A stretch of DNA of 64,000 nt from NCBI GenBank assembly GCA_963734545.1, contig CAVTHO010000009.1:287968-351967 (forward strand), given 5' to 3'. The DNA comes from an uncultured Spirochaetota bacterium (GTDB taxonomy: Bacteria > Spirochaetota > Spirochaetia > SZUA-6 > Fen-1364). The notes beneath the pieces were generated by a model, which was given only the letters and a program-made list of their open reading frames with translations, made no database searches and was not told the origin of the DNA. Numbering within the stretch: position 1 is the stretch's first letter; each line of letters begins with the position of its first letter. Positions 1 through 64,000 of the stretch are shown one piece after another. Both the position numbers and the translations under genes were made by a program.

Positions 1-160
1 AACGCCGCACCGCGTTCAGCGCGAGCAGGATCACGCCGGTGCCTGCCGCGTCCAGTCCGTTCGGCATGAAGTGCTTCAGGAAGGAGAGCCCCCACCATAC
101 AAAGAGCGTCCCCCACGCAACGGCTTCAAGAATGCCACCCAGGTTCTTCCTGTCTTCCAT
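1..160 (-). CDS. Small membrane protein, runs off the window edge (MEDRKNLGGILEAVAWGTLFVWWG...)
   Basis: Translated by hand. ATG at 160 preceded by GGAGG, hydrophobic segments, directly downstream of the thioesterase gene. Confidence 0.7.
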   Translation of the reverse strand, partial: MEDRKNLGGILEAVAWGTLFVWWGLSFLKHFMPNGLDAAGTGVILLALNAVRR

Positions 161-184
161 ACATGCCTCCATTCCTTCTCTGAT

Positions 185-718
185 CTACGCGTCCAACCAG
201 CGCTGAAACGCCGGGATATCGCCTGCTTGATATCGCATCTTCATGGCCATCGCCCTGGTCTGCTCTGGGGAAAAGAGGAAGTACTTCCCGAGAGCTTTCG
301 CATAGATGCTCCCCTGTTCGTCGTAGAGAGCGCCCTCGGCCGACCAGCACTTTCCCCGTCCCGTTGCCACGCGCGCCCGGGCCAGGTATTTTTGTCCCAG
401 CAGAACGGGCTTCACGAATCGCACAGTCAGCTCGGCGGTGCATGCCAGGAGGTCGTTCCTGAAGGAAACGCTCCAGCCGCTCAGCTCGTCGAGCAGAGCG
501 CTGATCACCCCGCCGTGGACCACGTTGTCATAGCCTGTCTGCGCGGCATCCGGCTGGAACCACGCGCATACTTCGCCTTCGTCGCCCGTGAAGAAGCGCA
601 TGCGCAATCCCCGAGGGTGGTGCTGTCCGCAGACATAGCATCCGTCGTAGCTGGGGAGGTACGTGGTGATCCCTGGCTGGCCGATGGACTCTGTCGATGA
701 ATGCAGCTCCGTGTTCAT
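185..718 (-). CDS. PaaI-family (hotdog-fold) thioesterase
   Basis: CYVCGQHHPRGLRMRF and VHGGVISALLDE motifs. AAAGGAGA RBS before the ATG at 718. Confidence 0.9.
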   Translation of the reverse strand: MNTELHSSTESIGQPGITTYLPSYDGCYVCGQHHPRGLRMRFFTGDEGEVCAWFQPDAAQTGYDNVVHGGVISALLDELSGWSVSFRNDLLACTAELTVRFVKPVLLGQKYLARARVATGRGKCWSAEGALYDEQGSIYAKALGKYFLFSPEQTRAMAMKMRYQAGDIPAFQRWLDA

Positions 719-739
719 TCTGTCTCCTTTCAGATATTC

Positions 740-761
740 ACATACCAAACGTTCGGTATGT
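740..761. promoter_or_regulatory. Putative TetR operator (copy 2)
   Basis: Palindrome ACATACCAAACGTTCGGTATGT upstream of the thioesterase, near-identical to the copy at 1412-1433. Confidence 0.75.
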
Positions 762-779
762 AAGCCTACCAACGAAAGC

Positions 780-1391
780 TCATGCCCTCAAGCCGCTGAT
801 CAACACCTTTTTCAACGTGGCCATGATCGTCCGGTAGTCCACGAGCTCCCGCTCGGATATCGGCCGGGAGCAGGCGGTTCCGCGCAGCATTCCCACGATG
901 GTGAGCGCGGCAAGCGCCGCGTCTATGTCCTCCCTGACCTGCCCCGCCGCCTGCCCCTTGCGGATGATCTGCTCGACGAAACGGGTCAGCTCGCCATAGA
1001 CCTGCTGCAGGGCGGCGGCCAGCTCCGGCCTGACACCTTCCAGCTCCGTCATCATTCCATTGAGAACGAGACAGAAAGCCTCGTTTCGCTCCAGGAAAAG
1101 GGCATGATTGTCCAGCAGCGCGGACAGCCGGTCGATTGCGTCATGGGAGCCTGCCACTTTTCTTGCCACGGAATCTCTCCAGGTGACGCGGATCTTCTCG
1201 ATCACGGCGAAGAATATCGCCTCCTTGCTCTCGAAATGATGGTACAGCGCGCCCCTGGTGACCTCGACGGCCCCGGCCAGGTCGGCGATCGAGGTGGCGA
1301 TGTAACCCTTACGGACAAAAAGACGGGCTGCCGCCTCGACGATGCGCTCGCGAGTGTGCTCGCTCTGCAATGCTCTGCTCGTTTTCTCCAT
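780..1391 (-). CDS. TetR/AcrR-family transcriptional regulator
   Basis: N-terminal HTH: IVEAAARLFVRKGYIATSIADLAGAVEVTRGALYHHFESKEAIF. Confidence 0.95.
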   Translation of the reverse strand: MEKTSRALQSEHTRERIVEAAARLFVRKGYIATSIADLAGAVEVTRGALYHHFESKEAIFFAVIEKIRVTWRDSVARKVAGSHDAIDRLSALLDNHALFLERNEAFCLVLNGMMTELEGVRPELAAALQQVYGELTRFVEQIIRKGQAAGQVREDIDAALAALTIVGMLRGTACSRPISERELVDYRTIMATLKKVLISGLRA

Positions 1392-1411
1392 ATGATATTG
1401 CCGTTCTGCTC

Positions 1412-1433
1412 ACATACTGAACGATCGGTATGT
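1412..1433. promoter_or_regulatory. Putative TetR operator (copy 1, autoregulatory)
   Basis: Palindrome (TC)ACATACTGAACGATCGGTATGT(GA) between the -10 box and the tetR start. Confidence 0.75.
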
Positions 1434-1439
1434 GAAGAG

Positions 1440-1468
1440 ATATTAGCCCAGGGGGACGTTCCTGTCAA
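1440..1468 (-). promoter_or_regulatory. Sigma70-type promoter for tetR
   Basis: TTGACA-17 nt-TAATAT on the minus strand. Confidence 0.65.
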
Positions 1469-1486
1469 GAAAAATCGGCAGATTTC

Positions 1487-4000
1487 CTACCGGCCGCCCG
1501 ACTCGCCGGGAGCCGCAAGATCGTCCGCCACAAAGAGGAGCACCGGCTGAAAGCCCGTGGGATAGCTCATCATTGTGGTCCAGACCTGCGTGACACCCGA
1601 TGCCGTCCACACTTTCCCGTTCTTCGATTTCGCGGAAAGGAGATACCGCACCACGGCGCCTTCCGGCACCTGTATCGCTTTGCCGAACGTGGCCTTGTCC
1701 CGGCCGCGGCCGGGCCGGCTGAAAACGGTGTCCGCACCATAGGGCGCGCGGGTCCGCTCATCCACGATCTGCACCGAGATCGCATACTCTCCCTTGTCGT
1801 TCCTGTCGAAGTCTTCCTTGTCCGCGGCCCGCTCCCTGCCCCGGGGCATCCGCGAGAGGTAGCCGGTGACCGTGGTGGGGCTGCCGATGGGGGGCCAGCT
1901 CAGTCGAGGATTGTCGCCAAAGACAAGGAACGGTATGTCGACGTTGACCTCGTCGTCGGCAGCCTGCGCTTCGGTATAGGAAAGGAAATGTCCGGCCACG
2001 GTCCGAATGACCGTTTCCACCTCCACCAGCCGATCCCTGTTCAGAGACACTGCGTCGGACCGGGCGGACAGCGCCACCAGGCGATCGGCACCCTGCCGTT
2101 TCGCCTCGACAGGCGCCGTGAACTGCGCGATAACCTCATTTGTCCGATAGTATCGGACGGTGACCTGCGCCTGCGTGCCGATCTGATCGCCGTTGCTGGA
2201 AAGAGCGGAAACCGTGGGGCCCGGGAGCTTCAGGTTCCTGGCCGTGACGGTGATTCGGTCACGACCGGTCTCCGCGGGCGGCGGGGGGGAGCCGCCGCCG
2301 GCAGGCTGTCCCTTGTCCGGCTGAGGTCCCCCGGGAGGGATTGCGGCACCCGCAGCGTCGCGCGTCACGCGCAGGCTGTAGCGGAGCCTCGTGCCGTCCT
2401 GCGCGGTCACGTCGATGACAACGATGCGCCCGACACCCGGCTGCAGGGGAATGGCGCGTCCTACCTGCCCCGCAGGACTGCCGTCGATCGCCACCGCTGC
2501 TGCCCGGCTCTGCGCGCGGGCGGAGAGCACCACCATCTCGACGTTTGACGGGACCCGTGCTTCATACTGCAGGATCGATGGATCGAAGGCAGGCGCGAGC
2601 TGCGCGCCCGTGAGCTGCAGCATGGACAGGAGGGCGTTGTCGTCCAGGATCACGGGCGCCGCAGCCCTCTGGATCTGCACGCGGTAGAGCTTCTGGGAGC
2701 CGTCCTCCGCGACCACCACGAAAGAGGCGGCATTGGCCGCGCCGGGATCCACGGCGATGGTGACATCCAGGCGCGGCGCCGGCTTCAGGTTCGGCAGCTC
2801 GGCAACGCTCACCAGCGCCACGGGGCTCGCCGCAACCGCGGTCACCACCACGCTCTCGACGGCGGCCGGCAGCCCGACGCTGTACGACACGATCCGCGGC
2901 GTGAACACGGGGTTCAGAGCGCCGGACGAGACGCCGAGTGAGGCAAGGTCGGCATTGCGATCCGGCGGGGCCCGGCGTATGTCCACGAGGTACTGCTGCG
3001 CCGTTCCGTCTTCCGCGGTGACGGTGATCGCGATTGCGAGCCGGCCGCGGGGAAAGGCAACCACGGCGCCTGCAGCGGAAGCCGGGTCTCCCCGGGGCTG
3101 AAGCGGCGTCGCGCCGCCCCCGATGGGCAGGGACGCGACGCTCACCGTGGCCACGCCGCTCTGAGGGCGCGCATGCACGACGAGCTGCTTTGTGGCAAAG
3201 GGAGCGAGCGCCTGGTACCTCCCCTGCGAGGGTGAGAAGGCGGGAAAGATCGGAGCGTTCTGCAGATCCAGCGTTTCGAGCGCGGCGTTGCTGTCCGGCG
3301 CGGCCCGGGCGATGCTCACCGTGTACCGGTCCCTGGTCACACCGTCCTCCGCAAGTGTCTCGATGGTGACCGCGCGCTCCTGCACCCCCTGGAACTCCAC
3401 CGTGCCGGTCCCCGCGGCCCCGCGGAACTCGGCTCCGTCTATCGTGACGCTCTTCATGTAGGGGCTCTGGCCCCTTGCTTCAACCCGGACGGCGGTGGCC
3501 GCAAAGGGGACGACGACAGTATAGCTGTGCACCGCCGGGTTGAATGCCGGCTGTAGAACGGCCCCCCGGGGAAGCACGAGCGCGGAAAGTCGCGCATTGC
3601 TCTGCGCTTCCCGGACGAACACCTTGTATGGCCAGGGCTTCTTTTCCCCAGGCAATTCGATCGCGTAGATCACGGGCACGGAGAAGTCATTTGGCGTGAC
3701 GCCGTTCTCCTGGACAACCCGGCTCCCGCTGGAGATCACCGTGATGGCCGCTGCCTTGTTCAGGGTGAGGGTCGCCACCAGGGTGCGCACGTCTGTCCCC
3801 GGGGGAACGACCAGGTGGACCTCCTGGGGAAAGGGACGCTCATCGATCGCACCCGCTATGGTCTGGGCCAGCGATTTGTTCACCCCGGCAAGAAAAACGA
3901 AACTGTCCAGCGGCCCATGCCCCCTGCCTATGCTGGCGCAGCCCGCAAGGCCCGCGAGGATAATAACCGAGACAACCGCGCCCCGGAGAAGCTTACGCAT
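1487..4000 (-). CDS. Lipoprotein with tandem cadherin-like beta-sandwich domains
   Basis: Lipobox LAGC. About four repeats of NAxLxxL...LxPAFxP...Y...VTAEDG..Y, then a Pro/Gly linker. Confidence 0.8.
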   Translation of the reverse strand: MRKLLRGAVVSVIILAGLAGCASIGRGHGPLDSFVFLAGVNKSLAQTIAGAIDERPFPQEVHLVVPPGTDVRTLVATLTLNKAAAITVISSGSRVVQENGVTPNDFSVPVIYAIELPGEKKPWPYKVFVREAQSNARLSALVLPRGAVLQPAFNPAVHSYTVVVPFAATAVRVEARGQSPYMKSVTIDGAEFRGAAGTGTVEFQGVQERAVTIETLAEDGVTRDRYTVSIARAAPDSNAALETLDLQNAPIFPAFSPSQGRYQALAPFATKQLVVHARPQSGVATVSVASLPIGGGATPLQPRGDPASAAGAVVAFPRGRLAIAITVTAEDGTAQQYLVDIRRAPPDRNADLASLGVSSGALNPVFTPRIVSYSVGLPAAVESVVVTAVAASPVALVSVAELPNLKPAPRLDVTIAVDPGAANAASFVVVAEDGSQKLYRVQIQRAAAPVILDDNALLSMLQLTGAQLAPAFDPSILQYEARVPSNVEMVVLSARAQSRAAAVAIDGSPAGQVGRAIPLQPGVGRIVVIDVTAQDGTRLRYSLRVTRDAAGAAIPPGGPQPDKGQPAGGGSPPPPAETGRDRITVTARNLKLPGPTVSALSSNGDQIGTQAQVTVRYYRTNEVIAQFTAPVEAKRQGADRLVALSARSDAVSLNRDRLVEVETVIRTVAGHFLSYTEAQAADDEVNVDIPFLVFGDNPRLSWPPIGSPTTVTGYLSRMPRGRERAADKEDFDRNDKGEYAISVQIVDERTRAPYGADTVFSRPGRGRDKATFGKAIQVPEGAVVRYLLSAKSKNGKVWTASGVTQVWTTMMSYPTGFQPVLLFVADDLAAPGESGGR

Positions 4001-4055
4001 ATTCACCTGCTTTCCGGGGGCGATTATACCACGTCTGTAAAACTAGCGGCGCGCC

Positions 4056-6301
4056 CTATGCCTTCTTCCGCGCGAAGGTCATCCAGGTAGCGCGCACGAT
4101 GAACACGAAGATGACCAGCCCGCCGATACCGAAGATCGTATCCGGCAGGATCCTCAGGTAGTTCAGCAGCTTGATCACGGGCCCGAGGTGATCTCGGGGC
4201 TTCGCGCGTACCAGACGCCGTACGTGATGGCGTAGTAGAGCTGGTAGAATGCGGACGGGCGAAGGCTGAGGAGCATCATGCCCAGCAGGCCTCCGTTCAG
4301 AAGCCAGAACGCCCATTTCAGCAGTCCGCTCGACCACGCCTTGATCGGCACGATGTGGCGCACGGAGAAGAGCATGAGAGCGATGGCGAGGATGCCGTAG
4401 ACCCCGAAGAGCGCCGTGTGCGCGTGCAGCGGAGTGGTGTTCATGCCCTGCGCGTAGTACAGGACGATCGGCGGGTTGATCAGGAACCCGAACACGCCCG
4501 CGCCCACGACGTTCCAGAACGCCACGGCGATGAAGAAGTACACCGGCCACTTGTACGCGTAGTTGCTGCCCCCCGTCTTCAGCGTTTTCAGGTTCTGCGC
4601 CGTCTCGAAACCGAGCAGCGCCAGCGGAACGATCTCCAGCGCGGAGAACACGGCGCCCAGCGCGATGATGGGTGTCGGCGTGCCTGTCCAGTAGAGGTGA
4701 TGGAACGTGCCGATCACCCCTGCCCCCAGGTAGAGGAAGATGCTGACGTAGACGACCTTCAGGGCGAACTTCGGCGCTCACGGCGCCGATGCGGGACAGG
4801 ATGAAGGCGAGCACCACGGTGGCGAACACCTCGAAGAAGCCCTCCACCCAGAGGTGGACGACCCACCAGCGCCAGTACTCCGCGTCCGAGAGATCGCTCG
4901 ACCTGCCGTAGAGCAGGCCGGCCATGTAGAAGAGCGGGATGGCCACCGCGCTGTACAGCAGCACGTGCGTGAGACCGCCGTTGTCCTTTTCTCCGGGAAG
5001 GGCGGGACGGATGGCCCGTACCACCAGCACGAGCCAGATGATCATGCCGACGATGAGCAGGATCTGCCAGACGCGGCCGAGCTCGATGTACTCATAGCCC
5101 TGGTGGCCGAAGAGGAACCCGTTGGAGCCGAACCGGCCCTGGACGGACAGCCACGTTCCCGCCAGGGATCCGAGCACCACGATCACCACGGCCAGGAACA
5201 ACGCCAGGGAAAGGGTCGCCTGTCGCTTCGGCTCCTTGCCCACGAACGGTCCGATGAAGAGACCCGTGGCCAGGAAGCAGGTGGCGATCCAGAAGATCGC
5301 GAGCTGGAGGTGCCAGGTGCGCACCGCCGCGTAGGGCAGGATCTTCTGAATGGGCACGCCCAGGAAGGTCGCGCCTTCGACGGTGTAGTGCGCGGTCAGT
5401 GCTCCCAGCACGACTTGAAGGACGAACAGCGCCATCGCCGTGATGAAATAGGCCAGTGTCGTCTTCTGACTTCCCGTGGGCTTCGGCTCGCCGAACTTCG
5501 TGCACGAGCTGCGCCGAGTAGTCCGCCTTCGTGCATGTAGCGCGCGTAGAGGAATATCGCGCCTGCCGAGGAAAAGGATGAGGATGATGACGCTCACGAT
5601 GGACCAGATCAGGGTGCCGGCAACCGGCTGGTTGCCCACGAGCGGGTCGAACGGCCAGTTGGTCGTGTAGGTGACGTTGTCTCCCAGCCGATTGGTGCCC
5701 GCCGCCCAGGCCAGCCACGCGAAAAAGCTGGTGAGATTGTGGCCCTCGGCGTCCGTCTTGACGATACCGGGCTGCAGCCCCATGCGGTCGTTGCCGTCCC
5801 GGAAAAGCGCCGTGTAGTACCCCTGGAGGGCGGCAAAGGCCTCGGCCTGCGCGGGAGTGAAAAGGAGCTTGTCGGCCGCCGGGTCGTAGCGGTTCGTCTT
5901 GATCTCCCGCGTGGCCAGCGCGCGCAGCTCTGCCTTCTTCAGATCGCTCCATGGCATCGAGATCTTTCTGCGTGAAGGCCGCCGCGGCGTTCGCGGTGTA
6001 GGCCGGTGAGCCGTGCCCCCACGTACAGGCCCATGCGGTGCAGAAAGTCCGCCGACCAGTCAGGCGCAAGATAGGAGCCGTGGCCCCAGATGGTGCCCAT
6101 GTCCTGCCCGCCCCTGCTCAGGTACAGCTTCTGCCCGCTTTTCACGTCGTCGCGGGTAAAGACGGTCTGGCCCGCGGCGGTTGTCACCGTGCCGGGGATG
6201 GGTGGTTTCTCCTGGTGGATCAGATACCCTCCGAAGAGGAGCACGCCGAACGTAACGGCGAGCATGAAGAGTAAAAGAGCACGCACCTTTGGATTGTTCA
6301 T
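4056..6301 (-). CDS. norZ: Quinol-dependent nitric oxide reductase (qNor), split by several frameshifts
   Basis: GTIWGHGSYLAPDWSADFLH, YTTNWP, RTWHLQ, WRWWVVHLWVEGFFEVF, GTFHHLYW and TTPLHAHTALFGVYG motifs spread over three ORF pieces. GGAGG RBS before the ATG at 6301. Confidence 0.92.
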
Positions 6302-6345
6302 GCACGGACCTCCTGCGGCGCTGCGGCCAATGATTTTACGGTCGC

Positions 6346-6741
6346 CTAGTCCGCGACCTCGGACAGGTTCGTATCGCGAAGAAAACCGAGGTACTCCTTC
6401 CTGACCCTCGCCCACCCCTCGTGGAGCATGCAGTGCTCCTTCCGGGTGCACTGGGCCCTGCCCAGAATGCATCCCTTGATCCGGCTCACGTGCTCGATGG
6501 GCTCGAGCACGTCGTACAGGGAGATGCTCCCCCGGGCCCGGGCCAGACGGAACCCGCCCCTGCTCCCCTTGCGGCCTTCCAGCAGGCCGGCCCGGGCAAG
6601 CTGGCGCAGGAGCTTGCCCAGGTAGTTCCGCGGGGCCTTGATCCGCGCCGCTATCTCCCCCGCCCCCTTATACGCGCCCGCGGGGAGGCCGGCGAGGTAC
6701 GCCATGGCCTTGAGGGCGTGCGTGCCCGTCCGCGTGATCAT
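6346..6741 (-). CDS. Rrf2-family Fe-S regulator (probable NO sensor)
   Basis: YLGKLLRQLARAGLLEGRKGSRGGFRLA wHTH and three C-terminal Cys (CILGRAQC...HCMLH). Directly upstream of qNor. Confidence 0.9.
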   Translation of the reverse strand: MITRTGTHALKAMAYLAGLPAGAYKGAGEIAARIKAPRNYLGKLLRQLARAGLLEGRKGSRGGFRLARARGSISLYDVLEPIEHVSRIKGCILGRAQCTRKEHCMLHEGWARVRKEYLGFLRDTNLSEVAD

Positions 6742-6873
6742 ACGATCCGCTTCTGAATAGGATATTCGCATGCGATTCCCATTATTAACACGGGCGCCGA
6801 AAACCTGTCAAGAAAAAACTCGAGAGCCGGCCGCCGCTTCTCCCGCCCCCCGGAGCGTGCTATAGTGCGCGGG

Positions 6874-7626
6874 ATGAGTTCAAAACGCTATCCGCCGATG
6901 GAGGCGTTGTCGCCGACCGGGCAGACGCGCGTGGTGCGTGAAATCTTCACGACCGGCCACGAGAGGTACGACCTGCTCAATCACCTGCTGAGCTTCCGTC
7001 GCGACCTTGGGCTGGCGCGCGGTGGCGGTGAAAAGGATGCGTTTTGGACGCACCCTCAGGTTCCTCGACGTGGCCACCGGCACGGCAGACCTGGCAATCG
7101 CAGCGGCGCGCCGGTTCCCGCGCATCGCAGTCACCGGCATCGATTTCGCGGCGCCGATGCTGGAGGTCGGACGCAGGAAAGTGCGGGAGGAGGGACTGCA
7201 GGAGCGCATCAGCCTGGAAGAAGGGGACGCACTCGCGCTGCCCTTTCCAGGCGGGTCCTTCGACGTCACGGCGGTTGCGTTCGGCATGCGCAACATACCG
7301 GACCGGCGCCGCGCGCTCGGCGAGATGGCGCGTGTCACGGTCCCGGGCGGGCAGGTGATGATCCTGGAGATGACCTTCGCGCCCGTCCCGGCTCTTCCGC
7401 CCGCTTTACGGCTTCTATCTCAGGCGCGTCCTCCCGGGCATGGCCCGGCTCTTCGCGGGCAATCCGGCGACGTACTCACTACCTGGGAGACTCGATCAGG
7501 CACTTTCCCTCTCCCGACGCCCTCCGCGCCCTCATGGAGGAGGCCGGGCTTCGGGAAGTCACTTATACCCGGCTGACCTTCGGAGTCGCGTACCTGCACA
7601 TCGGCCGTGTACCAGGAGGCGCATGA
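6874..7626 (+). CDS. ubiE: Ubiquinone/menaquinone C-methyltransferase, frameshifted
   Basis: YDLLNHLLSF, LDVATGTADLA, VAFGMRNIPD and YLGDSIRHFP motifs across two frames. Confidence 0.9.
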   Translation: MSSKRYPPMEALSPTGQTRVVREIFTTGHERYDLLNHLLSFRRDLGLARGGGEKDAFWTHPQVPRRGHRHGRPGNRSGAPVPAHRSHRHRFRGADAGGRTQESAGGGTAGAHQPGRRGRTRAALSRRVLRRHGGCVRHAQHTGPAPRARRDGACHGPGRAGDDPGDDLRARPGSSARFTASISGASSRAWPGSSRAIRRRTHYLGDSIRHFPSPDALRALMEEAGLREVTYTRLTFGVAYLHIGRVPGGA

Positions 7627-8481
<855 letters not shown>

Positions 8482-8485
<4 letters not shown>

Positions 8486-8510
8486 CACCTCCATGATCGT
8501 TGGTTAGATT
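8482..8510 (+). promoter_or_regulatory. Sigma70-type promoter for the nuo operon
   Basis: TTGACA-17 nt-TAGATT upstream of nuoA. Confidence 0.6.
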
Positions 8511-8538
8511 CTTAACGGCGCCGGGCCGGGCAACAACG

Positions 8539-8943
8539 ATGAGCGCAATACTATCTTTGGCGGTCTATCTTGCAGTCGTCGTCCTCCTCGTCGGCTTTCT
8601 GATGCTGGTGACGCATCTCTCGGGAGAGCGCCACTTCCAGAGCGGCACCGGAATTCCCTACGAATCCGGCGTTCCCCTCACCGGTTCGGCCCGGCTGCGG
8701 TTTGCCGCTGATTTCTACCTCATCGCAATGTTCTTCGTCATCTTCGACATTTCCGCCGTGTTTCTCTTTGCATGGGCGGTGGCGGCGCGGGAGCTGGGCT
8801 GGCCCGGCTACGTTGCTGCCGTGGTATTCATGATCGAAACGGTGGCGGGCCTCGCGTATCTATGGAAGAAGGGCGCCTTCGACTGGGGCGCGCGCAGGCT
8901 GCGGGAGCACCGGGAAAGGCACGGGATGGGTCATGCTGCGTAG
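8539..8943 (+). CDS. nuoA: NADH-quinone oxidoreductase subunit A
   Basis: PYESG and [12 protein letters not shown] motifs, operon position. Confidence 0.93.
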
Positions 8944-9553
8944 AAAGCGGCCCGTCGGGCTGCCGCGGGGCCTGGAGCGCCAGGCCCCGAGCAACGACGT
9001 CTACATGGCCCGCAGGAACGACCTGATTGCGTGGGGCAGGAAATACTCGATGTGGCCCTTCAACTTCGGCCTGTCCTGCTGCTACGTGGAAATGGCCACT
9101 GCCATCACGAGCAAGTACGACATTGCACGGTTCGGCTCAGAGATCATCCGCGGCTCCCCGAGGGAAGCCGACGTCATGGTGGTGGCAGGGACCGTGTTCG
9201 CCAAGATGGCCCCGCTGGTGCTGCACATGTACGAGCAGATGATGGAACCCCGCTGGGTCATCTGCATGGGCTCCTGCGCCAGCTCGGGAGGAATGTACGA
9301 TATATACAGCGTCGTGCAGGGAGTGGACTCGTTCCTCCCCGTCGATGTCTACGTCCAGGGATGCCCTCCCAGCCCTGATTCATTCATGAGAGGCCTCGTC
9401 CTCCTGGGAGAAGCGGTTGCCACGGAGAAGCGCCCGCTCTCGTGGGTCGTGGGACCGCAGGGGGTCATCCGGACGGTGAAACCGTCGCTGCGCGACAACA
9501 TGCGCCCGGAACGGCAGAAACAGACAGATTTGCGCTCGCCTGACGAAGTCTAG
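8933..9553 (+). CDS. nuoB: NADH-quinone oxidoreductase subunit B
   Basis: [19 protein letters not shown] and VYVQGCPP motifs. Confidence 0.96.
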
Positions 9554-9585
9554 GCGGGCTATCCGCGGCTCGGGAGATTGGGGAG

Positions 9586-11336
9586 ATGACCGCAACGACG
9601 GGAACGATCGGGGAGATCTCTGAAAGGTTCGGCGCGGGCTCTCTCCATGCGCAGCCCACGAAGGACGGGGTCCCCACAGTCTGGGTAGGCGCGGAGCGCT
9701 TCCGGGACGTCCTGGCCTGGCTCAAGTCCGGCCCGGGCGGCTCCTACAGCATGCTGCTGGACATCACGGCCATCGACGAGCGCGAGCCGGGCGCATCGGG
9801 AAGATCAGCCGCCCGCTGATTTCAGCGTCGTGTACCACCTCGTCTCCATGGACCGCAACCGGGATGTGCGGCTCAAGGTGCCGCTCCAGGGATCGAATCC
9901 CGCGCTGCGCACGATCACCGACCTCTGGCCCAACGCGGACTGGTACGAACGCGAGACGTGGGACATGTTCGGCATCACGTTCGAAGGACATCCGCACCTT
10001 CGCCGCATCCTCATGCCTCCCTGGTGGGAGGGTCATCCCCTGCGCAAGGAACACCCTGCCCGGGCGACCGAAATGGGCCCTTACCACATGACGAGCGCGG
10101 ATGCCCAGCGCATGCTGGCCACCCTGGAGTTCAAGCCCGAGGAATGGGGCATGAAACGGGAGAGCGGGGACCACCAGTACATGTTCCTCAATATCGGCCC
10201 GCAGCATCCCTCCACGCACGGCGTTGTCCGCTTCACCGTCCAGCTCGACGGAGAAGAGATCCTGGACCTGGTGCCCGACATCGGCTTCCATCACCGGGGC
10301 GCCGAGAAGATGGGGGAGCGCCAGACCTGGCACACCTACATCCCCTACACGGACCGCATCGACTACCTGGGCGGCCTGCTGAACAATTTTCCGTATGTGC
10401 TGGCCGTGGAGAAGCTCGCCGGAATCGAGGTGCCCGAGCGCGCGCAGGTGATCCGCGTGATGATGGCGGAGCTGTTCCGCATCATCAGCCATCTCGTCTT
10501 CTACGGCACTTTCAGCGCGGACCTCGGCCAGATGTCTCCCCTGTTCTGGATGTTCAACGACCGGGAGCGCGCCTTCGACATCGTGGAGGCCGTCACCGGG
10601 GGCCGGATGCACCCCGCCTGGTTCCGCATCGGCGGGAGTGGCCATGGACCTGCCCGCCGGGTGGGACCGCATGATGCGGGACTTCATCAAGTACATGCGC
10701 AGGAGACTGCGTGACTATGACGTGACGGTGATGAAGAACAGGATCGTCAAGGCGCGCACAAAGGGCATTGGCCTGGTGAGCAAAGAGGAGGCCATTGCGT
10801 GGGGGGCCACGGGGCCTTTCCTGCGCGGATCCGGCGTGGACTGGGATCTCCGGAAGAAGAGGCCCTATGGAGGATACGAGAAGTTCGAGTTCGATGTCCC
10901 CATCGGGGCGAACGGGGATTCCTATGACAGGGTCGCCGTCCACGTGGAGGAAATGCGGCAGAGCCTCCGCATCATGGAGCAGTGCCTGAACAACATGCCG
11001 GCAGGGCACTACAAGTCGGATCACCCGCTGGCCACCCCGCCCCGGAAGGAGCGGACGATGCACGACATCGAGACGCTCATCAACCACTTCCTCGGCGTGA
11101 GCTGGGGACCGGTTGTGCCGCCCGGAGAGGCAATCGCGGTGGCGGAAGGGTCAAAGGGGAATCACGCGTACTACCTCGTGAGTGACGGGGGGACCATGAG
11201 CTACCGGACCCGGATCCGCACGCCATCCTTCGCGCACATCCAGATGGTGCCCATGCTCTGCCGTGGGCTGACCGTCCCCGACATGGTGGCAATCCTTGGA
11301 AGCATCGACTACGTTCTGGCGGACATCGACAGGTGA
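9586..11336 (+). CDS. nuoCD: Fused NADH-quinone oxidoreductase subunit C/D, two frameshifts
   Basis: [21 protein letters not shown] in the same ORF as [14 protein letters not shown]-terminus IRTPSF...[13 protein letters not shown]. Confidence 0.93.
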
Positions 11337-11352
11337 GGGGGTCGAAAGGGAC

Positions 11353-11871
11353 ATGCTGAGTCCGGAGGAGAGGCAAAAGATAGAGGAGGAGGCGCGGCAC
11401 CACGAGCAAAGGCGGGCCGCCGTCTCCGAGGCGCTTCTGATCGTCCAGGAAAGCCGGGGATGGGTTTCGGATGAGGGCATCGCGGACGTGGCGGAGATTC
11501 TCGGGATGAGCGTGGAGGAAGTGGACGGGATCGCCACTTTCTACGAGCTGATCTACCGCAAGCCCGTGGGAAAGCACGTCATCATGGTCTGTGACAGCGT
11601 GAGCTGCTGGATCACCGGTGAGGAGCGCATCAGCGCGCATCTCCGCCAGAGGCTGGGCATCGAGCCGGGCGGCACCACGACCGACGGGGCGTTCACACTT
11701 CTGCCGGTGGGCTGTCTCGGCGCATGTGACGCGGGCCCCGCAATGATGGTGGACGGAGAGCTCTTCGACAATCTGACACCCGAACGGGCCGACGAAATCC
11801 TGGCGCGCTACGGGCTGCCGCGGGGAGCGGCGGACGGGATGGGAGCAGATGCTCAAGCCGCTCACCGCTGA
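11353..11871 (+). CDS. nuoE: NADH-quinone oxidoreductase subunit E
   Basis: ATFYELIY, CDSVSC and CLGAC 2Fe-2S motifs. Confidence 0.93.
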   Translation: MLSPEERQKIEEEARHHEQRRAAVSEALLIVQESRGWVSDEGIADVAEILGMSVEEVDGIATFYELIYRKPVGKHVIMVCDSVSCWITGEERISAHLRQRLGIEPGGTTTDGAFTLLPVGCLGACDAGPAMMVDGELFDNLTPERADEILARYGLPRGAADGMGADAQAAHR

Positions 11872-13166
11872 CATACGTTCCGGATCGGGCTGCCCTGGAC
11901 GTCGGCGCCTACGAGGCGGCCGGCGGATACCAGGGACTGCGCAAGGCGCTTGCCATGAACCCGGTGCAGGTCCAGCAGACAGTCACCGCCTCGGGACTGC
12001 GCGGCAGGGGCGGCGCGGGATTCCCCACCGGGATGAAATGGAGCTTCGTTCCCATGGGAACGGGGCCGGTGGGCGCGGTCGGCGGGACCGCGGGCGGCAT
12101 TGCGGATACAGACGGGCACCGCTACATGGTGGTGAACGCGGACGAAAAAGAACCGGGCACCATGAAGGACCGGTGGCTGATGGAAGGCAATCCGCACGAG
12201 CTCATCGAGGGCGCGCTGATCGCCGCATGGGCCATGCAGGCGGATATCGCCTACATCTTCCTCCGCCGTGAATACACGAAGTGCGCGGCCAGCCTGACAA
12301 AGGCCATGGAAGAGGCGCGCCAGCGGACGTACATCGGCCCGCGGGTCCTGGGAACCGGCTGGAATATCGAGATGCGGCTGCACCTGAGCGCGGGCCGCTA
12401 CATGTGCGGGGAGGAGAGCGGGCTGCTGAACGCACTGGAAGGCAGGCGCGGCATCCCTAGGAACAAGCCGCCGTTCCCCCAGGTGAGCGGGCTCTGGGGA
12501 AGGCCCACGGTCGTGAACAACGTGGAGACGCTGTGCAATGTCCCCCACATACTCCGCGAAGGGCCCGAACTGGTACAAGGCGCTGAGCACCTCGCCGGAT
12601 TCGGGCACGAAGATCTACGGCGTGAGCGGCAGGGTGAAAAGGCCCGGGCTGTGGGAGCTGCCCATCGGCACGACCATCCGGGAGATCATCGAAGAGCACG
12701 CCGGCGGCATGGCGGACGGCCTTGCGCTCCGCGGTCTCATTCCCGGGGGCGCCTCCACGGATTTCCTCACCGCGGACCAGCTCGATGTAAGGATGGATTT
12801 CGATTCCCTGGTGAAAGGCCGGGAGCCGTCTCGGGCACCGGCACCCTGGTCGTGCTCGACGACCATACGTGCCCGGTCGGCATGGTGCTCAGCCTGGAGA
12901 AGTTCTTCGCGCGGGAGTCCTGCGGCTGGTGCACGCCGTGCCGTGAGGGTCTGCCGTGGGTCGCGCGCACGCTGGAAGCGCTGGAGCAAGGCAGGGGGGA
13001 GCCCCGGGACCTCGAGGTGCTCGAAAAGCACGTGCGCCTGCTGGCGCCCGGGCGCACTTTCTGCGCTCTCGCCCCCGGGGCGGTCGAGCCGCTGGGAAGC
13101 GCCTTGAAGCTTTTCCGCGATGATTTCGCACGCCACGTACGGGAGAAGAGGTGTCCCTGGAAATGA
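11849..13166 (+). CDS. nuoF: NADH-quinone oxidoreductase subunit F, frameshifted
   Basis: [23 protein letters not shown] and [12 protein letters not shown] motifs. Confidence 0.93.
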
Positions 13167-15990
13167 AGACCTTCACCCTGACCATAGACGGAAAGCGCTA
13201 CGAGGTGGAAGGAGAGGGAAAGAACCTCCTCGCCGTGAGCCTCTCCCTCGGCCTGAACCTCCCCTACTTCTGCTGGCATCCCGCCCTCCACTCGGTGGGC
13301 GCCTGCCGCCAGTGCGCCGTGAAGCTGTTCAAGGACGCCTCCGACACCCGGGGCAGGATCGTGATGTCCTGCATGACACCGGTGGTGGACGGGATGCTCG
13401 TTTCCATCGAGGACCCGGAGGCCCGGGCGTTCCGCGGCAGCGTCACCGAGTGGCTCATGGTCAATCACCCGCACGACTGCCCCATCTGCGACGAGGGGGG
13501 CGAGTGTCACCTGCAGGACATGACGGTGATGACGGGCCACAACTATCGCGGCTACCGATTCACCAAGCGGACATATCACAACCAGGACCTCGGGCCTTTC
13601 CTGAACCACGAAATGAACCGCTGCATCCAGTGCTACCGCTGCATCAGGTTCTACCGCGACTACGCGGGCGGAAAAGACCTGGAGGTGCTGGGCGCTCACG
13701 ACAATGTCTACTTCGGCCGTCACACGGACGGGACCCTGGAAAACGAGTTCAGCGGGAATCTCGTGGAGGTCTGCCCCACCGGCGTGTTCACGGACAAGAC
13801 CCTGAAAAATCACTACACGCGCAAGTGGGACCTCCAGACCGCGCCCTCCATCTGCACGCACTGCGCAGTCGGCTGCAACATCATCCCCGGTGAGCGCTAC
13901 GGCACCATTCGGAGGGTGCGCACGCGCTACAACGGAGAGGTGAACGGCTACTTCCTGTGCGACAGGGGCCGGTACGGGTACGAGTTCGTGAACAGCCCGC
14001 GAAGAATCCGGCAGGCCCTGGCTGCAAAGGACGGCGTGCTCGCCCCGGTGAGCGCGGAGAACGCCCTCACCCTGGCGCGCGAATCACTCGGCGCCGGCAA
14101 GGCCATTGGCATTGGCTCTCCCCGCGCTTCGCTGGAAACAAACTACGCCCTTCGGAGGCTGGTGGGCGCTGAGAACTTCTACATGGGCGTTTCCGAATCC
14201 CGGCTGGGCCTGCACCAGCTCATGCTGAAGGTCCTCCGGGACGGCCCGGCACCAGGCGCATCGGTGAAGCAGGCAGGCGCGTCGGACGCGGTCCTCGTCC
14301 TTGGTGAGGATGTCTGGAACACGGCTCCCATTCTGGCGCTGAACCTCCGCCAGGCCTCGACGAATGTCCCGGCTGCGGCAGCTATCAAGAGGCAGAAGCT
14401 GAACCGCTGGGATGACACTGCGGTCCGGGAAGCCATCCGGCACGAAAAGGGCCCCTTCTTCGTGGCGGGCGTTGAGGAAACCCGGCTGGACGATGTGGCA
14501 AAGACCGCCTGGCACGCAGCGCCCGCGGACCTCGCGCGTCTCGGGTTTGCGGTGGCCCATGAGATCGACCCCAAGGCGCCCGCGGTCCCCGGCCTTGCGC
14601 CGGACGTCCAGGAGCTCGCGGCAGCCATCGCGCGGGCGCTGCTGGGCGCCGAGCGCCCGCTCGTGGTGAGCGGGGCGGGCCTGGGCAGCGCGGAGGTCAT
14701 CCAGGCAGCGGCGAACGTCGCGCGCGCGCTGAAGACGGCGGGCAGGGACGCCCGCATCAGTCTCGTGTTCCCCGAAGCGAACAGCTTCGGCGCTGCCATG
14801 CTCGAAGCGCGCGGCGGAATCGAATCAGCGGCGCGGGCGCTCGGCGCCCGCAAAGGGGCGCAAGGCGCAGAGAAAGGGGCGCGAGGCGCGGAGAAAGCGG
14901 CGCGGGGCGCCGAGAAAGGGGCGCTCGTGATCGCGGAGGCTGACCTCTTCCGCGAGGCGGACCAGAAAACAGTGCGCGACATGCTCGCGTCAGCCTCACG
15001 CGTCATCGCCATCGACCATTCGACGAATGCCACCACCGAGGCAGCGCAGATCGTGCTGCCGGCCGCGACGTACGCGGAGTCTTCGGGCACGCTCGTTTCC
15101 AGCGAAGGCCGGGCCCAGCGCTTCTTCTCCGTCATGCCGCCAATCGGCGACGTGCGGGAAAGCTGGCACTGGCTTGGAGATCTGGCGGCCGGCGCGGCCG
15201 GCGCCGCGTCGGCGCGGGCGCAGGCTCCGGCGCAGGCGCGGGCAGCGCTGCGGGCAACGGCGCCTGGCAGAACCTCGATGCGATCATCAATGCCATGACA
15301 GCGGAGCTTCCCGAGCTGCGCGGAGTCCGCGAGGCTGCGCCGAATGCCGCGTTCCGTGTCAACGGACTGCGCGTTCCGCGCAAGTCTTTCCGGGAAAGCG
15401 GCCGCACGGCAGTGACGGCACACATAGACCTGCACGAGCCCCGGCCTGCCCAGGATCCTGATTCGCCGCTCGCCTACACCATGGAAGGACTCGGGCGGGG
15501 CGCACCCCCGGCCCTCTTTGCCAGGTTCTGGTCTCCCGGCTGGAACTCCGACCAGTCGCTCAACAAGTTCCAGTCCGAGGTGGGCGGGCAGCTTATCGGC
15601 GGTGACCCGGGGGTGCGCCTGGTGGAGGCGCCCGCGAGCGCGGCAGGGTCGTACTTTGCCGCAGCTCCCGCTGCCCCGGCCGCTCGTGACGGCCTCCTGC
15701 TGCTCGTGCCCCGTTATCACGTGTTCGGGTCAGAGGAGCTCTCCCTCCTTTCACCCGGAGTTGCCGAGCGGTCCCCGCACGCCTACATCGCGCTCTCTCC
15801 CGCCGAGGCGGAGAGCCGCGGTCTGGCGGAAGGGCAGACCGCGCGCGTCACCACAGAGGGAGGCACGGTGATGGACCTGTCAGTCGTGATCCGGCAGCTT
15901 CCGGCGGGCGTGGCCGCGGCCCCCTACGGGCGGCCCGGCCTGACAGGGACCTGGCCCGGCACGGTCCGGGTTGCAAGGGGCGGCACATGA
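13163..15990 (+). CDS. nuoG: NADH-quinone oxidoreductase subunit G (long form), frameshift near 15250
   Basis: [33 protein letters not shown] and an additional CTHCAVGC...C cluster motif. Confidence 0.93.
14843..14923 (+). repeat. In-frame ~4x 21-bp tandem repeat inside nuoG
   Basis: Encodes [27 protein letters not shown]. Confidence 0.8.
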
Positions 15991-16943
15991 GCGCGGTCGG
16001 CCTGTCGATCCTGGTGATCCTCGGGGTCCTGGTCGGCGCCCTGCTGTTCGCCGCCGGGATGATCTGGTTCGAGCGCCGTCTCCTCGGCGTCTTCCAGGAG
16101 CGCTACGGACCCAACAGGGCGGGGCCTTTCGGCGTGCTGCAGGTGATCGCGGACATGCTGAAGATCTTCACGAAGGAGAACTGGATCCCTCCCTTCGCGG
16201 AGAAGGCCGTATTCGTGGTCGCCCCGTCCATCATCATGATCACGACGCTCGCGTCGTTCGCCGTCATCCCCATCGCGCCGGCAATCCTCGTGTCCGACCT
16301 CGACGTGGGGCTGCTCTTCTTCCTTGCCATGTCTTCATTCGCCGTGTACAGCGTGGCGCTGGCCGGGTGGGCTTCCAACAACAAGTATTCGCTCCTGGGG
16401 AGCATCCGCGCGGTGGGCCAGATGGTGAGCTACGAGGTGTTCATGGGCCTGTCCCTCATGGGAGTGGTGCTCATGGCCGGTTCCTTCAGCCTGCAGGACA
16501 TCGTGACCGCCCAGAAGGGGATGTGGTACGTGGTCCCGCAGTTCGTGGGGTTCGTCGTCTTCTTCATTGCGGGACTGGCGGAGACGCGCCGCATCCCGTT
16601 CGATCTGCCGGAAGCGGAGAGCGAGCTGGTGGCCGGCTATCACACGGAATACTCCGGCTTCAAGTTCGCCATGTTCTATGTCGGGGAATACATCGGCATC
16701 ACCCTGATCTCGATGATGATCGTGACGCTGTTCTTCGGCGGGTGGCAGGGACCGTATCTTCCTCCCCTCGTCTGGTTCCTCGTCAAGACCCTCGCCTTTG
16801 TCGCGTTTTTCATCCTGGTGCGTTCGGCGCTGCCCCGTCCGCGCTACGACCAGCTCCTTGCCTTTGGATGGAAGCTCATGCTTCCCCTCGCCCTCGTGAA
16901 TCTTGCCGTGACCGGCGGCATCGTGCTTGCCGTCGGCAGATAG
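15987..16943 (+). CDS. nuoH: NADH-quinone oxidoreductase subunit H
   Basis: ERR...RYGPNRAGPFG and PFDLPEAESELVAGYHTEYSG motifs. Confidence 0.96.
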   Translation: MSAVGLSILVILGVLVGALLFAAGMIWFERRLLGVFQERYGPNRAGPFGVLQVIADMLKIFTKENWIPPFAEKAVFVVAPSIIMITTLASFAVIPIAPAILVSDLDVGLLFFLAMSSFAVYSVALAGWASNNKYSLLGSIRAVGQMVSYEVFMGLSLMGVVLMAGSFSLQDIVTAQKGMWYVVPQFVGFVVFFIAGLAETRRIPFDLPEAESELVAGYHTEYSGFKFAMFYVGEYIGITLISMMIVTLFFGGWQGPYLPPLVWFLVKTLAFVAFFILVRSALPRPRYDQLLAFGWKLMLPLALVNLAVTGGIVLAVGR

Positions 16944-16954
16944 GAGTCGTATAG

Positions 16955-17470
16955 ATGTGGAGCATCCTGAGGACGCTCTGGATCACTTTCCGCCACTCCT
17001 TCGTGAAAAGGGTGACGGTGCTCTATCCCGAAGTGAAGCGCCTGCTGCCCCCGCGCTGGAGGGGGCGGATCGTTCTCACCCGTGACCCGGACGGTGAGGA
17101 ACGCTGCGTTGCCTGCTACCTGTGCTCCGCCGTGTGCCCCGTGGCATGCATTGCGCTCCAGGCAGGCATCGACGAGAAGGGACGGAGACGGCCTGATTTC
17201 TTCCGCATCAATTTCTCCCGCTGCATCTACTGCGGGCTCTGCGAGGAAGCCTGCCCCACGTTCGCCATCCAGCTCACGCCGGACTACGAGATGGCGGAGT
17301 ACGAGAGAAAGAACCTCGTGTACGAGAAGGAAGACCTCCTGATCTCGGGCACGGGGAAGTACCCCGGCTACAACTTCTACAAGGTGTCCGGCATGGAGAT
17401 CAGCGGCAAGGCCAAGGGGGAAGCGGAGAACGAGCGGCCGCCCGTCGACGTGAGGAGTCTCCTGCCGTGA
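16955..17470 (+). CDS. nuoI: NADH-quinone oxidoreductase subunit I
   Basis: Two CxxCxxCxxxCP motifs. Confidence 0.96.
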
Positions 17471-17937
17471 ACACCGTTTTCGCCCTCAGCGCACTGGTGG
17501 CGGTCATCGCCACCGTCCTCGTGATCACGCGGCGCAATGCCGTGCACGCGCTCCTGTACCTGGTGGTGTCGCTGCTGGCCGTTGCCGTGATCATGTTCCT
17601 CCTCGGCGCCGCGTTCGTCGCGGCCCTGGAGGTGATCATCTACGCGGGGGCGATCATGGTCCTGTTCGTGTTCGTGATAATGCTGATCGGTCATGAAAGC
17701 ATCGCGATGAATCCCCGGGCCTGGATCGGGCCCTCCGTGCTGAGCGCGATCCTGCTCGTCGAGCTCGCATGGGTGCTGGCCCGGGGCCCGCTCACCGGAA
17801 CGGCTGCCACGGAAGTCGGCCCCAAGCAGGTGGGCATCGCGCTTTTCGGTCCGTACCTGCTGGGCGCCGAGATGGCCGCGTTTCTCCTTCTTGCAGGGCT
17901 GGTCGGCGCATACCATCTCGGGCGGAGGAGGAACTAG
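17467..17937 (+). CDS. nuoJ: NADH-quinone oxidoreductase subunit J
   Basis: NAVHALLYL and [17 protein letters not shown] motifs. Confidence 0.95.
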
Positions 17938-18240
17938 ATGGCATCAGTCTCTCCTGAATACGCCCTCCTGCTGGCCGGCGTTCTCTTCTGCCTGGGGCTC
18001 GTCGGCGTGATCGTGCGCCGCAACCTGCTCTTCATCCTCCTGTGCGTGGAGATCATGCTGAACGCGGCGGGGCTCGCATTCGTGGCGGCCGGGGCGCGCT
18101 GGGGCCAGCCGGACGGCCAGGTGATGTTCATATTCCTGCTCACCATGGCAGCCGCGGAGGTTGCGGTGGGACTGGCGCTCCTGATCCTGCATTTCAACCG
18201 GCGCAAGACGCTCAATGCCGACCTGATGGGGGGAGGATGA
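17938..18240 (+). CDS. nuoK: NADH-quinone oxidoreductase subunit K
   Basis: RRNL...EIMLNA and [11 protein letters not shown] motifs. Confidence 0.95.
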
Positions 18241-18241
18241 G

Positions 18242-20203
18242 ATGCTGAGCTGGATCTGGTGCATTCCCGCCCTCCCGCTTGCCGGGTTTCTGGTCCTGGC
18301 CGTGCTCGGCGGCAGGCTCTCCCGGACCCTGACAGCGGTCATCGGTGCCGGATCCGTGGGCCTCTCCCTCGCGGCAGCCGCGGCCGCGAGCGCGCTGTTC
18401 GCCGCCTATCCGCCGGCCGGGTCCTCGTACACGCTGCTCCTCTGGCAGTGGGTCAATGTCGGAGGCTTCTCCCCGGCAATCTCCCTCACGCTGGACTCGC
18501 TCTCCGTGGTCATGATCCTCGTGGTGACGGGCGTGGGTTTCCTGATCCATCTCTACTCCACCCGGTTCATGGCCGATGAGGAAGGCTACAGCAGGTTCTT
18601 CGCCTACATGAACCTCTTTGTCGGCTCCATGCTGATCCTCGTGATGGCGGGCAACCTCCTCCTTCTCTACCTGGGTTGGGAAGGCGTGGGTCTGTGCAGC
18701 TACCTGCTCATCGGATTCTGGTACTCGGACCCGGAGAACGGGCGCTCCGCGCGCAAGGCGTTCATCGTGACGCGCATTGGCGATGTGTCCCTTGCCATCG
18801 GGCTCTTCATCCTCGCAACGACCCTGGGGACCCTCGACGTGCGGGAAATCGCGCAGAAGGCGACATCCCTGTGGCCTGTCGGCTCGACCCTCGCGGTGGC
18901 AACCGCGGCCCTCCTCCTGGGCGGCGCGGTGGGCAAGTCGGCCCAGCTCCCCCTGCAGACCTGGCTTCCGGACGCAATGGCCGGGCCCTCGCCGGTCAGC
19001 GCCCTGATCCACGCGGCCACCATGGTCACGGCGGGCGTGTACCTGATCGCGCGCACGCATGCCCTGTTCCAGCTGGCCCCCGCCGTGCTCATGGCAGTGG
19101 CCATCATCGGCGCGGCCGGCATCCTCGTTGCGGGGCTGAGCGCAACCACGCAGCGGAACATCAAGCGCGTCCTTGCCTACTCCACCATGAGCCAGCTCGG
19201 CTACATGTTTCTTGCCCTGGGAGTCGGCGCCTGGTCCGGGGCGATCTTTCACCTCGTGACGCACGCCTTCTTCAAGTCCCTGCTGTTTCTCGGCGCCGGC
19301 GTCGTGATCCTGGCCTCGAACCACGAGCATGACATCTTTGCCATGGGCGGCATGGCGAAGAAATCGCCCTTCACGTTCTGGACATTCCTGATCGGCGCTT
19401 TCACGCTCGCGGCCATTCCGCCGACAACGGCCGGCTTCTCCAGCAAGGACTTCATCCTGGCCCAGGCGTGGCAGTCGGGAGGCGCGGGCCGCGTGTTCTG
19501 GGCCCTGGGGATCGCGGGCGCGTTCGTCACCTCTGTCTACATATTCCGCCTCATCTTCGTCGTGTTCGGCGGCAAGCCCCGGGCCGCTGCCCCGGCAGCA
19601 GGGCACGGCGCGTCCGGCGCCGCCGGACACGCGGCCACGGGACACGCGGCCGGCAGGAACGGCATGCAGGCGGGCCTGGTCATGGGAATCCCTCTTCTTC
19701 TCCTTGCGCTGCTCTGCCTGGGCGGCGGCTTTCTTGGTCTGCCCCATTACCTCGGGGGCAAGCCTTTCCTCATCGATTTCCTGCACACGACCCTGCCGGT
19801 GGAAATCGCCCCTGAGCCGTCCGTGCGCACGGAGATGATTCTCCAGGGCCTCGCGGAGGCAGCATCCCTGCTGGGAATACCGGTGGCGTGGCTCATCGTC
19901 AGGCGGCGCCTGCGCGCGTCGCCCGCGGCAGCAGCATCGATGGACAAGGCGGCGCACGTGAGGTTCCTCCAGGGCGGCTGGGGCTTCGACTGGATCTATG
20001 ACCAGGTGCTCGTGAAACCCTTCATGCTGCTGGCAAAGGTCAATGCCCGGGACGTGGTGGACCGTCTCTTTGACGGCGTGGGAGGCCTGAACATGCTTCT
20101 GTCCAAGGGGTTGCGCTGGACGCAGAACGGGCGGGTACGCTGGTATGCGGCGGGTGCCGCTGCCGGTGCCGTGCTCATTGCAGCCGCGGTGGTGCTGCTA
20201 TGA
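18242..20203 (+). CDS. nuoL: NADH-quinone oxidoreductase subunit L
   Basis: GWEGVGLCSYLLIGFW and KSAQLPLQTWLPDAMAGPSPVSALIHAATMV motifs. Confidence 0.96.
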   Translation: MLSWIWCIPALPLAGFLVLAVLGGRLSRTLTAVIGAGSVGLSLAAAAAASALFAAYPPAGSSYTLLLWQWVNVGGFSPAISLTLDSLSVVMILVVTGVGFLIHLYSTRFMADEEGYSRFFAYMNLFVGSMLILVMAGNLLLLYLGWEGVGLCSYLLIGFWYSDPENGRSARKAFIVTRIGDVSLAIGLFILATTLGTLDVREIAQKATSLWPVGSTLAVATAALLLGGAVGKSAQLPLQTWLPDAMAGPSPVSALIHAATMVTAGVYLIARTHALFQLAPAVLMAVAIIGAAGILVAGLSATTQRNIKRVLAYSTMSQLGYMFLALGVGAWSGAIFHLVTHAFFKSLLFLGAGVVILASNHEHDIFAMGGMAKKSPFTFWTFLIGAFTLAAIPPTTAGFSSKDFILAQAWQSGGAGRVFWALGIAGAFVTSVYIFRLIFVVFGGKPRAAAPAAGHGASGAAGHAATGHAAGRNGMQAGLVMGIPLLLLALLCLGGGFLGLPHYLGGKPFLIDFLHTTLPVEIAPEPSVRTEMILQGLAEAASLLGIPVAWLIVRRRLRASPAAAASMDKAAHVRFLQGGWGFDWIYDQVLVKPFMLLAKVNARDVVDRLFDGVGGLNMLLSKGLRWTQNGRVRWYAAGAAAGAVLIAAAVVLL

Positions 20204-21702
20204 TCCTCGCGCTCCTCGTGGCAGTGCCCCTGGTTTTCGGGCTTGCCGGATGGGCCCTCGGCCGGCGGAACACCGACTGGAGCAGGTGGCTCGCCCTTGC
20301 AGCCAACGCCGCCAATCTCGTGATCGTCGCGGTGTTGTGGGCAGGCGCCGCAGGTGCCGGCTCTGGCGGCAACGCGCTCCCCTCCTCGCCCTGGCTCGCG
20401 CAGGTCCGCTGGCCGTGGATTCCCGGCCTGGGCATCTCCTTCTCTTTGAGCCTGGACGGGCTCAGCCTGGCACTCCTCGCCCTCACCGCGTTCCTCGGCA
20501 TCATGTCCGTCCTGGCATCCTGGAAGGGCATCAAGGAGAGGATCGGGTTCTTCCATTTCAACCTTTCCCTGGTCCTGGCAGGCGTGAACGGCGTGTTCCT
20601 TGCCACCGATCTCTTCCTCTTCGCGTTCTTCTGGGAGCTCATGCTGATCCCGATGTATTTCCTCATCGACCTGTGGGGACACGAGAACCGCCACAAGGCC
20701 GCGGTGAAGTTCTTCCTCTTCACCCAGGTGGGCGGTCTGCTCATGCTCGTGTCCATCATCGGCCTGGCCGTGGTGCACAGCATGGCGTCGGGGTCCCTCA
20801 CATTCGAGTACAGCGAGCTCATCGGAACGGCCATGTCCCCCGTCGTGGGGATGCTGCTGATGCTCGGCTTCTTCGTGGCGTTCGCGGTAAAGCTTCCCGC
20901 CTTTCCCCTGCACACCTGGCTCCCGGATGCGCACACGGAGGCGCCCACGGCAGGCAGCGTGATCCTGGCCGGCCTGCTCCTGAAGACCGGTGGATACGGC
21001 TTGATCCGGTTCGCGCTCCCGCTCTTTCCGGCTGCTTCCCACGCCATCGCGCCAGTGGCAATGGCGATGGCCGTGGCCGGCATCATCTATGGCGGGATCA
21101 TGGCGTTCAGCCAGTCCGACATGAAACGGCTGGTGGCCTACTCCAGCGTGAGCCACCTCGGCTTCGTGCTGCTGGGCGTGTACGTCTTCACCTCCCAGGC
21201 GTTGTCCGGGGCTGTTCTGCAGATGGTGAGCCACGGGATCAGCACGGGCGCGCTCTTCATCCTGGTGGGCGCCCTGCAGGACAGGATTCACACGCGAGAC
21301 ATGAACCGCATGGGCGGACTCTGGAAGCAGGTTCCCCGCATGGGGGCCGCGGGCATGGTGCTCGCCATGGCGCTGGTGGGGCTCCCCGGGCTCCTGAACT
21401 TCGTGGCGGAGTTTCTCGTCCTGGTCGGCACGTGGCCGGTGAGCTCAGTGGCAACGGTCCTGGCAGGGGTCGGCCTGGTGATCGCGACCGTCTATGCGCT
21501 TCGCATGATCCAGATGGTGTTCCACGGCGGGCCCAGGGAAAAATGGGACATCCCCGATCTCTCGGTGATGGAGACCTGCGTCCTCTTCCTCATGATCGGG
21601 CTCCTGGTGGGGCTGGGGCTGTTTCCCCAGCCGCTCCTGCAGATCGTCGACAAGGTGGTGGCGGGCGTTCTGGCCGCGATCCCCTCGGGAGGTGGCGCAT
21701 GA
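20200..21702 (+). CDS. nuoM: NADH-quinone oxidoreductase subunit M
   Basis: FFWELMLIPMYFLI and HTWLPDAHTEAPTAGS motifs. Confidence 0.96.
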   Translation: MILALLVAVPLVFGLAGWALGRRNTDWSRWLALAANAANLVIVAVLWAGAAGAGSGGNALPSSPWLAQVRWPWIPGLGISFSLSLDGLSLALLALTAFLGIMSVLASWKGIKERIGFFHFNLSLVLAGVNGVFLATDLFLFAFFWELMLIPMYFLIDLWGHENRHKAAVKFFLFTQVGGLLMLVSIIGLAVVHSMASGSLTFEYSELIGTAMSPVVGMLLMLGFFVAFAVKLPAFPLHTWLPDAHTEAPTAGSVILAGLLLKTGGYGLIRFALPLFPAASHAIAPVAMAMAVAGIIYGGIMAFSQSDMKRLVAYSSVSHLGFVLLGVYVFTSQALSGAVLQMVSHGISTGALFILVGALQDRIHTRDMNRMGGLWKQVPRMGAAGMVLAMALVGLPGLLNFVAEFLVLVGTWPVSSVATVLAGVGLVIATVYALRMIQMVFHGGPREKWDIPDLSVMETCVLFLMIGLLVGLGLFPQPLLQIVDKVVAGVLAAIPSGGGA

Positions 21703-23234
21703 GCGCGAGCGACCTGATCGGCCTTTTCCCGCTCATCATCCTGGCCGGGGCCTCCATTCTCGTGCTCTTTGCCGCGGCTTTCGTCCGCCGGCTCGTCGTG
21801 TCCCTCGTGGTGACCCTGGCCGGACTGGCAGCGGCCCTCGTCTGCGTGGGCATTGCCTGGACATGGCTGCCCCTCAAGGTGGGGGCGCTCCTTTCCTTCG
21901 ACGGATTCGTGCTTTTCGGTTTCGTGTTGATACTCGGCGCGACGATCTTTGTCGCCATCAGCTCCTGGGCGTATCTGCGGGGACGTGACGACGAGGGCGG
22001 GGACTACTATTTCCTCCTGCTGCTGTCGTGCCTGGGAGCGTGCATACTGGCCGCCTCCGCCGCCTTCGCCTCGTTCTTCCTCGGGCTGGAGCTCCTGAGC
22101 GTTTCCCTGTACGCGCTCATCGGCTGGAGGAGAGAGCGGGCGGCCGGAACAGAGGCTGCCATCAAGTACCTGATCCTGGCCGGGGCCACGTCAGCCTTCC
22201 TCCTCTTCGGCATGGCCCTTGTCTACGAAGCCACCGGCACCATGGACCTGTTCAAGCTCGCCGCAATTACTTCCACCGAGGGTCTCGTTGCGCCCGTGGG
22301 CCTGGGCATGATCCTGGTGGGAATCGGATTCAAGCTCGCCGTGGTTCCGTTCCACCTCTGGACTCCCGACGTCTATGACGGCGCTCCGGCACCGGTCACC
22401 GCCTACATCGCCACGGTCTCCAAGGGCGCGATGGTCGTCGTCCTGGCGCGCGCGCTCGCTCCCGCCTTTGTGGGCAGCGGCGGCGTCAGCCATGTCTCCA
22501 CCGCGGCGCCGTCCCTGGTGGCAGCGGGATTCCCCTGGGTATTCGCCTTCATCGCGGGCCTCTCGATGTTCGCCGGCAACCTTCTGGCGCTCCGGGAAGG
22601 CAATGTCAAACGGATACTGGCCTATTCCTCCATTGCCCACCTCGGCTACATCCTCGTCGCGTTCCTGGCAGGCGGCCCCCAGGCATTGCGCGCCATCGCG
22701 TTCTACCTGGTTGCCTACTTTGCGATGACACTGGGAGCTTTCGGCGTGATCAGCGCGCTCTCCAGCCCCGAGAAGGACGCGGATGAGATCGAAGACTACC
22801 GGGGGCTGGCCGGCCGCAGCCCGTGGACCGCCGCCATGCTCACCACCATGCTCCTGTCCCTGGCGGGTCTTCCGCTCACCGCGGGATTCGTCGGCAAGTT
22901 CCTCATCCTCAGCGCGGGTGCCGGCGCGGAGCTCTGGACGCTCGCCGTCATGCTGGCCATAAACGGGACGATCTCGATTTTCTACTACTTGAAGATCGTT
23001 TCAGCGATGTTCCGCGGCGCAGAGCCATCTCCCGCTGCTGCCCACGCCGCCGCTGCCGGCGCAGCGCGCGCCCCAGGCGCCGGGCCCGCATCAGGCGGGA
23101 TACCGGGCGCCGCGCGCGCGCCATTGGTTGCGGCCCTTGCCATCGCGCTCCTGGCTCTTGCGGTGGTGGCCCTCGGGATCTACCCGGCGCCGTTCCTTTC
23201 GATTATTGGTACCTTCACGGCCGCGGGAGGGTGA
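21699..23234 (+). CDS. nuoN: NADH-quinone oxidoreductase subunit N
   Basis: EAAIKYLILAG, FKLAVVPFHLWTPDVYDGAP and KRILAYSSIAH motifs. ATG overlaps the nuoM stop. Confidence 0.95.
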   Translation: MSASDLIGLFPLIILAGASILVLFAAAFVRRLVVSLVVTLAGLAAALVCVGIAWTWLPLKVGALLSFDGFVLFGFVLILGATIFVAISSWAYLRGRDDEGGDYYFLLLLSCLGACILAASAAFASFFLGLELLSVSLYALIGWRRERAAGTEAAIKYLILAGATSAFLLFGMALVYEATGTMDLFKLAAITSTEGLVAPVGLGMILVGIGFKLAVVPFHLWTPDVYDGAPAPVTAYIATVSKGAMVVVLARALAPAFVGSGGVSHVSTAAPSLVAAGFPWVFAFIAGLSMFAGNLLALREGNVKRILAYSSIAHLGYILVAFLAGGPQALRAIAFYLVAYFAMTLGAFGVISALSSPEKDADEIEDYRGLAGRSPWTAAMLTTMLLSLAGLPLTAGFVGKFLILSAGAGAELWTLAVMLAINGTISIFYYLKIVSAMFRGAEPSPAAAHAAAAGAARAPGAGPASGGIPGAARAPLVAALAIALLALAVVALGIYPAPFLSIIGTFTAAGG

Positions 23235-23283
23235 CAGACCGCCCGGAGGGTAACAGACCGCCGGAGGGTGACAGTCCCCCGGA
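23226..23283. repeat. 3x 18-19-bp tandem repeat between convergent genes
   Basis: GGAGGGTGACAGACCGCCC / GGAGGGTAACAGACCGCC / GGAGGGTGACAGTCCCCC. Confidence 0.8.
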
Positions 23284-24105
23284 CTACTCGACGACGAGCG
23301 AGTACTCTTTCAGCCACGCGGTGCCTTTTCCGCCTGCAATCTCCGTGCCGAACTCGATAGACGCCACGTAGTTGTCCGCCGTGATGTAGTTTTTCGAGAG
23401 GAGATACTGGATGAACTGCCGGATATCCAGTGTCGCCTTGTTCTGCGGCCTGGCGCTTACAAAGGCGAAATACGCCCAGCCCTGGCCGTTCCCCGTGTCT
23501 CCCATGCTGTCGAGCTTCCAGAGCGAGTAGTCCGCCCCTTCAATCGAGACTTTCTCCATGAACGTGCCTGCCGGCTCCATTTTTTCCCGGTTCATCCAGA
23601 ACATGATTTCGGTCGTGATACGGGCAGGGGCAGGCCGCAGCGACGCCTCGGCAGTGCTCGTGAGCCAGATCTCGGGAGCGAGGTTGTAGCCCCCGCTTGC
23701 CTGCAGATCGATGTCGAAGCGCATCTTCAATGTGCGTATGTCGGTGACCTTCATGGGCAGTTTCGGGTCGGTGGACGTGCCGCCCGACCAGGGCTTCCAC
23801 CCGTAGATGATCTCGGGGTAGGCGAACACGCTCGCATTGTATCCGGGCCACTCCCAGCTCCAGCCGTACTGGGGAGCACCGTCCACGGTCCGGCGGAGAA
23901 GGCATTGGGAGGAGGGCCCAACGGCCTTTCCCTTCCCCCATTGATTGTTCTCGTAGACATAGGGGCCGTTGCGCATCTGGTCACCATCCATGCAGAGGGA
24001 GGCCGTGGCCGTCTGCCCCTCCGATTGCTGCGCCGGCGCTTGTGTGGCGCATCCGGCAAAAACTATCGCCAGCAGGCTCATCACGATGAGAGGTTTTCTA
24101 TTCAC
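23284..24105 (-). CDS. Glycoside hydrolase family 12 (endoglucanase-like) lipoprotein
   Basis: Lipobox FAGC. ENNQWG, YPEIIYGWKPW, EIMFWM and IEFGTE catalytic motifs. Confidence 0.85.
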   Translation of the reverse strand: MNRKPLIVMSLLAIVFAGCATQAPAQQSEGQTATASLCMDGDQMRNGPYVYENNQWGKGKAVGPSSQCLLRRTVDGAPQYGWSWEWPGYNASVFAYPEIIYGWKPWSGGTSTDPKLPMKVTDIRTLKMRFDIDLQASGGYNLAPEIWLTSTAEASLRPAPARITTEIMFWMNREKMEPAGTFMEKVSIEGADYSLWKLDSMGDTGNGQGWAYFAFVSARPQNKATLDIRQFIQYLLSKNYITADNYVASIEFGTEIAGGKGTAWLKEYSLVVE

Positions 24106-24116
24106 GGGATGAGGCC

Positions 24117-24887
24117 TCACTCTCCGACGTTTATCTGGTCCTTGCGGAAGTTGAAGTTGAACCACAGGTTTCCAAACTCGGTGCTCAATGTCATCAAGGC
24201 TTCCGCTTTCTCCCCCAGCTCCGCGACCACCAAGCCGTAGTATTCGCCATGCGGGTCGATGTCCGAGGGGAAGAAAAGCGTGTCACGGAGGTAGTCCAGC
24301 TCACGATTCGTTCCATTTATGTATTCACGCACATTGGAGAATGCGACGTCCCGTTCGTATGCCGCGCGGGCGGAGTCATACGTATAGGTGGTGTAGGTGT
24401 AGGTATCAAAGCCCCGATAGTAGCTTCTGCGGCCCCGGCCATAGCTCGAGTAGTGTCCCGTTGTCACCGTCGTCGTCGTGGTGCTGCGTCCGGCGTTCAT
24501 TGTGGATATTCCGGCAGCCACCGCCATCATGATCTGCCCGGCCGTGATCTCTTTCTGTCTCATCTTGAGATACTCTTCCGCGCCGTAGACCTTGATGTCG
24601 GCAGGGAAGCCGCCCAGCGGGCTGGTTTCCGTCAGCTTGATGTGGCTGTCATCCACGTAAAGACTTTGATCCGAGAGGTTCTTGACGATGATCTGAAAAT
24701 AGATCAGGTCTCCGGTGACCTGGGCGGAAACCACCACGGCCATCGAGTCATTGCCGGACATGAGCGTCTGCGTGCCCCTGCTGTGCTTGATGGTCGTGTT
24801 TTCCGACTCCTGCGGCACGAGACGGTAGGTGACGCACGAGGTCAGGATGGCAAGCAAGCCGACCAGTAAAAGCCTTCCTGGTTTCAT
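24117..24887 (-). CDS. Hypothetical lipoprotein
   Basis: MKPGRLLLVGLLAILTSC lipobox, Thr-rich stretch, GGAGGG RBS. Confidence 0.75.
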   Translation of the reverse strand: MKPGRLLLVGLLAILTSCVTYRLVPQESENTTIKHSRGTQTLMSGNDSMAVVVSAQVTGDLIYFQIIVKNLSDQSLYVDDSHIKLTETSPLGGFPADIKVYGAEEYLKMRQKEITAGQIMMAVAAGISTMNAGRSTTTTTVTTGHYSSYGRGRRSYYRGFDTYTYTTYTYDSARAAYERDVAFSNVREYINGTNRELDYLRDTLFFPSDIDPHGEYYGLVVAELGEKAEALMTLSTEFGNLWFNFNFRKDQINVGE

Positions 24888-25083
24888 ATGAGGGCCCTCC
24901 AAGCTCAATGTAGCATGACGACAGGGGAACTGTCTGTCTACTTCTCCAACACCATATTGACGTGGCCGGTGTCAAGATCATGCCAGTCTCCCGTCACAAA
25001 TCGGTGGAAAGGACACTAACAGAAATCCCCTGTGCGGGCAAGGCGGGTGGATTTCAAGTCTCGCACAGTCGGTCCCGCGGCCG

Positions 25084-26007
25084 CTACCTGCAATGCGCAT
25101 TGAGCCAGGCGAGAATGTCGTTCATGACTTCCCCCCGGTTTGTTTCATGCAGGGTCTCATGCCGGGCGCCTTCATAAAACCTCGTCGTGACATCCTTGAT
25201 CCCGTTCCGCTTGTAGCGGTCCGCAAGCGCCTTGACGGTCTTTGTGAACTTGCCGACCGGGTCCTGGGTGCCCGCAAAAAGGTAGATGGGCAGGTCTGCC
25301 GGGATACGCGCTTCGTTTCGCGCGTCCCACGTATCCGCCAGGAGCTTCGCCAGATCATTAAAAAACCCGTTGGGAAAGTGCTTGCCGCACCAGGGATCCG
25401 CGATGTATGCGTCCACCTGGGCAGGGTCACGGTTGAGCCAATCAAAGGAGGTCCGCGCGGGCTGGAATTTCTTGTTCAATCCCCCCACGGCAAGATTCTC
25501 CAACAGTCCGCCCGGCGCAACCGGGCCGCGGCGTTTCACGTCCCATTTTCCGAGCAGGACGCCGAGCTTCACCAGGGGATCCTTACCGTGCGTGCCGCTC
25601 AGGAGAGCGCCTTGCAGCTCTTTGCCCCACTTCCCGATGTAGTTCTGGGCGAGGAAAGACCCCCATGAGTGGGCGAAAAGGAAGACGGGGACACCGGGGA
25701 GCTCGCTCTTTATCTTGTCCGTCAGCTGCTTGAGGTCCCTGACAGTACCCTCCCACCCGCCGGGCCCAAGCTGCCCCTGCCTGTCCGGGCCGAAAGCGGT
25801 CCTGCCGTGCCCCCGGTGATCGTTCGCATATACCGCATAGCCGTTGCTCGTCAGGAGCTCCGCCAATTCAGCATAACGACCCGCGTGCTCCTGCATCCCG
25901 TGCGATACCTGGACAGCCGCCCGGGGGGCCCGGCCGTCCGGCAGCCACTTGTAGACGTATATATCGACCCCATCCGTATCCGTGAACGTGAATCCCGACG
26001 TTTTCAT
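25084..26007 (-). CDS. Alpha/beta hydrolase (lysophospholipase-like)
   Basis: HGMQEHAGRY, DHRGHG, AHSWG and RHETLHE motifs. Confidence 0.9.
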   Translation of the reverse strand: MKTSGFTFTDTDGVDIYVYKWLPDGRAPRAAVQVSHGMQEHAGRYAELAELLTSNGYAVYANDHRGHGRTAFGPDRQGQLGPGGWEGTVRDLKQLTDKIKSELPGVPVFLFAHSWGSFLAQNYIGKWGKELQGALLSGTHGKDPLVKLGVLLGKWDVKRRGPVAPGGLLENLAVGGLNKKFQPARTSFDWLNRDPAQVDAYIADPWCGKHFPNGFFNDLAKLLADTWDARNEARIPADLPIYLFAGTQDPVGKFTKTVKALADRYKRNGIKDVTTRFYEGARHETLHETNRGEVMNDILAWLNAHCR

Positions 26008-26032
26008 GCCACCCTCACTTTCGCATGACGCA

Positions 26033-26644
26033 TCATGTGGGCCGCCATGACATGCCCGCTTCGAAGTATTCCATCTCCGACACGACCGCCGCACGCGTTT
26101 CCCGGTCTACGAGCTTCTCGATCATATGAAGAGACAGGTCGATGCCGGCCGATATGCCGCCGGACGTCATGATGCGGTTGGAGGACTGCACATAGCGCTT
26201 GTCCCCGACGAGAGATGTGGTGGGTGAGAGCTCCTTGAGCTCCGGGAACGCTGTGTGGTGGGTCGTCGCCTCGCAGTTCTTCAGCAGTCCCGCCTTGGCC
26301 AGCAGCAGCGCGCCCGTGCACACGGAGAGGAGCCATTCGACCTTTGTCGATTGACCGTGTATCCACGCAAGCAGCTTTTCATGCTTCAACAGCGGGCGCG
26401 TTCCATACCCCCCGGGAACGATCAGGATGTCGGGCTGCGGACAGTCCTCGATGGTGTAGGCGGGAGTCACGGTGAACCTGCCGCGCCCGATCACCGGGCG
26501 GTGCGAAATCCCCACGTTATAGACGAAGAAAGCGGGAGGCGTAGTCGTCTGGCTGGCGACATTGAACACCTCATAGGGACCGGCAAAATCCAGGATTTCA
26601 ATGTCGTCGAATACGAGAACAGCAACATTGCGCAGATGCGTCAT
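26033..26644 (-). CDS. DJ-1/PfpI-family protein
   Basis: LDFAGPYEVF, IVPGG, SVCTGALLL and TSGGISAGID motifs. Confidence 0.92.
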   Translation of the reverse strand: MTHLRNVAVLVFDDIEILDFAGPYEVFNVASQTTTPPAFFVYNVGISHRPVIGRGRFTVTPAYTIEDCPQPDILIVPGGYGTRPLLKHEKLLAWIHGQSTKVEWLLSVCTGALLLAKAGLLKNCEATTHHTAFPELKELSPTTSLVGDKRYVQSSNRIMTSGGISAGIDLSLHMIEKLVDRETRAAVVSEMEYFEAGMSWRPT

Positions 26645-27459
26645 ATCAGCCTCCCCGGTTTTCTCTGGGCATGGATCAGGACGCAGTCATACGACCGGCG
26701 CACATGACCGCCGTTCCTGTTGATCACCTCTTCGATGCGCTTCATCACCCTCTGCTGAACGGCCCGGGGCAGGGACAGGAAGTCGGAGTAGGTCCGAAAG
26801 AGGCCGGCGTATCTCTCCGCGTCATACTCGTGCACCCATTTGTGCTTGAGGAGCTTCACCTTCTTGAACAAGCCGCAGCTCTTCAGCTCCCGCACCCAGT
26901 TGGCCACGTCTCCGCCGTAGTCCCAGACCTTCAGCTTGCCGCGGGTTTCCTTTTTTATCCTCGCGCCGAGCTCCTCGAGCACGCTGTCCTTGTGCCGGCC
27001 GGGGTAGTTGTACAGCAGCGCAAGAGAGCCGTCCGGTATGAGCAGCCGTGCGGTTTTCTGGAGCCGGACCGCGGGATCGACCCAGTGGAAAGCCTGGGCC
27101 GAATAGATCAGGTCGTATGAGCGCGTGTCGAAATCCACCTCCTCGAACTTGCCGATCCTGAAAGACACGTTCTGCCAGCGCCGGCAATTCTTGCGGGCAA
27201 GGGCGACGAGGTTCCTGCCGGGATCCACGCAATCGATCATGTAGCCGCGGGAGGCGAACTGCATCGTCGCCTTGCCGGTGCCGCAGCCGATTTCGAGCAG
27301 CCGTGATGACGACCTCAGGTTGGACAGGGAAATGATTTCGCGCACGACCTCGACAGGGTAGTCGGGCCGGTAGGCATCATAATCAACGGCCGCGGCATCA
27401 AAAACCGCCCCGCGTTTCAGCTCGAATTTCAAAAGCCCCTCCGGGAACGACATTGCCAC
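26641..27459 (-). CDS. Class I SAM-dependent methyltransferase
   Basis: YDAYRPDYP, LEIGCGTGKAT and AQAFHWVD motifs. Confidence 0.9.
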   Translation of the reverse strand: MAMSFPEGLLKFELKRGAVFDAAAVDYDAYRPDYPVEVVREIISLSNLRSSSRLLEIGCGTGKATMQFASRGYMIDCVDPGRNLVALARKNCRRWQNVSFRIGKFEEVDFDTRSYDLIYSAQAFHWVDPAVRLQKTARLLIPDGSLALLYNYPGRHKDSVLEELGARIKKETRGKLKVWDYGGDVANWVRELKSCGLFKKVKLLKHKWVHEYDAERYAGLFRTYSDFLSLPRAVQQRVMKRIEEVINRNGGHVRRSYDCVLIHAQRKPGRLI

Positions 27460-27526
27460 AATTCACAGCGCGGGGAAAGACCTTTGGCAGGAAAGCCGAA
27501 GGCGGGCGCGCGAGCCAAGGCGATCG

Positions 27527-28660
27527 TCATTCTATCAAGAGGTAGACATCGAACAAGTTGATGACAGGATCCCCTGTGCCCGAGGCCAGCTTGTAGGCCC
27601 CTTTTTGAAGATCATTTCCCAATTTGATGACCGAAGAATATCTTCCCTGGGCATTTGTCTGGAACTCCGCCGCCATTGCCGGCTCCATCCTGAAAGATAA
27701 ATCCTTGTACTGGCTGTCCGTGATGTGATAGAGCACAACTTTCGTTCCTGCGCGAGGGGCTTCGTTTGCGCCGAACAGGTAGAGGCTGTCACCCGCCTTT
27801 GCAGCTACTGAATGAGGATAGTTGAACGGATCCGGTCTCTTGTCCCTGGAAATCGTTGCGGAGGCAGTCGACAGCTCGAGCGAATAGCTCCTGGGCTTCG
27901 AAGTACTGTGGTCCGACGTGAGTCGAAAAGTCCATTTTCCGGCAAACGTGCTGGCAGGCGGCCGAATCGAAAAACCGATTACCGGGGCTGCATACTGAAA
28001 CCCGGAAGGACTCGAGGAATAGACATTGAAACCAGGATAACTCTTGAAGGGCAAGTCCCTGGAAAAGCTGCTCCCCTTTGGATCGATTGCCACCACGTGC
28101 AGGCTTTCCTGTGGAGGTGGATACCCTTCCACGAACACGATATTGTTCAAGCCGTCCCAGGATGCGATGAAGCCGTTTTTCGACGGCATGTCAGGGCCTT
28201 GTTCGATCCCGGTGATATGCATTCTCAGATAGGGAAGGCCCCCCATCGCGCCGCCATCAGCGCCCGCGAAGTACGACCGTGCCGGTATGGTGTCGGTTTT
28301 TTCCACGGTGCTCGCCGGTGGCGCATTCTGGCCTTTCAGGTCCACGTAGCCGCCGAAGCACCAGCCGACAGCCCAGCCCTTGCTCACCTCGAGCCAGGGG
28401 GCAGTGATCCCATCGATCGTGTCGACCCATGAAGTGCGCGAAGCCACGTGCACGTCATCGCCCCTTGTCAGCCTTGCCACTTTCTCCCCGCTCAGCGTGG
28501 GAAACGCCCGCAGCCGGAGACCGTCAACCGCGACACGGCCGATGATGCCCGAATCGATGGGCCCGGGCAGAATGTCGGCGGGAGACTGGGCGCCGCAGGG
28601 CGATGCGCAGAGAGCAAGCGCCGCGCAGGCCGCCAGGAGCTTTCCGGCGATGAACCTCAC
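27527..28660 (-). CDS. Secreted protein with N-terminal bacterial SH3 domain
   Basis: Signal peptide, then LRLRAFPTLSGEKVARL...W...GWCFGGYV. Confidence 0.75.
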   Translation of the reverse strand: MRFIAGKLLAACAALALCASPCGAQSPADILPGPIDSGIIGRVAVDGLRLRAFPTLSGEKVARLTRGDDVHVASRTSWVDTIDGITAPWLEVSKGWAVGWCFGGYVDLKGQNAPPASTVEKTDTIPARSYFAGADGGAMGGLPYLRMHITGIEQGPDMPSKNGFIASWDGLNNIVFVEGYPPPQESLHVVAIDPKGSSFSRDLPFKSYPGFNVYSSSPSGFQYAAPVIGFSIRPPASTFAGKWTFRLTSDHSTSKPRSYSLELSTASATISRDKRPDPFNYPHSVAAKAGDSLYLFGANEAPRAGTKVVLYHITDSQYKDLSFRMEPAMAAEFQTNAQGRYSSVIKLGNDLQKGAYKLASGTGDPVINLFDVYLLIE

Positions 28661-28672
28661 CGCTTCCTCCGC

Positions 28673-29353
28673 CTACTCTTCCAGCAGACCCAGCTCCCGC
28701 GCCTTCAGGGCGGCCTGCGTCCTGTCCCGCGCGTCGATCTTCTGCAGAATCGTGCTGACGTGGTTCTTCACGGTCCCCTCGGCAAGGAAGAGCCGCTCCG
28801 CAATCTCCTTGTTGCTGAGCCCCCGGGCAAGCAGGCCGAGCACGGCGCGCTCCCTGCCGGAAAGCGGATCCACGAGACGGTGTTTCGCGGCAGGCCCGGG
28901 CTGCGCCAGCCGGGCAAAGGCATCCATCACCTTGCGCGCCACGCCGGTCTGGAGCGCCGCTCCGCCCCGGGCAACGTCCCGCACAGCAGCAGCCAGCTCC
29001 GCGCCGGAAAGGTCTTTCAGAAGGTAGCCGCGCGCGCCCACCCGCACGGCCTCGAACACCAGCTCATCCTCGTCAAAGGTCGTCAGCATGAGGATCTTCG
29101 CGTCGGGCCATTTTCCCCGGATCCGCCGGGTGGCCTCGACCCCGTCCATTTTCGGCATGCGGATGTCCATGAGCACGACATCCGGCGCGCAGTCCTCGAA
29201 TGCCTGCACGGCCCCCGCCCCGTCCACCGCTTCACCCGCGATCGTGATGCCCTCCTCCATCTCCAGCAGCGTGCGAAGCCCTTCCCTCATGAGCTGCTGA
29301 TCGTCCACCAGGAGAACGCGGAGGGCCGCGGTCGGCTCGCCCGGCTCATGCAT
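28673..29353 (-). CDS. NarL/LuxR-family response regulator
   Basis: VLLVDDQ, DVVLMDIRMP and LSNKEIAERLFLAEGTVKNHVS motifs. Confidence 0.95.
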   Translation of the reverse strand: MHEPGEPTAALRVLLVDDQQLMREGLRTLLEMEEGITIAGEAVDGAGAVQAFEDCAPDVVLMDIRMPKMDGVEATRRIRGKWPDAKILMLTTFDEDELVFEAVRVGARGYLLKDLSGAELAAAVRDVARGGAALQTGVARKVMDAFARLAQPGPAAKHRLVDPLSGRERAVLGLLARGLSNKEIAERLFLAEGTVKNHVSTILQKIDARDRTQAALKARELGLLEE

Positions 29354-30564
29354 TGGCTGCACCCCCTGCCCCGGGGAGCGTGAGCCGCAGCAGCGTTCCG
29401 CCGTCCGGCACGGGCTCCAGGTCAACGCTGCCGCCGAACGCGGCAGCGCGCGTCCGCATGTTGTCCAGCCCGAAGCCGGTGCCGAAGGACACCGACTGCG
29501 CATCTCCCGCCCTTGAAAGGCCCTGCCCATTGTCGCGGCAGGTGAGGACGTAGGAGCTCCCCTCGGTCTTCAGGGCCAGCTCGACGCGCGTTGCCGCGGC
29601 GTGTTTCTGCACGTTGGTCAGCGCTTCCTGCGCGGTGCGCACGATCACGCGCTTCCGCTCGGGCTCGGGTTCGCTCATTCCCGGCTGGAGGTCCAGCGTC
29701 ACCTTTGCCTCCGCCCCCTGGGCAAAGACGTCCACGAGCGCGCCGAGCACCTCGGGAAGCGATTGCGTGTCCGGGCGCCTCCGTGCGGAGCGCGCTCACC
29801 GCCGCGCGCAGCTCGTCCAGACCCTGCCGGACCTGCGCGCGCGATGTTTCCACCATCCGGGTGGCGCGCGCCGGCTCGGAGCCGATGAGACGCGCGGCGC
29901 CTTCCAGGAGGACCGCCGCCGCGGTGAGCCTGTGCCCCACGGCATCGTGCATCTCGCGCGCCAGGCGCTGGCGCTCCTCCATCACCGCCATGTCACGCAG
30001 CCGTCCCTGGGCGCTCATGAGCTCGGCAAGGAGCTGCTGGCTTTCCGCGCGCGCCTGGAGAGAGCGGCGGAAGGCCACGGAGAAGGCGACAAATGCAAAG
30101 AACCCTACGCCGAAGCTCGCCATTATAGGCAGCCAATCCTTGTACCCCCGGACAAGCAGGCAGACGAGCAGCGCGGCGCTCGCGGTGGCCACCCAGGCAA
30201 TGGCCGCGCCCAGCGACAATCGCATCCCCACAATCGTGCAGAGAACGAAGAAGAGTATCGCGCCGAAGATCGGCGTGGAGCCCACCGCCATGATGGCGAT
30301 GCCGATTGCCGAGGCGGCAATTGCGGCGGCGAGGAATCCCGCCTTTCCGCGCATGCCCTCCGTGCGGAAGATCACCACAAGGAGCACCGCGAAAGCCGCC
30401 AGGAGCCCGGCGGTCCACGCAAAGCGCGGGCCGACGGGAATCTCGAGCAGCTCCGCCACCGCCACGCCCGCAACCGTGAGGTACCCTGCCAGGTGCAGGA
30501 TCATGTAGAGGCTTCGCGGCTTCTCTCCCGGCGCAGCGGCCGGTGAACGGTCATCGAGCGGCAT
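29346..30564 (-). CDS. HisKA_3 membrane sensor histidine kinase, frameshift near 29760
   Basis: Multiple TM helices, EERQRLAREMHDAVGH, QEALTNVQKHA, DNGQG and GFGLDNM. Confidence 0.9.
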
Positions 30565-30581
30565 GACCGCAGTATACCATG

Positions 30582-31737
30582 TCAGGCGATCGATGCGCGG
30601 CGCGCGCGGGACGCGGCCGCTGCCAGCAGGAAGACGACTACCGCGAAACCAAGGAGAAGTGCGGCGCTTTGCACGGCAGGTGCCGCCCCCGGGGCGGGAG
30701 AAAGGGCCGCAAGAAAGCCGTCCATGGCCCAGCCTGCCGGATCCAGTCCCTTGACGCTCCGAAGTGCCGCGGGAAAAAAGGAGGACGGGTACCAGCATCC
30801 TCCGAAGACCGCGAGCACCATCGAGAGCGCCAGTCCGAGTGATGCGGCCTGCCGGGAGGTTCTGCACACCGCGCCAAGGAGCATTCCCAGTGATGATCCT
30901 GCCAGGCAGAAAGCCACGGTCAGGCCGAGAAGCTCCAGCGGATGGGAGAACCAGGGGAGCTGGAACGCCAGGGTGCCGAAGAGTATCAGCAGGCTGATCT
31001 GCACGAGTGCGCCGAGTATCTCGGATGCCACGCTCGCCGCGGCAACCACGCTCCGGGGCGCGGGGGTCGTGTAGATGCGCCGCATCGTTCCCCGCCTCCG
31101 CTCGGTGATGAAGCCGGCACCGAGCCCGAGAAGCGGGACAAGGGCCCACGTGATGATCTGCCCGGCATTGCTCGTTGCTGCAGACGACGGCCCCTGCTGG
31201 GCAGCGGCTGGGCCAGCGGCGGCGGCGATCGTGCCGGCTGCAGCGACAGGCGTGGCAGCCGTGCCGGCGGCGGGGCCGGGCCTGCGACTGCAGCGGCCGG
31301 CCTGGCGGGGAACCGGACCGCGCAGCCTGCAGCCAATCCCCCACCCGCTTCGCCGTGGCGCTCGCGGATCCGCGCCACGGGGACAGCTTGAACGTAAGCG
31401 TGAAAGGCAGCCCGGTCCCGGGGGTCGAGTACGGGGACAGGCTGAGAAGCAGGTCGGGATCCGACGTGCTGATCAGGGCGGTGGGATCCTTCACTTGGCG
31501 AAGCCGGATGTCGGGCATGGTCGCGATCATTGCGGTGAACGCGCGGCTTTCCGGCGATCCCACCCCATCGTTCAAGAGCACAAGAGGCGCAACCTTCCCT
31601 TTGGCCGATCCGACGATCGAGGCGCCGGACAGCACGATGGTGAACACGAGGGGGAGCAGGATGAAGAACACGAGCTCGGCAGGAGAGGAGAACCTGACCC
31701 GAAGGTCCTTGATCACGATTGCGATGAATGAGCGCAT
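30582..31737 (-). CDS. ABC-2 transporter permease, frameshifted
   Basis: MRSFIAIVIKDLR...FFILLPLVF N-terminus and a TM-rich C-terminus with FGGCWYP. Confidence 0.82.
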
Positions 31738-31739
31738 CT

Positions 31740-32495
31740 CTATTTCCCTTTCGAGGGCCGGGTACGGCCCAGCAGCGCGGCCGCTGCCCACAGCGCGGCG
31801 CACATGATTCCCAGAGCGCCCATGTCCCGCAGGACGCTTGCCATGCCTCCTCCCAGGGCGAGGCTGAAGAAGGCGTGTTGACCCCAGTAGTTCGGCGTGA
31901 CACGCGAAAGGGTGTCCATCAAGGGGGTCGTGGGGATGACCGCCGCGAAGCTCCTGCTCAGGATTCCGAATACCAGGGTGAGCGCCATGCCCAGCGCGTT
32001 GATTCGTCCCGGCGTGCGGCCCAGCGACACCAGGAGCGCCACCCAGCCGCTCGCGCTGACTGCCAGCGCAAGGCAAACCAGGACAAGGACTGCCGTGGGC
32101 CCCCAGCTCAACCCGTAGAGGAGGCTCGAGATCCCGATCAATACAAGGAGCTGGAGGAACAGGAGGATGACGTGGGACGCGGTGTTCCCCGCGGTGATGC
32201 TGATATCGGCAACAGGGGCGGAGCGCAGCCGGTCCCGCACGCCGCGGTCGGAATCTTCCGCTATGGTGCGCGCCGACTGGCGGACGGACAGCATCATGAA
32301 GAAAAGCGCCATGCCCGGTGCGATGTAGGACAGCGCGTCGAAACCGCCGGCGGGCGCCGGCTGGAACGGCGTGTGCCCGGCCACCAGCCCGATGGCCACG
32401 ATGAGGACGAGGGGGACCGCGAGGGTCATGATGAGCCCGACGGGGTCCCGGACCGACCGCTTCAGGTCCTGCCAGGCGATAATGAGGGCGGCCAT
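31740..32495 (-). CDS. ABC-2 transporter permease
   Basis: MAALIIAWQDLKR, YIAPGMALFF, RLRSAP and TPNYW motifs. Confidence 0.85.
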   Translation of the reverse strand: MAALIIAWQDLKRSVRDPVGLIMTLAVPLVLIVAIGLVAGHTPFQPAPAGGFDALSYIAPGMALFFMMLSVRQSARTIAEDSDRGVRDRLRSAPVADISITAGNTASHVILLFLQLLVLIGISSLLYGLSWGPTAVLVLVCLALAVSASGWVALLVSLGRTPGRINALGMALTLVFGILSRSFAAVIPTTPLMDTLSRVTPNYWGQHAFFSLALGGGMASVLRDMGALGIMCAALWAAAALLGRTRPSKGK

Positions 32496-33446
32496 CACTC
32501 CGCTCCCTGGCCGGCAAGCTCGCGGCCCGTGTACGCAAGGAAGACCGTCTCCAGGTTCGGCTCCCGTATCTCGATGTCGTGGAGCGTGGCCCGGACGGCC
32601 GCGGCTGCCTCGACGATTCTCGGAAGGAGCAGACGGACCCGCGGGGCCCGCACGGTAACCTGCGCGCCGTCGCTCTTTACCGAGAGCCCGGGCACCGCGC
32701 GCAGGGACTGCAGACAGGCGCTCTCCTTCCTCTTTCCCTGACAGCGCCACGCGGAGCTGTTCGTCTCCGCCGACGCTCGCGGCAAGCTCCCGGCAGGTCC
32801 CCACGGCAAGGAGCTTTCCATGGTCGATGATGCCGACCCGGTCCGAGAGCTCCTCCGCTTCCGCCATGTAATGCGTGGTATAGAGGATCGTCGTCCCTTC
32901 ACGCTTGAGCTGGAGGATGAGGTCCAGGACCGACCGCCTGCTCTGGGGATCGATGCCCACCGTCGGCTCGTCCATGAACACCAGCCGCGGTCCGTGGAGC
33001 AGCCCTGCCGCGATGTTGAGCCGCCTTTTCATGCCGCCGGACAGGGTCCTGATGGCGGTTCCCGCCCTGTCGGCCAGGTCCACCTTTTCCAGGATCGAGC
33101 TGATCCGCCGGCGAAGGTCGGCGCCCCGCAGTCCGTAGAGGCGACCCCAGAAAAGAAGGTTGTCCTTTGCCGAAAGCTCCTCGTAAAGGGCAATCTCCTG
33201 CGGGACAACACCGAACAATCGGCGCAGCGCCGCGCTGCGTCCCCGCACGGAGAGCCCCCCGATGTGCGCATCGCCGCCGCTGGGCTCGATAAGCGCGGAA
33301 AGCATCCCGATGCTGGTGCTTTTGCCGGCGCCGTTGGGGCCCAGAAGGCTGAAAACCTCTCCCTCGTGAACATCGAAGCTCACGCCGTCAACGGCCGTGA
33401 GACTCCCGTACTGCTTGCGCAGGTCCCTGACTTCAACAAGTGCCAT
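32495..33446 (-). CDS. ABC transporter ATP-binding protein, frameshift near 32730
   Basis: GPNGAGKST, LSGGMKRRLN and MDEPTVGIDPQSR. C-terminal EPNLETVFLAYTG is in another frame. Confidence 0.92.
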
Positions 33447-33608
33447 GTCATTCCTCCTGATCATGGCACGAATATGCTTCCGGGCCCCCAGGTGCCGTAC
33501 AGTGCCGAAAGTCATGGAAAAGTCACGGTGACCGGGGAGCTTCAGACGGATGGTCGGGGTGACACTTTTCAGCCGCCGTGATGTTGAAGTGATCAAAGGA
33601 GCCATCCA

Positions 33609-34256
33609 ATGAAACGTATCCTCGCAACCCTTATCGTCATACTGATGCCCGCCCTGGTCTTTGCGGCGCCGCACGGTTCCCCGTGGGCGCGCGGCTACCC
33701 CGAAATGTTCGACCAGGATGCAGGGCCGTATGTAAAATCCGAGATCTCTCTCATCGAGAGTGAGCTTGGCACGAAAAGGCTCGGAGACTTCAGCGTGGAA
33801 GACATCGTGTCTCTTCGCGACAGGCTCAGTGTCGCCGAGCAGAAGGACCAGTACGTCAACAGTCTCGCCATGCACTCCTGGTTCCTGCCCGGGCTCGGGC
33901 AATTCCAGGCGGGCGATGTGGCGAGCGGCGTGGGCTTTCTGACACTGGACATGGCAGCCATCGCGGGGACGCTGGTGGCCGCATACTACTGCCTGCCGTC
34001 GGACCTTCGCTTCGACAGGCTGGATTACTTCAAAGACTCGTCATCCACGATCCGGAGCGCATGGAACAGCCACAGCTTCACGGACTACCTGCCCTCGATC
34101 GGCGTATTCGTCGGCGGCATGGTGATCGACCAGATCGTCCGGCAGTGGGCCTCCGCGCACGCGCGAGGCGAAGCGGTCCAGGCCGTGGATCAGGGCAAAG
34201 TCCAATTCACCCCGCGCATCGGAATCGGGTTCATGGGGTTCGGGGTGCGGTACTAG
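33609..34256 (+). CDS. Hypothetical secreted/membrane protein
   Basis: AAAGGAG RBS, signal peptide, S.FLPGLGQF TM motif. Confidence 0.75.
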   Translation: MKRILATLIVILMPALVFAAPHGSPWARGYPEMFDQDAGPYVKSEISLIESELGTKRLGDFSVEDIVSLRDRLSVAEQKDQYVNSLAMHSWFLPGLGQFQAGDVASGVGFLTLDMAAIAGTLVAAYYCLPSDLRFDRLDYFKDSSSTIRSAWNSHSFTDYLPSIGVFVGGMVIDQIVRQWASAHARGEAVQAVDQGKVQFTPRIGIGFMGFGVRY

Positions 34257-34268
34257 CAGCAGCTCCTT

Positions 34269-35232
34269 CTATGGTTGGCCTGGCTTCTCAGACAGCCAGG
34301 CAACCTTTTGCACTGACTCATGATCCATTCCGATTATGTCCCTGTAGAGCTCGGGCTTTCGCGCCATGGTATACCGGTAGCCGCCCGACTGCTGGAGTTT
34401 CCCATAGACGCAATTCCCGACGGCGACTTCGTTGTCGAATGATCTGCATTCAGCGATAATGTCGCCGAATGGATCGATTATCATCGAGCATCCATTTCTC
34501 ACCTGGTCATCGTCCATACCTATGGGATTCGTGAAAACTACATAGACCCCATTATCGTACGCTCTTGCCGGCAGCCATTTCATCAGCCATGCCCGGCCTT
34601 TCAATCCATCGAACTCACTCCTGAGCGACGTGGGATCCTTCTCCCTGTTTTCCCACAGTTTTGGCGATACAAATCCCGCGCCCGGCCGCGCCGAGGGAGT
34701 GCCCATTGTCACGTGAGGCATGAAGATGATGTTGGCGCCAAGCAGCGTTGTGGCACGCACATTTTCAATGACATTGTTGTCGTAGCAGACCAGGATTCCA
34801 CATTTCCACCCATTTATGTCAAATACAACATATTCCTGGCCGGCTTTCAAATGCGTGTTTATGAACGGGTGGATCTTGCGATACTTTGCCCTGAGGCCGT
34901 TTCCGTCGACACACACATATGCCTTATAGAGCTCATCCGCCGTGGTCTTTTCAAACAGCCCGGCAAGCACAACAATATTGTTCTGTCGGGCAATTTCAAC
35001 CAGTCTGGCTATGCTTTCTCCCTCTGGTATCAGCTCCGCCAGTTCCAGCATTTGCGATTTGTTCAACTTCATTGCAAACGTGTCAGCCGGTTATCGAGCA
35101 TTCGTGAAATGAAACTACCGCGGCCCCGGATTCGGATGCTTTCCGCGCCAGGCTGTTGATAAGGTCCAGATTGTACTTTTTATCGCCGCTCCTATGTTCA
35201 AATTGCGCCGCCGCGATCCTGAGGTCGTTCAT
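34269..35232 (-). CDS. Carbon-nitrogen hydrolase (nitrilase family), frameshift near 35080
   Basis: N-terminus IAAAQFEH...FHECSITG in the upstream frame, YRKIH and LVCYD downstream (E-K-C triad). Confidence 0.87.
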
Positions 35233-35247
35233 GATGGCTTCCTTGAC

Positions 35248-36099
35248 TCACCGGGCCCCAATCGCGTTGACGGCTGAAAGGACTATTCCTTTGAGGGCTT
35301 CCCTCACGGTCCCGCCGATGTCATGGGCCGGGCCAAACGCAGTTATCGCCAGTGCGACAACATTATAGGAAGAAACTGCCCACGCGAGAAGGCTCTTGAT
35401 CTCTTTTTCCAGCAACCCGCCTGGAGAGGCAAATCTATTGGCGTGGCCGACACCGGCATCCAATACATCCGCATCCAGATGGACATAAAGGTCCCCGGCA
35501 GGCGGCGCAGCCGCCGTCGAGATCTGGCAATCGTCATTTCTAAACTGCTCTGTAGTGACGACCCTGATCCTGCTCGATGCAAGCTGTTTTGCTTCTTCCG
35601 CATCGAGGTCTCTCGTGCCCACAAGAGTGACATGGTCTTCTTTGATGGCAAGATACCGCGAATCATTCGCCGACAGGCTCTTCCAGCATCGCCCGCATGC
35701 GATCGCAAGTGCCATCCCATCCAGGTACCCGCTCTGCGTTGTCTCAGGCGTGTTGAAATCCGCATGAGCATCGAGCCACAGCATGCTCATATCGTCACTG
35801 TGCAATCCTGACAGTGTTCCCGTCGCGGTCAGACAGTTGCCCGCAAGGACAACAGGGAGAGCACCGGATTGTACGGTCTCGGAGATTGCTTTTGACAACA
35901 GCGAGTTCAGCTTGAACGTCGACTGCGTATCGGTGAGCTGTTCGACATCACTGCAGATGATCGTCTTGCTGTCGACAGTGTGTCCGGATTCACTGAGAAG
36001 CCGACCGAGTCCAGAGCCCATCAAGCTTCCAGGGCCTTGTCCATGGCCAACGTTGTATTTGCCCATGTCGTAGGGGACAGAAACAAAGCATACGCGCAT
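35248..36099 (-). CDS. Arginase/ureohydrolase-family protein
   Basis: WLDAHADFNTPET and VHLDADVLD metal-binding motifs. Confidence 0.9.
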   Translation of the reverse strand: MRVCFVSVPYDMGKYNVGHGQGPGSLMGSGLGRLLSESGHTVDSKTIICSDVEQLTDTQSTFKLNSLLSKAISETVQSGALPVVLAGNCLTATGTLSGLHSDDMSMLWLDAHADFNTPETTQSGYLDGMALAIACGRCWKSLSANDSRYLAIKEDHVTLVGTRDLDAEEAKQLASSRIRVVTTEQFRNDDCQISTAAAPPAGDLYVHLDADVLDAGVGHANRFASPGGLLEKEIKSLLAWAVSSYNVVALAITAFGPAHDIGGTVREALKGIVLSAVNAIGAR

Positions 36100-36159
36100 C
36101 TTTTCCCTTATCAGTTTCTACTACCGAACACATGCTTGGTCAATATTGCGTGAAGGACG

Positions 36160-38604
36160 TCACGATAAGATACTGACTTCTCCCGTAAAACCGTCCAGCT
36201 CGACAACTTCACCGTCTTTCAGCCGTTTGGTGGCATCCTGCGTGTAGTAGATGGCGGGTATGCCCATTTCCCGAGCGATTATCCCCGGGTGGTCGAAGGG
36301 GGACCCGGCATCGAACACGAGACCGGCGATGTGCGCAAGGTATGGTTCGATATTGCAGTGGCCCTCTTCGAAGACCAGGATGCTCTTCTCCTCCAGGGTG
36401 AAGGTGGGGCTTTTCGGCATGCGCACCTTTCCCCGCACCTTTTTTTGCAGCCCCGAGACACCCTTCAAGACCGTCATGGGTTGGAGCTGCGGTTCTTCCG
36501 ATTTCTCTGCATGCTGAGGAGGCTTCCCGATGAACGTCGGCGGCTTCATTCTCTTTTGATCCTGGAAGATCGATCTTCGTTTTTCGATCTCCTGGCGAGA
36601 AACACCGCCCGCTCCGTTGAGAAGAGCTTTCAGCTCGTCGAGCTGCAGGAAGAAGATGTCGCCCGGCCTGCCGAGAAGGCCATGTGCCGACAGCCATCGA
36701 TCCGCCCTCTCCAGGGCGATATTCAGGTACGCATGCTGCATGAGGTCGATGTAATAGGCGTGATCATCGCTTACCAGGAACGCTTTCTCGGCCAGATCCA
36801 GCATACTCCGAAACTCCTTTTTTTCAGGTTCGGTCAACCGGGCGAGGATCTCAGCGGCCAGCCGCTCCTTGTTTTCGAGGGTCTTGTTCAAACGCTCCTC
36901 GTATTGCCCGATGTCCCGCCCAAGAGAGGACCGTACCCACCCCAGCACCACGCTCGGAAGGTTTTTCAGCAGAGGTGGAAATGTGAAATCCCTCAGGGGA
37001 TCGATGCTGATCAGGCCGAACTCCTCCAGGTATCGTTCGATTTCCCGCAGGAGGACCTTTCCTTCCTCGGACCTGGATAGTTTGGGATACAGCACCTCAT
37101 CGTAGGGATGATCCTTGAACAGCGCCTTCAGCTCATGCGTCCCATTGACCAGCCCGGCCATTTTCATGATCAATTCCCGGCTGCGCGCAAGGCGGCTCTG
37201 TCGAAATATCAGGTCGAAGTAGTCGGGAACGGAAAGCGCACCGATCTTGCTGTCGAAGTACTCCTTCAGCGTGTATCGAAAATCCGGCGTCCTGCTGTCG
37301 ACGGGTGCTCGCCCCCAGACTGCCTGCCAGTGAAGGGACTTGCTCAGGCACAGGAAGTCGAGGCTGTCTTCGATGAAGCGCATGAGCTCTGGAGGACTGC
37401 GGGCAGTCCGGACTTGCGCCTCCAGCCTTTCCCGAGACTCATTCAGGCGGGCCAGGACGAAGTCCTGAAAGACATTCCGGCCTTCCTTGAACAGCCCCAT
37501 CATCTTTTCGAGAAAAGCTGCACTTTTCTTCTCAGCTTCGTGCATCTCCTTCGGCCTGTAGTAGATGTATCCGTTCTGGAGAATGATCTCCATGTAGTAC
37601 TGAGACAACCCTGTGGTGTCGGCCCCCTGGTTATTCCCTTCATTCGCCAGGAGAACAATCTCCCGCTGAAGAGGCGTGAGACAGTATTGGAGGTCGTCCA
37701 GCCTCCACGTATACAAACAGTCGGCATCGTCCGTCCAGACTACCGGAAAGCGAGACTCACGGAATGTGGTGATCGGCCGCGACTGCAGGATATAGAGCTG
37801 ACTACCCCGTATCGTCCACTCGATGTCCTGATAAGCGTGGAACAAATGCTCGATCTCCGTCCCCGCTTTCTTCAACGTTCCCAGGACCTGCTCGCTCATT
37901 CGCGGAGCTTTGTCGGGAACAATGAATTGAGTGAGCGTGCCGCTTGACTTGTCCAGCCTGAAGAGAGACGCGGGCTTTCCCCCCCGCACATAGTCTGCGC
38001 AGATACCCTCCACGGCGTTGATCACCATCACCTCTGAATTCATCTCCACGGTATCTGCCGTAAAGAGAACTCCGGAAGGCCTGCCATTCATAAATGGTTG
38101 TACCACTACCCCCATCCTGAGGCTTTCCAGGGTAAGCCCATTTCGCACGATGTGCGCGAGCGCGCGGTCGTGATACATCGATGCATAGCATTTTCGAACA
38201 GCCCGCAACAAGTCGGCCCGGGAAGCGACGTCGATATACGACTGGAAGACTCCGGCCATGCTGTGCCACTCGCCGTCCTCACAGACAGCCGAGGAACGGA
38301 CAGCAAGCAGCCTTTCCGGGCTGAGTGGAATCAGCTCTTCATACACGCGTCCAAGCGATCTTTCCATTTCCGGAGGAATGGCGCACTCCAGAAGGAATTC
38401 GATGATCTCATCGTTCTTTTCCAGGTATTCCTCGTGTGTGAACGGAAATTGGTTGAACGAAAGAATGTGCTCGTAATCCTCGACTGACAGGGCGTATCCT
38501 GGCAGAATGGAAATCCCGGCACGCGTCATCTCTCCCAGCGCTGCTGCCTTGCTGCCGAACAGCAAAGCATGGTCTCGCTTCACATCTCCCAGGTGAGTAA
38601 TCAT
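36160..38604 (-). CDS. PEP-synthase-like / rifamycin-phosphotransferase-like enzyme
   Basis: N-terminal ATP-grasp (GSKAAALG, AVRSSA..ED..SMAG, QDIEW, ILQSRPIT), long helical middle, C-terminal swivel His domain (SPFDHPGIIAREMGIPAI, ELDGFTGEV). Confidence 0.85.
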   Translation of the reverse strand: MITHLGDVKRDHALLFGSKAAALGEMTRAGISILPGYALSVEDYEHILSFNQFPFTHEEYLEKNDEIIEFLLECAIPPEMERSLGRVYEELIPLSPERLLAVRSSAVCEDGEWHSMAGVFQSYIDVASRADLLRAVRKCYASMYHDRALAHIVRNGLTLESLRMGVVVQPFMNGRPSGVLFTADTVEMNSEVMVINAVEGICADYVRGGKPASLFRLDKSSGTLTQFIVPDKAPRMSEQVLGTLKKAGTEIEHLFHAYQDIEWTIRGSQLYILQSRPITTFRESRFPVVWTDDADCLYTWRLDDLQYCLTPLQREIVLLANEGNNQGADTTGLSQYYMEIILQNGYIYYRPKEMHEAEKKSAAFLEKMMGLFKEGRNVFQDFVLARLNESRERLEAQVRTARSPPELMRFIEDSLDFLCLSKSLHWQAVWGRAPVDSRTPDFRYTLKEYFDSKIGALSVPDYFDLIFRQSRLARSRELIMKMAGLVNGTHELKALFKDHPYDEVLYPKLSRSEEGKVLLREIERYLEEFGLISIDPLRDFTFPPLLKNLPSVVLGWVRSSLGRDIGQYEERLNKTLENKERLAAEILARLTEPEKKEFRSMLDLAEKAFLVSDDHAYYIDLMQHAYLNIALERADRWLSAHGLLGRPGDIFFLQLDELKALLNGAGGVSRQEIEKRRSIFQDQKRMKPPTFIGKPPQHAEKSEEPQLQPMTVLKGVSGLQKKVRGKVRMPKSPTFTLEEKSILVFEEGHCNIEPYLAHIAGLVFDAGSPFDHPGIIAREMGIPAIYYTQDATKRLKDGEVVELDGFTGEVSILS

Positions 38605-38619
38605 TTTGAATTCATCGTC

Positions 38620-39546
38620 CTATCTTCTTCGATAGACGTCGGTGCTTAGATACTTGAGGCCAGAGTCTGCCATGAGCGTGACCACCCTGGCGCCTGGTCC
38701 CAACTGCTCCGCGACTCGAATCGCGGCTACGATGTTCGCGCCGGAAGACGTCCCCGCAAAGAGCGCCTCCTCCCGCGCGATACGCCTCGCCATGTCCTTC
38801 GCATCTTCTGTTTTTGCCGGCAGGATATCGTCTACAAGCGTCGGCTCCCAGAGTGGAGGAGTGTAGCCGATCCCAACGCCTTCGATCTTGTGGGGGCCGG
38901 CCTGCCCTCCCCGCAACACGGAGGATTCCGCGGGCTCGATGGCAATGATCCTGATGCTCGGTTTGTGTCGTTTCAGCACGGTGGCGACTCCACGCAAAGA
39001 AGCCCCCGTACCCACGCAGTGAACGAAGGCGTCTATCTCCCCTTTCGTTTGGCTCCAGATCTCCTCGCCCAGCGAGTAGTAGCCCGCGATGCTGTCATGG
39101 TTGTTGAGCTGGTCTGTCCAGCAGGTGTGAGGCTCCTTGCTCAGCATACGGGCAGCTTCGACCATGTCCAGGATCAGCTTCTTGGTAGTAAGGCCTCCTT
39201 CGCTCGGGACGAGCGTGAGCCCGGCACCGAGCGCCGCCATGTGGTCCAGCTTTTCCTGGCTGAACGCATCCGAGCTGACGATCCGGAGACGATAGCCCTT
39301 GGCGGCGCAGACCAATGCAAGGGATGTCCCTGTGCTGCCGCCGGTGTACTCGAGGACCGTGTCACCAGGCCTCAGCCGACCATCCTCCTCCGCTCGGGAA
39401 ATCACCGCCCGGGCCATCCTGTCCTTGAGGCTTCCGGTGGGATTCTCCCACTCGAGCTTCACCAGGATGTCCGCACAACCGGGCGGAACGACCTTCTCGA
39501 GTCGAGCTATCGATGTGCCGCCAATGGCATTGAGAATCTCTGGCAC
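38620..39546 (-). CDS. Cysteine synthase family PLP enzyme
   Basis: KLEWENPTGSLKDRMA, VGTGA, HKIEGVG and GTSSGAN motifs. Confidence 0.9.
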   Translation of the reverse strand: MPEILNAIGGTSIARLEKVVPPGCADILVKLEWENPTGSLKDRMARAVISRAEEDGRLRPGDTVLEYTGGSTGTSLALVCAAKGYRLRIVSSDAFSQEKLDHMAALGAGLTLVPSEGGLTTKKLILDMVEAARMLSKEPHTCWTDQLNNHDSIAGYYSLGEEIWSQTKGEIDAFVHCVGTGASLRGVATVLKRHKPSIRIIAIEPAESSVLRGGQAGPHKIEGVGIGYTPPLWEPTLVDDILPAKTEDAKDMARRIAREEALFAGTSSGANIVAAIRVAEQLGPGARVVTLMADSGLKYLSTDVYRRR

Positions 39547-39548
39547 TG

Positions 39549-40307
39549 TTATGAGTCCTGCTTTTCCGCGATATAGAAAACGTATCCATAATACTCTGAA
39601 TAGCGCCGGTGGAGCTCCATTTCCTTTTCTTCAATCTCTAGTACCTCCAGGGCTTCGGCGTCATCCTGATGCCTGACTCTGAGAGTCGGCAGCTTCTTCA
39701 TTATGGGATTGTAGTATTCCCTCCACCAATCCTCTTTTGGAAGGGTGAAATGATGCAGCAGATGATAACCCGTGCTTTCTACCTTCCTCATGTTTTCTTC
39801 AACTGAGGTTATCGCAGGGTATGCCTCATTCCAGAACTGCCTCAGCACGTCCGGTATGTCCGGCCTGAGCCATGAAATCTCTGTGAAGGCAATTGCTCCT
39901 TTGCTCCTGAGGAGCGGCCTCCACAGTTTGAGCCCCACCTCGACTCCGATGCAGTAGATTGATCCTTCCGCCCATACGATGTCAAAGGAATCAGCTTTGA
40001 ATGGCAGCCTGGACATGTCGGCGAATGTTGGATGGATGATTTCCGACAGCCCTTTCCTCATGACATTTCGAGTAAGCTCGTCTATGTACGGGGCATGATT
40101 GTCCACTGCGACTACTTCACCGTGACTGATTGATGCCAGGCATAGAGTCTGCGCCCCTGGCCCGCAGCCGACATCGAGGATCCTTGGATGAGAAAACCTT
40201 TTTTCAAGGCAGGAGAATGCCTTCTTTGTCGATTTTGAGCTTCCCGGTCCTTCACGAGGCAAATCACGGTGCACTTCAAAGAACACTTCCATTTGTTTGT
40301 CTGTCAT
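39549..40307 (-). CDS. Class I SAM-dependent methyltransferase
   Basis: LPREGPGS, ILDVGCGPG and FDIVWAEGSIY motifs. Confidence 0.9.
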   Translation of the reverse strand: MTDKQMEVFFEVHRDLPREGPGSSKSTKKAFSCLEKRFSHPRILDVGCGPGAQTLCLASISHGEVVAVDNHAPYIDELTRNVMRKGLSEIIHPTFADMSRLPFKADSFDIVWAEGSIYCIGVEVGLKLWRPLLRSKGAIAFTEISWLRPDIPDVLRQFWNEAYPAITSVEENMRKVESTGYHLLHHFTLPKEDWWREYYNPIMKKLPTLRVRHQDDAEALEVLEIEEKEMELHRRYSEYYGYVFYIAEKQDS

Positions 40308-40332
40308 ACCTGCAGCCTCTCTCTGTGAGCCC

Positions 40333-41541
40333 TTACAGCGACCGTACCAGGGCGTTCAACGACTCTGCAACTTCAACAAGCTTTTGGCAGTCAATGAGGT
40401 CAGGGGTGTCCGTGGCTGTATGAGTCACAGTCCTCATCAGTTCGGCCGCGTATTCGGACGAGAAAGCCGCGGATGGAACCCGGCTCTGCACAAACATCAT
40501 GTGGTCCCCATTGAACCACTGTTCGCCTGCAACCAGGCCGTCAAAGCACATGAGAACTTCTTCCGCTTTCTTCACGAGCTGCGGGGAGCATTCATAGAAT
40601 GAGTATGACGACTTCCCGCGCTTGTAGCCGACGCCATCGATATTCACGGCAAGCACGATACCCGGGAGCTCACTCCCATACCGCCGCAGGTAGTCCATCT
40701 GGCCGCCTGCGCTGTAATGGTCTTCACCGTTGAGAGCCGCGATCTCGATGCAGTTCTTTCCTCCATAATCGGACAGCATTTCGGCGCAAAGAAGCAAGAC
40801 CCCTGTGCCGGAGGCATTGTCTGAAGCGCCGGGAGAGCCTTCGTAGGCATCGATGTGCGCGGTGATGACGATCTTCCTTGTCGCTCCCGGATTCAACCTG
40901 GCAATGACGTTTGCTGCACTCGACGGAATCCTGTGTGCGTCTATCCTCAAATGAAACGCCAAATCGCTTTTAGCCGCCAGCGCATCTCCCACAGTATCCC
41001 GACAATAGACACTTGGGATATCGAAATCTCCGTCTGCAATCAATGGAAACGGGTCCAACGCCCCTACCTGTCCCGGATTCTTCTTCGTGGCTGTGATTAT
41101 CGCCTCCGGCTTGCGGCTCTCCAACAGGGCGATTATCTTCTGGTGGTGCTCCGGATTGTAGAAGACAAATTTCTTTGGCATCAACTGCTCGGAGCAGATA
41201 GCGTCTCTCATGAGCAGGATCTTGCCCTTGCAGCTTGCACTTTCCAGCTCCTCAACTGTCGAGACGCAGATCAGGTCAGCCACGACATCGCATTCCGGAG
41301 AATAGGGACTATTATGGATTTCGAAAGTTTCTTCTCCATGTTCCAATACTGCACCGTGGCAGATGTAGTCGAGACACTTGAAAGGAACGGCTTCAGTCCT
41401 GTATCCATACAGACGGACTGTGTCTGCAAAGAAGCCGGTGGCTTTCTGGTTTCCCGGAGAGCCAGTTCGCCTGTTTGGCTTCACACCGCACAAAACCTTC
41501 AGGTAGGACTGCGCATTTGCGGCATAGTCGTTTTGTTTCAT
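40333..41541 (-). CDS. M28-family peptidase with PA-like insert
   Basis: AHID...PGASDNASG, NGED, NIDG and DHMMF motifs. Confidence 0.85.
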   Translation of the reverse strand: MKQNDYAANAQSYLKVLCGVKPNRRTGSPGNQKATGFFADTVRLYGYRTEAVPFKCLDYICHGAVLEHGEETFEIHNSPYSPECDVVADLICVSTVEELESASCKGKILLMRDAICSEQLMPKKFVFYNPEHHQKIIALLESRKPEAIITATKKNPGQVGALDPFPLIADGDFDIPSVYCRDTVGDALAAKSDLAFHLRIDAHRIPSSAANVIARLNPGATRKIVITAHIDAYEGSPGASDNASGTGVLLLCAEMLSDYGGKNCIEIAALNGEDHYSAGGQMDYLRRYGSELPGIVLAVNIDGVGYKRGKSSYSFYECSPQLVKKAEEVLMCFDGLVAGEQWFNGDHMMFVQSRVPSAAFSSEYAAELMRTVTHTATDTPDLIDCQKLVEVAESLNALVRSL

Positions 41542-41590
41542 AGACTACCGACAACCTTTCCACCGACCATCTAGTCCAGCCCCGGGCCAG

Positions 41591-42820
41591 TCAGATGTCT
41601 TTGCTGACTATATATTCAATTATTGTTTCCAATACAGCCTCTACGGCTTTGGATTCAATCCGGTCGACCGTGTCTTTTGCAGTATGATACCAACTACTTC
41701 TACTGAGCAAACCAGTTGGCAATCCTATTATTGAAGTTGCGTCTATTCCGGCAACTGCGAAAGCTGCCGCATCCGTTCCTCCACCGCCAAAAGGGATTGG
41801 CATCTTTCGCAGACAATAGCCCTTCTTGCCGGCTGCTTTCTTTAGCTCCTCGGCCATTCTACCTGATAGCTTCGTCGTGAAGTTGCGATCTCTGGTGCAT
41901 ATCCTGAGGTCTTTCACGCTGTATATGCTGTCAAGGTTGACTACATAAGTAGGAATTGCGCGCAACTCGATCTTGTGACGGCGAACGTATTCGATCGCCC
42001 CACGCTGCCCAATTTCCTCTCCATCGGTAGTGAGACAGATCAACCGTGTCTGCTGCAGCGACCTGTGGTCCTTTCTTTCCTTTTGAAAATGCCTCATTAC
42101 GGCAGCGGCCAGGAAAGTCGAGTTGAGATTATCGCCCGCCCCCGGCGACGGCGTATTCGTCACCATGAAGAATAACGGCAGCACAAACAACATGCCTGCC
42201 GCGACAATCCAGAATTGAGGGCCTTCGAGGTGTGTTGCGGAGCCTCCAAACGCCTGCTGGAAACTTGCCGAGATTGTTGCAAACACTAGATAGAGGTAGA
42301 ATCCGACTCCCAAGAAGAGCCTTAAGAGGGCAACTTGCTGCCAGTGTGAGAGAAAGCTGAAAATGTATGGGCTGTCATGATGCCCGACAATGATGATCTG
42401 TTGCCTTGCCTCGCCGGATGGATCAAGCTTTCCGGCAACGTTTCTTCCTTCCGCACTCGGAAAGAATCCGTCAAACAACTCTGCACAAACAACATACTGG
42501 CTGAAGGCATATACGGTCCCCATGACCGATATGAGCCCCGCTGCATAGACACCAGCGCCACCAAGGAACCACAAAATGCCTGCCAGGACATATGAAATTG
42601 AGACTGCCTTGCCTACGCACCAAAGGGCTCTTGGGCGCAGCGTGAATGTCTCCTCGGAAACATCATCACACGTTTCGCGCAGCACGCTGGCTATCTTTTG
42701 ACTGGCCAAACGGCAGGGCTCGGTCCCTGCAATACGCAGCTTATGCAGCACCATGAGGGATTCAGTGCCTCTGAGGCACGCCGCAGCCAGCTCAGAAATG
42801 TATTCCCTGCTTTTGCTCAT
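41591..42820 (-). CDS. Membrane-bound M28-family peptidase
   Basis: GHHDS, PGAGDN, GEEIG, GTDA and YHT..D motifs, with TM segments. Confidence 0.82.
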   Translation of the reverse strand: MSKSREYISELAAACLRGTESLMVLHKLRIAGTEPCRLASQKIASVLRETCDDVSEETFTLRPRALWCVGKAVSISYVLAGILWFLGGAGVYAAGLISVMGTVYAFSQYVVCAELFDGFFPSAEGRNVAGKLDPSGEARQQIIIVGHHDSPYIFSFLSHWQQVALLRLFLGVGFYLYLVFATISASFQQAFGGSATHLEGPQFWIVAAGMLFVLPLFFMVTNTPSPGAGDNLNSTFLAAAVMRHFQKERKDHRSLQQTRLICLTTDGEEIGQRGAIEYVRRHKIELRAIPTYVVNLDSIYSVKDLRICTRDRNFTTKLSGRMAEELKKAAGKKGYCLRKMPIPFGGGGTDAAAFAVAGIDATSIIGLPTGLLSRSSWYHTAKDTVDRIESKAVEAVLETIIEYIVSKDI

Positions 42821-42866
42821 GCGACTTTATCTCTGCCGAGCCATAGCTGACGCGGCTCTTTTCCGA

Positions 42867-43460
42867 CTACTTGGAGTTCAAGCTGTAGAAGCCAATCCTG
42901 AATCCTTTTGACTTGTTTAGCCTGGCTTCAAGCATTTCAGTCCATATCTCCTTTTGCGCAATATGCATTCCCACAACAATAAAGGTGAACGTTATTTTGT
43001 CATATGTGGCAACAAAGTAGTTTCCTACAACAAGCTGATTCTCACCTGTGATGTCATAGAGCTTTGATCGAGATCCGAAGGAAAAGATATCAGGTTTTTC
43101 AACCAGCTTGATGCCGCGAGCTTGAAAAATGGCGCCAGATACTCCCCTTTGAATGAATTCATTAATCAGGACGTCCGAGCTCTTGTTTTCAAAAGAATAT
43201 GATTCACTCAAATAGCGTACATCGGACGAGATGTTGTCTGGAGGATTGTATTCATATTCGAGCTCAAAGGTGCTGTCATAATACATCTTTTTGGCATACT
43301 TCTCGTATTCTGCATAACCATCGGGAATACTCATCCCGTAATCAACCATCGCCGACACAGGTACAAATATCTGCTTTTCGTCAGTCGCCACTGTCTGGCG
43401 AACACATGAACACAAAAGAACGCACATGGTCACTAGTAGCGCAGTCAGCTTGTGATTCAT
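42867..43460 (-). CDS. Hypothetical lipoprotein
   Basis: 197-aa ORF with a LCSC lipobox. Confidence 0.7.
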   Translation of the reverse strand: MNHKLTALLVTMCVLLCSCVRQTVATDEKQIFVPVSAMVDYGMSIPDGYAEYEKYAKKMYYDSTFELEYEYNPPDNISSDVRYLSESYSFENKSSDVLINEFIQRGVSGAIFQARGIKLVEKPDIFSFGSRSKLYDITGENQLVVGNYFVATYDKITFTFIVVGMHIAQKEIWTEMLEARLNKSKGFRIGFYSLNSK

Positions 43461-43494
43461 GAACTCGTCATCGCCGCCTTCTTGCAGGCTGGAT

Positions 43495-43881
43495 CTACAT
43501 CCTTTGTAGTATGTACTTTCGATATCCCACGCCCGTCGGACTGAAAACCAAATGACACGAACACGATTTCATCAATATCCATATTGAAAGATTTGTGGGG
43601 ACCGATCCTTCCTCTATTGTAACAAGCAGGTTTCTGCCCAATACCCGGAATACCAATGAAACCCTGGGAACCATGCCCTCTGGGCTCTTCAGGGAATATT
43701 CTTCGCCTTCTCCCAATAATTCAAGCGAATTGATGCCTTCCTTGAAAAGTGTGCTGAAATCGTCTGGAAGCTCAATCAAGACAGCATCGGACCTTACGAC
43801 GATCTTCGTCGGCTCCCTTGCCCAGTTTTCAACGATAAGTGTTTCTGAATGTCCTCTTGCACGGGTTGTCCGCGGCTTCAT
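43495..43881 (-). CDS. Hypothetical protein (possibly a fragment)
   Basis: 128-aa ORF with a GGAG RBS on the same strand as its neighbours, no recognised motif. Confidence 0.5.
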   Translation of the reverse strand: MKPRTTRARGHSETLIVENWAREPTKIVVRSDAVLIELPDDFSTLFKEGINSLELLGEGEEYSLKSPEGMVPRVSLVFRVLGRNLLVTIEEGSVPTNLSIWILMKSCSCHLVFSPTGVGYRKYILQRM

Positions 43882-43982
43882 GATTCACTCCGCACTGATT
43901 CTGGTAGCATGCGGGAAAGAAGTCAATGGTCAGTCGCCGATCAAAGATCCACATCGACAATCAAGCAACGCCGCCATATCAT

Positions 43983-45560
43983 TTACCATTCCTTAAGGAT
44001 AGGCCAGATTACCTCTTTGCTCATATTATTCTGCCGCACTCTGCACACGCATATGTAGTACCCGTACGGCCACAAAGGGTTCGCAACATAGGCTTTCTTT
44101 GCTATTTCCCAATAGCATTGGGATATCCGCCCTAGATCCGAGGTGACCGCTACTACGACATCCCAGGACTTCTCTCCTGGCCCCCAGAGATAGTACTGCA
44201 TGTGTCCGCTCACGGCGTGGGGAAGCCCGTACCTGGCGCCGTACAGATCGATTGCGCCCGCTTCATTGAACAATGATGCCCAGATCACGGCTTTCTCCCG
44301 GTCTTCCGGCGGCAGGCCGTCATACACCTCGGCGACTTTGTTCACCAATTCCTCCCAGCCAATTCTCATTGAGAAATGCCAGGGATACTGCGGTTTTTGA
44401 ATGGTGTAGTCCTTCACGGGCTTATAGAGAAACCCGAAGGTTCCGGAATATGCTGGCAATAGATCCAACGGAAGTATCGGCAGTGAAGCAGGAGCGACCA
44501 GGGCGCCTCCGGCCAGCAGGTATGAGACGCCGACAATTCCAAACGCTCTCTGCGATTTCATATGGGCGAGCTTCTCTTCGACGAATACCGCGCCGGCCGC
44601 CAGGAGCGGCATGAAGAGGTGAGCAAGCTCAAATACCCGGGCATGAAGCAGATAGACGACGACCATGGTGACGAGAAAGAAAATGCCGAAGAAGCTGTGA
44701 TACGTATCTCCGAAGCGCCTGAAGATGCGGTACAATCCGACGCCAAGTAAAGGCATGAGCAGCAGATTCATATTGAGCGATAGGTTGATGAAATACTCCG
44801 GAATTGAGTAATGGTAAAACCAGCGTGTATGCCCGGACCAGTATTCGAGAGTCGGCCAATGATTGGCGATCTCCCAAAACACCCACGGCGATATGACTAT
44901 AGCGAACAGCCCAACAGCGATCCACGGCCACGGCGTGAGCAAGTCCCTGCGGTGCTTTGTAGCGAGCAGAGCGATCAGGATGCCGGGCGCGGAGATAAGA
45001 ATAGTTGCCTTGGTCATGAAGGCTATCCCCGCAGCCAGACCGATGCTTACCCAGAGCATCTTGTTCCCCGTGCGTATGTAACGTACAAGAAAATAGAGAA
45101 ATACGGCGAGCGCAAGCTGATTTATGCCGTCGTAGGTGAAAAACGAGTTCGTAATGAGCCACAACGGGGTTATGATGAATCCCAGCGCTGCAACCGTCAC
45201 GGCGAAAAGCTTGCCGCCGAACTCCCTGGTGATGAGGCATACAAAAACGAGGGTCGCCGCGCCAGCGAGCGCGGGGAATATGTGGTATGCCAGCAAGGAT
45301 TCTCCCAACAGCGTGCGGCTTACTGCCACGAGTAGCGGCACGAGCGGCGGAAGGTCGAGGTAGCCGAAGGCGAGGTGCTTGCTCAAGGCGATTGTGTAAA
45401 GCTCATCGCCGAAGTAGCCGTAGTTCTGCGCCGTGAGCATATGAATCGCAAACTTCACGGCGGCAAAAGACGTGACCAGCAAGGCAAAGCCCGAAACGCC
45501 GAGAAACGACTTGCCGAGCTGCCCGGGTGGCGTGCGTCGGAAAGGGTGTATACCTGGCAT
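43983..45560 (-). CDS. GT-C fold (GT39/ArnT-like) membrane glycosyltransferase
   Basis: YGYFGDELY...LAFGYLDLPPL, many TM helices, GAID..G...GLP.AVSGH..Y.LWGPG. AGGAG RBS. Confidence 0.88.
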   Translation of the reverse strand: MPGIHPFRRTPPGQLGKSFLGVSGFALLVTSFAAVKFAIHMLTAQNYGYFGDELYTIALSKHLAFGYLDLPPLVPLLVAVSRTLLGESLLAYHIFPALAGAATLVFVCLITREFGGKLFAVTVAALGFIITPLWLITNSFFTYDGINQLALAVFLYFLVRYIRTGNKMLWVSIGLAAGIAFMTKATILISAPGILIALLATKHRRDLLTPWPWIAVGLFAIVISPWVFWEIANHWPTLEYWSGHTRWFYHYSIPEYFINLSLNMNLLLMPLLGVGLYRIFRRFGDTYHSFFGIFFLVTMVVVYLLHARVFELAHLFMPLLAAGAVFVEEKLAHMKSQRAFGIVGVSYLLAGGALVAPASLPILPLDLLPAYSGTFGFLYKPVKDYTIQKPQYPWHFSMRIGWEELVNKVAEVYDGLPPEDREKAVIWASLFNEAGAIDLYGARYGLPHAVSGHMQYYLWGPGEKSWDVVVAVTSDLGRISQCYWEIAKKAYVANPLWPYGYYICVCRVRQNNMSKEVIWPILKEW

Positions 45561-45645
45561 TCTAGCTCCTGACTTTAGGCAGAAGTTAACCATACCGTAT
45601 GTCCGGTTGTCCAGCATCCTGCTCGACGAACCTCGGCCGCCATGT

Positions 45646-45972
45646 CATGCACGCATCTGGGGATCATACTTCACTACGGCCGGCGCCATAGACGTACTGG
45701 GCCCCAAGTACGGGCTCCCGAACGCAGTGAGCGGCCATTTGAACCACTTCCTCTGGGGCCCGGGCAACAAGCCCTGGGACGTGGTGATCGCCATCGCCCC
45801 GTATCCGCATATTGAGATAATGAAGCTCTGCTATTGGGACGTCGAAAACAAGGCCTATGTCGCGAACAGCTTCTCAATGTCCTTCAATAAATACTATATA
45901 TCCGTACGCCGGGTGCCCAGGAATAATCTGAACAGGGAATCCATCTGGGCCATTCTGAAGTACTACTGGTGA
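45646..45972 (+). pseudogene. Inverted 3' fragment of a paralogous GT39-like gene
   Basis: IWGSYFTTAGAIDVLGPKYGLPNAVSGHLNHFLWGPG...SIWAILKYYW aligns with the C-terminus of 43983-45560. No start codon or RBS. Confidence 0.8.
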
Positions 45973-45986
45973 TGCGCTGCAGCATT

Positions 45987-47048
45987 TTACTGCTTCTTGT
46001 CGAACTTCATGTAGTTCCTGACCATCTTTCCGAATGCTTTGTCCTTCTTCCGTTTCTCTAGATAGGTCATCTCATAGTGCTTCGATTCTTTCATTAGTTT
46101 CAGGTAGCTCTCGTACCTCTCGGTGCTCAATTCGCCATCCGCCACGCTTGAAAGCACCGCACACCCCTTCTCAGTTGTGTGTGTACAATCAGCAAAGCGA
46201 CAGCGTTTTGTAATCGCGGAGATGTCACCAAAACTTTCCTCTATTCCAAGAGCAAAGCCCAGCATCCCCAATTCCCGCATGCCGGGCGTGTCGATGAAGA
46301 GTGCTCCATTGTCCAGGACAACCAATTGTCGTCTCGTCGTCGTATGTCGACCTTTGCCACTCTTCTCTCGCACAGGATTGGTAAAGAACTCTTCCTTCCC
46401 TACTAGTTTATTCAAGATAGTGCTTTTGCCGACTCCGGAAGACCCTATCAGACAGTAGGTTCTCCCTTTTTCTAGAATGTCCCTGAAGCGATCGTAGCCA
46501 GCCCCCGTTGCGCTGCTTAGCGGGATTACATCAATGCTGTGCTCTCTCCGTACTGCAGCGACCATTGATTCCAGGTTCGCCCCGTCAACAAGGTCGCACT
46601 TTGTAAGCAAGAGTATCGAATCGATACCTCCGTCTTTCGTCATTGCTATATATCTGTCAAGCCGATTCAGATTGTAGTCGACGTCACAAGACTGAACTAT
46701 GAACGCAACGTCGACATTTGCAGCAATTGGCTGGTAGTCGACTCTTATGCCCGAGGATCTCCGCCGCAGGATGGTTCTTCTCGGCAGTATTTCGTGCACA
46801 ATTGCGTGCGCACTCTTGTCATAATAGTCCACCAACACCCAGTCTCCGACACAAGGCATATCTTCGGCGGTCACAGCACAATACAACAGTCTGCCCGTAA
46901 GCTCGGCGGGAATCGATCCGAGCGTGCTTCCAATCATATAGCGATCTCGGTCAACCGCGATGACACGAGCTACATGGGTTTCAGCCAATAGGTTTCCCCC
47001 CAGTTTTTCTTGAAACCAGTCATCGTAGCCTAGATCTTCCAGATTCAT
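45987..47048 (-). CDS. rsgA: Ribosome small subunit-dependent GTPase A (accessory long form)
   Basis: OB fold, TKCD, GSSGVGKST, GRHTTT, DTPGMRE and CRFADCTH..EKGC. Confidence 0.93.
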   Translation of the reverse strand: MNLEDLGYDDWFQEKLGGNLLAETHVARVIAVDRDRYMIGSTLGSIPAELTGRLLYCAVTAEDMPCVGDWVLVDYYDKSAHAIVHEILPRRTILRRRSSGIRVDYQPIAANVDVAFIVQSCDVDYNLNRLDRYIAMTKDGGIDSILLLTKCDLVDGANLESMVAAVRREHSIDVIPLSSATGAGYDRFRDILEKGRTYCLIGSSGVGKSTILNKLVGKEEFFTNPVREKSGKGRHTTTRRQLVVLDNGALFIDTPGMRELGMLGFALGIEESFGDISAITKRCRFADCTHTTEKGCAVLSSVADGELSTERYESYLKLMKESKHYEMTYLEKRKKDKAFGKMVRNYMKFDKKQ

Positions 47049-47095
47049 GTAACGGCCCCCATGCGCACACTACCAGGTTGAACTCGTTGTTTGCA
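47047..47095 (-). repeat. Probable collapsed attC remnant
   Basis: Minus strand TGCAAAC-AACGA-GTTCAACC (R''-5 nt-L'') just after the upstream stop, and GTTACAT (R'-like) overlapping the rsgA ATG. No L' box. Confidence 0.45.
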
Positions 47096-47106
47096 TCCCT
47101 TCTCTG

Positions 47107-47823
47107 CTATTTATTATAAACTACCGGCATCTTAAACCGCCACTCTCTCCATAAACTTTCATTTATTAGCAAATCAGCCATAAAATGGCTTACATTTATT
47201 CTGCTGGTTTTTCCGGCATTGAATATTGGACTTCTCACTGGAGATTCATGCACTTCGTACGTACTATTAGTATCTTCGTTAACTAATGTATCCGGGCGTA
47301 CGGCTATCCATTCCATCTTCTCATTATCCTTTCCAATCTCTTCGTGTAGATAATCAGCAGCCCTAACATTGTCACGATGAGGGGGTAGAAGTAGTTTCAG
47401 GATTGATAGGATAATTCTTTCTCCTAATGAATTCTTCTCTCCTGTTATGCTATTTGTGTAGCCTGTCGTGCTCATAAGAATAAGCTTTACCTTTTTATCT
47501 CCCTTCTCCTTAACTATTATGCTGATTTTTCTTATTGTATCGGACACTAAATTACGTGGTTTCCCAAATATCCCTCTGATCGTAATATTATGACCAAGGC
47601 AAGAGACTATTGCATTACAATCTTGCAGGAGGCTGCTCATTTCTGAATCATTGAATTCGGCGATATTCCCTTTTTCGATTTCAACTAGTGGATTATCGAG
47701 CATTTCTGCCGATAGAATTGCCCGCTCCCTGACGACAACCCTGATATTGATTTGTCTTTTGATCAATTGCATGACAACTAATCTCCCGGTAGCGCCACTA
47801 GCTCCAAGAACTAATACTTTCAC
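47107..47823 (-). CDS. NAD(P)-binding oxidoreductase (atypical SDR, flavin reductase-like)
   Basis: VLVLGASGATG Rossmann motif, WIAVRPD. Noticeably AT-rich. Confidence 0.88.
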   Translation of the reverse strand: MKVLVLGASGATGRLVVMQLIKRQINIRVVVRERAILSAEMLDNPLVEIEKGNIAEFNDSEMSSLLQDCNAIVSCLGHNITIRGIFGKPRNLVSDTIRKISIIVKEKGDKKVKLILMSTTGYTNSITGEKNSLGERIILSILKLLLPPHRDNVRAADYLHEEIGKDNEKMEWIAVRPDTLVNEDTNSTYEVHESPVRSPIFNAGKTSRINVSHFMADLLINESLWREWRFKMPVVYNK

Positions 47824-48032
47824 ATCGCCTCCTATTGCCGGCCGCCAGCGTGTAATACTCCGTCACCACGTCCGCCGCAGGCTTCCTGGTCGTCTACCAG
47901 AATCGTCGTGCGGGCCGCAAACGTGAGATCCAGCACAAGAAAAAGAAAGACACCGGGATTCCTCATGAGCACCCCTCCGTGGACTTCTCCTGCGATCGAT
48001 TCCACCGACTTCATCCACCTCGTCAAGGCGTG

Positions 48033-48953
48033 CTATATCTTGCCGCTATGTTCCACAGTTATGACTACACTTCCTTTTTTGTGACCGTGTTCGACATATC
48101 TGTGAGCCTCGACGATTTGTTCCAGCGGATAGCGCCGATCTATGACCGATTTTATCTTCCCAGCTTCAATAAGTTTTTTAAGAAAGACCAAACCTTCAGT
48201 ACGTTGACGTTCGTTCGGTCCCCCTTTCATAATTGTCACGTAGGTCCCATTTGTAGTCAATGCCTTCCTGCATTTGGATAACGCGCTCTTGCCAACCGCG
48301 TCAAAGATGAGATCATAGCGCTCTCCTCTTCCCGCAGAATCCTCCTTGGTGTAGTCAATTACCATATCCGCACCAAGAGATTTCACCAATTCTGCATTCC
48401 TTGTGCTGCATACCCCGGTAACTTCTGTCCCATAGTACTTGGCAAGCTGTACCGCAAAAGTCCCAACGCTTCCAGAAGCTCCAATGATAAGCACTTTCTG
48501 TCCGCGCTGGATATTACCCTTGTCTTTAAGACAATATAAAGGTGCAATGCCCCCATAAGGAACGGCAGCAGCCTCCTCATAGGTCATGTTGGCTGGTTTT
48601 ATTGCCACCACCCCATCTTCGGACAAACATTTATACTCTGCATAGGCGCCGAAGCTAAAACCGCAAGATGCAAAGACTTGATCGCCTTCCTTAAACAATT
48701 TTGCGTTTTTGCCTACTGCTTCAACTTCCCCGGCCAAGTCAAACCCCAATATTTTTACTTTTATTGGCCTTATCAGACCATTATAAAGTCTCGCGGCAAA
48801 TGGATCGGCCTTTCGCATGCGCCAGTCCCCTGCTGTTACTGTTGTCGCATATACCTTGACCAGGATTTCATTGTCCCTGGGAACAGGTTTTCTTACCTCT
48901 TTGAGCTGAAGAACATCGGGAGGGCCATATTTCTCGTAAACTATTGCCTTCAT
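48033..48953 (-). CDS. MDR-family NAD(P)-dependent quinone oxidoreductase / alcohol dehydrogenase-like
   Basis: [30 protein letters not shown] and GHKKGSVVI motifs. Confidence 0.92.
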
Positions 48954-48970
48954 AAGTGTGAATCGCGCTT

Positions 48971-49864
48971 TCAGGTTTTTTTCAGCCATTTGTCGAAAAA
49001 ATCGAAAATGGCCTTTCGGGCCGCATTGTCTCTCATGTAATTCGCATGTCCCATACCGCGTTTGACCAACAGAGTATGAGACGCGCCAACTTCCTTCATT
49101 TTTGCATCCAGCAATTCCGCCTCGTGAAACGGCATCAGCACGTCCTTGTCGCCGTGAATAGTGAGGATCGGCGGATCATCGGCGCTCACGTAGCTCAACG
49201 GACTCGCCAGCCGATATCTGTCCTGCGCCACCCCTGGAGCGCCGCCGAGCAGATTCTCTACTGTTGTTTTCATTCCTCCCTCGTTCCAGAAACCGACCAT
49301 GTCAGTTGGCCCGCCGATGTTTACGACTGCCTGGACGCGGCTGGAGATCGAGAAGTCTTCTCCCTCTCCCTCCAGATCATCGGAAGGACCGGTCAAACCA
49401 AGGAGGAGTGCAAGGTATCCCCCTGATGAGAAGCCGATTGCTCCGATCCGATCCGGGTCGACCCGGTACTGCGCCGCGTGCGCGCGCAGCCAGCGTACGG
49501 CGCTCTTCACATCGTAGAGCTCAGCAGGAAATTGATATGAGACTTTGTTGTTCTGTGTGATCGTGATGAGTCGCCGGTCGATTGCGGCTGCCACGTACCC
49601 CCTCTTCGCGGCATTCGGAATGTCGTAATAGAGGGACTTGCGGTCGAGGAACCGGTCCTGATGGGCCCAGTCATCGATGATGTAAACGATCGCAGGGAAA
49701 GGTCCGTCTCCTGTCGCTGGCAGAGCGATGTCGAGCTTGAGAATCAGATCTCCCCTCTGGGCATACGTGATGTCGTCCTGCCTGATGAAGTCCGATTGCG
49801 CAAGCAGCGGGGCCTGAGAGAGGAAGGACAGCGCGAGGAACAGTGCGATTCCGAGATTTCTCAT
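48971..49864 (-). CDS. Secreted alpha/beta hydrolase (esterase)
   Basis: Signal peptide, [21 protein letters not shown] and GMGH. Confidence 0.88.
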
Positions 49865-49966
49865 GGCAAGCCTCCCCTGAACCATGGAACTATTCGGCTT
49901 TATCGTATCACTCAATTTGACTGGGTCAAGCTCAGTATCGACGGTTCAAGCAAAGAGCCGCTTGCC

Positions 49967-50872
49967 TTACTTTCTTCTAAATATGAACACAATTGATGAA
50001 CCCATCAAATACAAAGCTGCCCCAAGAAACACCAGCCCAGTAATGATTGTAAATGTTGATTTTGTCCACGGTTCGAGCAAGAGCATGAGTGCTATTGCGC
50101 CGACGCTGCCAACTATTGCGATGATCGCGGTTACAAGTTTCCTGGAAAAGACAAAGGGAATTGCTAGCGCGAACGCCAAGTCGGCAAGAACATTATTAAC
50201 GATGTAGGACACAGCCTCTTCTGGCGTGTTGCAGGCAAAGACGTTGAGAAGGTACCCCCCAAGCGACAATACGAGCAGAACAATCAAGACGACCGACAAG
50301 GTAGATGATGACTTCACTGCCCTTTGATCCTTTTGCTGTGTCCTTTTCCATTTCTTCTTCGGATATTGGGTCGCCCTGGTTAGCAGTGAAAGTGGGAGCA
50401 AGAGCGGCAATAGATAGAAAAACCTCCTGTATGTAGCCGACCTCGTAAGCTTGCCTTCCCATTTGTCAGCAGCGTCTTCAGCGTCGATATGTTGGCGAGC
50501 AATCGTACGGTGAATATGATGGCCGACTTCGTGAAAAAGTACTGAGCTGATACGCAATCTACGCATAAACCTGCGGCCTATTCTCATGCCACGGAAGATT
50601 TGATCTACAAGGATGACAATACCAGCGGCATGAGAAGGCGAAGCGTGTGTGTAGAAGCCTTTCACCTCTCCGAGAGCGTATCGTCTGCCCCTGGCAATTG
50701 CACGTTTCCTTCGTTCCTGTCTGTTCATTTCTCCCGATGTAGTTACGTAGACTTCCGAGAGTCCCTTCAGGTAAGCGCCTGGTATTGACGATAAGAGCCA
50801 CGTGATGTCTCTTTCGAATCCGCCAGATAGAGCTAAGGCTCCTGTGGAGCATCGCACATCAGGTATCCCCAT
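49967..50872 (-). CDS. Hypothetical protein: HExxH zincin-like N-terminus plus multi-TM C-terminus
   Basis: VLFHEVGHHIH, Arg-rich, followed by about four TM helices. AGAGG RBS. Confidence 0.6.
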   Translation of the reverse strand: MGIPDVRCSTGALALSGGFERDITWLLSSIPGAYLKGLSEVYVTTSGEMNRQERRKRAIARGRRYALGEVKGFYTHASPSHAAGIVILVDQIFRGMRIGRRFMRRLRISSVLFHEVGHHIHRTIARQHIDAEDAADKWEGKLTRSATYRRFFYLLPLLLPLSLLTRATQYPKKKWKRTQQKDQRAVKSSSTLSVVLIVLLVLSLGGYLLNVFACNTPEEAVSYIVNNVLADLAFALAIPFVFSRKLVTAIIAIVGSVGAIALMLLLEPWTKSTFTIITGLVFLGAALYLMGSSIVFIFRRK

Positions 50873-50883
50873 CTGATCGCCTC

Positions 50884-50912
50884 TTGACACCTTTCTGTCG
50901 CTATTGTACTCT
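50884..50912 (+). promoter_or_regulatory. Sigma70-type promoter for the HTH-tsf pair
   Basis: TTGACA-17 nt-TACTCT, 55 nt upstream of the ATG at 50968. Confidence 0.6.
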
Positions 50913-50967
50913 ATTGGGGAAATGAATGGTACTTTTATAGTCGTTTGTAGGATAATAGATCTTCTGC

Positions 50968-51414
50968 ATGAGTAGCGAACTACTTTCGGTGGACCAGGTG
51001 GCGCAGATACTCGGGCTCCACCCACGAACGGTCAGACGCTTCATTCGGGAGGATCGTCTCAAGGCGAAAAAGCTGGGAAAGGAATGGCGCATCCTCCGGA
51101 CGGACCTTGACGTACTCACCGGGAGGGAACCGAGCACCCGAGAGCAAGTGAGCGGTAGTATGCAGGTCTCGGCAGTGGCCGACGTGCTCGTCGCCAATCA
51201 GGAGGAAGCAACCCGCATCTTCAACTCCATGCTCGCCGCTGTCACTGCAAAAGGCCCAGAATACGGAGTCGTGCATTACCAGTCTCTCTACATCGAGGAT
51301 GACCGCAAGGCCCGACTCATGTTCTGGGGAGATGCTGCCTTCATCGGGCAAGCACTGATCACTCTGCAGAGAATATCGTCGACATTCGGACTACCGAGAG
51401 AGGGAAACTCGTGA
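50968..51414 (+). CDS. Excisionase-like (HTH_17) DNA-binding protein with C-terminal domain
   Basis: LLSVDQVAQILGLHPRTVRRFIREDRLKAKKLGKEWRI. Confidence 0.88.
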   Translation: MSSELLSVDQVAQILGLHPRTVRRFIREDRLKAKKLGKEWRILRTDLDVLTGREPSTREQVSGSMQVSAVADVLVANQEEATRIFNSMLAAVTAKGPEYGVVHYQSLYIEDDRKARLMFWGDAAFIGQALITLQRISSTFGLPREGNS

Positions 51415-52241
51415 GTGGGCTTGTGGCTGCGATCAAACAACTTCGAGAGAACACTGGTGCGGGCATGATGGATTGCCGGAGGGCGTTGGAGTCGACAGGT
51501 GGGGACATCGACAAGGCAGTTGTCGTTCTGAAAGAACAGGGGCTTCTTCAGGCTCGGGAGCGGCAAGACCGGGAAACTACGGAAGGTCGGGTGTTCCTCA
51601 AATTCAACGACGAGAAGGCGGTACTGCTCCACTTGGCGTGTGAAACTGATTTCGTCGCCAGGAACGCCAGTTTCATCCGCTTGGGAGAAAAGTGCCTGTC
51701 GCTGGCTTTTGAAAGCTCAAGCGTAGAAGAACAGCTGACTGCACTGATCGACGAGGCAATTGGCCGGATCAAAGAGAACATCGTAATGCGCAGTCTGAAA
51801 ACTCTTCGCGCAAACCAGAACGAACGCCTTTTCGCCTATGTTCACGGCGAAGGAAGGATCGGCGCGGTGATAGCTCTGTTCGCCCCTGATCCTGCCACCT
51901 GGGACTGCGAAGAGCCCCAGAAGTTCGCTGCTGATCTGACTCTACATGTCGCCGCCTTCGGCCCACTGTATCTATCACGAGACTCCGTAGATTCAACGTA
52001 CATGGAGCAGAAGGAAACCGAATTCCTTGCGGATGCACGGGCCCTCGGCAAGCCGTCGCAAATTATTCCAGGAATCGTGCGCGGAAAGCTGAACAAACAT
52101 CTTTCAAAGATCTGCCTGTTGGAACAAGCCTTCATACGTGATGAAACATCGAGTGTCGAAGAAGTGCTCCGCGGGCTCAAAGATAAAGGCGGTCCAAGTG
52201 TCCGTGTCAGTGGTTTCTTGTACCAGTGTGTCGGCCACTGA
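51411..52241 (+). CDS. tsf: Translation elongation factor Ts (stand-alone paralog)
   Basis: IKQLRENTGAGMMDCRRAL, CETDFVARN, YVHGEGRIG, LHVAA, GKP..I...IV.GKL and CLLEQAFIRD. GTG overlaps the HTH stop (GTGA). Confidence 0.93.
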   Translation: MSGLVAAIKQLRENTGAGMMDCRRALESTGGDIDKAVVVLKEQGLLQARERQDRETTEGRVFLKFNDEKAVLLHLACETDFVARNASFIRLGEKCLSLAFESSSVEEQLTALIDEAIGRIKENIVMRSLKTLRANQNERLFAYVHGEGRIGAVIALFAPDPATWDCEEPQKFAADLTLHVAAFGPLYLSRDSVDSTYMEQKETEFLADARALGKPSQIIPGIVRGKLNKHLSKICLLEQAFIRDETSSVEEVLRGLKDKGGPSVRVSGFLYQCVGH

Positions 52242-52582
52242 TCGTTCAACGTCGAGCTTCCCGTCATTTGTTCCTTCAGATCATAGAGACTCAACGGGTC
52301 AGGAACCGGAAACGTAACTGAGCCATCATTGTCCCACAGTCTCTTGTCCACCCTCCTCCCGCGCTCAATTGCCCATTGATAGATTTTCTCATTTCCTCCC
52401 GACTCTACGAGAAGAGGACTTCGCTCCGGGTTTTCCAGATAGGAAGGGACCAGAACAAACCTGAGCTTTCCATCGCAAACATATCTCTTGAAAGCCTCTA
52501 GCGTTAAGATCGAATCCGTGCCGGTGAAACCCCCGATCGTCATTACAGGGACATTTCTGTTCCCGTTGTAGAGCATCAGCAA
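52238..52582 (-). pseudogene. 5'-truncated C-terminal domain of a YkcB/YycA-like GT-C glycosyltransferase
   Basis: PVMTIGGFTGTDSILTLEAFKRYVCDGKLRFVLV...LYDL. No upstream part, abuts the half-attC. Confidence 0.6.
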
Positions 52583-52600
52583 AGCGGTGAACTATTACAG

Positions 52601-52620
52601 CATTCAGCGAGATGTTGGGC
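52601..52620 (-). repeat. Truncated attC (R'' and L'' half only)
   Basis: Minus strand GCCCAAC-ATCTC-GCTGAATG, 11 nt after the stop at 52632. Bases 52614-52626 match the cassette's other end (53599-53611, reverse complement) at 12 of 13 positions. Confidence 0.7.
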
Positions 52621-52631
52621 GCAATACAAAC

Positions 52632-53585
52632 CTAGAATAGTTTGGGAATCTCGATCATGCCTGCTTGAACGAGAATGAAGAATAGTATTGCGAACGCACC
52701 AAGAATCCTATTGAACAACCTTGCTCGGCTGAATATCAAGCTGCCGACGCGGACAGGGACCACCCCTACAAAGACTAGCAGAATGACTCGAACGACTCCA
52801 AAGGTCGCTATTTCTGTTTGGTTCTCGGCAATTATCTCTAGTACGTCGATCCCGACAAAGCCCACTATCATCAGAACCGATACGACGACGATCGTTGCCG
52901 CATTCATTCTTGGACCGATACGCAGACGGCGGAAAAGCAACTTGTCTAGTAAGTATGCCAAGAGAAGCGCAACGACTATTGAGAGGACTGCCGCTATTGC
53001 CTTTGCCCCGATCGAAACACGCATAGCTGTTGCGACGTACTCGGCAGGGAAGACAAGCACAATAGTGAGTACGAGATAAGGGATATATGAAAGTGATCGC
53101 GAAAAGATGTTGCTTTTTGGGGGCCGATAGCTTGGGTCTTCAGAGCGCCGCCTCTCGATTCCATAGTCAAGCCCCAGTGCGAATCCGAAGAACAACGCTT
53201 GCACAATGAGCAATGGCCCGCTAATCACAGGCAGCTTGAGAACGCGAAAGAGAAGGACTGCCGAGAGCACAAATGTGATAATCATGACACCGGAAAAAGA
53301 AGTCAGTTCAACCGATCGTTGGAGAATCTCCTGAGGCTGCCGCTTGCCAGCGTATATCACCGTTGCGCAGTACATCTGCGAGACATACAGGGCAATTCCG
53401 AAATAGATCAGAAAGAGTAGACCCATATGCAGCAGTTGCGATAGGAAGGTACCGCTTTGCGGAGCAAAAAGCTCAAGCTTGAACTCTATTGGAATGGTGA
53501 TCGTTGAGGCCAGCAGGAATATGTCAACTAACATGTCGACCACGCTGAAGCGGTTAGTTGACCTGTACTTTTCTATTTCACTCAT
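52632..53585 (-). CDS. Hypothetical polytopic membrane protein (gene cassette)
   Basis: About nine hydrophobic segments. Starts just after the attC R' box, AGGTGG RBS. Confidence 0.8.
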   Translation of the reverse strand: MSEIEKYRSTNRFSVVDMLVDIFLLASTITIPIEFKLELFAPQSGTFLSQLLHMGLLFLIYFGIALYVSQMYCATVIYAGKRQPQEILQRSVELTSFSGVMIITFVLSAVLLFRVLKLPVISGPLLIVQALFFGFALGLDYGIERRRSEDPSYRPPKSNIFSRSLSYIPYLVLTIVLVFPAEYVATAMRVSIGAKAIAAVLSIVVALLLAYLLDKLLFRRLRIGPRMNAATIVVVSVLMIVGFVGIDVLEIIAENQTEIATFGVVRVILLVFVGVVPVRVGSLIFSRARLFNRILGAFAILFFILVQAGMIEIPKLF

Positions 53586-53604
53586 ACGCGTCACCACCTA
53601 TTGC

Positions 53605-53725
53605 GTCCAACATAGAGTTGAGCTGCGCCGCCGACCAAAAGCCGAACGGCGGAAGTTCAATTTCCGGCTGCAAGTCCCGCTTTTCTAACGTAGCCTTAGG
53701 GGACAATTGCAACGATCTGTTACAA
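53605..53725 (-). repeat. Integron attC site 1 (121 bp)
   Basis: Minus strand TTGTAAC-AGATC-GTTGCAAT...GCTCAAC-TCTAT-GTTGGAC. Confidence 0.85.
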
Positions 53726-53814
53726 CCAATTGTAACGCGCATCCAGAAAGTGTATGAATGCGCCGTGGCCAGTCATACCGGGGGTTGAAAAACTACACGA
53801 GGAGTTTTCAAAAG

Positions 53815-55893
53815 ATGCGCTTACTCCGTACGTCCATCAGGTCGATGCGTTTCCTTGTGCTCGCCAGTGCCGTCTGTGTGCTTGCTGCCTGCGCGGCAAA
53901 GCCCCAGATGCAGGCGGCGGAGGTGGTGACCGGGCCGTATGTCTTTGCCTACCGGGAGGTTACAGGCGACTACGCGGGGAACGCTCCAGTGTACGAGGAG
54001 CTAAGGGCAGGTCTTCAGGCGCACGACATCAACCCACGCCGTGCCATCGGCATCTTTCTGGATGATCCCTCAGTGGTACCCGCTGCAAAGCTTCGGAGCA
54101 TCTGCGGCGTCATCATAGAAGAAGAGGACTGGGGGAGAATAAAAGGCCTCAACGGGCAGTTTGACATCCAGCACATAACCCGGGCGCGCAGGTTTATGGC
54201 GGAGGAAAAGCCGGAAGACGACCATCAGGGAGGCGGGAAGAATATCCAGTGGTATCCGGCTCTCGCACAATGCGCAAAACAGCAGGGCTTCACGCCCCTC
54301 AACTACTTTGAGATTTATGAAGGTGCCCGGACATTCCACATCATGACAACGAGCGATCCCGCGCCTGCGTACCCGCGGAGGGAGGGCTCGCCCTCTGACG
54401 ATCGGACGTCTGTATGCTGGCCGGATCCGAACTGGCAAACATCAAGCCCGGAAGCCCAGGGCATGAGCTCCAGGCTGCTGGCACAATCCTTGGACCGGCT
54501 GTATGGCTTTGTTGACCCGGACGTGCTCGACAGCTTCTTGATTACCCGGCATGGAAAAATGATCCTTGAGATTTCCACCCCGCCGAACACCCCGGCCACG
54601 CGCCATGAAATGCACTCAGTCACGAAGAGCGTGCTCGGCGCCCTTGTCGGCATCGCGGTCCAGAAGGGGTACATCAAGGCCACGAACGACAGGGTGCTGG
54701 ACTTTTTTCCGGGGGAAGAGATCCCTAACATGAGTGCCCAAAAGCGCGCCATGACCGTCGGCAATCTCCTGGACATGTCATCGGGACTGAGCTTTGAAGA
54801 GTCCCCCCGTGGAAGCCAGACGACCGCGGAGGCCCGGATGGTCCGGAGCCAGGATTGGGGGAGGTTCACGCTGGGCCTGCCCGTGGCGGCACCCCCCGGC
54901 ACGCGGTTCAATTATTCCAACGGGGATGCAAATCTCCTCTCCGACGTTCTCTCCCAGGCAACAGGAATGACCGCCTTGGCCTTTGCCAAGCAGGAGCTGT
55001 TCGGCCCGCTTGGCATCACCAACGTCCGGTGGGGCTCCGATCCGCGGGGAACCACGCGGGGCGACGGTGACCTGTTTCTCACCCCGCGGGATGTGGCCAA
55101 GATTGGCTACCTGTTCCTGCGGGACGGGGTGTGGAGGGGGGAGCGGCTGCTGCCCACGGGATGGGCGAGCGACATCCCGGAGTCATCCGTGCGCACCGGC
55201 GTCGGGGCGCCATACTACTCGAGGCTCTGGTGGGTTGATCCCACCAAGACCATCTATTCGGCGTGCGGGGCCGCGGGACAATTCGTCATCGTCATCCCGG
55301 GACAGGACATTGTCGCGGTCTTCACGTCAAAGACGCCGCTCACGTTCGACAACTACTTCGAATACTACAGTTTCATCGAACTGGCGAACGAGCTGATCCT
55401 TCCCGCCGTTGTTTCAGGCGGCGCCCTACCCGAGGACGCTGAGGGCCGTGCGGCGCTGGAGGAACGGATACGGACCATATCAGGTGAGAGGAAGGTTCCT
55501 GTACCCCCGTTGCCCCGGACAGCTCTCCGGATCTCCGGCAGGAGCTGGTCGTTCGATCAGAACCCCATGGCGGTGACAACTGCGCGTCTCTCCATGAGAG
55601 CGGGAGAAGCTGTCTTTGACCTAAGGTATGGAAACACGACGATTTCTTTGCCCATTGGCCTTGACGGCGTTTATAGAACGAGTCAGTGGTACGACTACGG
55701 GCTGACTAGGACGGGTGCATCCTACGCTTCCAAGGGCAGGTGGGAGGACGATCATACCTTCACTTTCAACTGGCGGGCGCTCGAAGGCGACCTGAGCGGA
55801 GAGTTCACGCTTGTCTTTGCTGGGGACCGGCTGGACCTCACGGCCGACTATTCCGATCGGTTCACATGGTCATGTGCGATTGAAGGGCATTAA
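53815..55893 (+). CDS. Lipoprotein: GyrI-like ligand-binding domain fused to a beta-lactamase-fold serine hydrolase
   Basis: Lipobox LAAC. GIFLDDP....KLRSICG (GyrI-like), then HSVTKS (SxxK), LLDMSSG, FNYSN and ACGAAGQ. Inverted relative to the array. Confidence 0.85.
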   Translation: MRLLRTSIRSMRFLVLASAVCVLAACAAKPQMQAAEVVTGPYVFAYREVTGDYAGNAPVYEELRAGLQAHDINPRRAIGIFLDDPSVVPAAKLRSICGVIIEEEDWGRIKGLNGQFDIQHITRARRFMAEEKPEDDHQGGGKNIQWYPALAQCAKQQGFTPLNYFEIYEGARTFHIMTTSDPAPAYPRREGSPSDDRTSVCWPDPNWQTSSPEAQGMSSRLLAQSLDRLYGFVDPDVLDSFLITRHGKMILEISTPPNTPATRHEMHSVTKSVLGALVGIAVQKGYIKATNDRVLDFFPGEEIPNMSAQKRAMTVGNLLDMSSGLSFEESPRGSQTTAEARMVRSQDWGRFTLGLPVAAPPGTRFNYSNGDANLLSDVLSQATGMTALAFAKQELFGPLGITNVRWGSDPRGTTRGDGDLFLTPRDVAKIGYLFLRDGVWRGERLLPTGWASDIPESSVRTGVGAPYYSRLWWVDPTKTIYSACGAAGQFVIVIPGQDIVAVFTSKTPLTFDNYFEYYSFIELANELILPAVVSGGALPEDAEGRAALEERIRTISGERKVPVPPLPRTALRISGRSWSFDQNPMAVTTARLSMRAGEAVFDLRYGNTTISLPIGLDGVYRTSQWYDYGLTRTGASYASKGRWEDDHTFTFNWRALEGDLSGEFTLVFAGDRLDLTADYSDRFTWSCAIEGH

Positions 55894-55977
55894 GCGGCTC
55901 AAGCATCACTTGGTGGCGCCAAATCCTCAAAAGGCTGCAAATGCCGGTATATGATCCAGGAGATCATCTTGAATTGC

Positions 55978-56094
55978 GCATAACATAGAGTTCAGTTGCC
56001 CCGCCGCATCAACGCGGTAGTGCAAAGAATTGCCAGGCTGCATGCACAGTTCCATACAGCCTTTTGGGGGACTAACTGCAACGATTTGCTATAG
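55978..56094 (-). repeat. Integron attC site 2 (117 bp, degenerate R'')
   Basis: Minus strand CTATAGC-AAATC-GTTGCAGT...GGGGCAACTGAAC-TCTAT-GTTATGC. Confidence 0.85.
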
Positions 56095-56100
56095 CGCGTC

Positions 56101-56389
56101 CTTTTAGCTTGGGGTTCTCGCATATTGGGTTGGCCCCCTTCCCAAGGTTGTAGTCCACGCATGCGGTTCTGAGGTTCAGTAGTTCCGTATTTCAGCCAAA
56201 TGTCCAAGGCTTGAAGTGATCCACATGTAATCTGACCTCAGCCGGCTTCCTTCCGCAATAAGTGCAAGCAAAGCCGTCTCTCTTGAAACCAAGAACCGCA
56301 TTGAGGCGGAAATAGTTCTGGCTGCCTTCGACTCGTGCTTGACAGACTTTGCTGACGCTTGGCCACTGACAGCCGCAGTTCTCGGCCAT
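56101..56389 (-). pseudogene. HNH endonuclease with an in-frame stop
   Basis: RDGFACTYCG...HVDHFKPWTFG*NTELLNLRTACVDYNLGKG. The TGA at 56192-56194 sits where a Gly is expected. Confidence 0.72.
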
Positions 56390-56564
56390 ATGTTGTAAAA
56401 ACCGGCACTCGACCTTTCAGACAGCAAGAAAAGTGGGCACGGGTTCGGACACAAAACGCGCTCAGGCCAACAAGGTCGAGATAGCCATGATTACCTTACA
56501 TTGTTTCCGTGGCTGTTGCGCGGCCCCAGGGAAATGTCCACTCCATTAATCTTTTTTCCCCTGT

Positions 56565-57638
56565 TTAGTGCACTTTGCGGATACGCTGGTTCTGCGCGTC
56601 TACAAAATAGACGTCGCCCGCGGAGTCCACCGCAACACCCATTAGCGTGGAAAGCTTGGCGGAAAGCGCCGGAATATTGTCTCCATTGTAGCCATAGTCA
56701 CCGTTGCCCGCCACCGTTGTAATGATGCCGGCAGTGCTCACTTTTCGGATGCGACCGTTGTTCACATCTGCGAAGTAGAAGTTCCCCCCGGAATCCACCG
56801 CAAGACCAACGGGGTCCGAAAGCTCAGCGGAGGTAGCAGGTCCCCCTTCGGCCAGTCCGTTTGATCCGCCTCCAGCCACAGTCGTAATGATACCTGAGGT
56901 GTCAACCCTGCGGATGCGGTCGTTGCTTTCATCGTCGATGTAAATGTTGCCCGTCGAATCCACCGCAACGCCGCTAGGATTGCCAAGCTCTGCGGAAGTA
57001 GCAGGCCCTCCGTCCCCGCTGAAACCTTTAGTCCCTTTGCCTGCTACCGTCGTAATGATGCCCGAGGTGCTCACCTTGCGGATGCGATTGTTCCCACCGT
57101 CAGCTATATAGATATTGCCCGCGGAGTCCAGCGCAACGCCACTCATGAAACCAAGCTCTGCGGAAGTAGCTAGCCCTCCGTCCCCGCTGAAACCCTTAGT
57201 CCCCTTGCCTGCTACCGTCGTAATGATGCCCGATGTGCTCACCTTGCGGACACGATAGTTTCTTCCGTCTGCAATATAGAGGTTTCCCGAGGGATCAAGG
57301 GCAACGCCCCATGGGTAGAGCTCAGCTGAGGTAGCGGCACCCTCGTCACCGCTAAAGCCTTCTGTTCCTTTGCCTGCGACCGTCGTAATGATGCCCGATA
57401 TGCTCACCTTGCGAATTCTCCAGTTGTTGGTGTCAGCAATATAGAGGTTTCCCGATGCATCAAATGCAATACCATGAGCGTCAAAAATCCTAGCGGAGGT
57501 AGCAGGCCCTCCGTCACCACTGAATCCTTTTTTCCCGTCGCCTGCTACGGTCGTGATAGTCGGACTGTCTGCAAAAGCTGCAAGAAGTACAAAGGAAAGC
57601 AAGAACCCAGAAACGAGCAATGTCTTTGCGGTTTTCAT
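56565..57638 (-). CDS. Secreted NHL-repeat beta-propeller protein
   Basis: Signal peptide, six repeats of ITTVAG.G..GFSGDGGPATSA...GVA.D..GN.YIAD...RIRKV with a DNA period of 165-168 bp. AAGGAGG RBS. Confidence 0.92.
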   Translation of the reverse strand: MKTAKTLLVSGFLLSFVLLAAFADSPTITTVAGDGKKGFSGDGGPATSARIFDAHGIAFDASGNLYIADTNNWRIRKVSISGIITTVAGKGTEGFSGDEGAATSAELYPWGVALDPSGNLYIADGRNYRVRKVSTSGIITTVAGKGTKGFSGDGGLATSAELGFMSGVALDSAGNIYIADGGNNRIRKVSTSGIITTVAGKGTKGFSGDGGPATSAELGNPSGVAVDSTGNIYIDDESNDRIRRVDTSGIITTVAGGGSNGLAEGGPATSAELSDPVGLAVDSGGNFYFADVNNGRIRKVSTAGIITTVAGNGDYGYNGDNIPALSAKLSTLMGVAVDSAGDVYFVDAQNQRIRKVH

Positions 57639-58475
57639 GAACTTCCTCCTTCAGACCTTTTTATTGGCGCTGATAGAGGAACAGGCTGCCTGACAGGCCA
57701 TTGGCCATTTTAGCACCGAATGCAATGAAGTCAAGAACAAAGTGCGCCTTACTGCTGCAGAGTGGCAGGAGTGAATAGCACCATGCCTCCACCGGCGGAG
57801 CGCCTTCTCATAATCACGAGAAGATGCACGTCCAAGATTCCCAACCCTTTTCCTTGATGCTGCACGAGAACTGCTCAAGCCTTTTCCAGTCATTCTCCTG
57901 AACAAGGACGCATTCATATCGCGCTATCTGATCTGACAGCCTGAAACGGTGGAGCATGTGGAGCCTCATTCCTCGGTTGATGGCGGGAAGTAATACCCCC
58001 CTTATAAGTGCGCCTAGTTCTTAGGGGTAACCTTGATTCCTTCTCGTGCCTGTCAGAAGTCCAAAATCTCTCATAGCAAGAGCGCAAGATCGAACTCTGT
58101 TTACTACATATACGTGTTCTTTTTCTATGCCGTCCAGAACCACGTCAAGCCGCTCTTCCCTGTAAGGGAAGATCGACACTCCGAAGAAATACGGCGGCAA
58201 GTGCCTTGCCAACAATTGGTCCTCATGACCATTTCATCCACACAGTTTCGCCAATCTCGATTCTGTTCCATCGAACTAGCGGACGGTTCGAAGGAGTCTG
58301 GGCAAAGACACCCGCCTCCGGCCTCTGGCTTGTGCCCGCGACATACTCTTCGCGCCTAATGACAACGTACTGCTTCATCTAGTACATGACACCAATAGAC
58401 GCCATTCAATGGTCACCGGAACAGCCGTCTGATAACTCTACAACGCCACTTGATCGCTTTCTCACCCCCGACGCG

Positions 58476-58591
58476 CAATAACATAGAGTTGAGTTGCCGC
58501 CCTGCATCAGAAGCTGAGTCAGCGGCTTGAGGGCTTTATTCTATTTTCTCCGAACGCTGCACAGGCGGTCAACTCCAACGATTTGTTATGC
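58476..58591 (-). repeat. Integron attC site 3 (116 bp)
   Basis: Minus strand GCATAAC-AAATC-GTTGGAGT-TGACCGCC...GGCGGCA-ACTCAAC-TCTAT-GTTATTG. Confidence 0.88.
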
Positions 58592-58599
58592 GCGACTTT

Positions 58600-59948
58600 T
58601 GTACAATCCAAGGACATGGGTAACACTTTATTCTAAAGACATAGGTAACACCCTTGGAGTCAGCTCCGCACGGGTCTGACTCGTTGGCACTCTCGAGATA
58701 ATATCCACGATCCTGTTGGTCCGCAATTCGTAGCGGCCAATCTGGTAGAAGCAGAAATACAGGTCATAGATTCCGTCGTCTACTTCCTCCAGGCCCACGT
58801 ATTCTTCGTTCAGCGTTTGTGTCACGAAGACTTGGTTGTGAAAGACGCGGATCGTGCCGCAACGACTCACGCGCCGAACCAGGTAGTGTCCCGGATAGTC
58901 GTAGGTGCCAACGTGCTCGGGCATTTCCCGCGGCGACGACTGATACACGCTGACCGGATCAACCATCCCAAGGGCTTCATGGGGTCGATCGGTGTTGAAC
59001 TCCTCCCGAAACGCATCAAACTTCCGCTGCTGAGCTTTCAGGCTGCTGGCGGGCGGAATAGTGGCCTCTTGCTTGAGAGTTCGATGCATGCGCTCATGGA
59101 TCCCATTCTGTTGAGGCTTCCCAGGCTCAATCAGTTCCGGGTAGACCCCGTACTTGATGTACACTACCTGCAGCGCCGACAGCCGTCCCAACGCGCACGA
59201 GGCAAACGGCACTCCGTTGTCCGTGCGGATCCGATTGGGCAGCCCATACTCGCGGAAAAGCCGCAGAAAAAACGCAATTGTCTGCTCCATCGAGATCGCC
59301 GGGTGTGCCTCACAGCCCAGCAGAAAGCGCGAATACAGGTCGCTCACCGTCAGCGGGAAGCAGTACTGTCCATTCTTCAGTCGGAACTGCCCTTTGTAGT
59401 CAGCCGCCCAGATGTCGTTGGGAGCCGTGGCCGCATCGCTTGGGACAGCCAGGATGCGCCCGACGGTGCCGTCGCTTGGCTTTCACCAGTCCTTGGCGAT
59501 CCAGAATGTGCGCCACGGTCGACTCCGCAGGCAATTCAACAAAGCGGTGTAGCTTGCGCAGTTTCCCCAGGAGCTTCTTCGGGCCCTTCGACGGGGATGC
59601 TTTGCGCAGCGCAACCAGGTCCTCAACTATCCGCTTGTCCGTCTGCCAGGGGCAGCTGTGCGGCCGCCGACTGAGCTCCTCTATCCCCTTCAGCCCTTCC
59701 GCCTTGAAGCGGTTGATCCACTTATGTACGGTTTTGCGCGAAATTCCGAAACGTTCGGCCAGCTCGGTTCTGCTGTAGTAGCCGTCGGCGTAGTCCCGAA
59801 TGAAGTTCTGACGCTGCTCGCTCACGGTAACACCCTCCCACGGCATGGCTGGCACCCTCCTCTTGGAGGAAAGTGTTACCCATGTCCTTAGAATAAGTGT
59901 TACCTATGTCTTTAGAATGTTTTGTAACCTATGTCCTTGGCTCATTCA
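58600..59948 (-). mobile_element. IS481-family insertion sequence (1349 bp)
   Basis: Imperfect IRs TGTACAATCCAAGGACATGGGTAACA / TGAATGAGCCAAGGACATAGGTTACA with repeated subterminal GTTACCYATGTC boxes. Flanked by TTT on both sides. Confidence 0.88.
58628..59846 (-). CDS. IS481-family DDE transposase, one frameshift near 59430
   Basis: MPWE...ELAERFGISRKTVHKWINRF, W.ADYKGQF, IRTDNGVPF and PQQNGIHERMHRTLK. Confidence 0.9.
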
Positions 59949-60002
59949 TTTTTATTCAACATCTCTACTGAGGCTCTTTTCAACATCAGTATTCAGGGGC
60001 TA

Positions 60003-60956
60003 TTAAGCACCAACTTTATTTACTGTTATTGCCACATTTCCCCTCTTATGTCCTAGTTCTACATATCTATGAGCATCAATGATTTGTTCAAAAGGATAAC
60101 ACTTGTCATTAATTGGCGTGATTTTCTTTGCTTCAACAAGTTCTCTTATTCTATTAAGACGTTCTGAGCTTAATACTAAAGGGCCATCGTCAATAGAGAC
60201 GTATTTTCCCTTATTTGCTATTGATACTTTACAAGCCTCTTTGAGCTCAGATGTTTTCCTTTTTCCTACAGAATCTAGTACGAAATCATATACTTCTAGT
60301 TCGGAAATTGATTCTTTTTTGGTGTAATCTATTGTTTTATCTGCCCCAAGTGATTTTACAAAGTGAGTATTCTTCTCACTACACACGCCAGTAACTTCAG
60401 CACCAAGATGTTTAGCGTACTGTATTGCTATTGTGCCAGAGGTCCCAGACGCGCCGTAAATAAGAACTTTCTGTTTCGGTTGAATATTTCCTTTCTCAAG
60501 ATACTGCAATGCCAAGAGCCCACCGTACGCAGCTGAAGTCGCTTCTTCAAAACTGATATTTTTCGGCTTTAATGCAATACATCCTTTTTTTGAATCTATT
60601 TCCTTCATACATTTGTAATCCGCATATGCTCCAAGAGAAAATCCGGTAAGGCCGTATACCTGATCACCGACACGGAAGCGTTTTATCTTTAAGCCTTTCT
60701 GTACGACTTCTCCAGAGAATACTTCCCCAATTATCTCCTTCCTTGGCCTGGTTATACCAATCATTAGTCGCATAGGAATACGAAATTTCAGGGGGATATT
60801 CGAGCCTCGAATAAAAATGTCACTATTTGTGACGGATGTTGCATATATTCTTAACAGAACTTCATCGTCTTTGGGAACAGGATTCTTATGCTCAACAATC
60901 TTTAATACATCTGGTGCACCATACTTAGTGCAAATAACTGCTTTCATTTTGTCCAT
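60003..60956 (-). CDS. MDR-family NAD(P)-dependent oxidoreductase (gene cassette)
   Basis: MKAVICTKYGAPDVL, GASGTSG and GHKRGNVAI motifs. AT-rich. Confidence 0.92.
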   Translation of the reverse strand: MDKMKAVICTKYGAPDVLKIVEHKNPVPKDDEVLLRIYATSVTNSDIFIRGSNIPLKFRIPMRLMIGITRPRKEIIGEVFSGEVVQKGLKIKRFRVGDQVYGLTGFSLGAYADYKCMKEIDSKKGCIALKPKNISFEEATSAAYGGLLALQYLEKGNIQPKQKVLIYGASGTSGTIAIQYAKHLGAEVTGVCSEKNTHFVKSLGADKTIDYTKKESISELEVYDFVLDSVGKRKTSELKEACKVSIANKGKYVSIDDGPLVLSSERLNRIRELVEAKKITPINDKCYPFEQIIDAHRYVELGHKRGNVAITVNKVGA

Positions 60957-61144
60957 CCTTCTTGCGCGTCAAAAGCGTTAACCTCTTGGCGGCCCCTGAT
61001 TCGGCCCATTGGTCCTATTCCCGAGGAACCTCTCTTTACCCCCAAGAGCATATACCTTCCGTGGAAGCGAGTGAAGGCGCTGATCAACACGTCGCCGAGT
61101 AGCTGATCTCTCCAAGTCGTCGCCGAACAAGCGCTCGGAGTCGT

Positions 61145-61260
61145 GCATAACATAGAGTTCAGTAGCGCCGCCGCATCAAGCCGGCTCCATAGGGAATTCC
61201 AAACCGCGCCCTCCGATCCAGGCGTCCTTGATAGGGGACAACTGCAACGATTTGTTACAT
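61145..61260 (-). repeat. Integron attC site 4 (116 bp)
   Basis: Minus strand ATGTAAC-AAATC-GTTGCAGT...ACTGAAC-TCTAT-GTTATGC. Confidence 0.88.
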
Positions 61261-62197
61261 GGCGTGGATTCAACTAGTAAGTGCAACGCTATTTCGAAGA
61301 AATGAGAGAGCTGAGATGTTGTATGCTTCGATTCCTACCACAGAAAGGATGCATACATGAGTACCTATCACCAACTCTCTCAAGAAGAACGATACATCAT
61401 TACGGGCCTCAGGGTAAGTCGCCACTCGAAGGCCGACATCGCCCGGGTGCTTGGTCGATCTCCTAGTACCATCAGCAGGGAACTGATCCGCAATAAGAAG
61501 CTTTGCGATGGCAAGTATCGTGCTGATGAGGCTTATTACAAGAGCATTGCCAGGCGGCGACGCGTGCGCCGTGGTTTTCACCATACTGTGCAACAATGGG
61601 ATCAAGTCGTTCTTCTACTAAAGGAGAAGTGGAGTCCCGAGCAGATCTCCAACTGCTTGAAACTCCATGGATCTTTCACTATTAGCCACGAGACGATCTA
61701 CAAGTACATCCTCCACGACAAAAAGAACGGAGGTACGCTGTTCACATATCTGCGAATCATCCCCAAAGTCCGCAAAAAGCGCTACAACTCCAAGGATTCA
61801 CGCGGAATTCTCCCTGGAAAGCGTCATATTTCAACTCGTCCCTATGAAGTAGAGACACGCAAGGTGCTCGGCCACTGGGAGGGTGATACCGTGATGGGCA
61901 GTGATCTCCACCACTGCATTCTCACCCTCGTAGAAAGAAAGTCAGGCCTTGTCATCATCAAGAAGATGAACTCACGAACAGCTGCTGAGGTCATTCGGGC
62001 AGCCGTTATGGCCATCAAAGAACACGAGGCCCACTTCAAAACACTCACCTTGGACAACGGAACGGAGTTCCAACGAATACGAGATCAGAGGGCAACGCCG
62101 TTGGCCTTTGCCGTTTCAATCAGACTGAGAGCGTCGCGCGGCATGGGCTCACGCGGAGAGCCACTGAAGAGCCAATTCTTTCTGCTCAATCAGAGGA

Positions 62198-62554
62198 TCA
62201 CACTGAAGGGCCGCCTGGGCGGTCCAGTTGCAGAAACGCGGGAATCCAGAAATCAATCCCTTGCAGCAGGAAGCTCAGTTGCTCGCCGCTGATCTCTGCT
62301 GCCTCGGCTTGATTTGTTGGCCAAGGAAACTTGTCCTTCTCCAAGCGCTTCAGCCACAGACAGAAGCCATTCTTGTCCCAGTAGATGATCTTCAGGATTC
62401 GTCTGTGCTTGTTGCAGAAAAGGAATAGGTTCCCTTCAAATGGATCCATGTGAAGCTCCTCGGAGACGATGATCGAAAGCCCGTTGATTTGCTTTCGCAT
62501 GTCAGTGGCTCCAGGCTTCACGAACATCCTGACCTTGGTCCAGTCCAGGATCAT
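62198..62554 (-). CDS. tnpB: IS66 accessory protein TnpB (Orf2), C-terminus disrupted
   Basis: TDMRKQINGL, LFLFCNKHRRILKIIYWDKNGFCLWLKRLE motifs. Confidence 0.9.
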   Translation of the reverse strand: MILDWTKVRMFVKPGATDMRKQINGLSIIVSEELHMDPFEGNLFLFCNKHRRILKIIYWDKNGFCLWLKRLEKDKFPWPTNQAEAAEISGEQLSFLLQGIDFWIPAFLQLDRPGGPSV

Positions 62555-62853
62555 CTCAGGCTCTCCAGAGCCTTGATGAGCTCTCCGAGCAGCGGGACAT
62601 CAAAGCCGTCTCGTATTTCGATGCGGTATCTATCGGCGACGACGAGCTCAAGGCTTTTCTTCACGTTTGGAATCGTTTGGGCCTTCAATTCAACGAGCCC
62701 GTGAGACCTCTCTGCATCGCGAATCCGCGAAAACCAGTAGTCCAAAGTAGATATCTTCAGATGATTCTCTGTACAGAAAGCTCGGCGCGTAGACCCGCTC
62801 TGTTGGAACGCTTTGCGTCGTCTCTTCCAAAGTTCAAGCTTGTCGCACTTCAT
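62551..62853 (-). CDS. tnpA: IS66 accessory protein TnpA (Orf1)
   Basis: W....FQQSGSTRRAFC.......TLDYW HTH. Overlaps the tnpB start. Confidence 0.85.
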   Translation of the reverse strand: MKCDKLELWKRRRKAFQQSGSTRRAFCTENHLKISTLDYWFSRIRDAERSHGLVELKAQTIPNVKKSLELVVADRYRIEIRDGFDVPLLGELIKALESLR

Positions 62854-63157
62854 CGTTGCCTCCAGCAGGATCAATTCCTTGGGGCAAGGATGCTACCAAT
62901 CGAAGGTTGGGAGTAGGTGCGGTTTATTTAGCGCTTACGCAACGAAAACCTAAACGGCCTTATCCGCCAATACCTCCCCAAGGGAATGTGCATGAGCGGC
63001 ATCACCCAAGCCCACTGCAACTACATTGCCTTCAAATTGAACTCAAGACCCCGAAAACGCCACGGCTACAGAACACCCCAGGAGGTATATAATGCAGACT
63101 CTCGATAATTGCACTTCAACCTTGAACCTAAGTGGCTATCTCACATCTCCTCGTCAT

Positions 63158-63559
63158 TCACCATTCTCCCGTCTGAGAGATTAAGAATTCAGTATTATTC
63201 TCCATATTTAGATCGTATAGCCACTGAAAAGTATGTGGAGCGTAATGAAGGAATGGCTTTGCGAGTTCTGAGGCGCGCTTCCAAGAGGAGCAAGTGAGCT
63301 CGCATTCGAAAGTATTCGCTGCGGAGGTCTTCTTGATTCCGTTGTCATTTCTGCCACTTCTTAGAACCAGCATGCAACCGTCTAGTGGCTGGATAAAGGG
63401 TAAGGAGCTCAAGATTATTGAATAATCAGAGTCACTTGAAAGCCTGTCCAATACTTGAATAAATAAAGAGACGTCGTCGGATGTGAAGTCGTAGAGTCGA
63501 ATGATGGAATCCGAAGGCCAGCCTGTATTAACCTCCGCCAAATAGTCCAACTTCATCAT
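63158..63559 (-). CDS. Hypothetical protein (gene cassette)
   Basis: 133-aa ORF with a GGGG RBS, lying between attC5 and attC4. Confidence 0.75.
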   Translation of the reverse strand: MMKLDYLAEVNTGWPSDSIIRLYDFTSDDVSLFIQVLDRLSSDSDYSIILSSLPFIQPLDGCMLVLRSGRNDNGIKKTSAANTFECELTCSSWKRASELAKPFLHYAPHTFQWLYDLNMENNTEFLISQTGEW

Positions 63560-63877
63560 TCTTGTTCCCCCTGCGGACTACATTGGTTCACTTTGGGTTG
63601 TTCGTCTCTATGCACGAAAGCATACCCACAAGCTACGGATTGTCCAGGCGTCCATGAAAGAACTTTCGCTTCCTTCTACGATAGGACCAGACCGCTCAAA
63701 AGCAGATGACAGGTTTGACAGGTTCCAGAGTTGTGCGATTGATCTGTTGACGGAAGATTTGGGGTTCCCGTTTGTTCGCCGGCGTATCTAACCTTTTGGA
63801 CATAGCAGCACCATTCTCCGCCCGTCACAAACCAACCGACCTGCGCCACCGCAGGCAATGGCCACCGCAGAATCGCC

Positions 63878-63993
63878 ACATAACATAGAGTTCAGTTGCC
63901 CCGCCGCATCAGACAAGGGCTTCATTGAATTGCCGGGCCGCATTCACTGTTCCGAGCGGCCTCTAAGGGGACAACTGCAACGATTTGTTACAT
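63878..63993 (-). repeat. Integron attC site 5 (116 bp)
   Basis: Minus strand ATGTAAC-AAATC-GTTGCAGT-TGTCCCC...GGGGCA-ACTGAAC-TCTAT-GTTATGT, with two extrahelical bases. Confidence 0.9.
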
Positions 63994-64000
63994 GCCCCAC

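Follow-up and report, generated by a model that had tools for sequence, protein, structure and literature searches.

The attC-free flank of a cassette array in an uncultured spirochaete: a possible composite of former cassettes and an older gene island

INTRODUCTION

In mobile class 1 integrons, cassettes may be fused or fixed in place, as in the qacE-delta-1/sul1 3' conserved segment and in fusions produced by attC deletion, and a cassette gene can be retained as its attC is truncated by an adjacent insertion or deletion. The locus described here resembles these fixed cassettes in that a cassette gene would be held in place by attC truncation. However, the class 1 cases are single events on plasmids and transposons under drug selection, whereas here we are dealing with a multigene chromosomal tail in an environmental bacterium.

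Stabilization of cassettes by attC loss has been proposed before (Cury et al. 2016, PMC4889954). The sedentary chromosomal integrons and CALINs with degenerate attCs in that paper are like our locus in having a homogeneous family of long attCs, tens of cassettes, invasion by IS elements, and pieces of array lying away from the integrase. Compared to those systems, our locus differs in that most of the junctions have no attC of any kind, an RsgA-like gene has been caught with and without an attC in sister species, and both attC losses that we could place are rearrangement junctions. Within the spirochaetes, integron remnants (attC without intI) have been described in Treponema phagedenis (Wu, Doak & Ye 2013, PMC3607928); that paper gives Treponema as the only spirochaete clade with integrons and its cassettes as oriented like intI. 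The integron described here is also within Spirochaetota, but it belongs to another, high-GC lineage, its attCs are about 130 nt long, and its integrase is on the strand opposite to the neighboring cassettes.

RESULTS

The cassette array and the integrase

A genome-specific covariance model found five attC sites in the window (the whole 64-kb stretch of DNA that was analyzed, which is part of contig C9), all on the minus strand between 53597 and 63999: 53597-53731, 55970-56100, 58468-58597, 61137-61266, and 63870-63999. Read from right to left, they score 135, 105, 81, 120, and 70 bits. Spaced 2.4 to 2.7 kb apart, they enclose four cassettes, within which are a frameshifted IS481-family copy (58603-59940), an IS30-family gene (61357-62292), and an IS66 TnpB gene (62198-62554). 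The segment from 53597 to 63999 thus consists of attC-bounded cassettes (five sites of 70 to 135 bits) and, as an attC cluster lacking an integrase, it is a CALIN by definition; the DNA to its left is not.

The contig ends before the array does, and the attC at this end of C9 is identical to C6:3-132 and C6:24649-24778. The genome has one integron integrase (C5:2875-3807; 404 bits with a cut-off of 265), which is adjoined by two attCs at the start of its contig and has its neighboring cassettes on the other strand. The join between the C9 array and C5 is unassembled, and there is no tyrosine recombinase on C9. The C9 array may be the distal part of the integron or a separate CALIN. Among 24 other genomes of the family that were searched, 19 have attCs of about 130 nt.

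Composition, orientation, and spacing of the tail

The original prediction was that the genes from 34257 to 52620 (the tail) are old cassettes fixed by attC loss, and much of its description of the DNA was borne out. An abrupt change in composition after 34256 is evident from GC contents in 1-kb windows, which are 0.65 to 0.70 from 28001 to 33000, 0.62 from 33001 to 34000, and 0.44 to 0.57 across the low-GC block from 34001 to 53000; genome-wide, such windows average 0.627 (sd 0.037), and 4.7% of them are below 0.56. The left border is the last core-like gene (33609..34256, plus strand, 215 aa, GC 0.62, GC3 0.81), homologs of which (69 to 74% nt identity) occur in seven members of the genus; the related genome G014 retains only its final ~105 nt. 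A contig of run X3 (34001-34401) spans this border.

We counted 17 open reading frames (ORFs) in the tail, each of which either is backed by a family match or a homolog or has a good length. As claimed, nearly all (15/17) are on the minus strand, which is the strand of the cassettes; the exceptions are the HTH_17 gene at 50968-51414 and the EF-Ts-like gene at 51411-52241. The spacers are indeed very short: 12 of the 14 gaps between minus-strand genes are -19 to 101 nt, less than the 126 to 135 nt of an attC, and the other two are 209 and 369 nt. GC content varies from gene to gene between 0.39 and 0.61. The mean is 0.51 for the cassette pool (26 cassettes) and 0.63 for the core; the tail resembles the former and differs from the latter. 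Tail genes have a median length of about 314 aa and reach 814 aa, and most ORFs of the C6 array are 82 to 264 aa. Tight spacing on a single strand would also fit ordinary operons.

The array ends in a truncated attC

The last true cassette gene, hyp321 (52632..53597, minus strand), encodes a 321-aa membrane protein of no known family. It is followed by an attC stub (52598..52627, minus strand) that keeps the R'' box and flanking bases (52614-52627) plus a stretch weakly resembling L''; the remainder of the site is missing. The R'' stub is complementary at 12 of 14 positions to the 5' boundary of hyp321 (53598-53611), a match reached by 7 of 20,000 shuffles, and the half attC predicted at 52601-52620 is genuine as this stub. 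Fused to it is a C-terminal fragment of a YkcB/PMT_2-type glycosyltransferase gene (52238..52582, minus strand), which matches only positions 31 to 81 of the 85 of YkcB_C. Over 104 residues, it shares 62% identity with a portion of a longer G001 gene. The junction between stub and fragment is spanned by contigs of runs X1 (52423-52671, zero differences) and X4.

The array was expected to end in a decayed site, and it does: the lowest-scoring full attC (70 bits) is followed by the R'' stub and then by nothing. The array on C3 ends with attCs of 115, 114, and 19.7 bits and then none, and that on C6 ends with 120 and then 18.3 bits. Decay of the last attC is seen at all three array ends of the genome.

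No attC remnants in the rest of the tail

The covariance model, which is specific to this attC family so that foreign types could escape it, had no match above 7.4 bits from 34257 to 52597 and none above that score elsewhere in the window beyond the five attCs. In the tail, nhmmer at E ≤ 100 gave matches at chance level only, and half-site matrices found nothing above background. Because the same model picks up decayed sites of 18 to 20 bits at the other array ends of the genome, its silence indicates that attCs of this family are absent from the tail, not merely diverged. Eleven of 20 intact cassettes on C6 have a 5' boundary that is complementary to their own R'' at 12 or more of 14 positions; none of 15 tail genes retains such complementarity. 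(A boundary match at the gene hyp128 was rejected as a palindrome around start codons.) By all these methods plus gapped alignment, 13 of 14 tail junctions have no attC remnant of any kind. Tools that rely on attC would therefore place the end of the element at 52632.

A collapsed attC had been proposed at 47047-47095, and it received no signal from the covariance model or relaxed nhmmer. In addition, it ranked 756 and 1282 among about 128,000 positions with the half-site matrix, 203 of 500 shuffles equaled its gapped alignment, and it forms no hairpin (z +1.9). Its right part is the leader upstream of the RsgA-like gene, conserved in all four genomes that have the gene.

The right part of the tail

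The RsgA-like GTPase gene (45987..47048, minus strand) is a second, divergent copy, 38% identical to the housekeeping copy on C7. In the sister species G014, the ortholog (88% nt identity) has a full attC (78.5 bits) 6 nt past its stop codon, in sense orientation and with complete R''-to-R' structure, which is the canonical layout of a cassette. The homology between the window and G014 stops within about 10 nt of the stop codon. Among 36 attCs, the one in G014 and the window's 53597-53731 are reciprocal best matches (70%; the next best are 64% and 58%). In G007 and G008, the orthologs lie in an attC-free stretch just past the array's last attC, and so the gene adjoins attC arrays in all four genomes that carry it. 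Since an attC follows it in one of the four, bare parsimony, on a tree drawn from identities as ((G000, G014), G007), G008, where G000 is this genome, favors a gain in G014 over three losses. A BD-FAE gene comes directly after the RsgA attC in G014, and the whole islet (methyltransferase, IS110, RsgA, attC, and BD-FAE) takes the place of 153 nt in G000:C4. A DUF4180 gene in the attC-free tail of G008 is 69% identical in nucleotides to the gene just downstream of the attC at C6:35347-35475 in our genome.

Where the attC of an RsgA cassette would be expected, the window has an inverted C-terminal fragment of a different PMT_2 paralog (45631..45960, plus strand), 50% identical to residues 437 to 542 of the neighboring PMT_2 protein; a contig of run X3 has an opposite-strand joint here (45429/45610). 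Both predicted gene fragments, this one and that at 52238-52582 (minus strand), are genuine as judged by homology to PMT_2/YkcB_C-type genes.

Next to the RsgA-like gene is a gene for a 238-aa NAD_binding_10 protein (47107..47823, minus strand, GC 0.39); one genome from a different family of the class has a protein with 67% identity. It is followed by genes for a Zn-dependent alcohol dehydrogenase family protein (Zn-ADH; 48033..48989, minus strand, 318 aa), which shares 48% identity with the ADH of the true cassette at 60003-60956, and for a BD-FAE esterase (48971..49915, minus strand, 314 aa; 19-nt overlap with the Zn-ADH gene). Paralogs of BD-FAE at 43 to 47% identity are at C6:33170-33973, which is inside a true cassette, C6:43645-44383, C3:190924-191658, which is just past a degenerate attC, and on C10. 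BD-FAE and PMT_2 genes are less than 5 kb apart at three places in the genome (C9, C3, and C10), a proximity that could reflect a functional module rather than cassette history. The remaining genes encode a 352-aa protein of no family (hyp352; 49967..51025, minus strand) and, with overlapping stop and start (50968..52241, plus strand), the HTH_17 protein (148 aa) and an accessory EF-Ts (276 aa). The latter is 40% identical to the housekeeping EF-Ts on C7 and belongs to a group of 23 clusters (272 to 281 aa, 56 to 91% identical) from which spirochaete EF-Ts stands apart at 42 to 47%. Homologs of the NAD_binding_10 protein and hyp352 were absent from the five relatives searched.

The left part of the tail and the PMT_2 gene

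All genes of the left part (34269-43881) are on the minus strand. The three leftmost are a carbon-nitrogen hydrolase gene (34269..35232; Pfam CN_hydrolase from profile position 51), an arginase-family gene (35248..36099, 283 aa; Pfam Arginase, 1e-30), and a gene for an 814-aa PPDK_N plus PEP-utilizers protein (36160..38604) with the domain layout of rifampicin-phosphotransferase/PigC-type kinases. G014 and G002 have them next to the same ABC-transporter flank, at ~80% nt identity and without attC. Compared to those two genomes, the CN hydrolase gene (86% aa identity to both) has an additional base near 35084 that shifts its frame here and leaves only 34269-35072 open; the arginase is 84% identical in both. 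The order of these two genes is swapped in G014 versus G000 and G002, with orientation kept, and they are found apart in G004 and G006. No attC was found near their homologs at six loci in four relatives, within the DNA examined. The PPDK-like gene has 79 to 86% aa identity in G014, where it is broken in two; a scan of genome contigs for it turned up that genome only.

Then come a PALP (cysteine-synthase-like) gene (38620..39546, GC 0.61) and, 2 nt on, a class I SAM methyltransferase gene (39549..40307, GC 0.50). Two M28 peptidase genes follow, which are unrelated beyond the family: M28a (40333..41541, 402 aa) is 65 to 93% identical to at least 120 relatives among the matches listed, the five named ones being from Anaerolineae-type MAGs and one Methanosaeta, and M28b (41591..42820, 409 aa) has best matches of about 50 to 54%, Spirochaetia MAGs among them. 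At 17 metagenome loci with M28a (8 of them at least 7 kb), no other tail protein was found nearby at E ≤ 1e-6. Last are hyp197 (42867-43460, 197 aa, GC 0.42) and hyp128 (43495-43881, 128 aa, GC 0.47), neither of any family. Homologs of M28a and hyp197 were absent from the five relatives searched. The left block is a gene-by-gene mosaic without trace of cassette boundaries, and no orthologs of its genes were found within attC-bounded cassettes. Nor were the same genes found together in unrelated genomes, as in a conserved operon or biosynthetic cluster, at the 17 M28a loci or in the scan of genome contigs for the PPDK-like gene.

Between the left and right parts is a gene for a PMT_2 (GT-C) glycosyltransferase (43983..45617, minus strand, 544 aa). 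Codons 44 to 544 have 90% nt identity to G001:C121, which adjoins IS elements and has no attC; paralogs are on C4 (two), C3, and C10.

Variation among related strains

Contigs of related strains from two studies differ from the window. Those of runs X2 and X3 lack exactly the PALP and PPDK-like genes (joint 36147/39541), and in one related strain the spacer 42826-42859 has 1,119 extra letters. Among related strains, whole genes come and go at the spacers.

DISCUSSION

We lean toward the view that the tail is a composite and forms the distal flank, now free of attC, of an array in a large chromosomal integron of a 62%-GC spirochaete. Its right 6.6 kb (45987-52620) are probably former cassettes: the RsgA-like, NAD-binding, Zn-ADH, BD-FAE, and 352-aa protein genes and the inverted HTH/EF-Ts pair (45987-52241) would be beyond excision because their attC sites are gone. 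A deletion or rearrangement may have joined the R''/L'' end of the hyp321 attC to the middle of a PMT_2-type glycosyltransferase gene, and the attC of the RsgA cassette may have been replaced by the inverted fragment of another PMT_2 paralog. Both locatable losses are junctions with PMT_2-type fragments and would therefore be structural, not slow point decay; the gradual decay originally envisaged along the tail is not supported by them. Losses would have come about by deletion, inversion, or recombination between PMT_2 genes or IS elements that occur in several copies. The left 9.6 kb (34269-43881) would be an older plastic island of nine co-oriented genes acquired independently, part of it older than the split from two sister species. 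That the change was attC loss, not gain, is how we interpret the RsgA-like gene, and the other genes of the right part would share its past. Direct evidence of a cassette past comes from 1 of 17 tail genes, and the cassette-borne paralogs of BD-FAE and Zn-ADH are only 43 to 48% identical; both points count against the composite, as do the parsimony count for RsgA, the missing boundary complementarity, and the unassembled link to the integrase. Homologs flanked by attC elsewhere, which the original idea led one to expect, were seen for RsgA in G014 and, distantly, as those paralogs, but not for the CN hydrolase and arginase. Fixation of former cassettes by attC loss agrees with the right part; the left part, which has no relics, may or may not have begun as cassettes.

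The original idea that the ~17 genes between 34257 and 52620 are without exception old cassettes, their attCs deleted successively with the oldest farthest, leaving a pseudo-operon, appears unlikely. Compactness, shared orientation, and jumps in GC, such as that between PALP and the methyltransferase across 2 nt, are what it predicts, as is composition like that of the cassette pool. It also accommodates differences among strains by whole genes at spacers, the left block included, the unchanged orientation of the swapped CN hydrolase and arginase genes, the solitary occurrence of M28a in other genomes, and distal attC decay at 3/3 array ends. However, the left-block genes lack any attC or boundary relic and have no orthologs in attC-bounded cassettes, the three leftmost genes occupy the same site in G014 and G002 without attC (homologs, 0/6 loci), and the tail genes are large compared to C6-array ORFs.

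We also doubt that the tail is simply a genomic island or plasticity zone abutting the array, with genes that arrived by IS-mediated or homologous recombination and never had attCs, the RsgA-attC unit of G014 being a gene to which rearrangement joined a neighboring attC. IS481-, IS30-, IS66-, IS21-, IS110-, and IS91-type genes are indeed at or near the loci here and in G014, G008, and G001; the PMT_2 gene is 90% identical to a copy beside IS elements; the tail has no boundary relics; and the islet insertion in G014, with an attC after RsgA in one genome of four, fits as well. But the G014 attC has the canonical placement and full structure of a cassette site, RsgA adjoins arrays in 4/4 genomes, the R'' stub shows truncation of the array itself at the tail edge, and BD-FAE and ADH have paralogs that are cassette genes.

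That the left block is an operon for one small-molecule pathway acquired as a unit is very improbable: it has spacers of 2 to 60 nt, a single strand, and plausible enzyme chemistry, and a methyltransferase and an M28a-like domain are fused in one database protein of 647 aa, but the similarity to the methyltransferase half is generic (29% over 112 aa), M28a has operon neighbors at 0/17 loci, and GC ranges between 0.42 and 0.61 from one gene to another. Moreover, PALP and the PPDK-like gene are missing from some strains, or 1.1 kb is added; a frameshift interrupts the CN hydrolase here, as a break does the PPDK-like gene of G014; and the CN hydrolase and arginase are separate in G004 and G006.

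On the composite reading, this locus is an ordinary but well-documented case; cassette stabilization by attC loss has already been published. We give little credence to a further view, that the attC-free tail is not frozen but is a second modular array swapping whole genes at short spacers without attC. Pointing this way are the strains that lack PALP and the PPDK-like gene or have 1.1 kb extra and the swapped gene order in G014. In addition, RsgA-attC-BD-FAE in G014 can be derived by circular permutation from the arrangement in the window (attC ... BD-FAE ... RsgA), a hint of a circular intermediate. Were this view true, the distal tails of integrons would be sites of attC-independent gene turnover, or even places where genes acquire attC sites, and not graveyards.

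Integron and attC family

The direct repeats at 53.6, 56.0, 58.5, 61.1, and 63.9 kb of the window are a single family of about 130 nt. The window is the final 64 kb of contig C9 of the uncultured spirochaete genome (G000; 5.1 Mb in 10 contigs, 89% complete). A profile made from these repeats gave 39 matches genome-wide at E≤10. The 34 that exceeded 45 bits were 25 on contig C6 (mostly in one array, positions 3 to 35475), 2 at the start of contig C5, 2 on contig C3, and 5 in the window. An alignment of the 31 best repeats had the conserved ends typical of attC sites, with AAC as the core at one end and GTT at the opposite end; cassettes read along the minus strand of the window. The sole integron integrase of the genome (C5:2875-3807; TIGR02249, 404 bits, cut-off 265) is on the strand opposite to the 2 attCs beside it. 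The end of C9 falls inside an attC identical to C6:3-132 and C6:24649-24778; therefore, the assembly broke in a repeat, and the array in the window may belong to the integrase-linked integron as its distal part or else form a separate cluster. Of 41 genomes searched, 23 had matches to the same attC model; among the 24 other family members, the number was 19, and two of the matching genomes had more than 80 copies.

Inside cassettes of the main array (C6:1-38200; fetched loci L001 and L002), an IS481-family gene (408 aa) occurs five times and an IS30-family gene (347 aa) three times. The window has an IS481 copy (58603-59940) that is frameshifted and has inverted ends of 44 nt, as well as an IS30-type gene (61357-62292). 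With all these copies, substrates for rearrangement are plentiful. Beyond the end of the main array (C6:42300-46700; L052 6300-10700), three or four oppositely oriented attCs lie around a 295-aa Xer-like tyrosine recombinase (150 bits versus the cut-off of 265) that lacks the integron-integrase signature. One cassette gene of the window (56565-57638, minus strand) encodes an NHL-repeat beta-propeller of five or six tandem units of 165 to 168 nt that are 61 to 87% alike.

The array ends in a truncated attC

In this integron, the opening 14 bases of a cassette (GTT plus 11) are complementary to 14 bases, ending in AAC, of the cassette's own attC. Among intact C6 cassettes, complementarity was at least 12/14 in 11 of 20 and at least 10/14 in 15 of 20. 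The last true cassette gene, hyp321 (52632-53597), has 12/14 complementarity between 53598-53611 and 52614-52627, a value reached by 7 of 20,000 shuffles. Therefore, the stretch 52614-52627 is a genuine R'' end, that of the hyp321 attC, which bears out the half attC originally placed at 52601-52620. About 15 to 25 bases beyond the R'' end, the sequence enters the last 104 to 115 codons of a YkcB/PMT_2-type gene. Contigs from sequencing runs X1 and X4 bridge this junction between stub and glycosyltransferase (X1 may be the sample of origin). Thus, the array was cut short at this end, and wherever an attC loss can be located, it is a structural junction against a PMT_2-type fragment.

At three array ends within this genome, the last site has decayed. 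The small second array on C3 (C3:184000-196500; L050) has attCs of 115, 114, and 19.7 bits and then none; the 19.7-bit site is followed by a BD-FAE esterase gene and, 3 kb on, by a PMT_2 glycosyltransferase gene.

Composition and gene content of the tail

The original prediction read 34257-52620 as an eroded integron tail, and its description of the stretch was largely accurate. Composition changes abruptly after 34256, GC being 0.65 to 0.70 before 33 kb versus 0.44 to 0.57 at 34 to 53 kb (genome baseline for 1-kb segments, mean 0.627, SD 0.037). Cassettes lying between attCs are similar to the tail (n = 26; mean GC 0.51, SD 0.035). We counted 17 genes at 34257-52631, of which 15 are on the minus (cassette) strand. 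From left to right, these encode a CN hydrolase, an arginase family protein, a PPDK_N/PEP-utilizers protein, a PALP protein, a methyltransferase, two mutually unrelated M28 peptidases (M28a and M28b), two proteins of no known family, a PMT_2 glycosyltransferase, an RsgA-like GTPase, an NAD_binding_10 protein, a Zn-ADH, a BD-FAE esterase, and a further 352-aa protein of no known family (hyp352). Gene GC varies from 0.39 to 0.61 and jumps between adjacent genes, and 12 of 14 junctions measure −19 to 101 nt, less than an attC needs. The gene fragments at 45646-45972 and 52238-52582 are each a C-terminal piece of a GT-C glycosyltransferase; they have no mutual similarity, which rules them out as arms of one inverted repeat.

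On the plus strand (50968-52241) are an HTH_17 gene and an accessory EF-Ts-like gene, the stop of the first overlapping the start of the second. The accessory EF-Ts falls in a separate group of 23 database clusters (272 to 281 aa, 56 to 91% identical, none with the EF-Ts_N Pfam mark) that stands apart from spirochaete housekeeping EF-Ts (42 to 47%). In five relatives, matches to the EF-Ts-like gene were limited to their housekeeping copies. The RsgA-like gene and the EF-Ts-like gene are each a divergent second copy, 38 to 40% identical to a housekeeping counterpart on contig C7. PADLOC gave only domain-level matches, mad2 for the methyltransferase and mad1 for the HTH protein; because 10 kb separate these two genes, they do not make up a MADS system.

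Searches for attC remnants in the tail

A covariance model built from 31 attCs of the genome recovered the five attCs of the window at 135, 105, 81, 120, and 70 bits (right to left), and with filters off there was no other match above 7.4 bits across the 64 kb. The model does detect decayed sites, for example, at C3:190638-190768 (19.7 bits) and C6:38086-38165 (18.3 bits). Relaxed nhmmer, half-site matrices, and gapped alignment to the consensus found nothing in the tail; when five spacer stretches and the RsgA leaders of three relatives were aligned to the attC consensus, 58 to 366 of 500 shuffles did as well. Boundary complementarity was negative for all 15 tail genes tested. A collapsed attC that had been proposed at 47047-47095 failed every test applied, and its right half is the leader of about 27 nt upstream of the RsgA-like gene, kept in all four genomes that have the gene.

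Other measures did not discriminate. At gathering thresholds, Rfam gave no matches in the window and is uninformative for attC. DNA folding was rejected as an attC test: z-scores of the five true attCs (+0.7 to −4.5) were inseparable from shuffles, and those of the tail spacers, by the same measure, were −0.9 to +1.9. A generic R''/L''/L'/R' pattern scan was dropped after recovering none of the five true attCs as such (9 matches in the tail versus 15.6 in shuffles). For leader and trailer lengths of intact single-gene cassettes, the 4 usable cassettes were too few.

The RsgA-like gene and the 6.6 kb next to the array

We searched the DNA of the family's 25 genomes with the whole tail and then fetched the matching loci. 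A second RsgA-type GTPase gene, of low GC and 38% identical to the housekeeping copy, adjoins integron arrays in four species of the genus, with 66 to 89% amino acid identity (window 45987-47048; L021 8605-9666, L023 6137-7258, and L025 4284-5345 in relatives). An RsgA-type ribosome-biogenesis GTPase is odd cargo for an integron. In the sister genome G014, the closest relative in the genome collection, the ortholog (88% nucleotide identity) is followed, beginning 6 nt past its stop codon, by a full attC in the sense orientation (78.5 bits) and then by a BD-FAE gene. This islet (methyltransferase, IS110, RsgA, attC, BD-FAE) occupies the place of 153 nt in contig C4 of G000. In the window, homology to G014 stops within about 10 nt of the RsgA stop codon, and an inverted fragment of a PMT_2 paralog stands in the attC's place. 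In the relatives G007 (79%) and G008 (68%), the gene lies immediately beyond an array's last attC and is itself followed by no attC.

The attC behind the G014 RsgA gene (L021 9672-9805) and the window attC at 53597-53731 were reciprocal best matches among 36 attCs. Therefore, the RsgA gene and that site were probably neighbors in the common ancestor and were parted in the window by rearrangement. The two sites have a specific central loop in common. In the window, attC 53597-53731 comes after an antisense 711-aa beta-lactamase-family gene, not RsgA, and the order RsgA-attC-BD-FAE of G014 is a circular permutation of the window order.

An attC lies behind RsgA in one of the four genomes, and parsimony alone would favor a gain there. 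We infer a loss instead, because no mechanism is known that would add an attC to a gene in situ, whereas deletion is trivial. With loss as the preferred reading, RsgA is the one direct case of a former cassette.

The 6.6 kb next to the array end most likely consists of former cassettes. BD-FAE has paralogs in the genome at 43 to 47% identity (C6:33170-33973, C6:43645-44383, C3:190924-191658, and one on contig C10); the first lies between two strong attCs, and the C3 copy directly follows the 19.7-bit attC. The Zn-ADH shares 48% identity with the ADH that the true cassette at 60003-60956 encodes. The tail PMT_2 gene is 90% identical to a gene in the relative G001 that is beside IS91- and IS66-type genes, with no attC. 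On C10, BD-FAE and PMT_2 genes are 2.5 kb apart, with no attC; the two occur together at three places in G000.

The left 9.6 kb

The CN hydrolase, arginase, and PPDK-like genes adjoin the same ABC-transporter flank in G014, as do the first two in another relative, G002, with the CN hydrolase/arginase order reversed in G014. Their nucleotide identity (78 to 84%) is near the flank's own (81 to 87%), and no attC was found in the 25 kb fetched from these G014 and G002 loci. Part of the left block predates the split from G014 and G002. More distant CN hydrolase and arginase homologs in relatives G004 and G006 are solitary and lack attCs. The expectation that the closest homologs would be attC-flanked was not borne out for the CN hydrolase and arginase (attC in none of six loci). 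A scan of the genome contig collection found the PPDK-like protein in G014 only. The CN hydrolase gene (34269-35232), unbroken in G014 and G002, has a +1 frameshift in the window, where read cover is low; the PPDK-like gene is split in G014 (L016 2873-5315) and intact in the window. Both breaks point to relaxed selection on the left part that these genomes share. A cassette past is possible for the left 9.6 kb; its strand bias, packing, composition, and modular variation are as expected.

Operon or mosaic

An ancestral, conserved operon was one alternative. No homolog of NAD_binding_10, hyp352, M28a, or hyp197 (a 197-aa protein of no known family) was found in five relatives. The M28a family is very conserved (the 120 relatives listed have 65 to 93% identity to M28a and are mostly about 400 aa long); the five of those listed that come from a named organism are Anaerolineae-type MAGs and one Methanosaeta. 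Of 17 metagenome loci that encode an M28a homolog, 8 of them at least 7 kb, none had another tail protein nearby. R1, an attC model, found no site in these 17 loci or in 8 loci of the phylum with NAD_binding_10 homologs, both weak negatives, as R1 is specific to this attC family. A 67% identical NAD_binding_10 homolog in G357 (3.2 Mb, from a different family of the class) lies between two copies of an approximately 60-nt repeat (L067 9617-9677 and 11759-11992). M28b is of a different M28 lineage, its best matches (about 50 to 54%) including some in Spirochaetia MAGs.

We also aligned contigs of related strains (90 to 95% alike, from two studies) on the tail; each sequencing run covers a small share of the stretch (0.05 to 0.17), and uncovered parts are uninformative. 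Strain contigs join 36147 to 39541, so that exactly the PALP and PPDK-like genes are missing; they have 1119 other nucleotides in the 34-nt spacer between hyp197 and M28b, a shortened ADH/NAD_binding_10 spacer, and, next to the inverted fragment, a joint between opposite strands (45429/45610). Solitary M28a, the separate M28 lineages, and strain variation in gene content argue against a conserved operon; the block is therefore a variable mosaic. There is no simple empty site in the relatives; synteny in G017 breaks right after the flank.

Implications

The proposal that cassettes decayed into a fixed tail was partly supported. The truncated array end, the direct case of RsgA, and the right 6.6 kb, most likely former cassettes, agree with it; for the left 9.6 kb a cassette past is possible, and the attC losses that were located are structural junctions, where a distal decay gradient had been proposed. 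The tail is a real, well-resolved but ordinary example of a known process. In class 1 integrons, cassettes fixed with a truncated attC offer a comparison.

Cury et al. 2016 (PMC4889954) define CALINs and suggest that very degenerate attCs are a sign of the transition between capture and "definitive stabilization in the genome". Our results do not overturn current views; they document the step proposed there. At the break, the truncated attC is still visible, and a decayed last site recurs at three array ends of one genome. Tools that define integrons by attCs halt at the last one and leave uncounted the genes passed from integrons to the chromosome. The extra RsgA-type GTPase is a concrete case, being a canonical cassette in one species and predicted to be immobile in three others. 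Wu et al. 2013 (PMC3607928) call Treponema the only spirochaete clade with integrons and report remnants in T. phagedenis. In a spirochaete family other than that of Treponema, large integrons whose attCs measure about 130 nt are common.

Follow-up and report, generated by a model that had tools for sequence, protein, structure and literature searches.

The stretch of 64,000 nucleotides analysed here (the window), from an uncultured Spirochaetota bacterium, contains a second gene for elongation factor Ts, tsf2, placed directly behind a small regulator gene, and the pair is most likely a separately regulated accessory EF-Ts isoform. The regulator gene ('HTH-X', 50968..51414, plus strand) starts with ATG and encodes 148 aa, while tsf2 (51411..52241, plus strand) encodes 276 aa from a GTG start that overlaps the TGA of the regulator, bases 51411-51414 reading GTGA. 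Across all loci seen, the gap between the two genes ranges from -4 to +19 nt. The gene structure of a regulator paired with a full-length EF-Ts is confirmed: open reading frames and profile scores bear out the regulator with its extra C-terminal domain, the GTGA overlap and the full-length EF-Ts with its TDFV motif, all as described in an earlier note on this DNA. The promoter proposed there is present in the sequence at 50884..50912 (plus strand) and ends 56 nt 5' of the regulator ATG; it consists of a -35 element TTGACA (50884-50889), a 17-nt spacer and a -10 element TACTCT (50907-50912). A consensus scanner reported no sigma-70-like sites in 50500-52700, the site lying below its threshold because TACTCT agrees with TATAAT at 3 of 6 positions only. 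At the equivalent position of the orthologous loci L113 and L114, whose regulator is 63% identical, we found TTGACG, a 17-nt spacer and TACTCT with ATTG. The -35, the spacing and the -10 with ATTG are therefore kept although the spacer sequence differs, which supports a real promoter. A simple inverted-repeat search upstream of the pair in the window yielded no operator candidate, and the ATATGATAT-type palindromes upstream of L016 and L117, considered as an operator, are absent from the window.

The tsf2 protein matches TIGR00116 (tsf) with 214.1 bits (cut-off 104.05) over residues 6-275 of 276, and EF_TS (PF00889) with an E-value of 5.3e-43 and 147.4 bits (cut-off 27). The features by which an EF-Ts is recognised, an N-terminal TGAGMMDC helix and the TDFV motif (residues 79-82), which contact domain I of EF-Tu, are both present. 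TGAG (15-18), C22, CETDFVA (77-83) and 40-odd further positions are at least 85% conserved in the tsf2 clade as well as in housekeeping EF-Ts; judged from these alignments, the EF-Tu-contact motifs are conserved in tsf2. For E. coli EF-Ts, K51, D80, F81 and I125 are reported as vital for EF-Tu binding (PMC9529903), and the window protein aligns R51, D80, F81 and I120 with them. The predicted structure (pLDDT 92.2) has the fold seen in EF-Tu:Ts complexes, with TM scores of 0.77-0.81 (274-276 columns) against EF-Ts chains of E. coli and Foldseek matches to 4pc3_C (E 6e-23) and 1efu_B (E 9.5e-23) over 275 columns. Its helical hairpin comprises helices 195-211 and 219-234. Seventeen positions are conserved in the tsf2 clade and rare (<20%) in housekeeping EF-Ts. 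In the close tsf2 clade, the precomputed Pfam annotation lacks the EF-Ts_N family.

EF-Ts is usually regarded as a single-copy housekeeping factor. The genome of the window (G000) has two tsf matches above the cut-off, and the other one stands in the order Maf-Ribosomal_S2-EF_TS-RRF-Prenyltransf (UppS)-CTP_transf_1 (CdsA)-Peptidase_M50 (RseP). Because the genome has this rpsB-linked tsf, to which the window protein is 38% identical, the window tsf is a second copy; the separate housekeeping gene that the earlier note had presupposed thus exists. EF-Tu is encoded by only one gene (697 bits; the next match has 101 bits). The usual partners of tsf are missing around the pair, as had been noted before: Pfam scans of 63 chosen ORFs revealed no S2, UMP kinase or RRF gene in the window. 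The observation that the pair is inverted relative to its neighbours also holds, since each of the five genes to its left (45987-50872) is read from the minus strand. The last of these positions is occupied by an HExxH membrane protein (49970-50872), which is unrelated (E 2.7) to the Peptidase_MA gene upstream of the pair in L016. An Rfam search of 45-64 kb gave nothing at E <= 0.1.

To the right of the pair, after 1.36 kb with two minus-strand gene remnants, begins a series of five attC-like repeats (53602-63999). The leftmost repeat (53602..53731, plus strand), found by repeat analysis, nhmmer and a covariance model, is context outside the operon. The five repeats score 73.5-133.9 bits with the covariance model and bound cassette-sized units of 2.4-2.7 kb. 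They have the imperfect inverted repeats, conserved core sites and pair-preserving changes of attC sites: among 30 aligned copies, the ends ...AACATAGAGTTCAGTTGCCCC and GGGGACAACTGCAACGATTTGTTA co-vary, with CAGTTGCCCC pairing with GGGGACAACTG and CAGTAGCGCC with GGCGACTACTG. The consensus fold has 13 pairs; the DNA fold of a single copy is not better than that of shuffles (z 0.35). Between 40000 and 53601 the covariance model found no attC except for one match of 7.9 bits (E 2.7). An integron integrase is encoded on another contig of the genome (TIGR02249, 404 bits, cut-off 265). According to Pfam scans of the ORFs in 28-64 kb, no tyrosine or serine recombinase adjoins the regulator, and the sole recombination genes are IS-type transposases, all beyond 61 kb. 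In the units of contig C6 the longest ORF is on the plus strand in 16 of 23 and on the minus strand in 7, several of the 23 being one repeated 408-aa ORF.

In the relative L113, an attC of the window's family ends about 35 nt before the -35 of the unit. This attC just upstream of the promoter suggests that the unit is, or was, an integron cassette. In L113 tsf2 is cut by an IS and the regulator is intact, the downstream side having been lost to the IS and the contig end. As the window has no attC to the left of the pair, the term cassette is supported for L113 only. The patchy distribution of the pair, the adjoining attC array and the upstream attC of L113 together support the mobile, accessory character that the earlier note had suggested.

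The pairing is not a one-off. At the DNA level the regulator and tsf2 are adjacent in two other genomes of the order (G035, locus L006, and G050, locus L008) and in four of 80 metagenome loci (L113, L114, L117 and L153). L153, a soil contig, has a hydrolase-branch regulator followed by 134 nt and 49 residues resembling an EF-Ts N-terminus before the contig ends, a piece so short that we do not take it for a second origin of the pairing. Ten of 23 other close EF-Ts2 clusters have a close regulator match on a contig of equal length, used as a proxy for co-location, with paired identity levels of 87/87, 71/66, 66/65, 65/67, 63/63, 62/60, 62/60 and 58/56%. The pair is nevertheless rare and patchy: it occurs in 3 of 92 genomes of the order and was found in none of 20 other genomes of the genus, and in a 401-genome sample of the class (E <= 1e-82) tsf2 was present in the window's own genome alone. 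A search of sequencing runs brought up no RNA run, and 20 DNA runs with small shares only (<= 0.15).

In a quick EF-Ts tree search without bootstraps, with unlabelled rows thinned to every third (63 of 95 left out), the 27 EF-Ts2 rows, regulator-linked or close, group without exception in a single clade (SH-aLRT 99, stem 0.30), so the EF-Ts proteins of the HTH_17 pairs are indeed a clade of their own. It is nested in a clade of 71 rows (SH-aLRT 98), that of the housekeeping EF-Ts of the order; the genome's own housekeeping EF-Ts groups with its genus. The tsf2 clade comprises 24 clusters at 56-100% identity and two deeper branches, and all full members seen have 272-290 aa. In the regulator tree, 18 of 19 tsf-linked regulators fall into one 20-row group (SH-aLRT 89) whose internal order is that of the EF-Ts tree; the regulator and tsf2 have co-diverged. 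The pair is also under purifying selection. In near-identical environmental contigs, synonymous changes make up 25 of 40 listed differences (15 synonymous vs 8 non-synonymous in tsf2, 10 vs 7 in the regulator) where about 24% would be expected at random, a count that rests on 40 of 88 differences chosen by the tool from mixed low-depth contigs. The contig of one relative spans both genes and has ATG at the position of 51411.

Residues 5-48 of the regulator match HTH_17 (PF12728, 2.6e-13, 50.5 bits, cut-off 27), and the protein scores 40.3 bits with TIGR01764 'excise' (cut-off 28.8); neither Pfam nor NCBIfam has a family that matches residues ~60-148. In the AlphaFold model (pLDDT 85.8), a BldC/Xis-type winged helix (residues 5-51) is followed by a linker and a beta-alpha-beta-beta-alpha domain (residues 66-140). 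The N-terminal fold resembles BldC (Z 8.3, rmsd 1.6 over 51), Pukovnik Xis (Z 8.1) and the excisionase RdfS (Z 7.2). The C-terminal domain resembles ferredoxin-like designs (Z about 9); all its matches are to generic ferredoxin-like, KH, Pcc1 and secretin-N folds with Z 7-9, a common range, and an ESM Atlas search with this part returned unnamed clusters (best score 0.84). As modelled, the domain is a generic ferredoxin-like fold, and no function follows from its fold matches. The earlier suggestion that it acts as a sensor is not supported, as nothing in this beta-alpha-beta-beta-alpha fold indicates sensing; the domain may simply oligomerise. The regulator has the HTH_17-type DNA-binding domain of excisionases, and its PHROGs matches are to excisionase-type HTH families only. 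No integrase is adjacent to it, and the downstream genes in its relatives are tsf2, a hydrolase, DUF4180 or CopZ. PADLOC related the HTH to mad1 in a below-par match of 30 bits.

The regulator is a member of a wider uncharacterised family (135 representatives at E <= 1e-30, without a name) in which an alpha/beta hydrolase usually comes second (it accounts for 26 of the 50 downstream ORFs), DUF4180 and CopZ/CopA being among the other second genes. Because the family precedes many unrelated genes, the pairing tells little about the role of the EF-Ts, and viewed from the regulator side it is less special than first thought.

We consider it fairly probable that the pair is a self-contained operon with its own promoter, in which a regulator is combined with a functional alternative EF-Ts acting on the cell's single EF-Tu. 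The promoter would express a small BldC/Xis-type DNA-binding protein together with the alternative EF-Ts; the former probably controls the operon, presumably by binding to its own promoter, and the latter would exchange nucleotide on EF-Tu. Expression of the pair would be conditional. A predicted complex of the tsf2 protein and the regulator scored 0.00, which speaks neither for nor against binding. We infer that a housekeeping tsf, duplicated or transferred inside the spirochaete order, gave rise to tsf2, which was captured behind the regulator once and was then inherited and exchanged as a unit, in at least some lineages as an integron cassette.

Could the second EF-Ts instead have taken over from a broken first one? 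The 5' end of the rpsB-linked tsf is spread over three frames and has two single-base insertions relative to two genomes of the genus, so that tsf2 might be the working EF-Ts of this genome. However, both insertions lie in or beside A and G runs, and the assembly (10 contigs, 89% complete) contains further broken genes in the window itself, where norB (4059-6472) is split and the match of a ubiE-type gene is confined to profile positions 189-231. The sibling few-contig assemblies G009, G014, G018, G021 and G022 have a fragmented tsf as well, the remainder of the gene shares 91% identity with the genus copy, and in the carriers G035 and G050 rpsB-tsf-frr-uppS is matched full length at the protein level alongside the pair. 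We therefore regard replacement as very unlikely. We give even less credence to a redundant duplicate that is retained by chance and has no distinct role. We found no function-specific feature, and the rarity and patchiness described above would fit such a duplicate, but the clade is old and diverse, its members are uniform in length with conserved motifs, and the synonymous excess and the co-divergence with the regulator speak against chance retention. The least probable explanation is a toxin-antitoxin-like system in which tsf2 would sequester EF-Tu and arrest growth, with the HTH protein as antitoxin and repressor, thereby stabilising integron arrays. Integron cassettes with their own promoter are often toxin-antitoxin pairs, and the present unit, next to a cassette array, carries a promoter of its own and begins with a small HTH gene that is coupled to the second gene; its HTH also resembles antitoxin-type families weakly, with no score reaching the cut-off (Xre-like-HTH, 20 bits; AbiEi_4, 16.8 bits). 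Against this, tsf2 appears from its sequence to retain every hallmark of a working exchange factor, and the regulator family also precedes non-toxins (hydrolases, DUF4180, CopZ/CopA). The IS in L113 cuts tsf2 and spares the regulator, the opposite of what loss of an antidote requires, yet compatible with loss of a toxin.

A protective or decoy isoform, as proposed in the earlier note, is less remote, and we still rate it as unlikely. Here the surface of tsf2 would differ where toxins, phage replicases and antibiotics exploit the EF-Tu:EF-Ts complex, and tsf2, once switched on, would sustain translation or withhold a host factor. In the model, the clade-specific residues K201, E204, D208 and M218, absent from housekeeping EF-Ts, are placed on the helical hairpin, and A209 of the window protein aligns with E. 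coli Ala202. Mutations in the E. coli tsf coiled-coil (A202E, R219P, deletion) are reported to confer resistance to CdiA-CT tRNase toxins, and the coiled-coil to touch tRNA (PMC9071432). According to PDB entries, EF-Ts is also a subunit of Qbeta replicase. The pair is found in an integron context, and many anti-phage systems have been reported from the cassettes of chromosomal integrons (bioRxiv 10.1101/2024.07.02.601686). On the other hand, the divergence is not focused on the hairpin: every domain shows low identity (0.33-0.48) between tsf2 and housekeeping EF-Ts, and among members of the clade the hairpin is well conserved (0.62). The tsf2 protein has no PADLOC or PHROGs match, no toxin, immunity or phage gene adjoins the pair in any locus seen, and the link to CDI toxins is an analogy from E. 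coli. In a bolder version, which we hold to be somewhat less probable again, the unit would be a mobile, cassette-borne, self-regulated 'spare part' of translation that keeps EF-Tu cycling or denies a host factor when the housekeeping EF-Tu:EF-Ts pair comes under attack or is hijacked. Its different, fixed surface would be formed by K201/E204/D208 of the hairpin and L46/Q47 of the N-terminal helix, and the attackers or hijackers would be tRNase toxins, RNA-phage replicases or EF-Tu-directed compounds. If true, this would be the first case of a core translation factor turned into an accessory immunity function that is traded by way of integrons.

The reading that we prefer, an accessory EF-Ts isoform under its own regulator, has consequences of its own. 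EF-Ts appears here as a distinct, selected paralogue clade that has co-diverged with its own regulator in an integron context, and the pair offers a concrete example, open to testing, of a core translation factor that belongs to the accessory gene pool. What can an alternative nucleotide-exchange factor do beyond the resident one? The analysis has also brought to light an unnamed regulator family, HTH_17 with a ferredoxin-like domain, whose genes stand first in many two-gene units; the partner is mostly an alpha/beta hydrolase. One full-text literature search brought up no account of bacterial EF-Ts paralogues, and none of a stand-alone one that has a regulator to itself.

Like the housekeeping EF-Ts (1EFU, 4PC1-7), tsf2 has a UBA-like N-terminal domain, a TDFV core, a helical hairpin and a C-terminal strand; it differs in lying outside the rpsB-tsf-frr operon, behind a dedicated HTH gene, in being 38% identical to the rpsB-linked copy of its genome, and in belonging to a clade of its own. 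The N-terminal 50 residues of the regulator resemble the MerR-like winged-helix proteins BldC, Xis and RdfS in sequence and fold. Unlike these, the regulator bears an extra ferredoxin-like domain of ~80 residues, has no adjoining integrase gene in the window and heads two-gene units in which the second gene varies. Like the own-promoter cassettes of sedentary chromosomal integrons, the pair stands beside an attC-like array in a genome with an integron integrase; unlike them, it has no left attC in the window, and 1.36 kb with two gene remnants precede the right attC. A two-gene integron cassette with a regulator is also unusual. Extra copies of a translation elongation factor are known from Streptomyces, which has additional EF-Tu genes; unlike tsf2, these are EF-Tu paralogues. 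An extra EF-Ts domain is described for plant plastid proteins with two such domains (PMC12156993, PMC8343077), which, unlike the window tsf2, are fused in tandem in one plastid protein.

According to the ORF calls, the regulator gene (148 aa, 50968-51414, + strand) and tsf2, the second EF-Ts gene (276 aa, 51411-52241, + strand), overlap as GTGA, with the GTG start of tsf2 inside the regulator stop codon. Residues 5-48 of the regulator are an HTH_17 or "excisionase family" domain (PF12728, 50.5 bits; TIGR01764, 40.3 bits), and the ~90 remaining residues had no match to any family in Pfam and NCBIfam profile searches. The tsf2 product matches EF-Ts over its full length (residues 6-275; TIGR00116, 214.1 bits with the cut-off at 104.05) and has TDFV at residues 79-82, so that ORFs, profile scores and motif position bear out the coupled HTH protein and complete EF-Ts described in the earlier note. 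The public gene call of tsf2 (P0001, 257 aa) begins 19 codons too late; relatives are 272-290 aa long, and one near-identical contig carries ATG where the window has GTG. The promoter proposed for the pair, TTGACA at 50884-50889 and TACTCT at 50907-50912 with a 17-nt spacer, is present in the window. A generic promoter scanner omits it because the -10 element agrees with TATAAT at only three of six positions. We accept it as the likely promoter since two metagenome loci, L113 and L114 (regulator 63% identical), keep TTGACG-17-TACTCT-ATTG at the equivalent place around a different spacer sequence.

The pair is not a one-off. Among 61 related genomes, full-length regulator relatives were found in six genomes that belong to other families in the order; the 20 further members of the genus have none. 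Two of the six (G035 and G050) have tsf directly 3' of the regulator and also carry rpsB-tsf-frr-uppS, with matches along the full length at the protein level. Of the order's 92 genomes, the only ones showing a second tsf of full length are the genome of the window (G000), G035 and G050, and G015, which has two tsf copies of equal score and 9% contamination. The same regulator-tsf arrangement is seen in L016 ("Spirochaetales bacterium") and L018 ("uncultured Spirochaetaceae bacterium"), records that may represent G035 and G050 again. No additional pairs were found in a 401-genome sample of the phylum nor in a class sample. Tsf also follows the regulator in four of the 80 metagenome loci retained from 169 relatives: in L113 and L114, with tsf2 interrupted after 66 codons by an IS110-type transposase gene, in L117, at a contig end, and in L153. 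The last is a weak case from a soil contig (1112-1279), in which a hydrolase-branch regulator is followed by 134 nt and then by 49 residues 47% identical to the tsf2 N-terminus before the contig ends; it could possibly be an independent association outside the spirochaete clade. HTH_17-tsf pairs, for which the earlier note had suggested a search, thus recur in genomes and metagenomes.

A search of 5.8 billion proteins with tsf2 returned 24 clusters of 56-100% identity and 272-281 aa (exactly 276 aa in 17). Below them is a sharp break, with nothing over 47% identity, and this lower tier takes in named housekeeping EF-Ts of Sediminispirochaeta and Marispirochaeta. A search with the regulator returned 26 matches. 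Ten of the 23 further close EF-Ts2 clusters have a longest contig of exactly the size found for a close regulator match: 24,360 nt (P0003 and regulator P0125), 131,929 nt (P0004, P0127), 1,745 nt (P0005, P0131), 2,237 nt (P0006, P0133), 3,744 nt (P0008, P0134), 3,395 nt (P0009, P0145), 29,917 nt (P0013, P0137), 2,580 nt (P0014, P0139), 21,918 nt (P0015, P0140) and 3,309 nt (P0021, P0141). The identities of the two proteins to the window run parallel in these cases, and we infer that the genes are adjacent on these contigs. Eleven of the remaining 13 clusters lie on contigs of at most 4.3 kb; the two long contigs (227,664 and 102,122 nt) have no regulator partner among the matches listed.

An EF-Ts tree was built on 122 rows, comprising every tsf2-type row, 37 housekeeping EF-Ts from the order, 27 from elsewhere in the phylum and every third of the 95 unlabelled matches. 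The tsf2-type rows, 27 in number, come out as a single clade (SH-aLRT 99, stem 0.30), the point that the earlier note had proposed to check. This clade is nested in a 71-row clade (SH-aLRT 98) containing housekeeping EF-Ts of the order, and the rpsB-linked EF-Ts of G000 groups with its genus. The tree position, together with 38% identity between the two EF-Ts of G000, therefore makes tsf2 an old offshoot of tsf from this order and no recent copy of the resident gene. In the regulator-family tree (52 rows), 18 of 19 tsf-linked regulators, six of them labelled so only by closeness to the window clade and without a contig match, group with two of unknown partner (SH-aLRT 89). The branching of this group agrees with the tsf2 tree, in that the window clade is followed by the L016/L117 branch and then by L018. 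This agreement is best explained by one capture followed by joint inheritance of regulator and tsf2.

The five genes on the left (an RsgA GTPase, an NAD-binding protein, a zinc-type dehydrogenase, a BD-FAE hydrolase and an HExxH membrane protein) are all on the opposite strand, in agreement with the inversion noted before. On the right, five repeats of ~125 nt are spaced by 2.4-2.7 kb between 53602 and 63999, the last one stopping at the window end, which is the contig end. Their conserved inverted ends change in step, as in attC sites. Contig 6 of G000 begins with such a repeat and has 24 of them (6-38157), and an integron integrase (TIGR02249, 404 bits, cut-off 265) lies near the start of contig 5 (2875-3807). 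G000 has a large chromosomal integron divided across contig ends. A few further repeats in the other orientation flank a tyrosine-recombinase-like gene on contig 6 (44828-45637). A 408-aa ORF recurs there in five cassette-sized units (963-2189, 7132-8358, 16978-18204, 30528-31754 and 34090-35316), ending 33-36 nt from the right-hand attC in four and 1,122 nt in the fifth; a 405-aa ORF (36210-37427), 665 nt from an attC, may be a sixth copy. This ORF is probably an insertion sequence targeting attC sites. The last cassette-sized unit of the window (61357-62874) holds an IS30-like transposase ORF (HTH_38 and rve) and, on the opposite strand, an IS66 Orf2 (TnpB_IS66) ORF.

A full-model search found no attC between 40000 and 53601, which puts the pair immediately beyond the edge of the array; a YkcB_C fragment (52373-52582, - strand) and a 321-aa membrane-protein ORF lie between the pair and the first attC. 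The minus-strand 246-aa ORF at 51842-52582 matches YkcB_C only at residues 9-70 and then runs 176 codons antisense into the tsf2 3' end; it resembles the end of a glycosyltransferase gene whose stop was lost by frame error or rearrangement. The DNA of the YkcB_C piece alone (52264-52585) matches G001, another genome, at 72%. In L113, a model derived solely from the five copies in the window detects an attC of the same family (E 2e-8) that ends ~35 nt ahead of the -35 of the unit, which places the regulator-tsf2 unit at the beginning of a predicted cassette with its own promoter. In two genomes of the genus, attC-like sites lie at rsgA (L241 9672-9800, 9 nt from the stop; L242 8068-8193, 870 nt from the start), and of the genes that separate rsgA from the first attC in the window, only a 43%-identical hydrolase is present there. 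Insertion linked to attC therefore seems to recur around rsgA in the genus. The DNA of the pair has no match in any genome of the genus, and the G+C content of 45987-53590 is 0.49-0.55 vs 0.62 in the 46 kb on its left.

Does tsf2 replace a broken housekeeping gene? In G000 (5.14 Mb in 10 contigs, 89% complete), tsf is matched twice over the cut-off. The match that is not tsf2 is on contig 7, where the genes run Maf, ribosomal protein S2, EF-Ts, RRF, UppS, CdsA, RseP, so that a separate rpsB-linked tsf does exist. Its 5' end (L004, the contig 7 locus, 5447-5560) needs three reading frames: compared with two genomes of the genus, a single base is inserted at each of two places, within or next to runs of A and G. 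These insertions would make it a true pseudogene if real. We read them as probable assembly errors because the remainder of the gene shares 91% identity with the genus copy, five sibling few-contig assemblies have fragmented tsf, and the window shows a split norB and a partial ubiE-type gene; replacement is accordingly the less likely account. The NorB-type gene (4059-6472) falls into two ORFs, with cytochrome-c-like domain positions 1-59 vs 78-180, and the ubiE-type methyltransferase ORF (6865-7623) matches only the last 43 profile positions, both being signs of indel errors in the G000 assembly. G000 has one EF-Tu gene (697 bits; next match 101 bits), and tsf2 therefore serves no private EF-Tu.

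A functionless duplicate is also less likely. Contigs of four public DNA runs, one of which spans the regulator-tsf2 junction, differ from the pair at 88 positions; of the 40 listed, the regulator has 17, of which 10 are synonymous, and tsf2 has 23, of which 15 are (~24% expected at random), a rough measure that clearly points to purifying selection. Fifty-five positions reach 85% conservation or more in the tsf2 clade as well as among 158 other EF-Ts, including K9, L11, R12, TGAG 15-18, C22 and CETDFVA 77-83. PMC9529903 names K51, D80, F81 and I125 of E. coli EF-Ts as vital for EF-Tu binding, and their aligned tsf2 counterparts are R51, D80, F81 and I120. The predicted tsf2 model (pLDDT 92.2) has the complete EF-Ts architecture including the helical hairpin, with TM 0.77-0.81 to E. 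coli EF-Ts chains of EF-Tu:Ts complexes. Seventeen positions are conserved in the tsf2 clade and rare in other EF-Ts (A7, I8, R23, E27, L46, C95, F100, V125, R139, W164, G184, K201, E204, D208, M218, I242, R243), several of them on the first hairpin helix shortly before the residue aligned to E. coli Ala202; overall, divergence is spread across all domains. On balance we favour the view that the pair encodes a separately controlled, accessory EF-Ts isoform. The protective or decoy isoform of the earlier note appears unlikely: it gains a little from the integron setting (bioRxiv 10.1101/2024.07.02.601686) and from the part that the EF-Ts hairpin is known to play in activating toxins (PMC9071432). 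A toxin-antitoxin-like module, which the two-gene layout might recall, is likewise less likely than an accessory isoform.

In a library clustered at 50% identity, the sizeable, unnamed two-domain family to which the regulator belongs has 135 representatives at E <= 1e-30. Downstream of it, in 50 ORFs (5 of 55 having been removed as duplicates of listed loci), the usual partner is an alpha/beta hydrolase of ~280-300 aa (26 of 50), often with stop/start overlap; the others are two DUF4180, one CMD, one APH, one MacB/FtsX, two HEAT and 17 without a family. Spirochaete genomes likewise have a hydrolase or DUF4180 as partner. In two Firmicutes loci (L019, L020) the regulator precedes CopZ and a CopA-type ATPase and has extra Cys/His in the linker. 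The regulator-hydrolase two-gene unit is itself widespread (metagenome loci L115-L172; genome loci L053, L055, L058, L059, L014 and L017). Because the regulator usually heads other genes, tsf2 took the place of the usual cargo in a pre-existing "regulator plus one gene" unit.

The regulator model (pLDDT 85.8) consists of a winged helix (5-51), a disordered linker and a beta-alpha-beta-beta-alpha domain (66-140). The C-terminal part matches generic ferredoxin-like folds only (Z up to 9.2, a range the tool flags as common) and bears no mark of the sensing role once assigned to it; an oligomerisation domain would be at least as likely. The N-terminal part, as modelled, resembles BldC, mycobacteriophage Xis and RdfS (Z 7.2-8.3).
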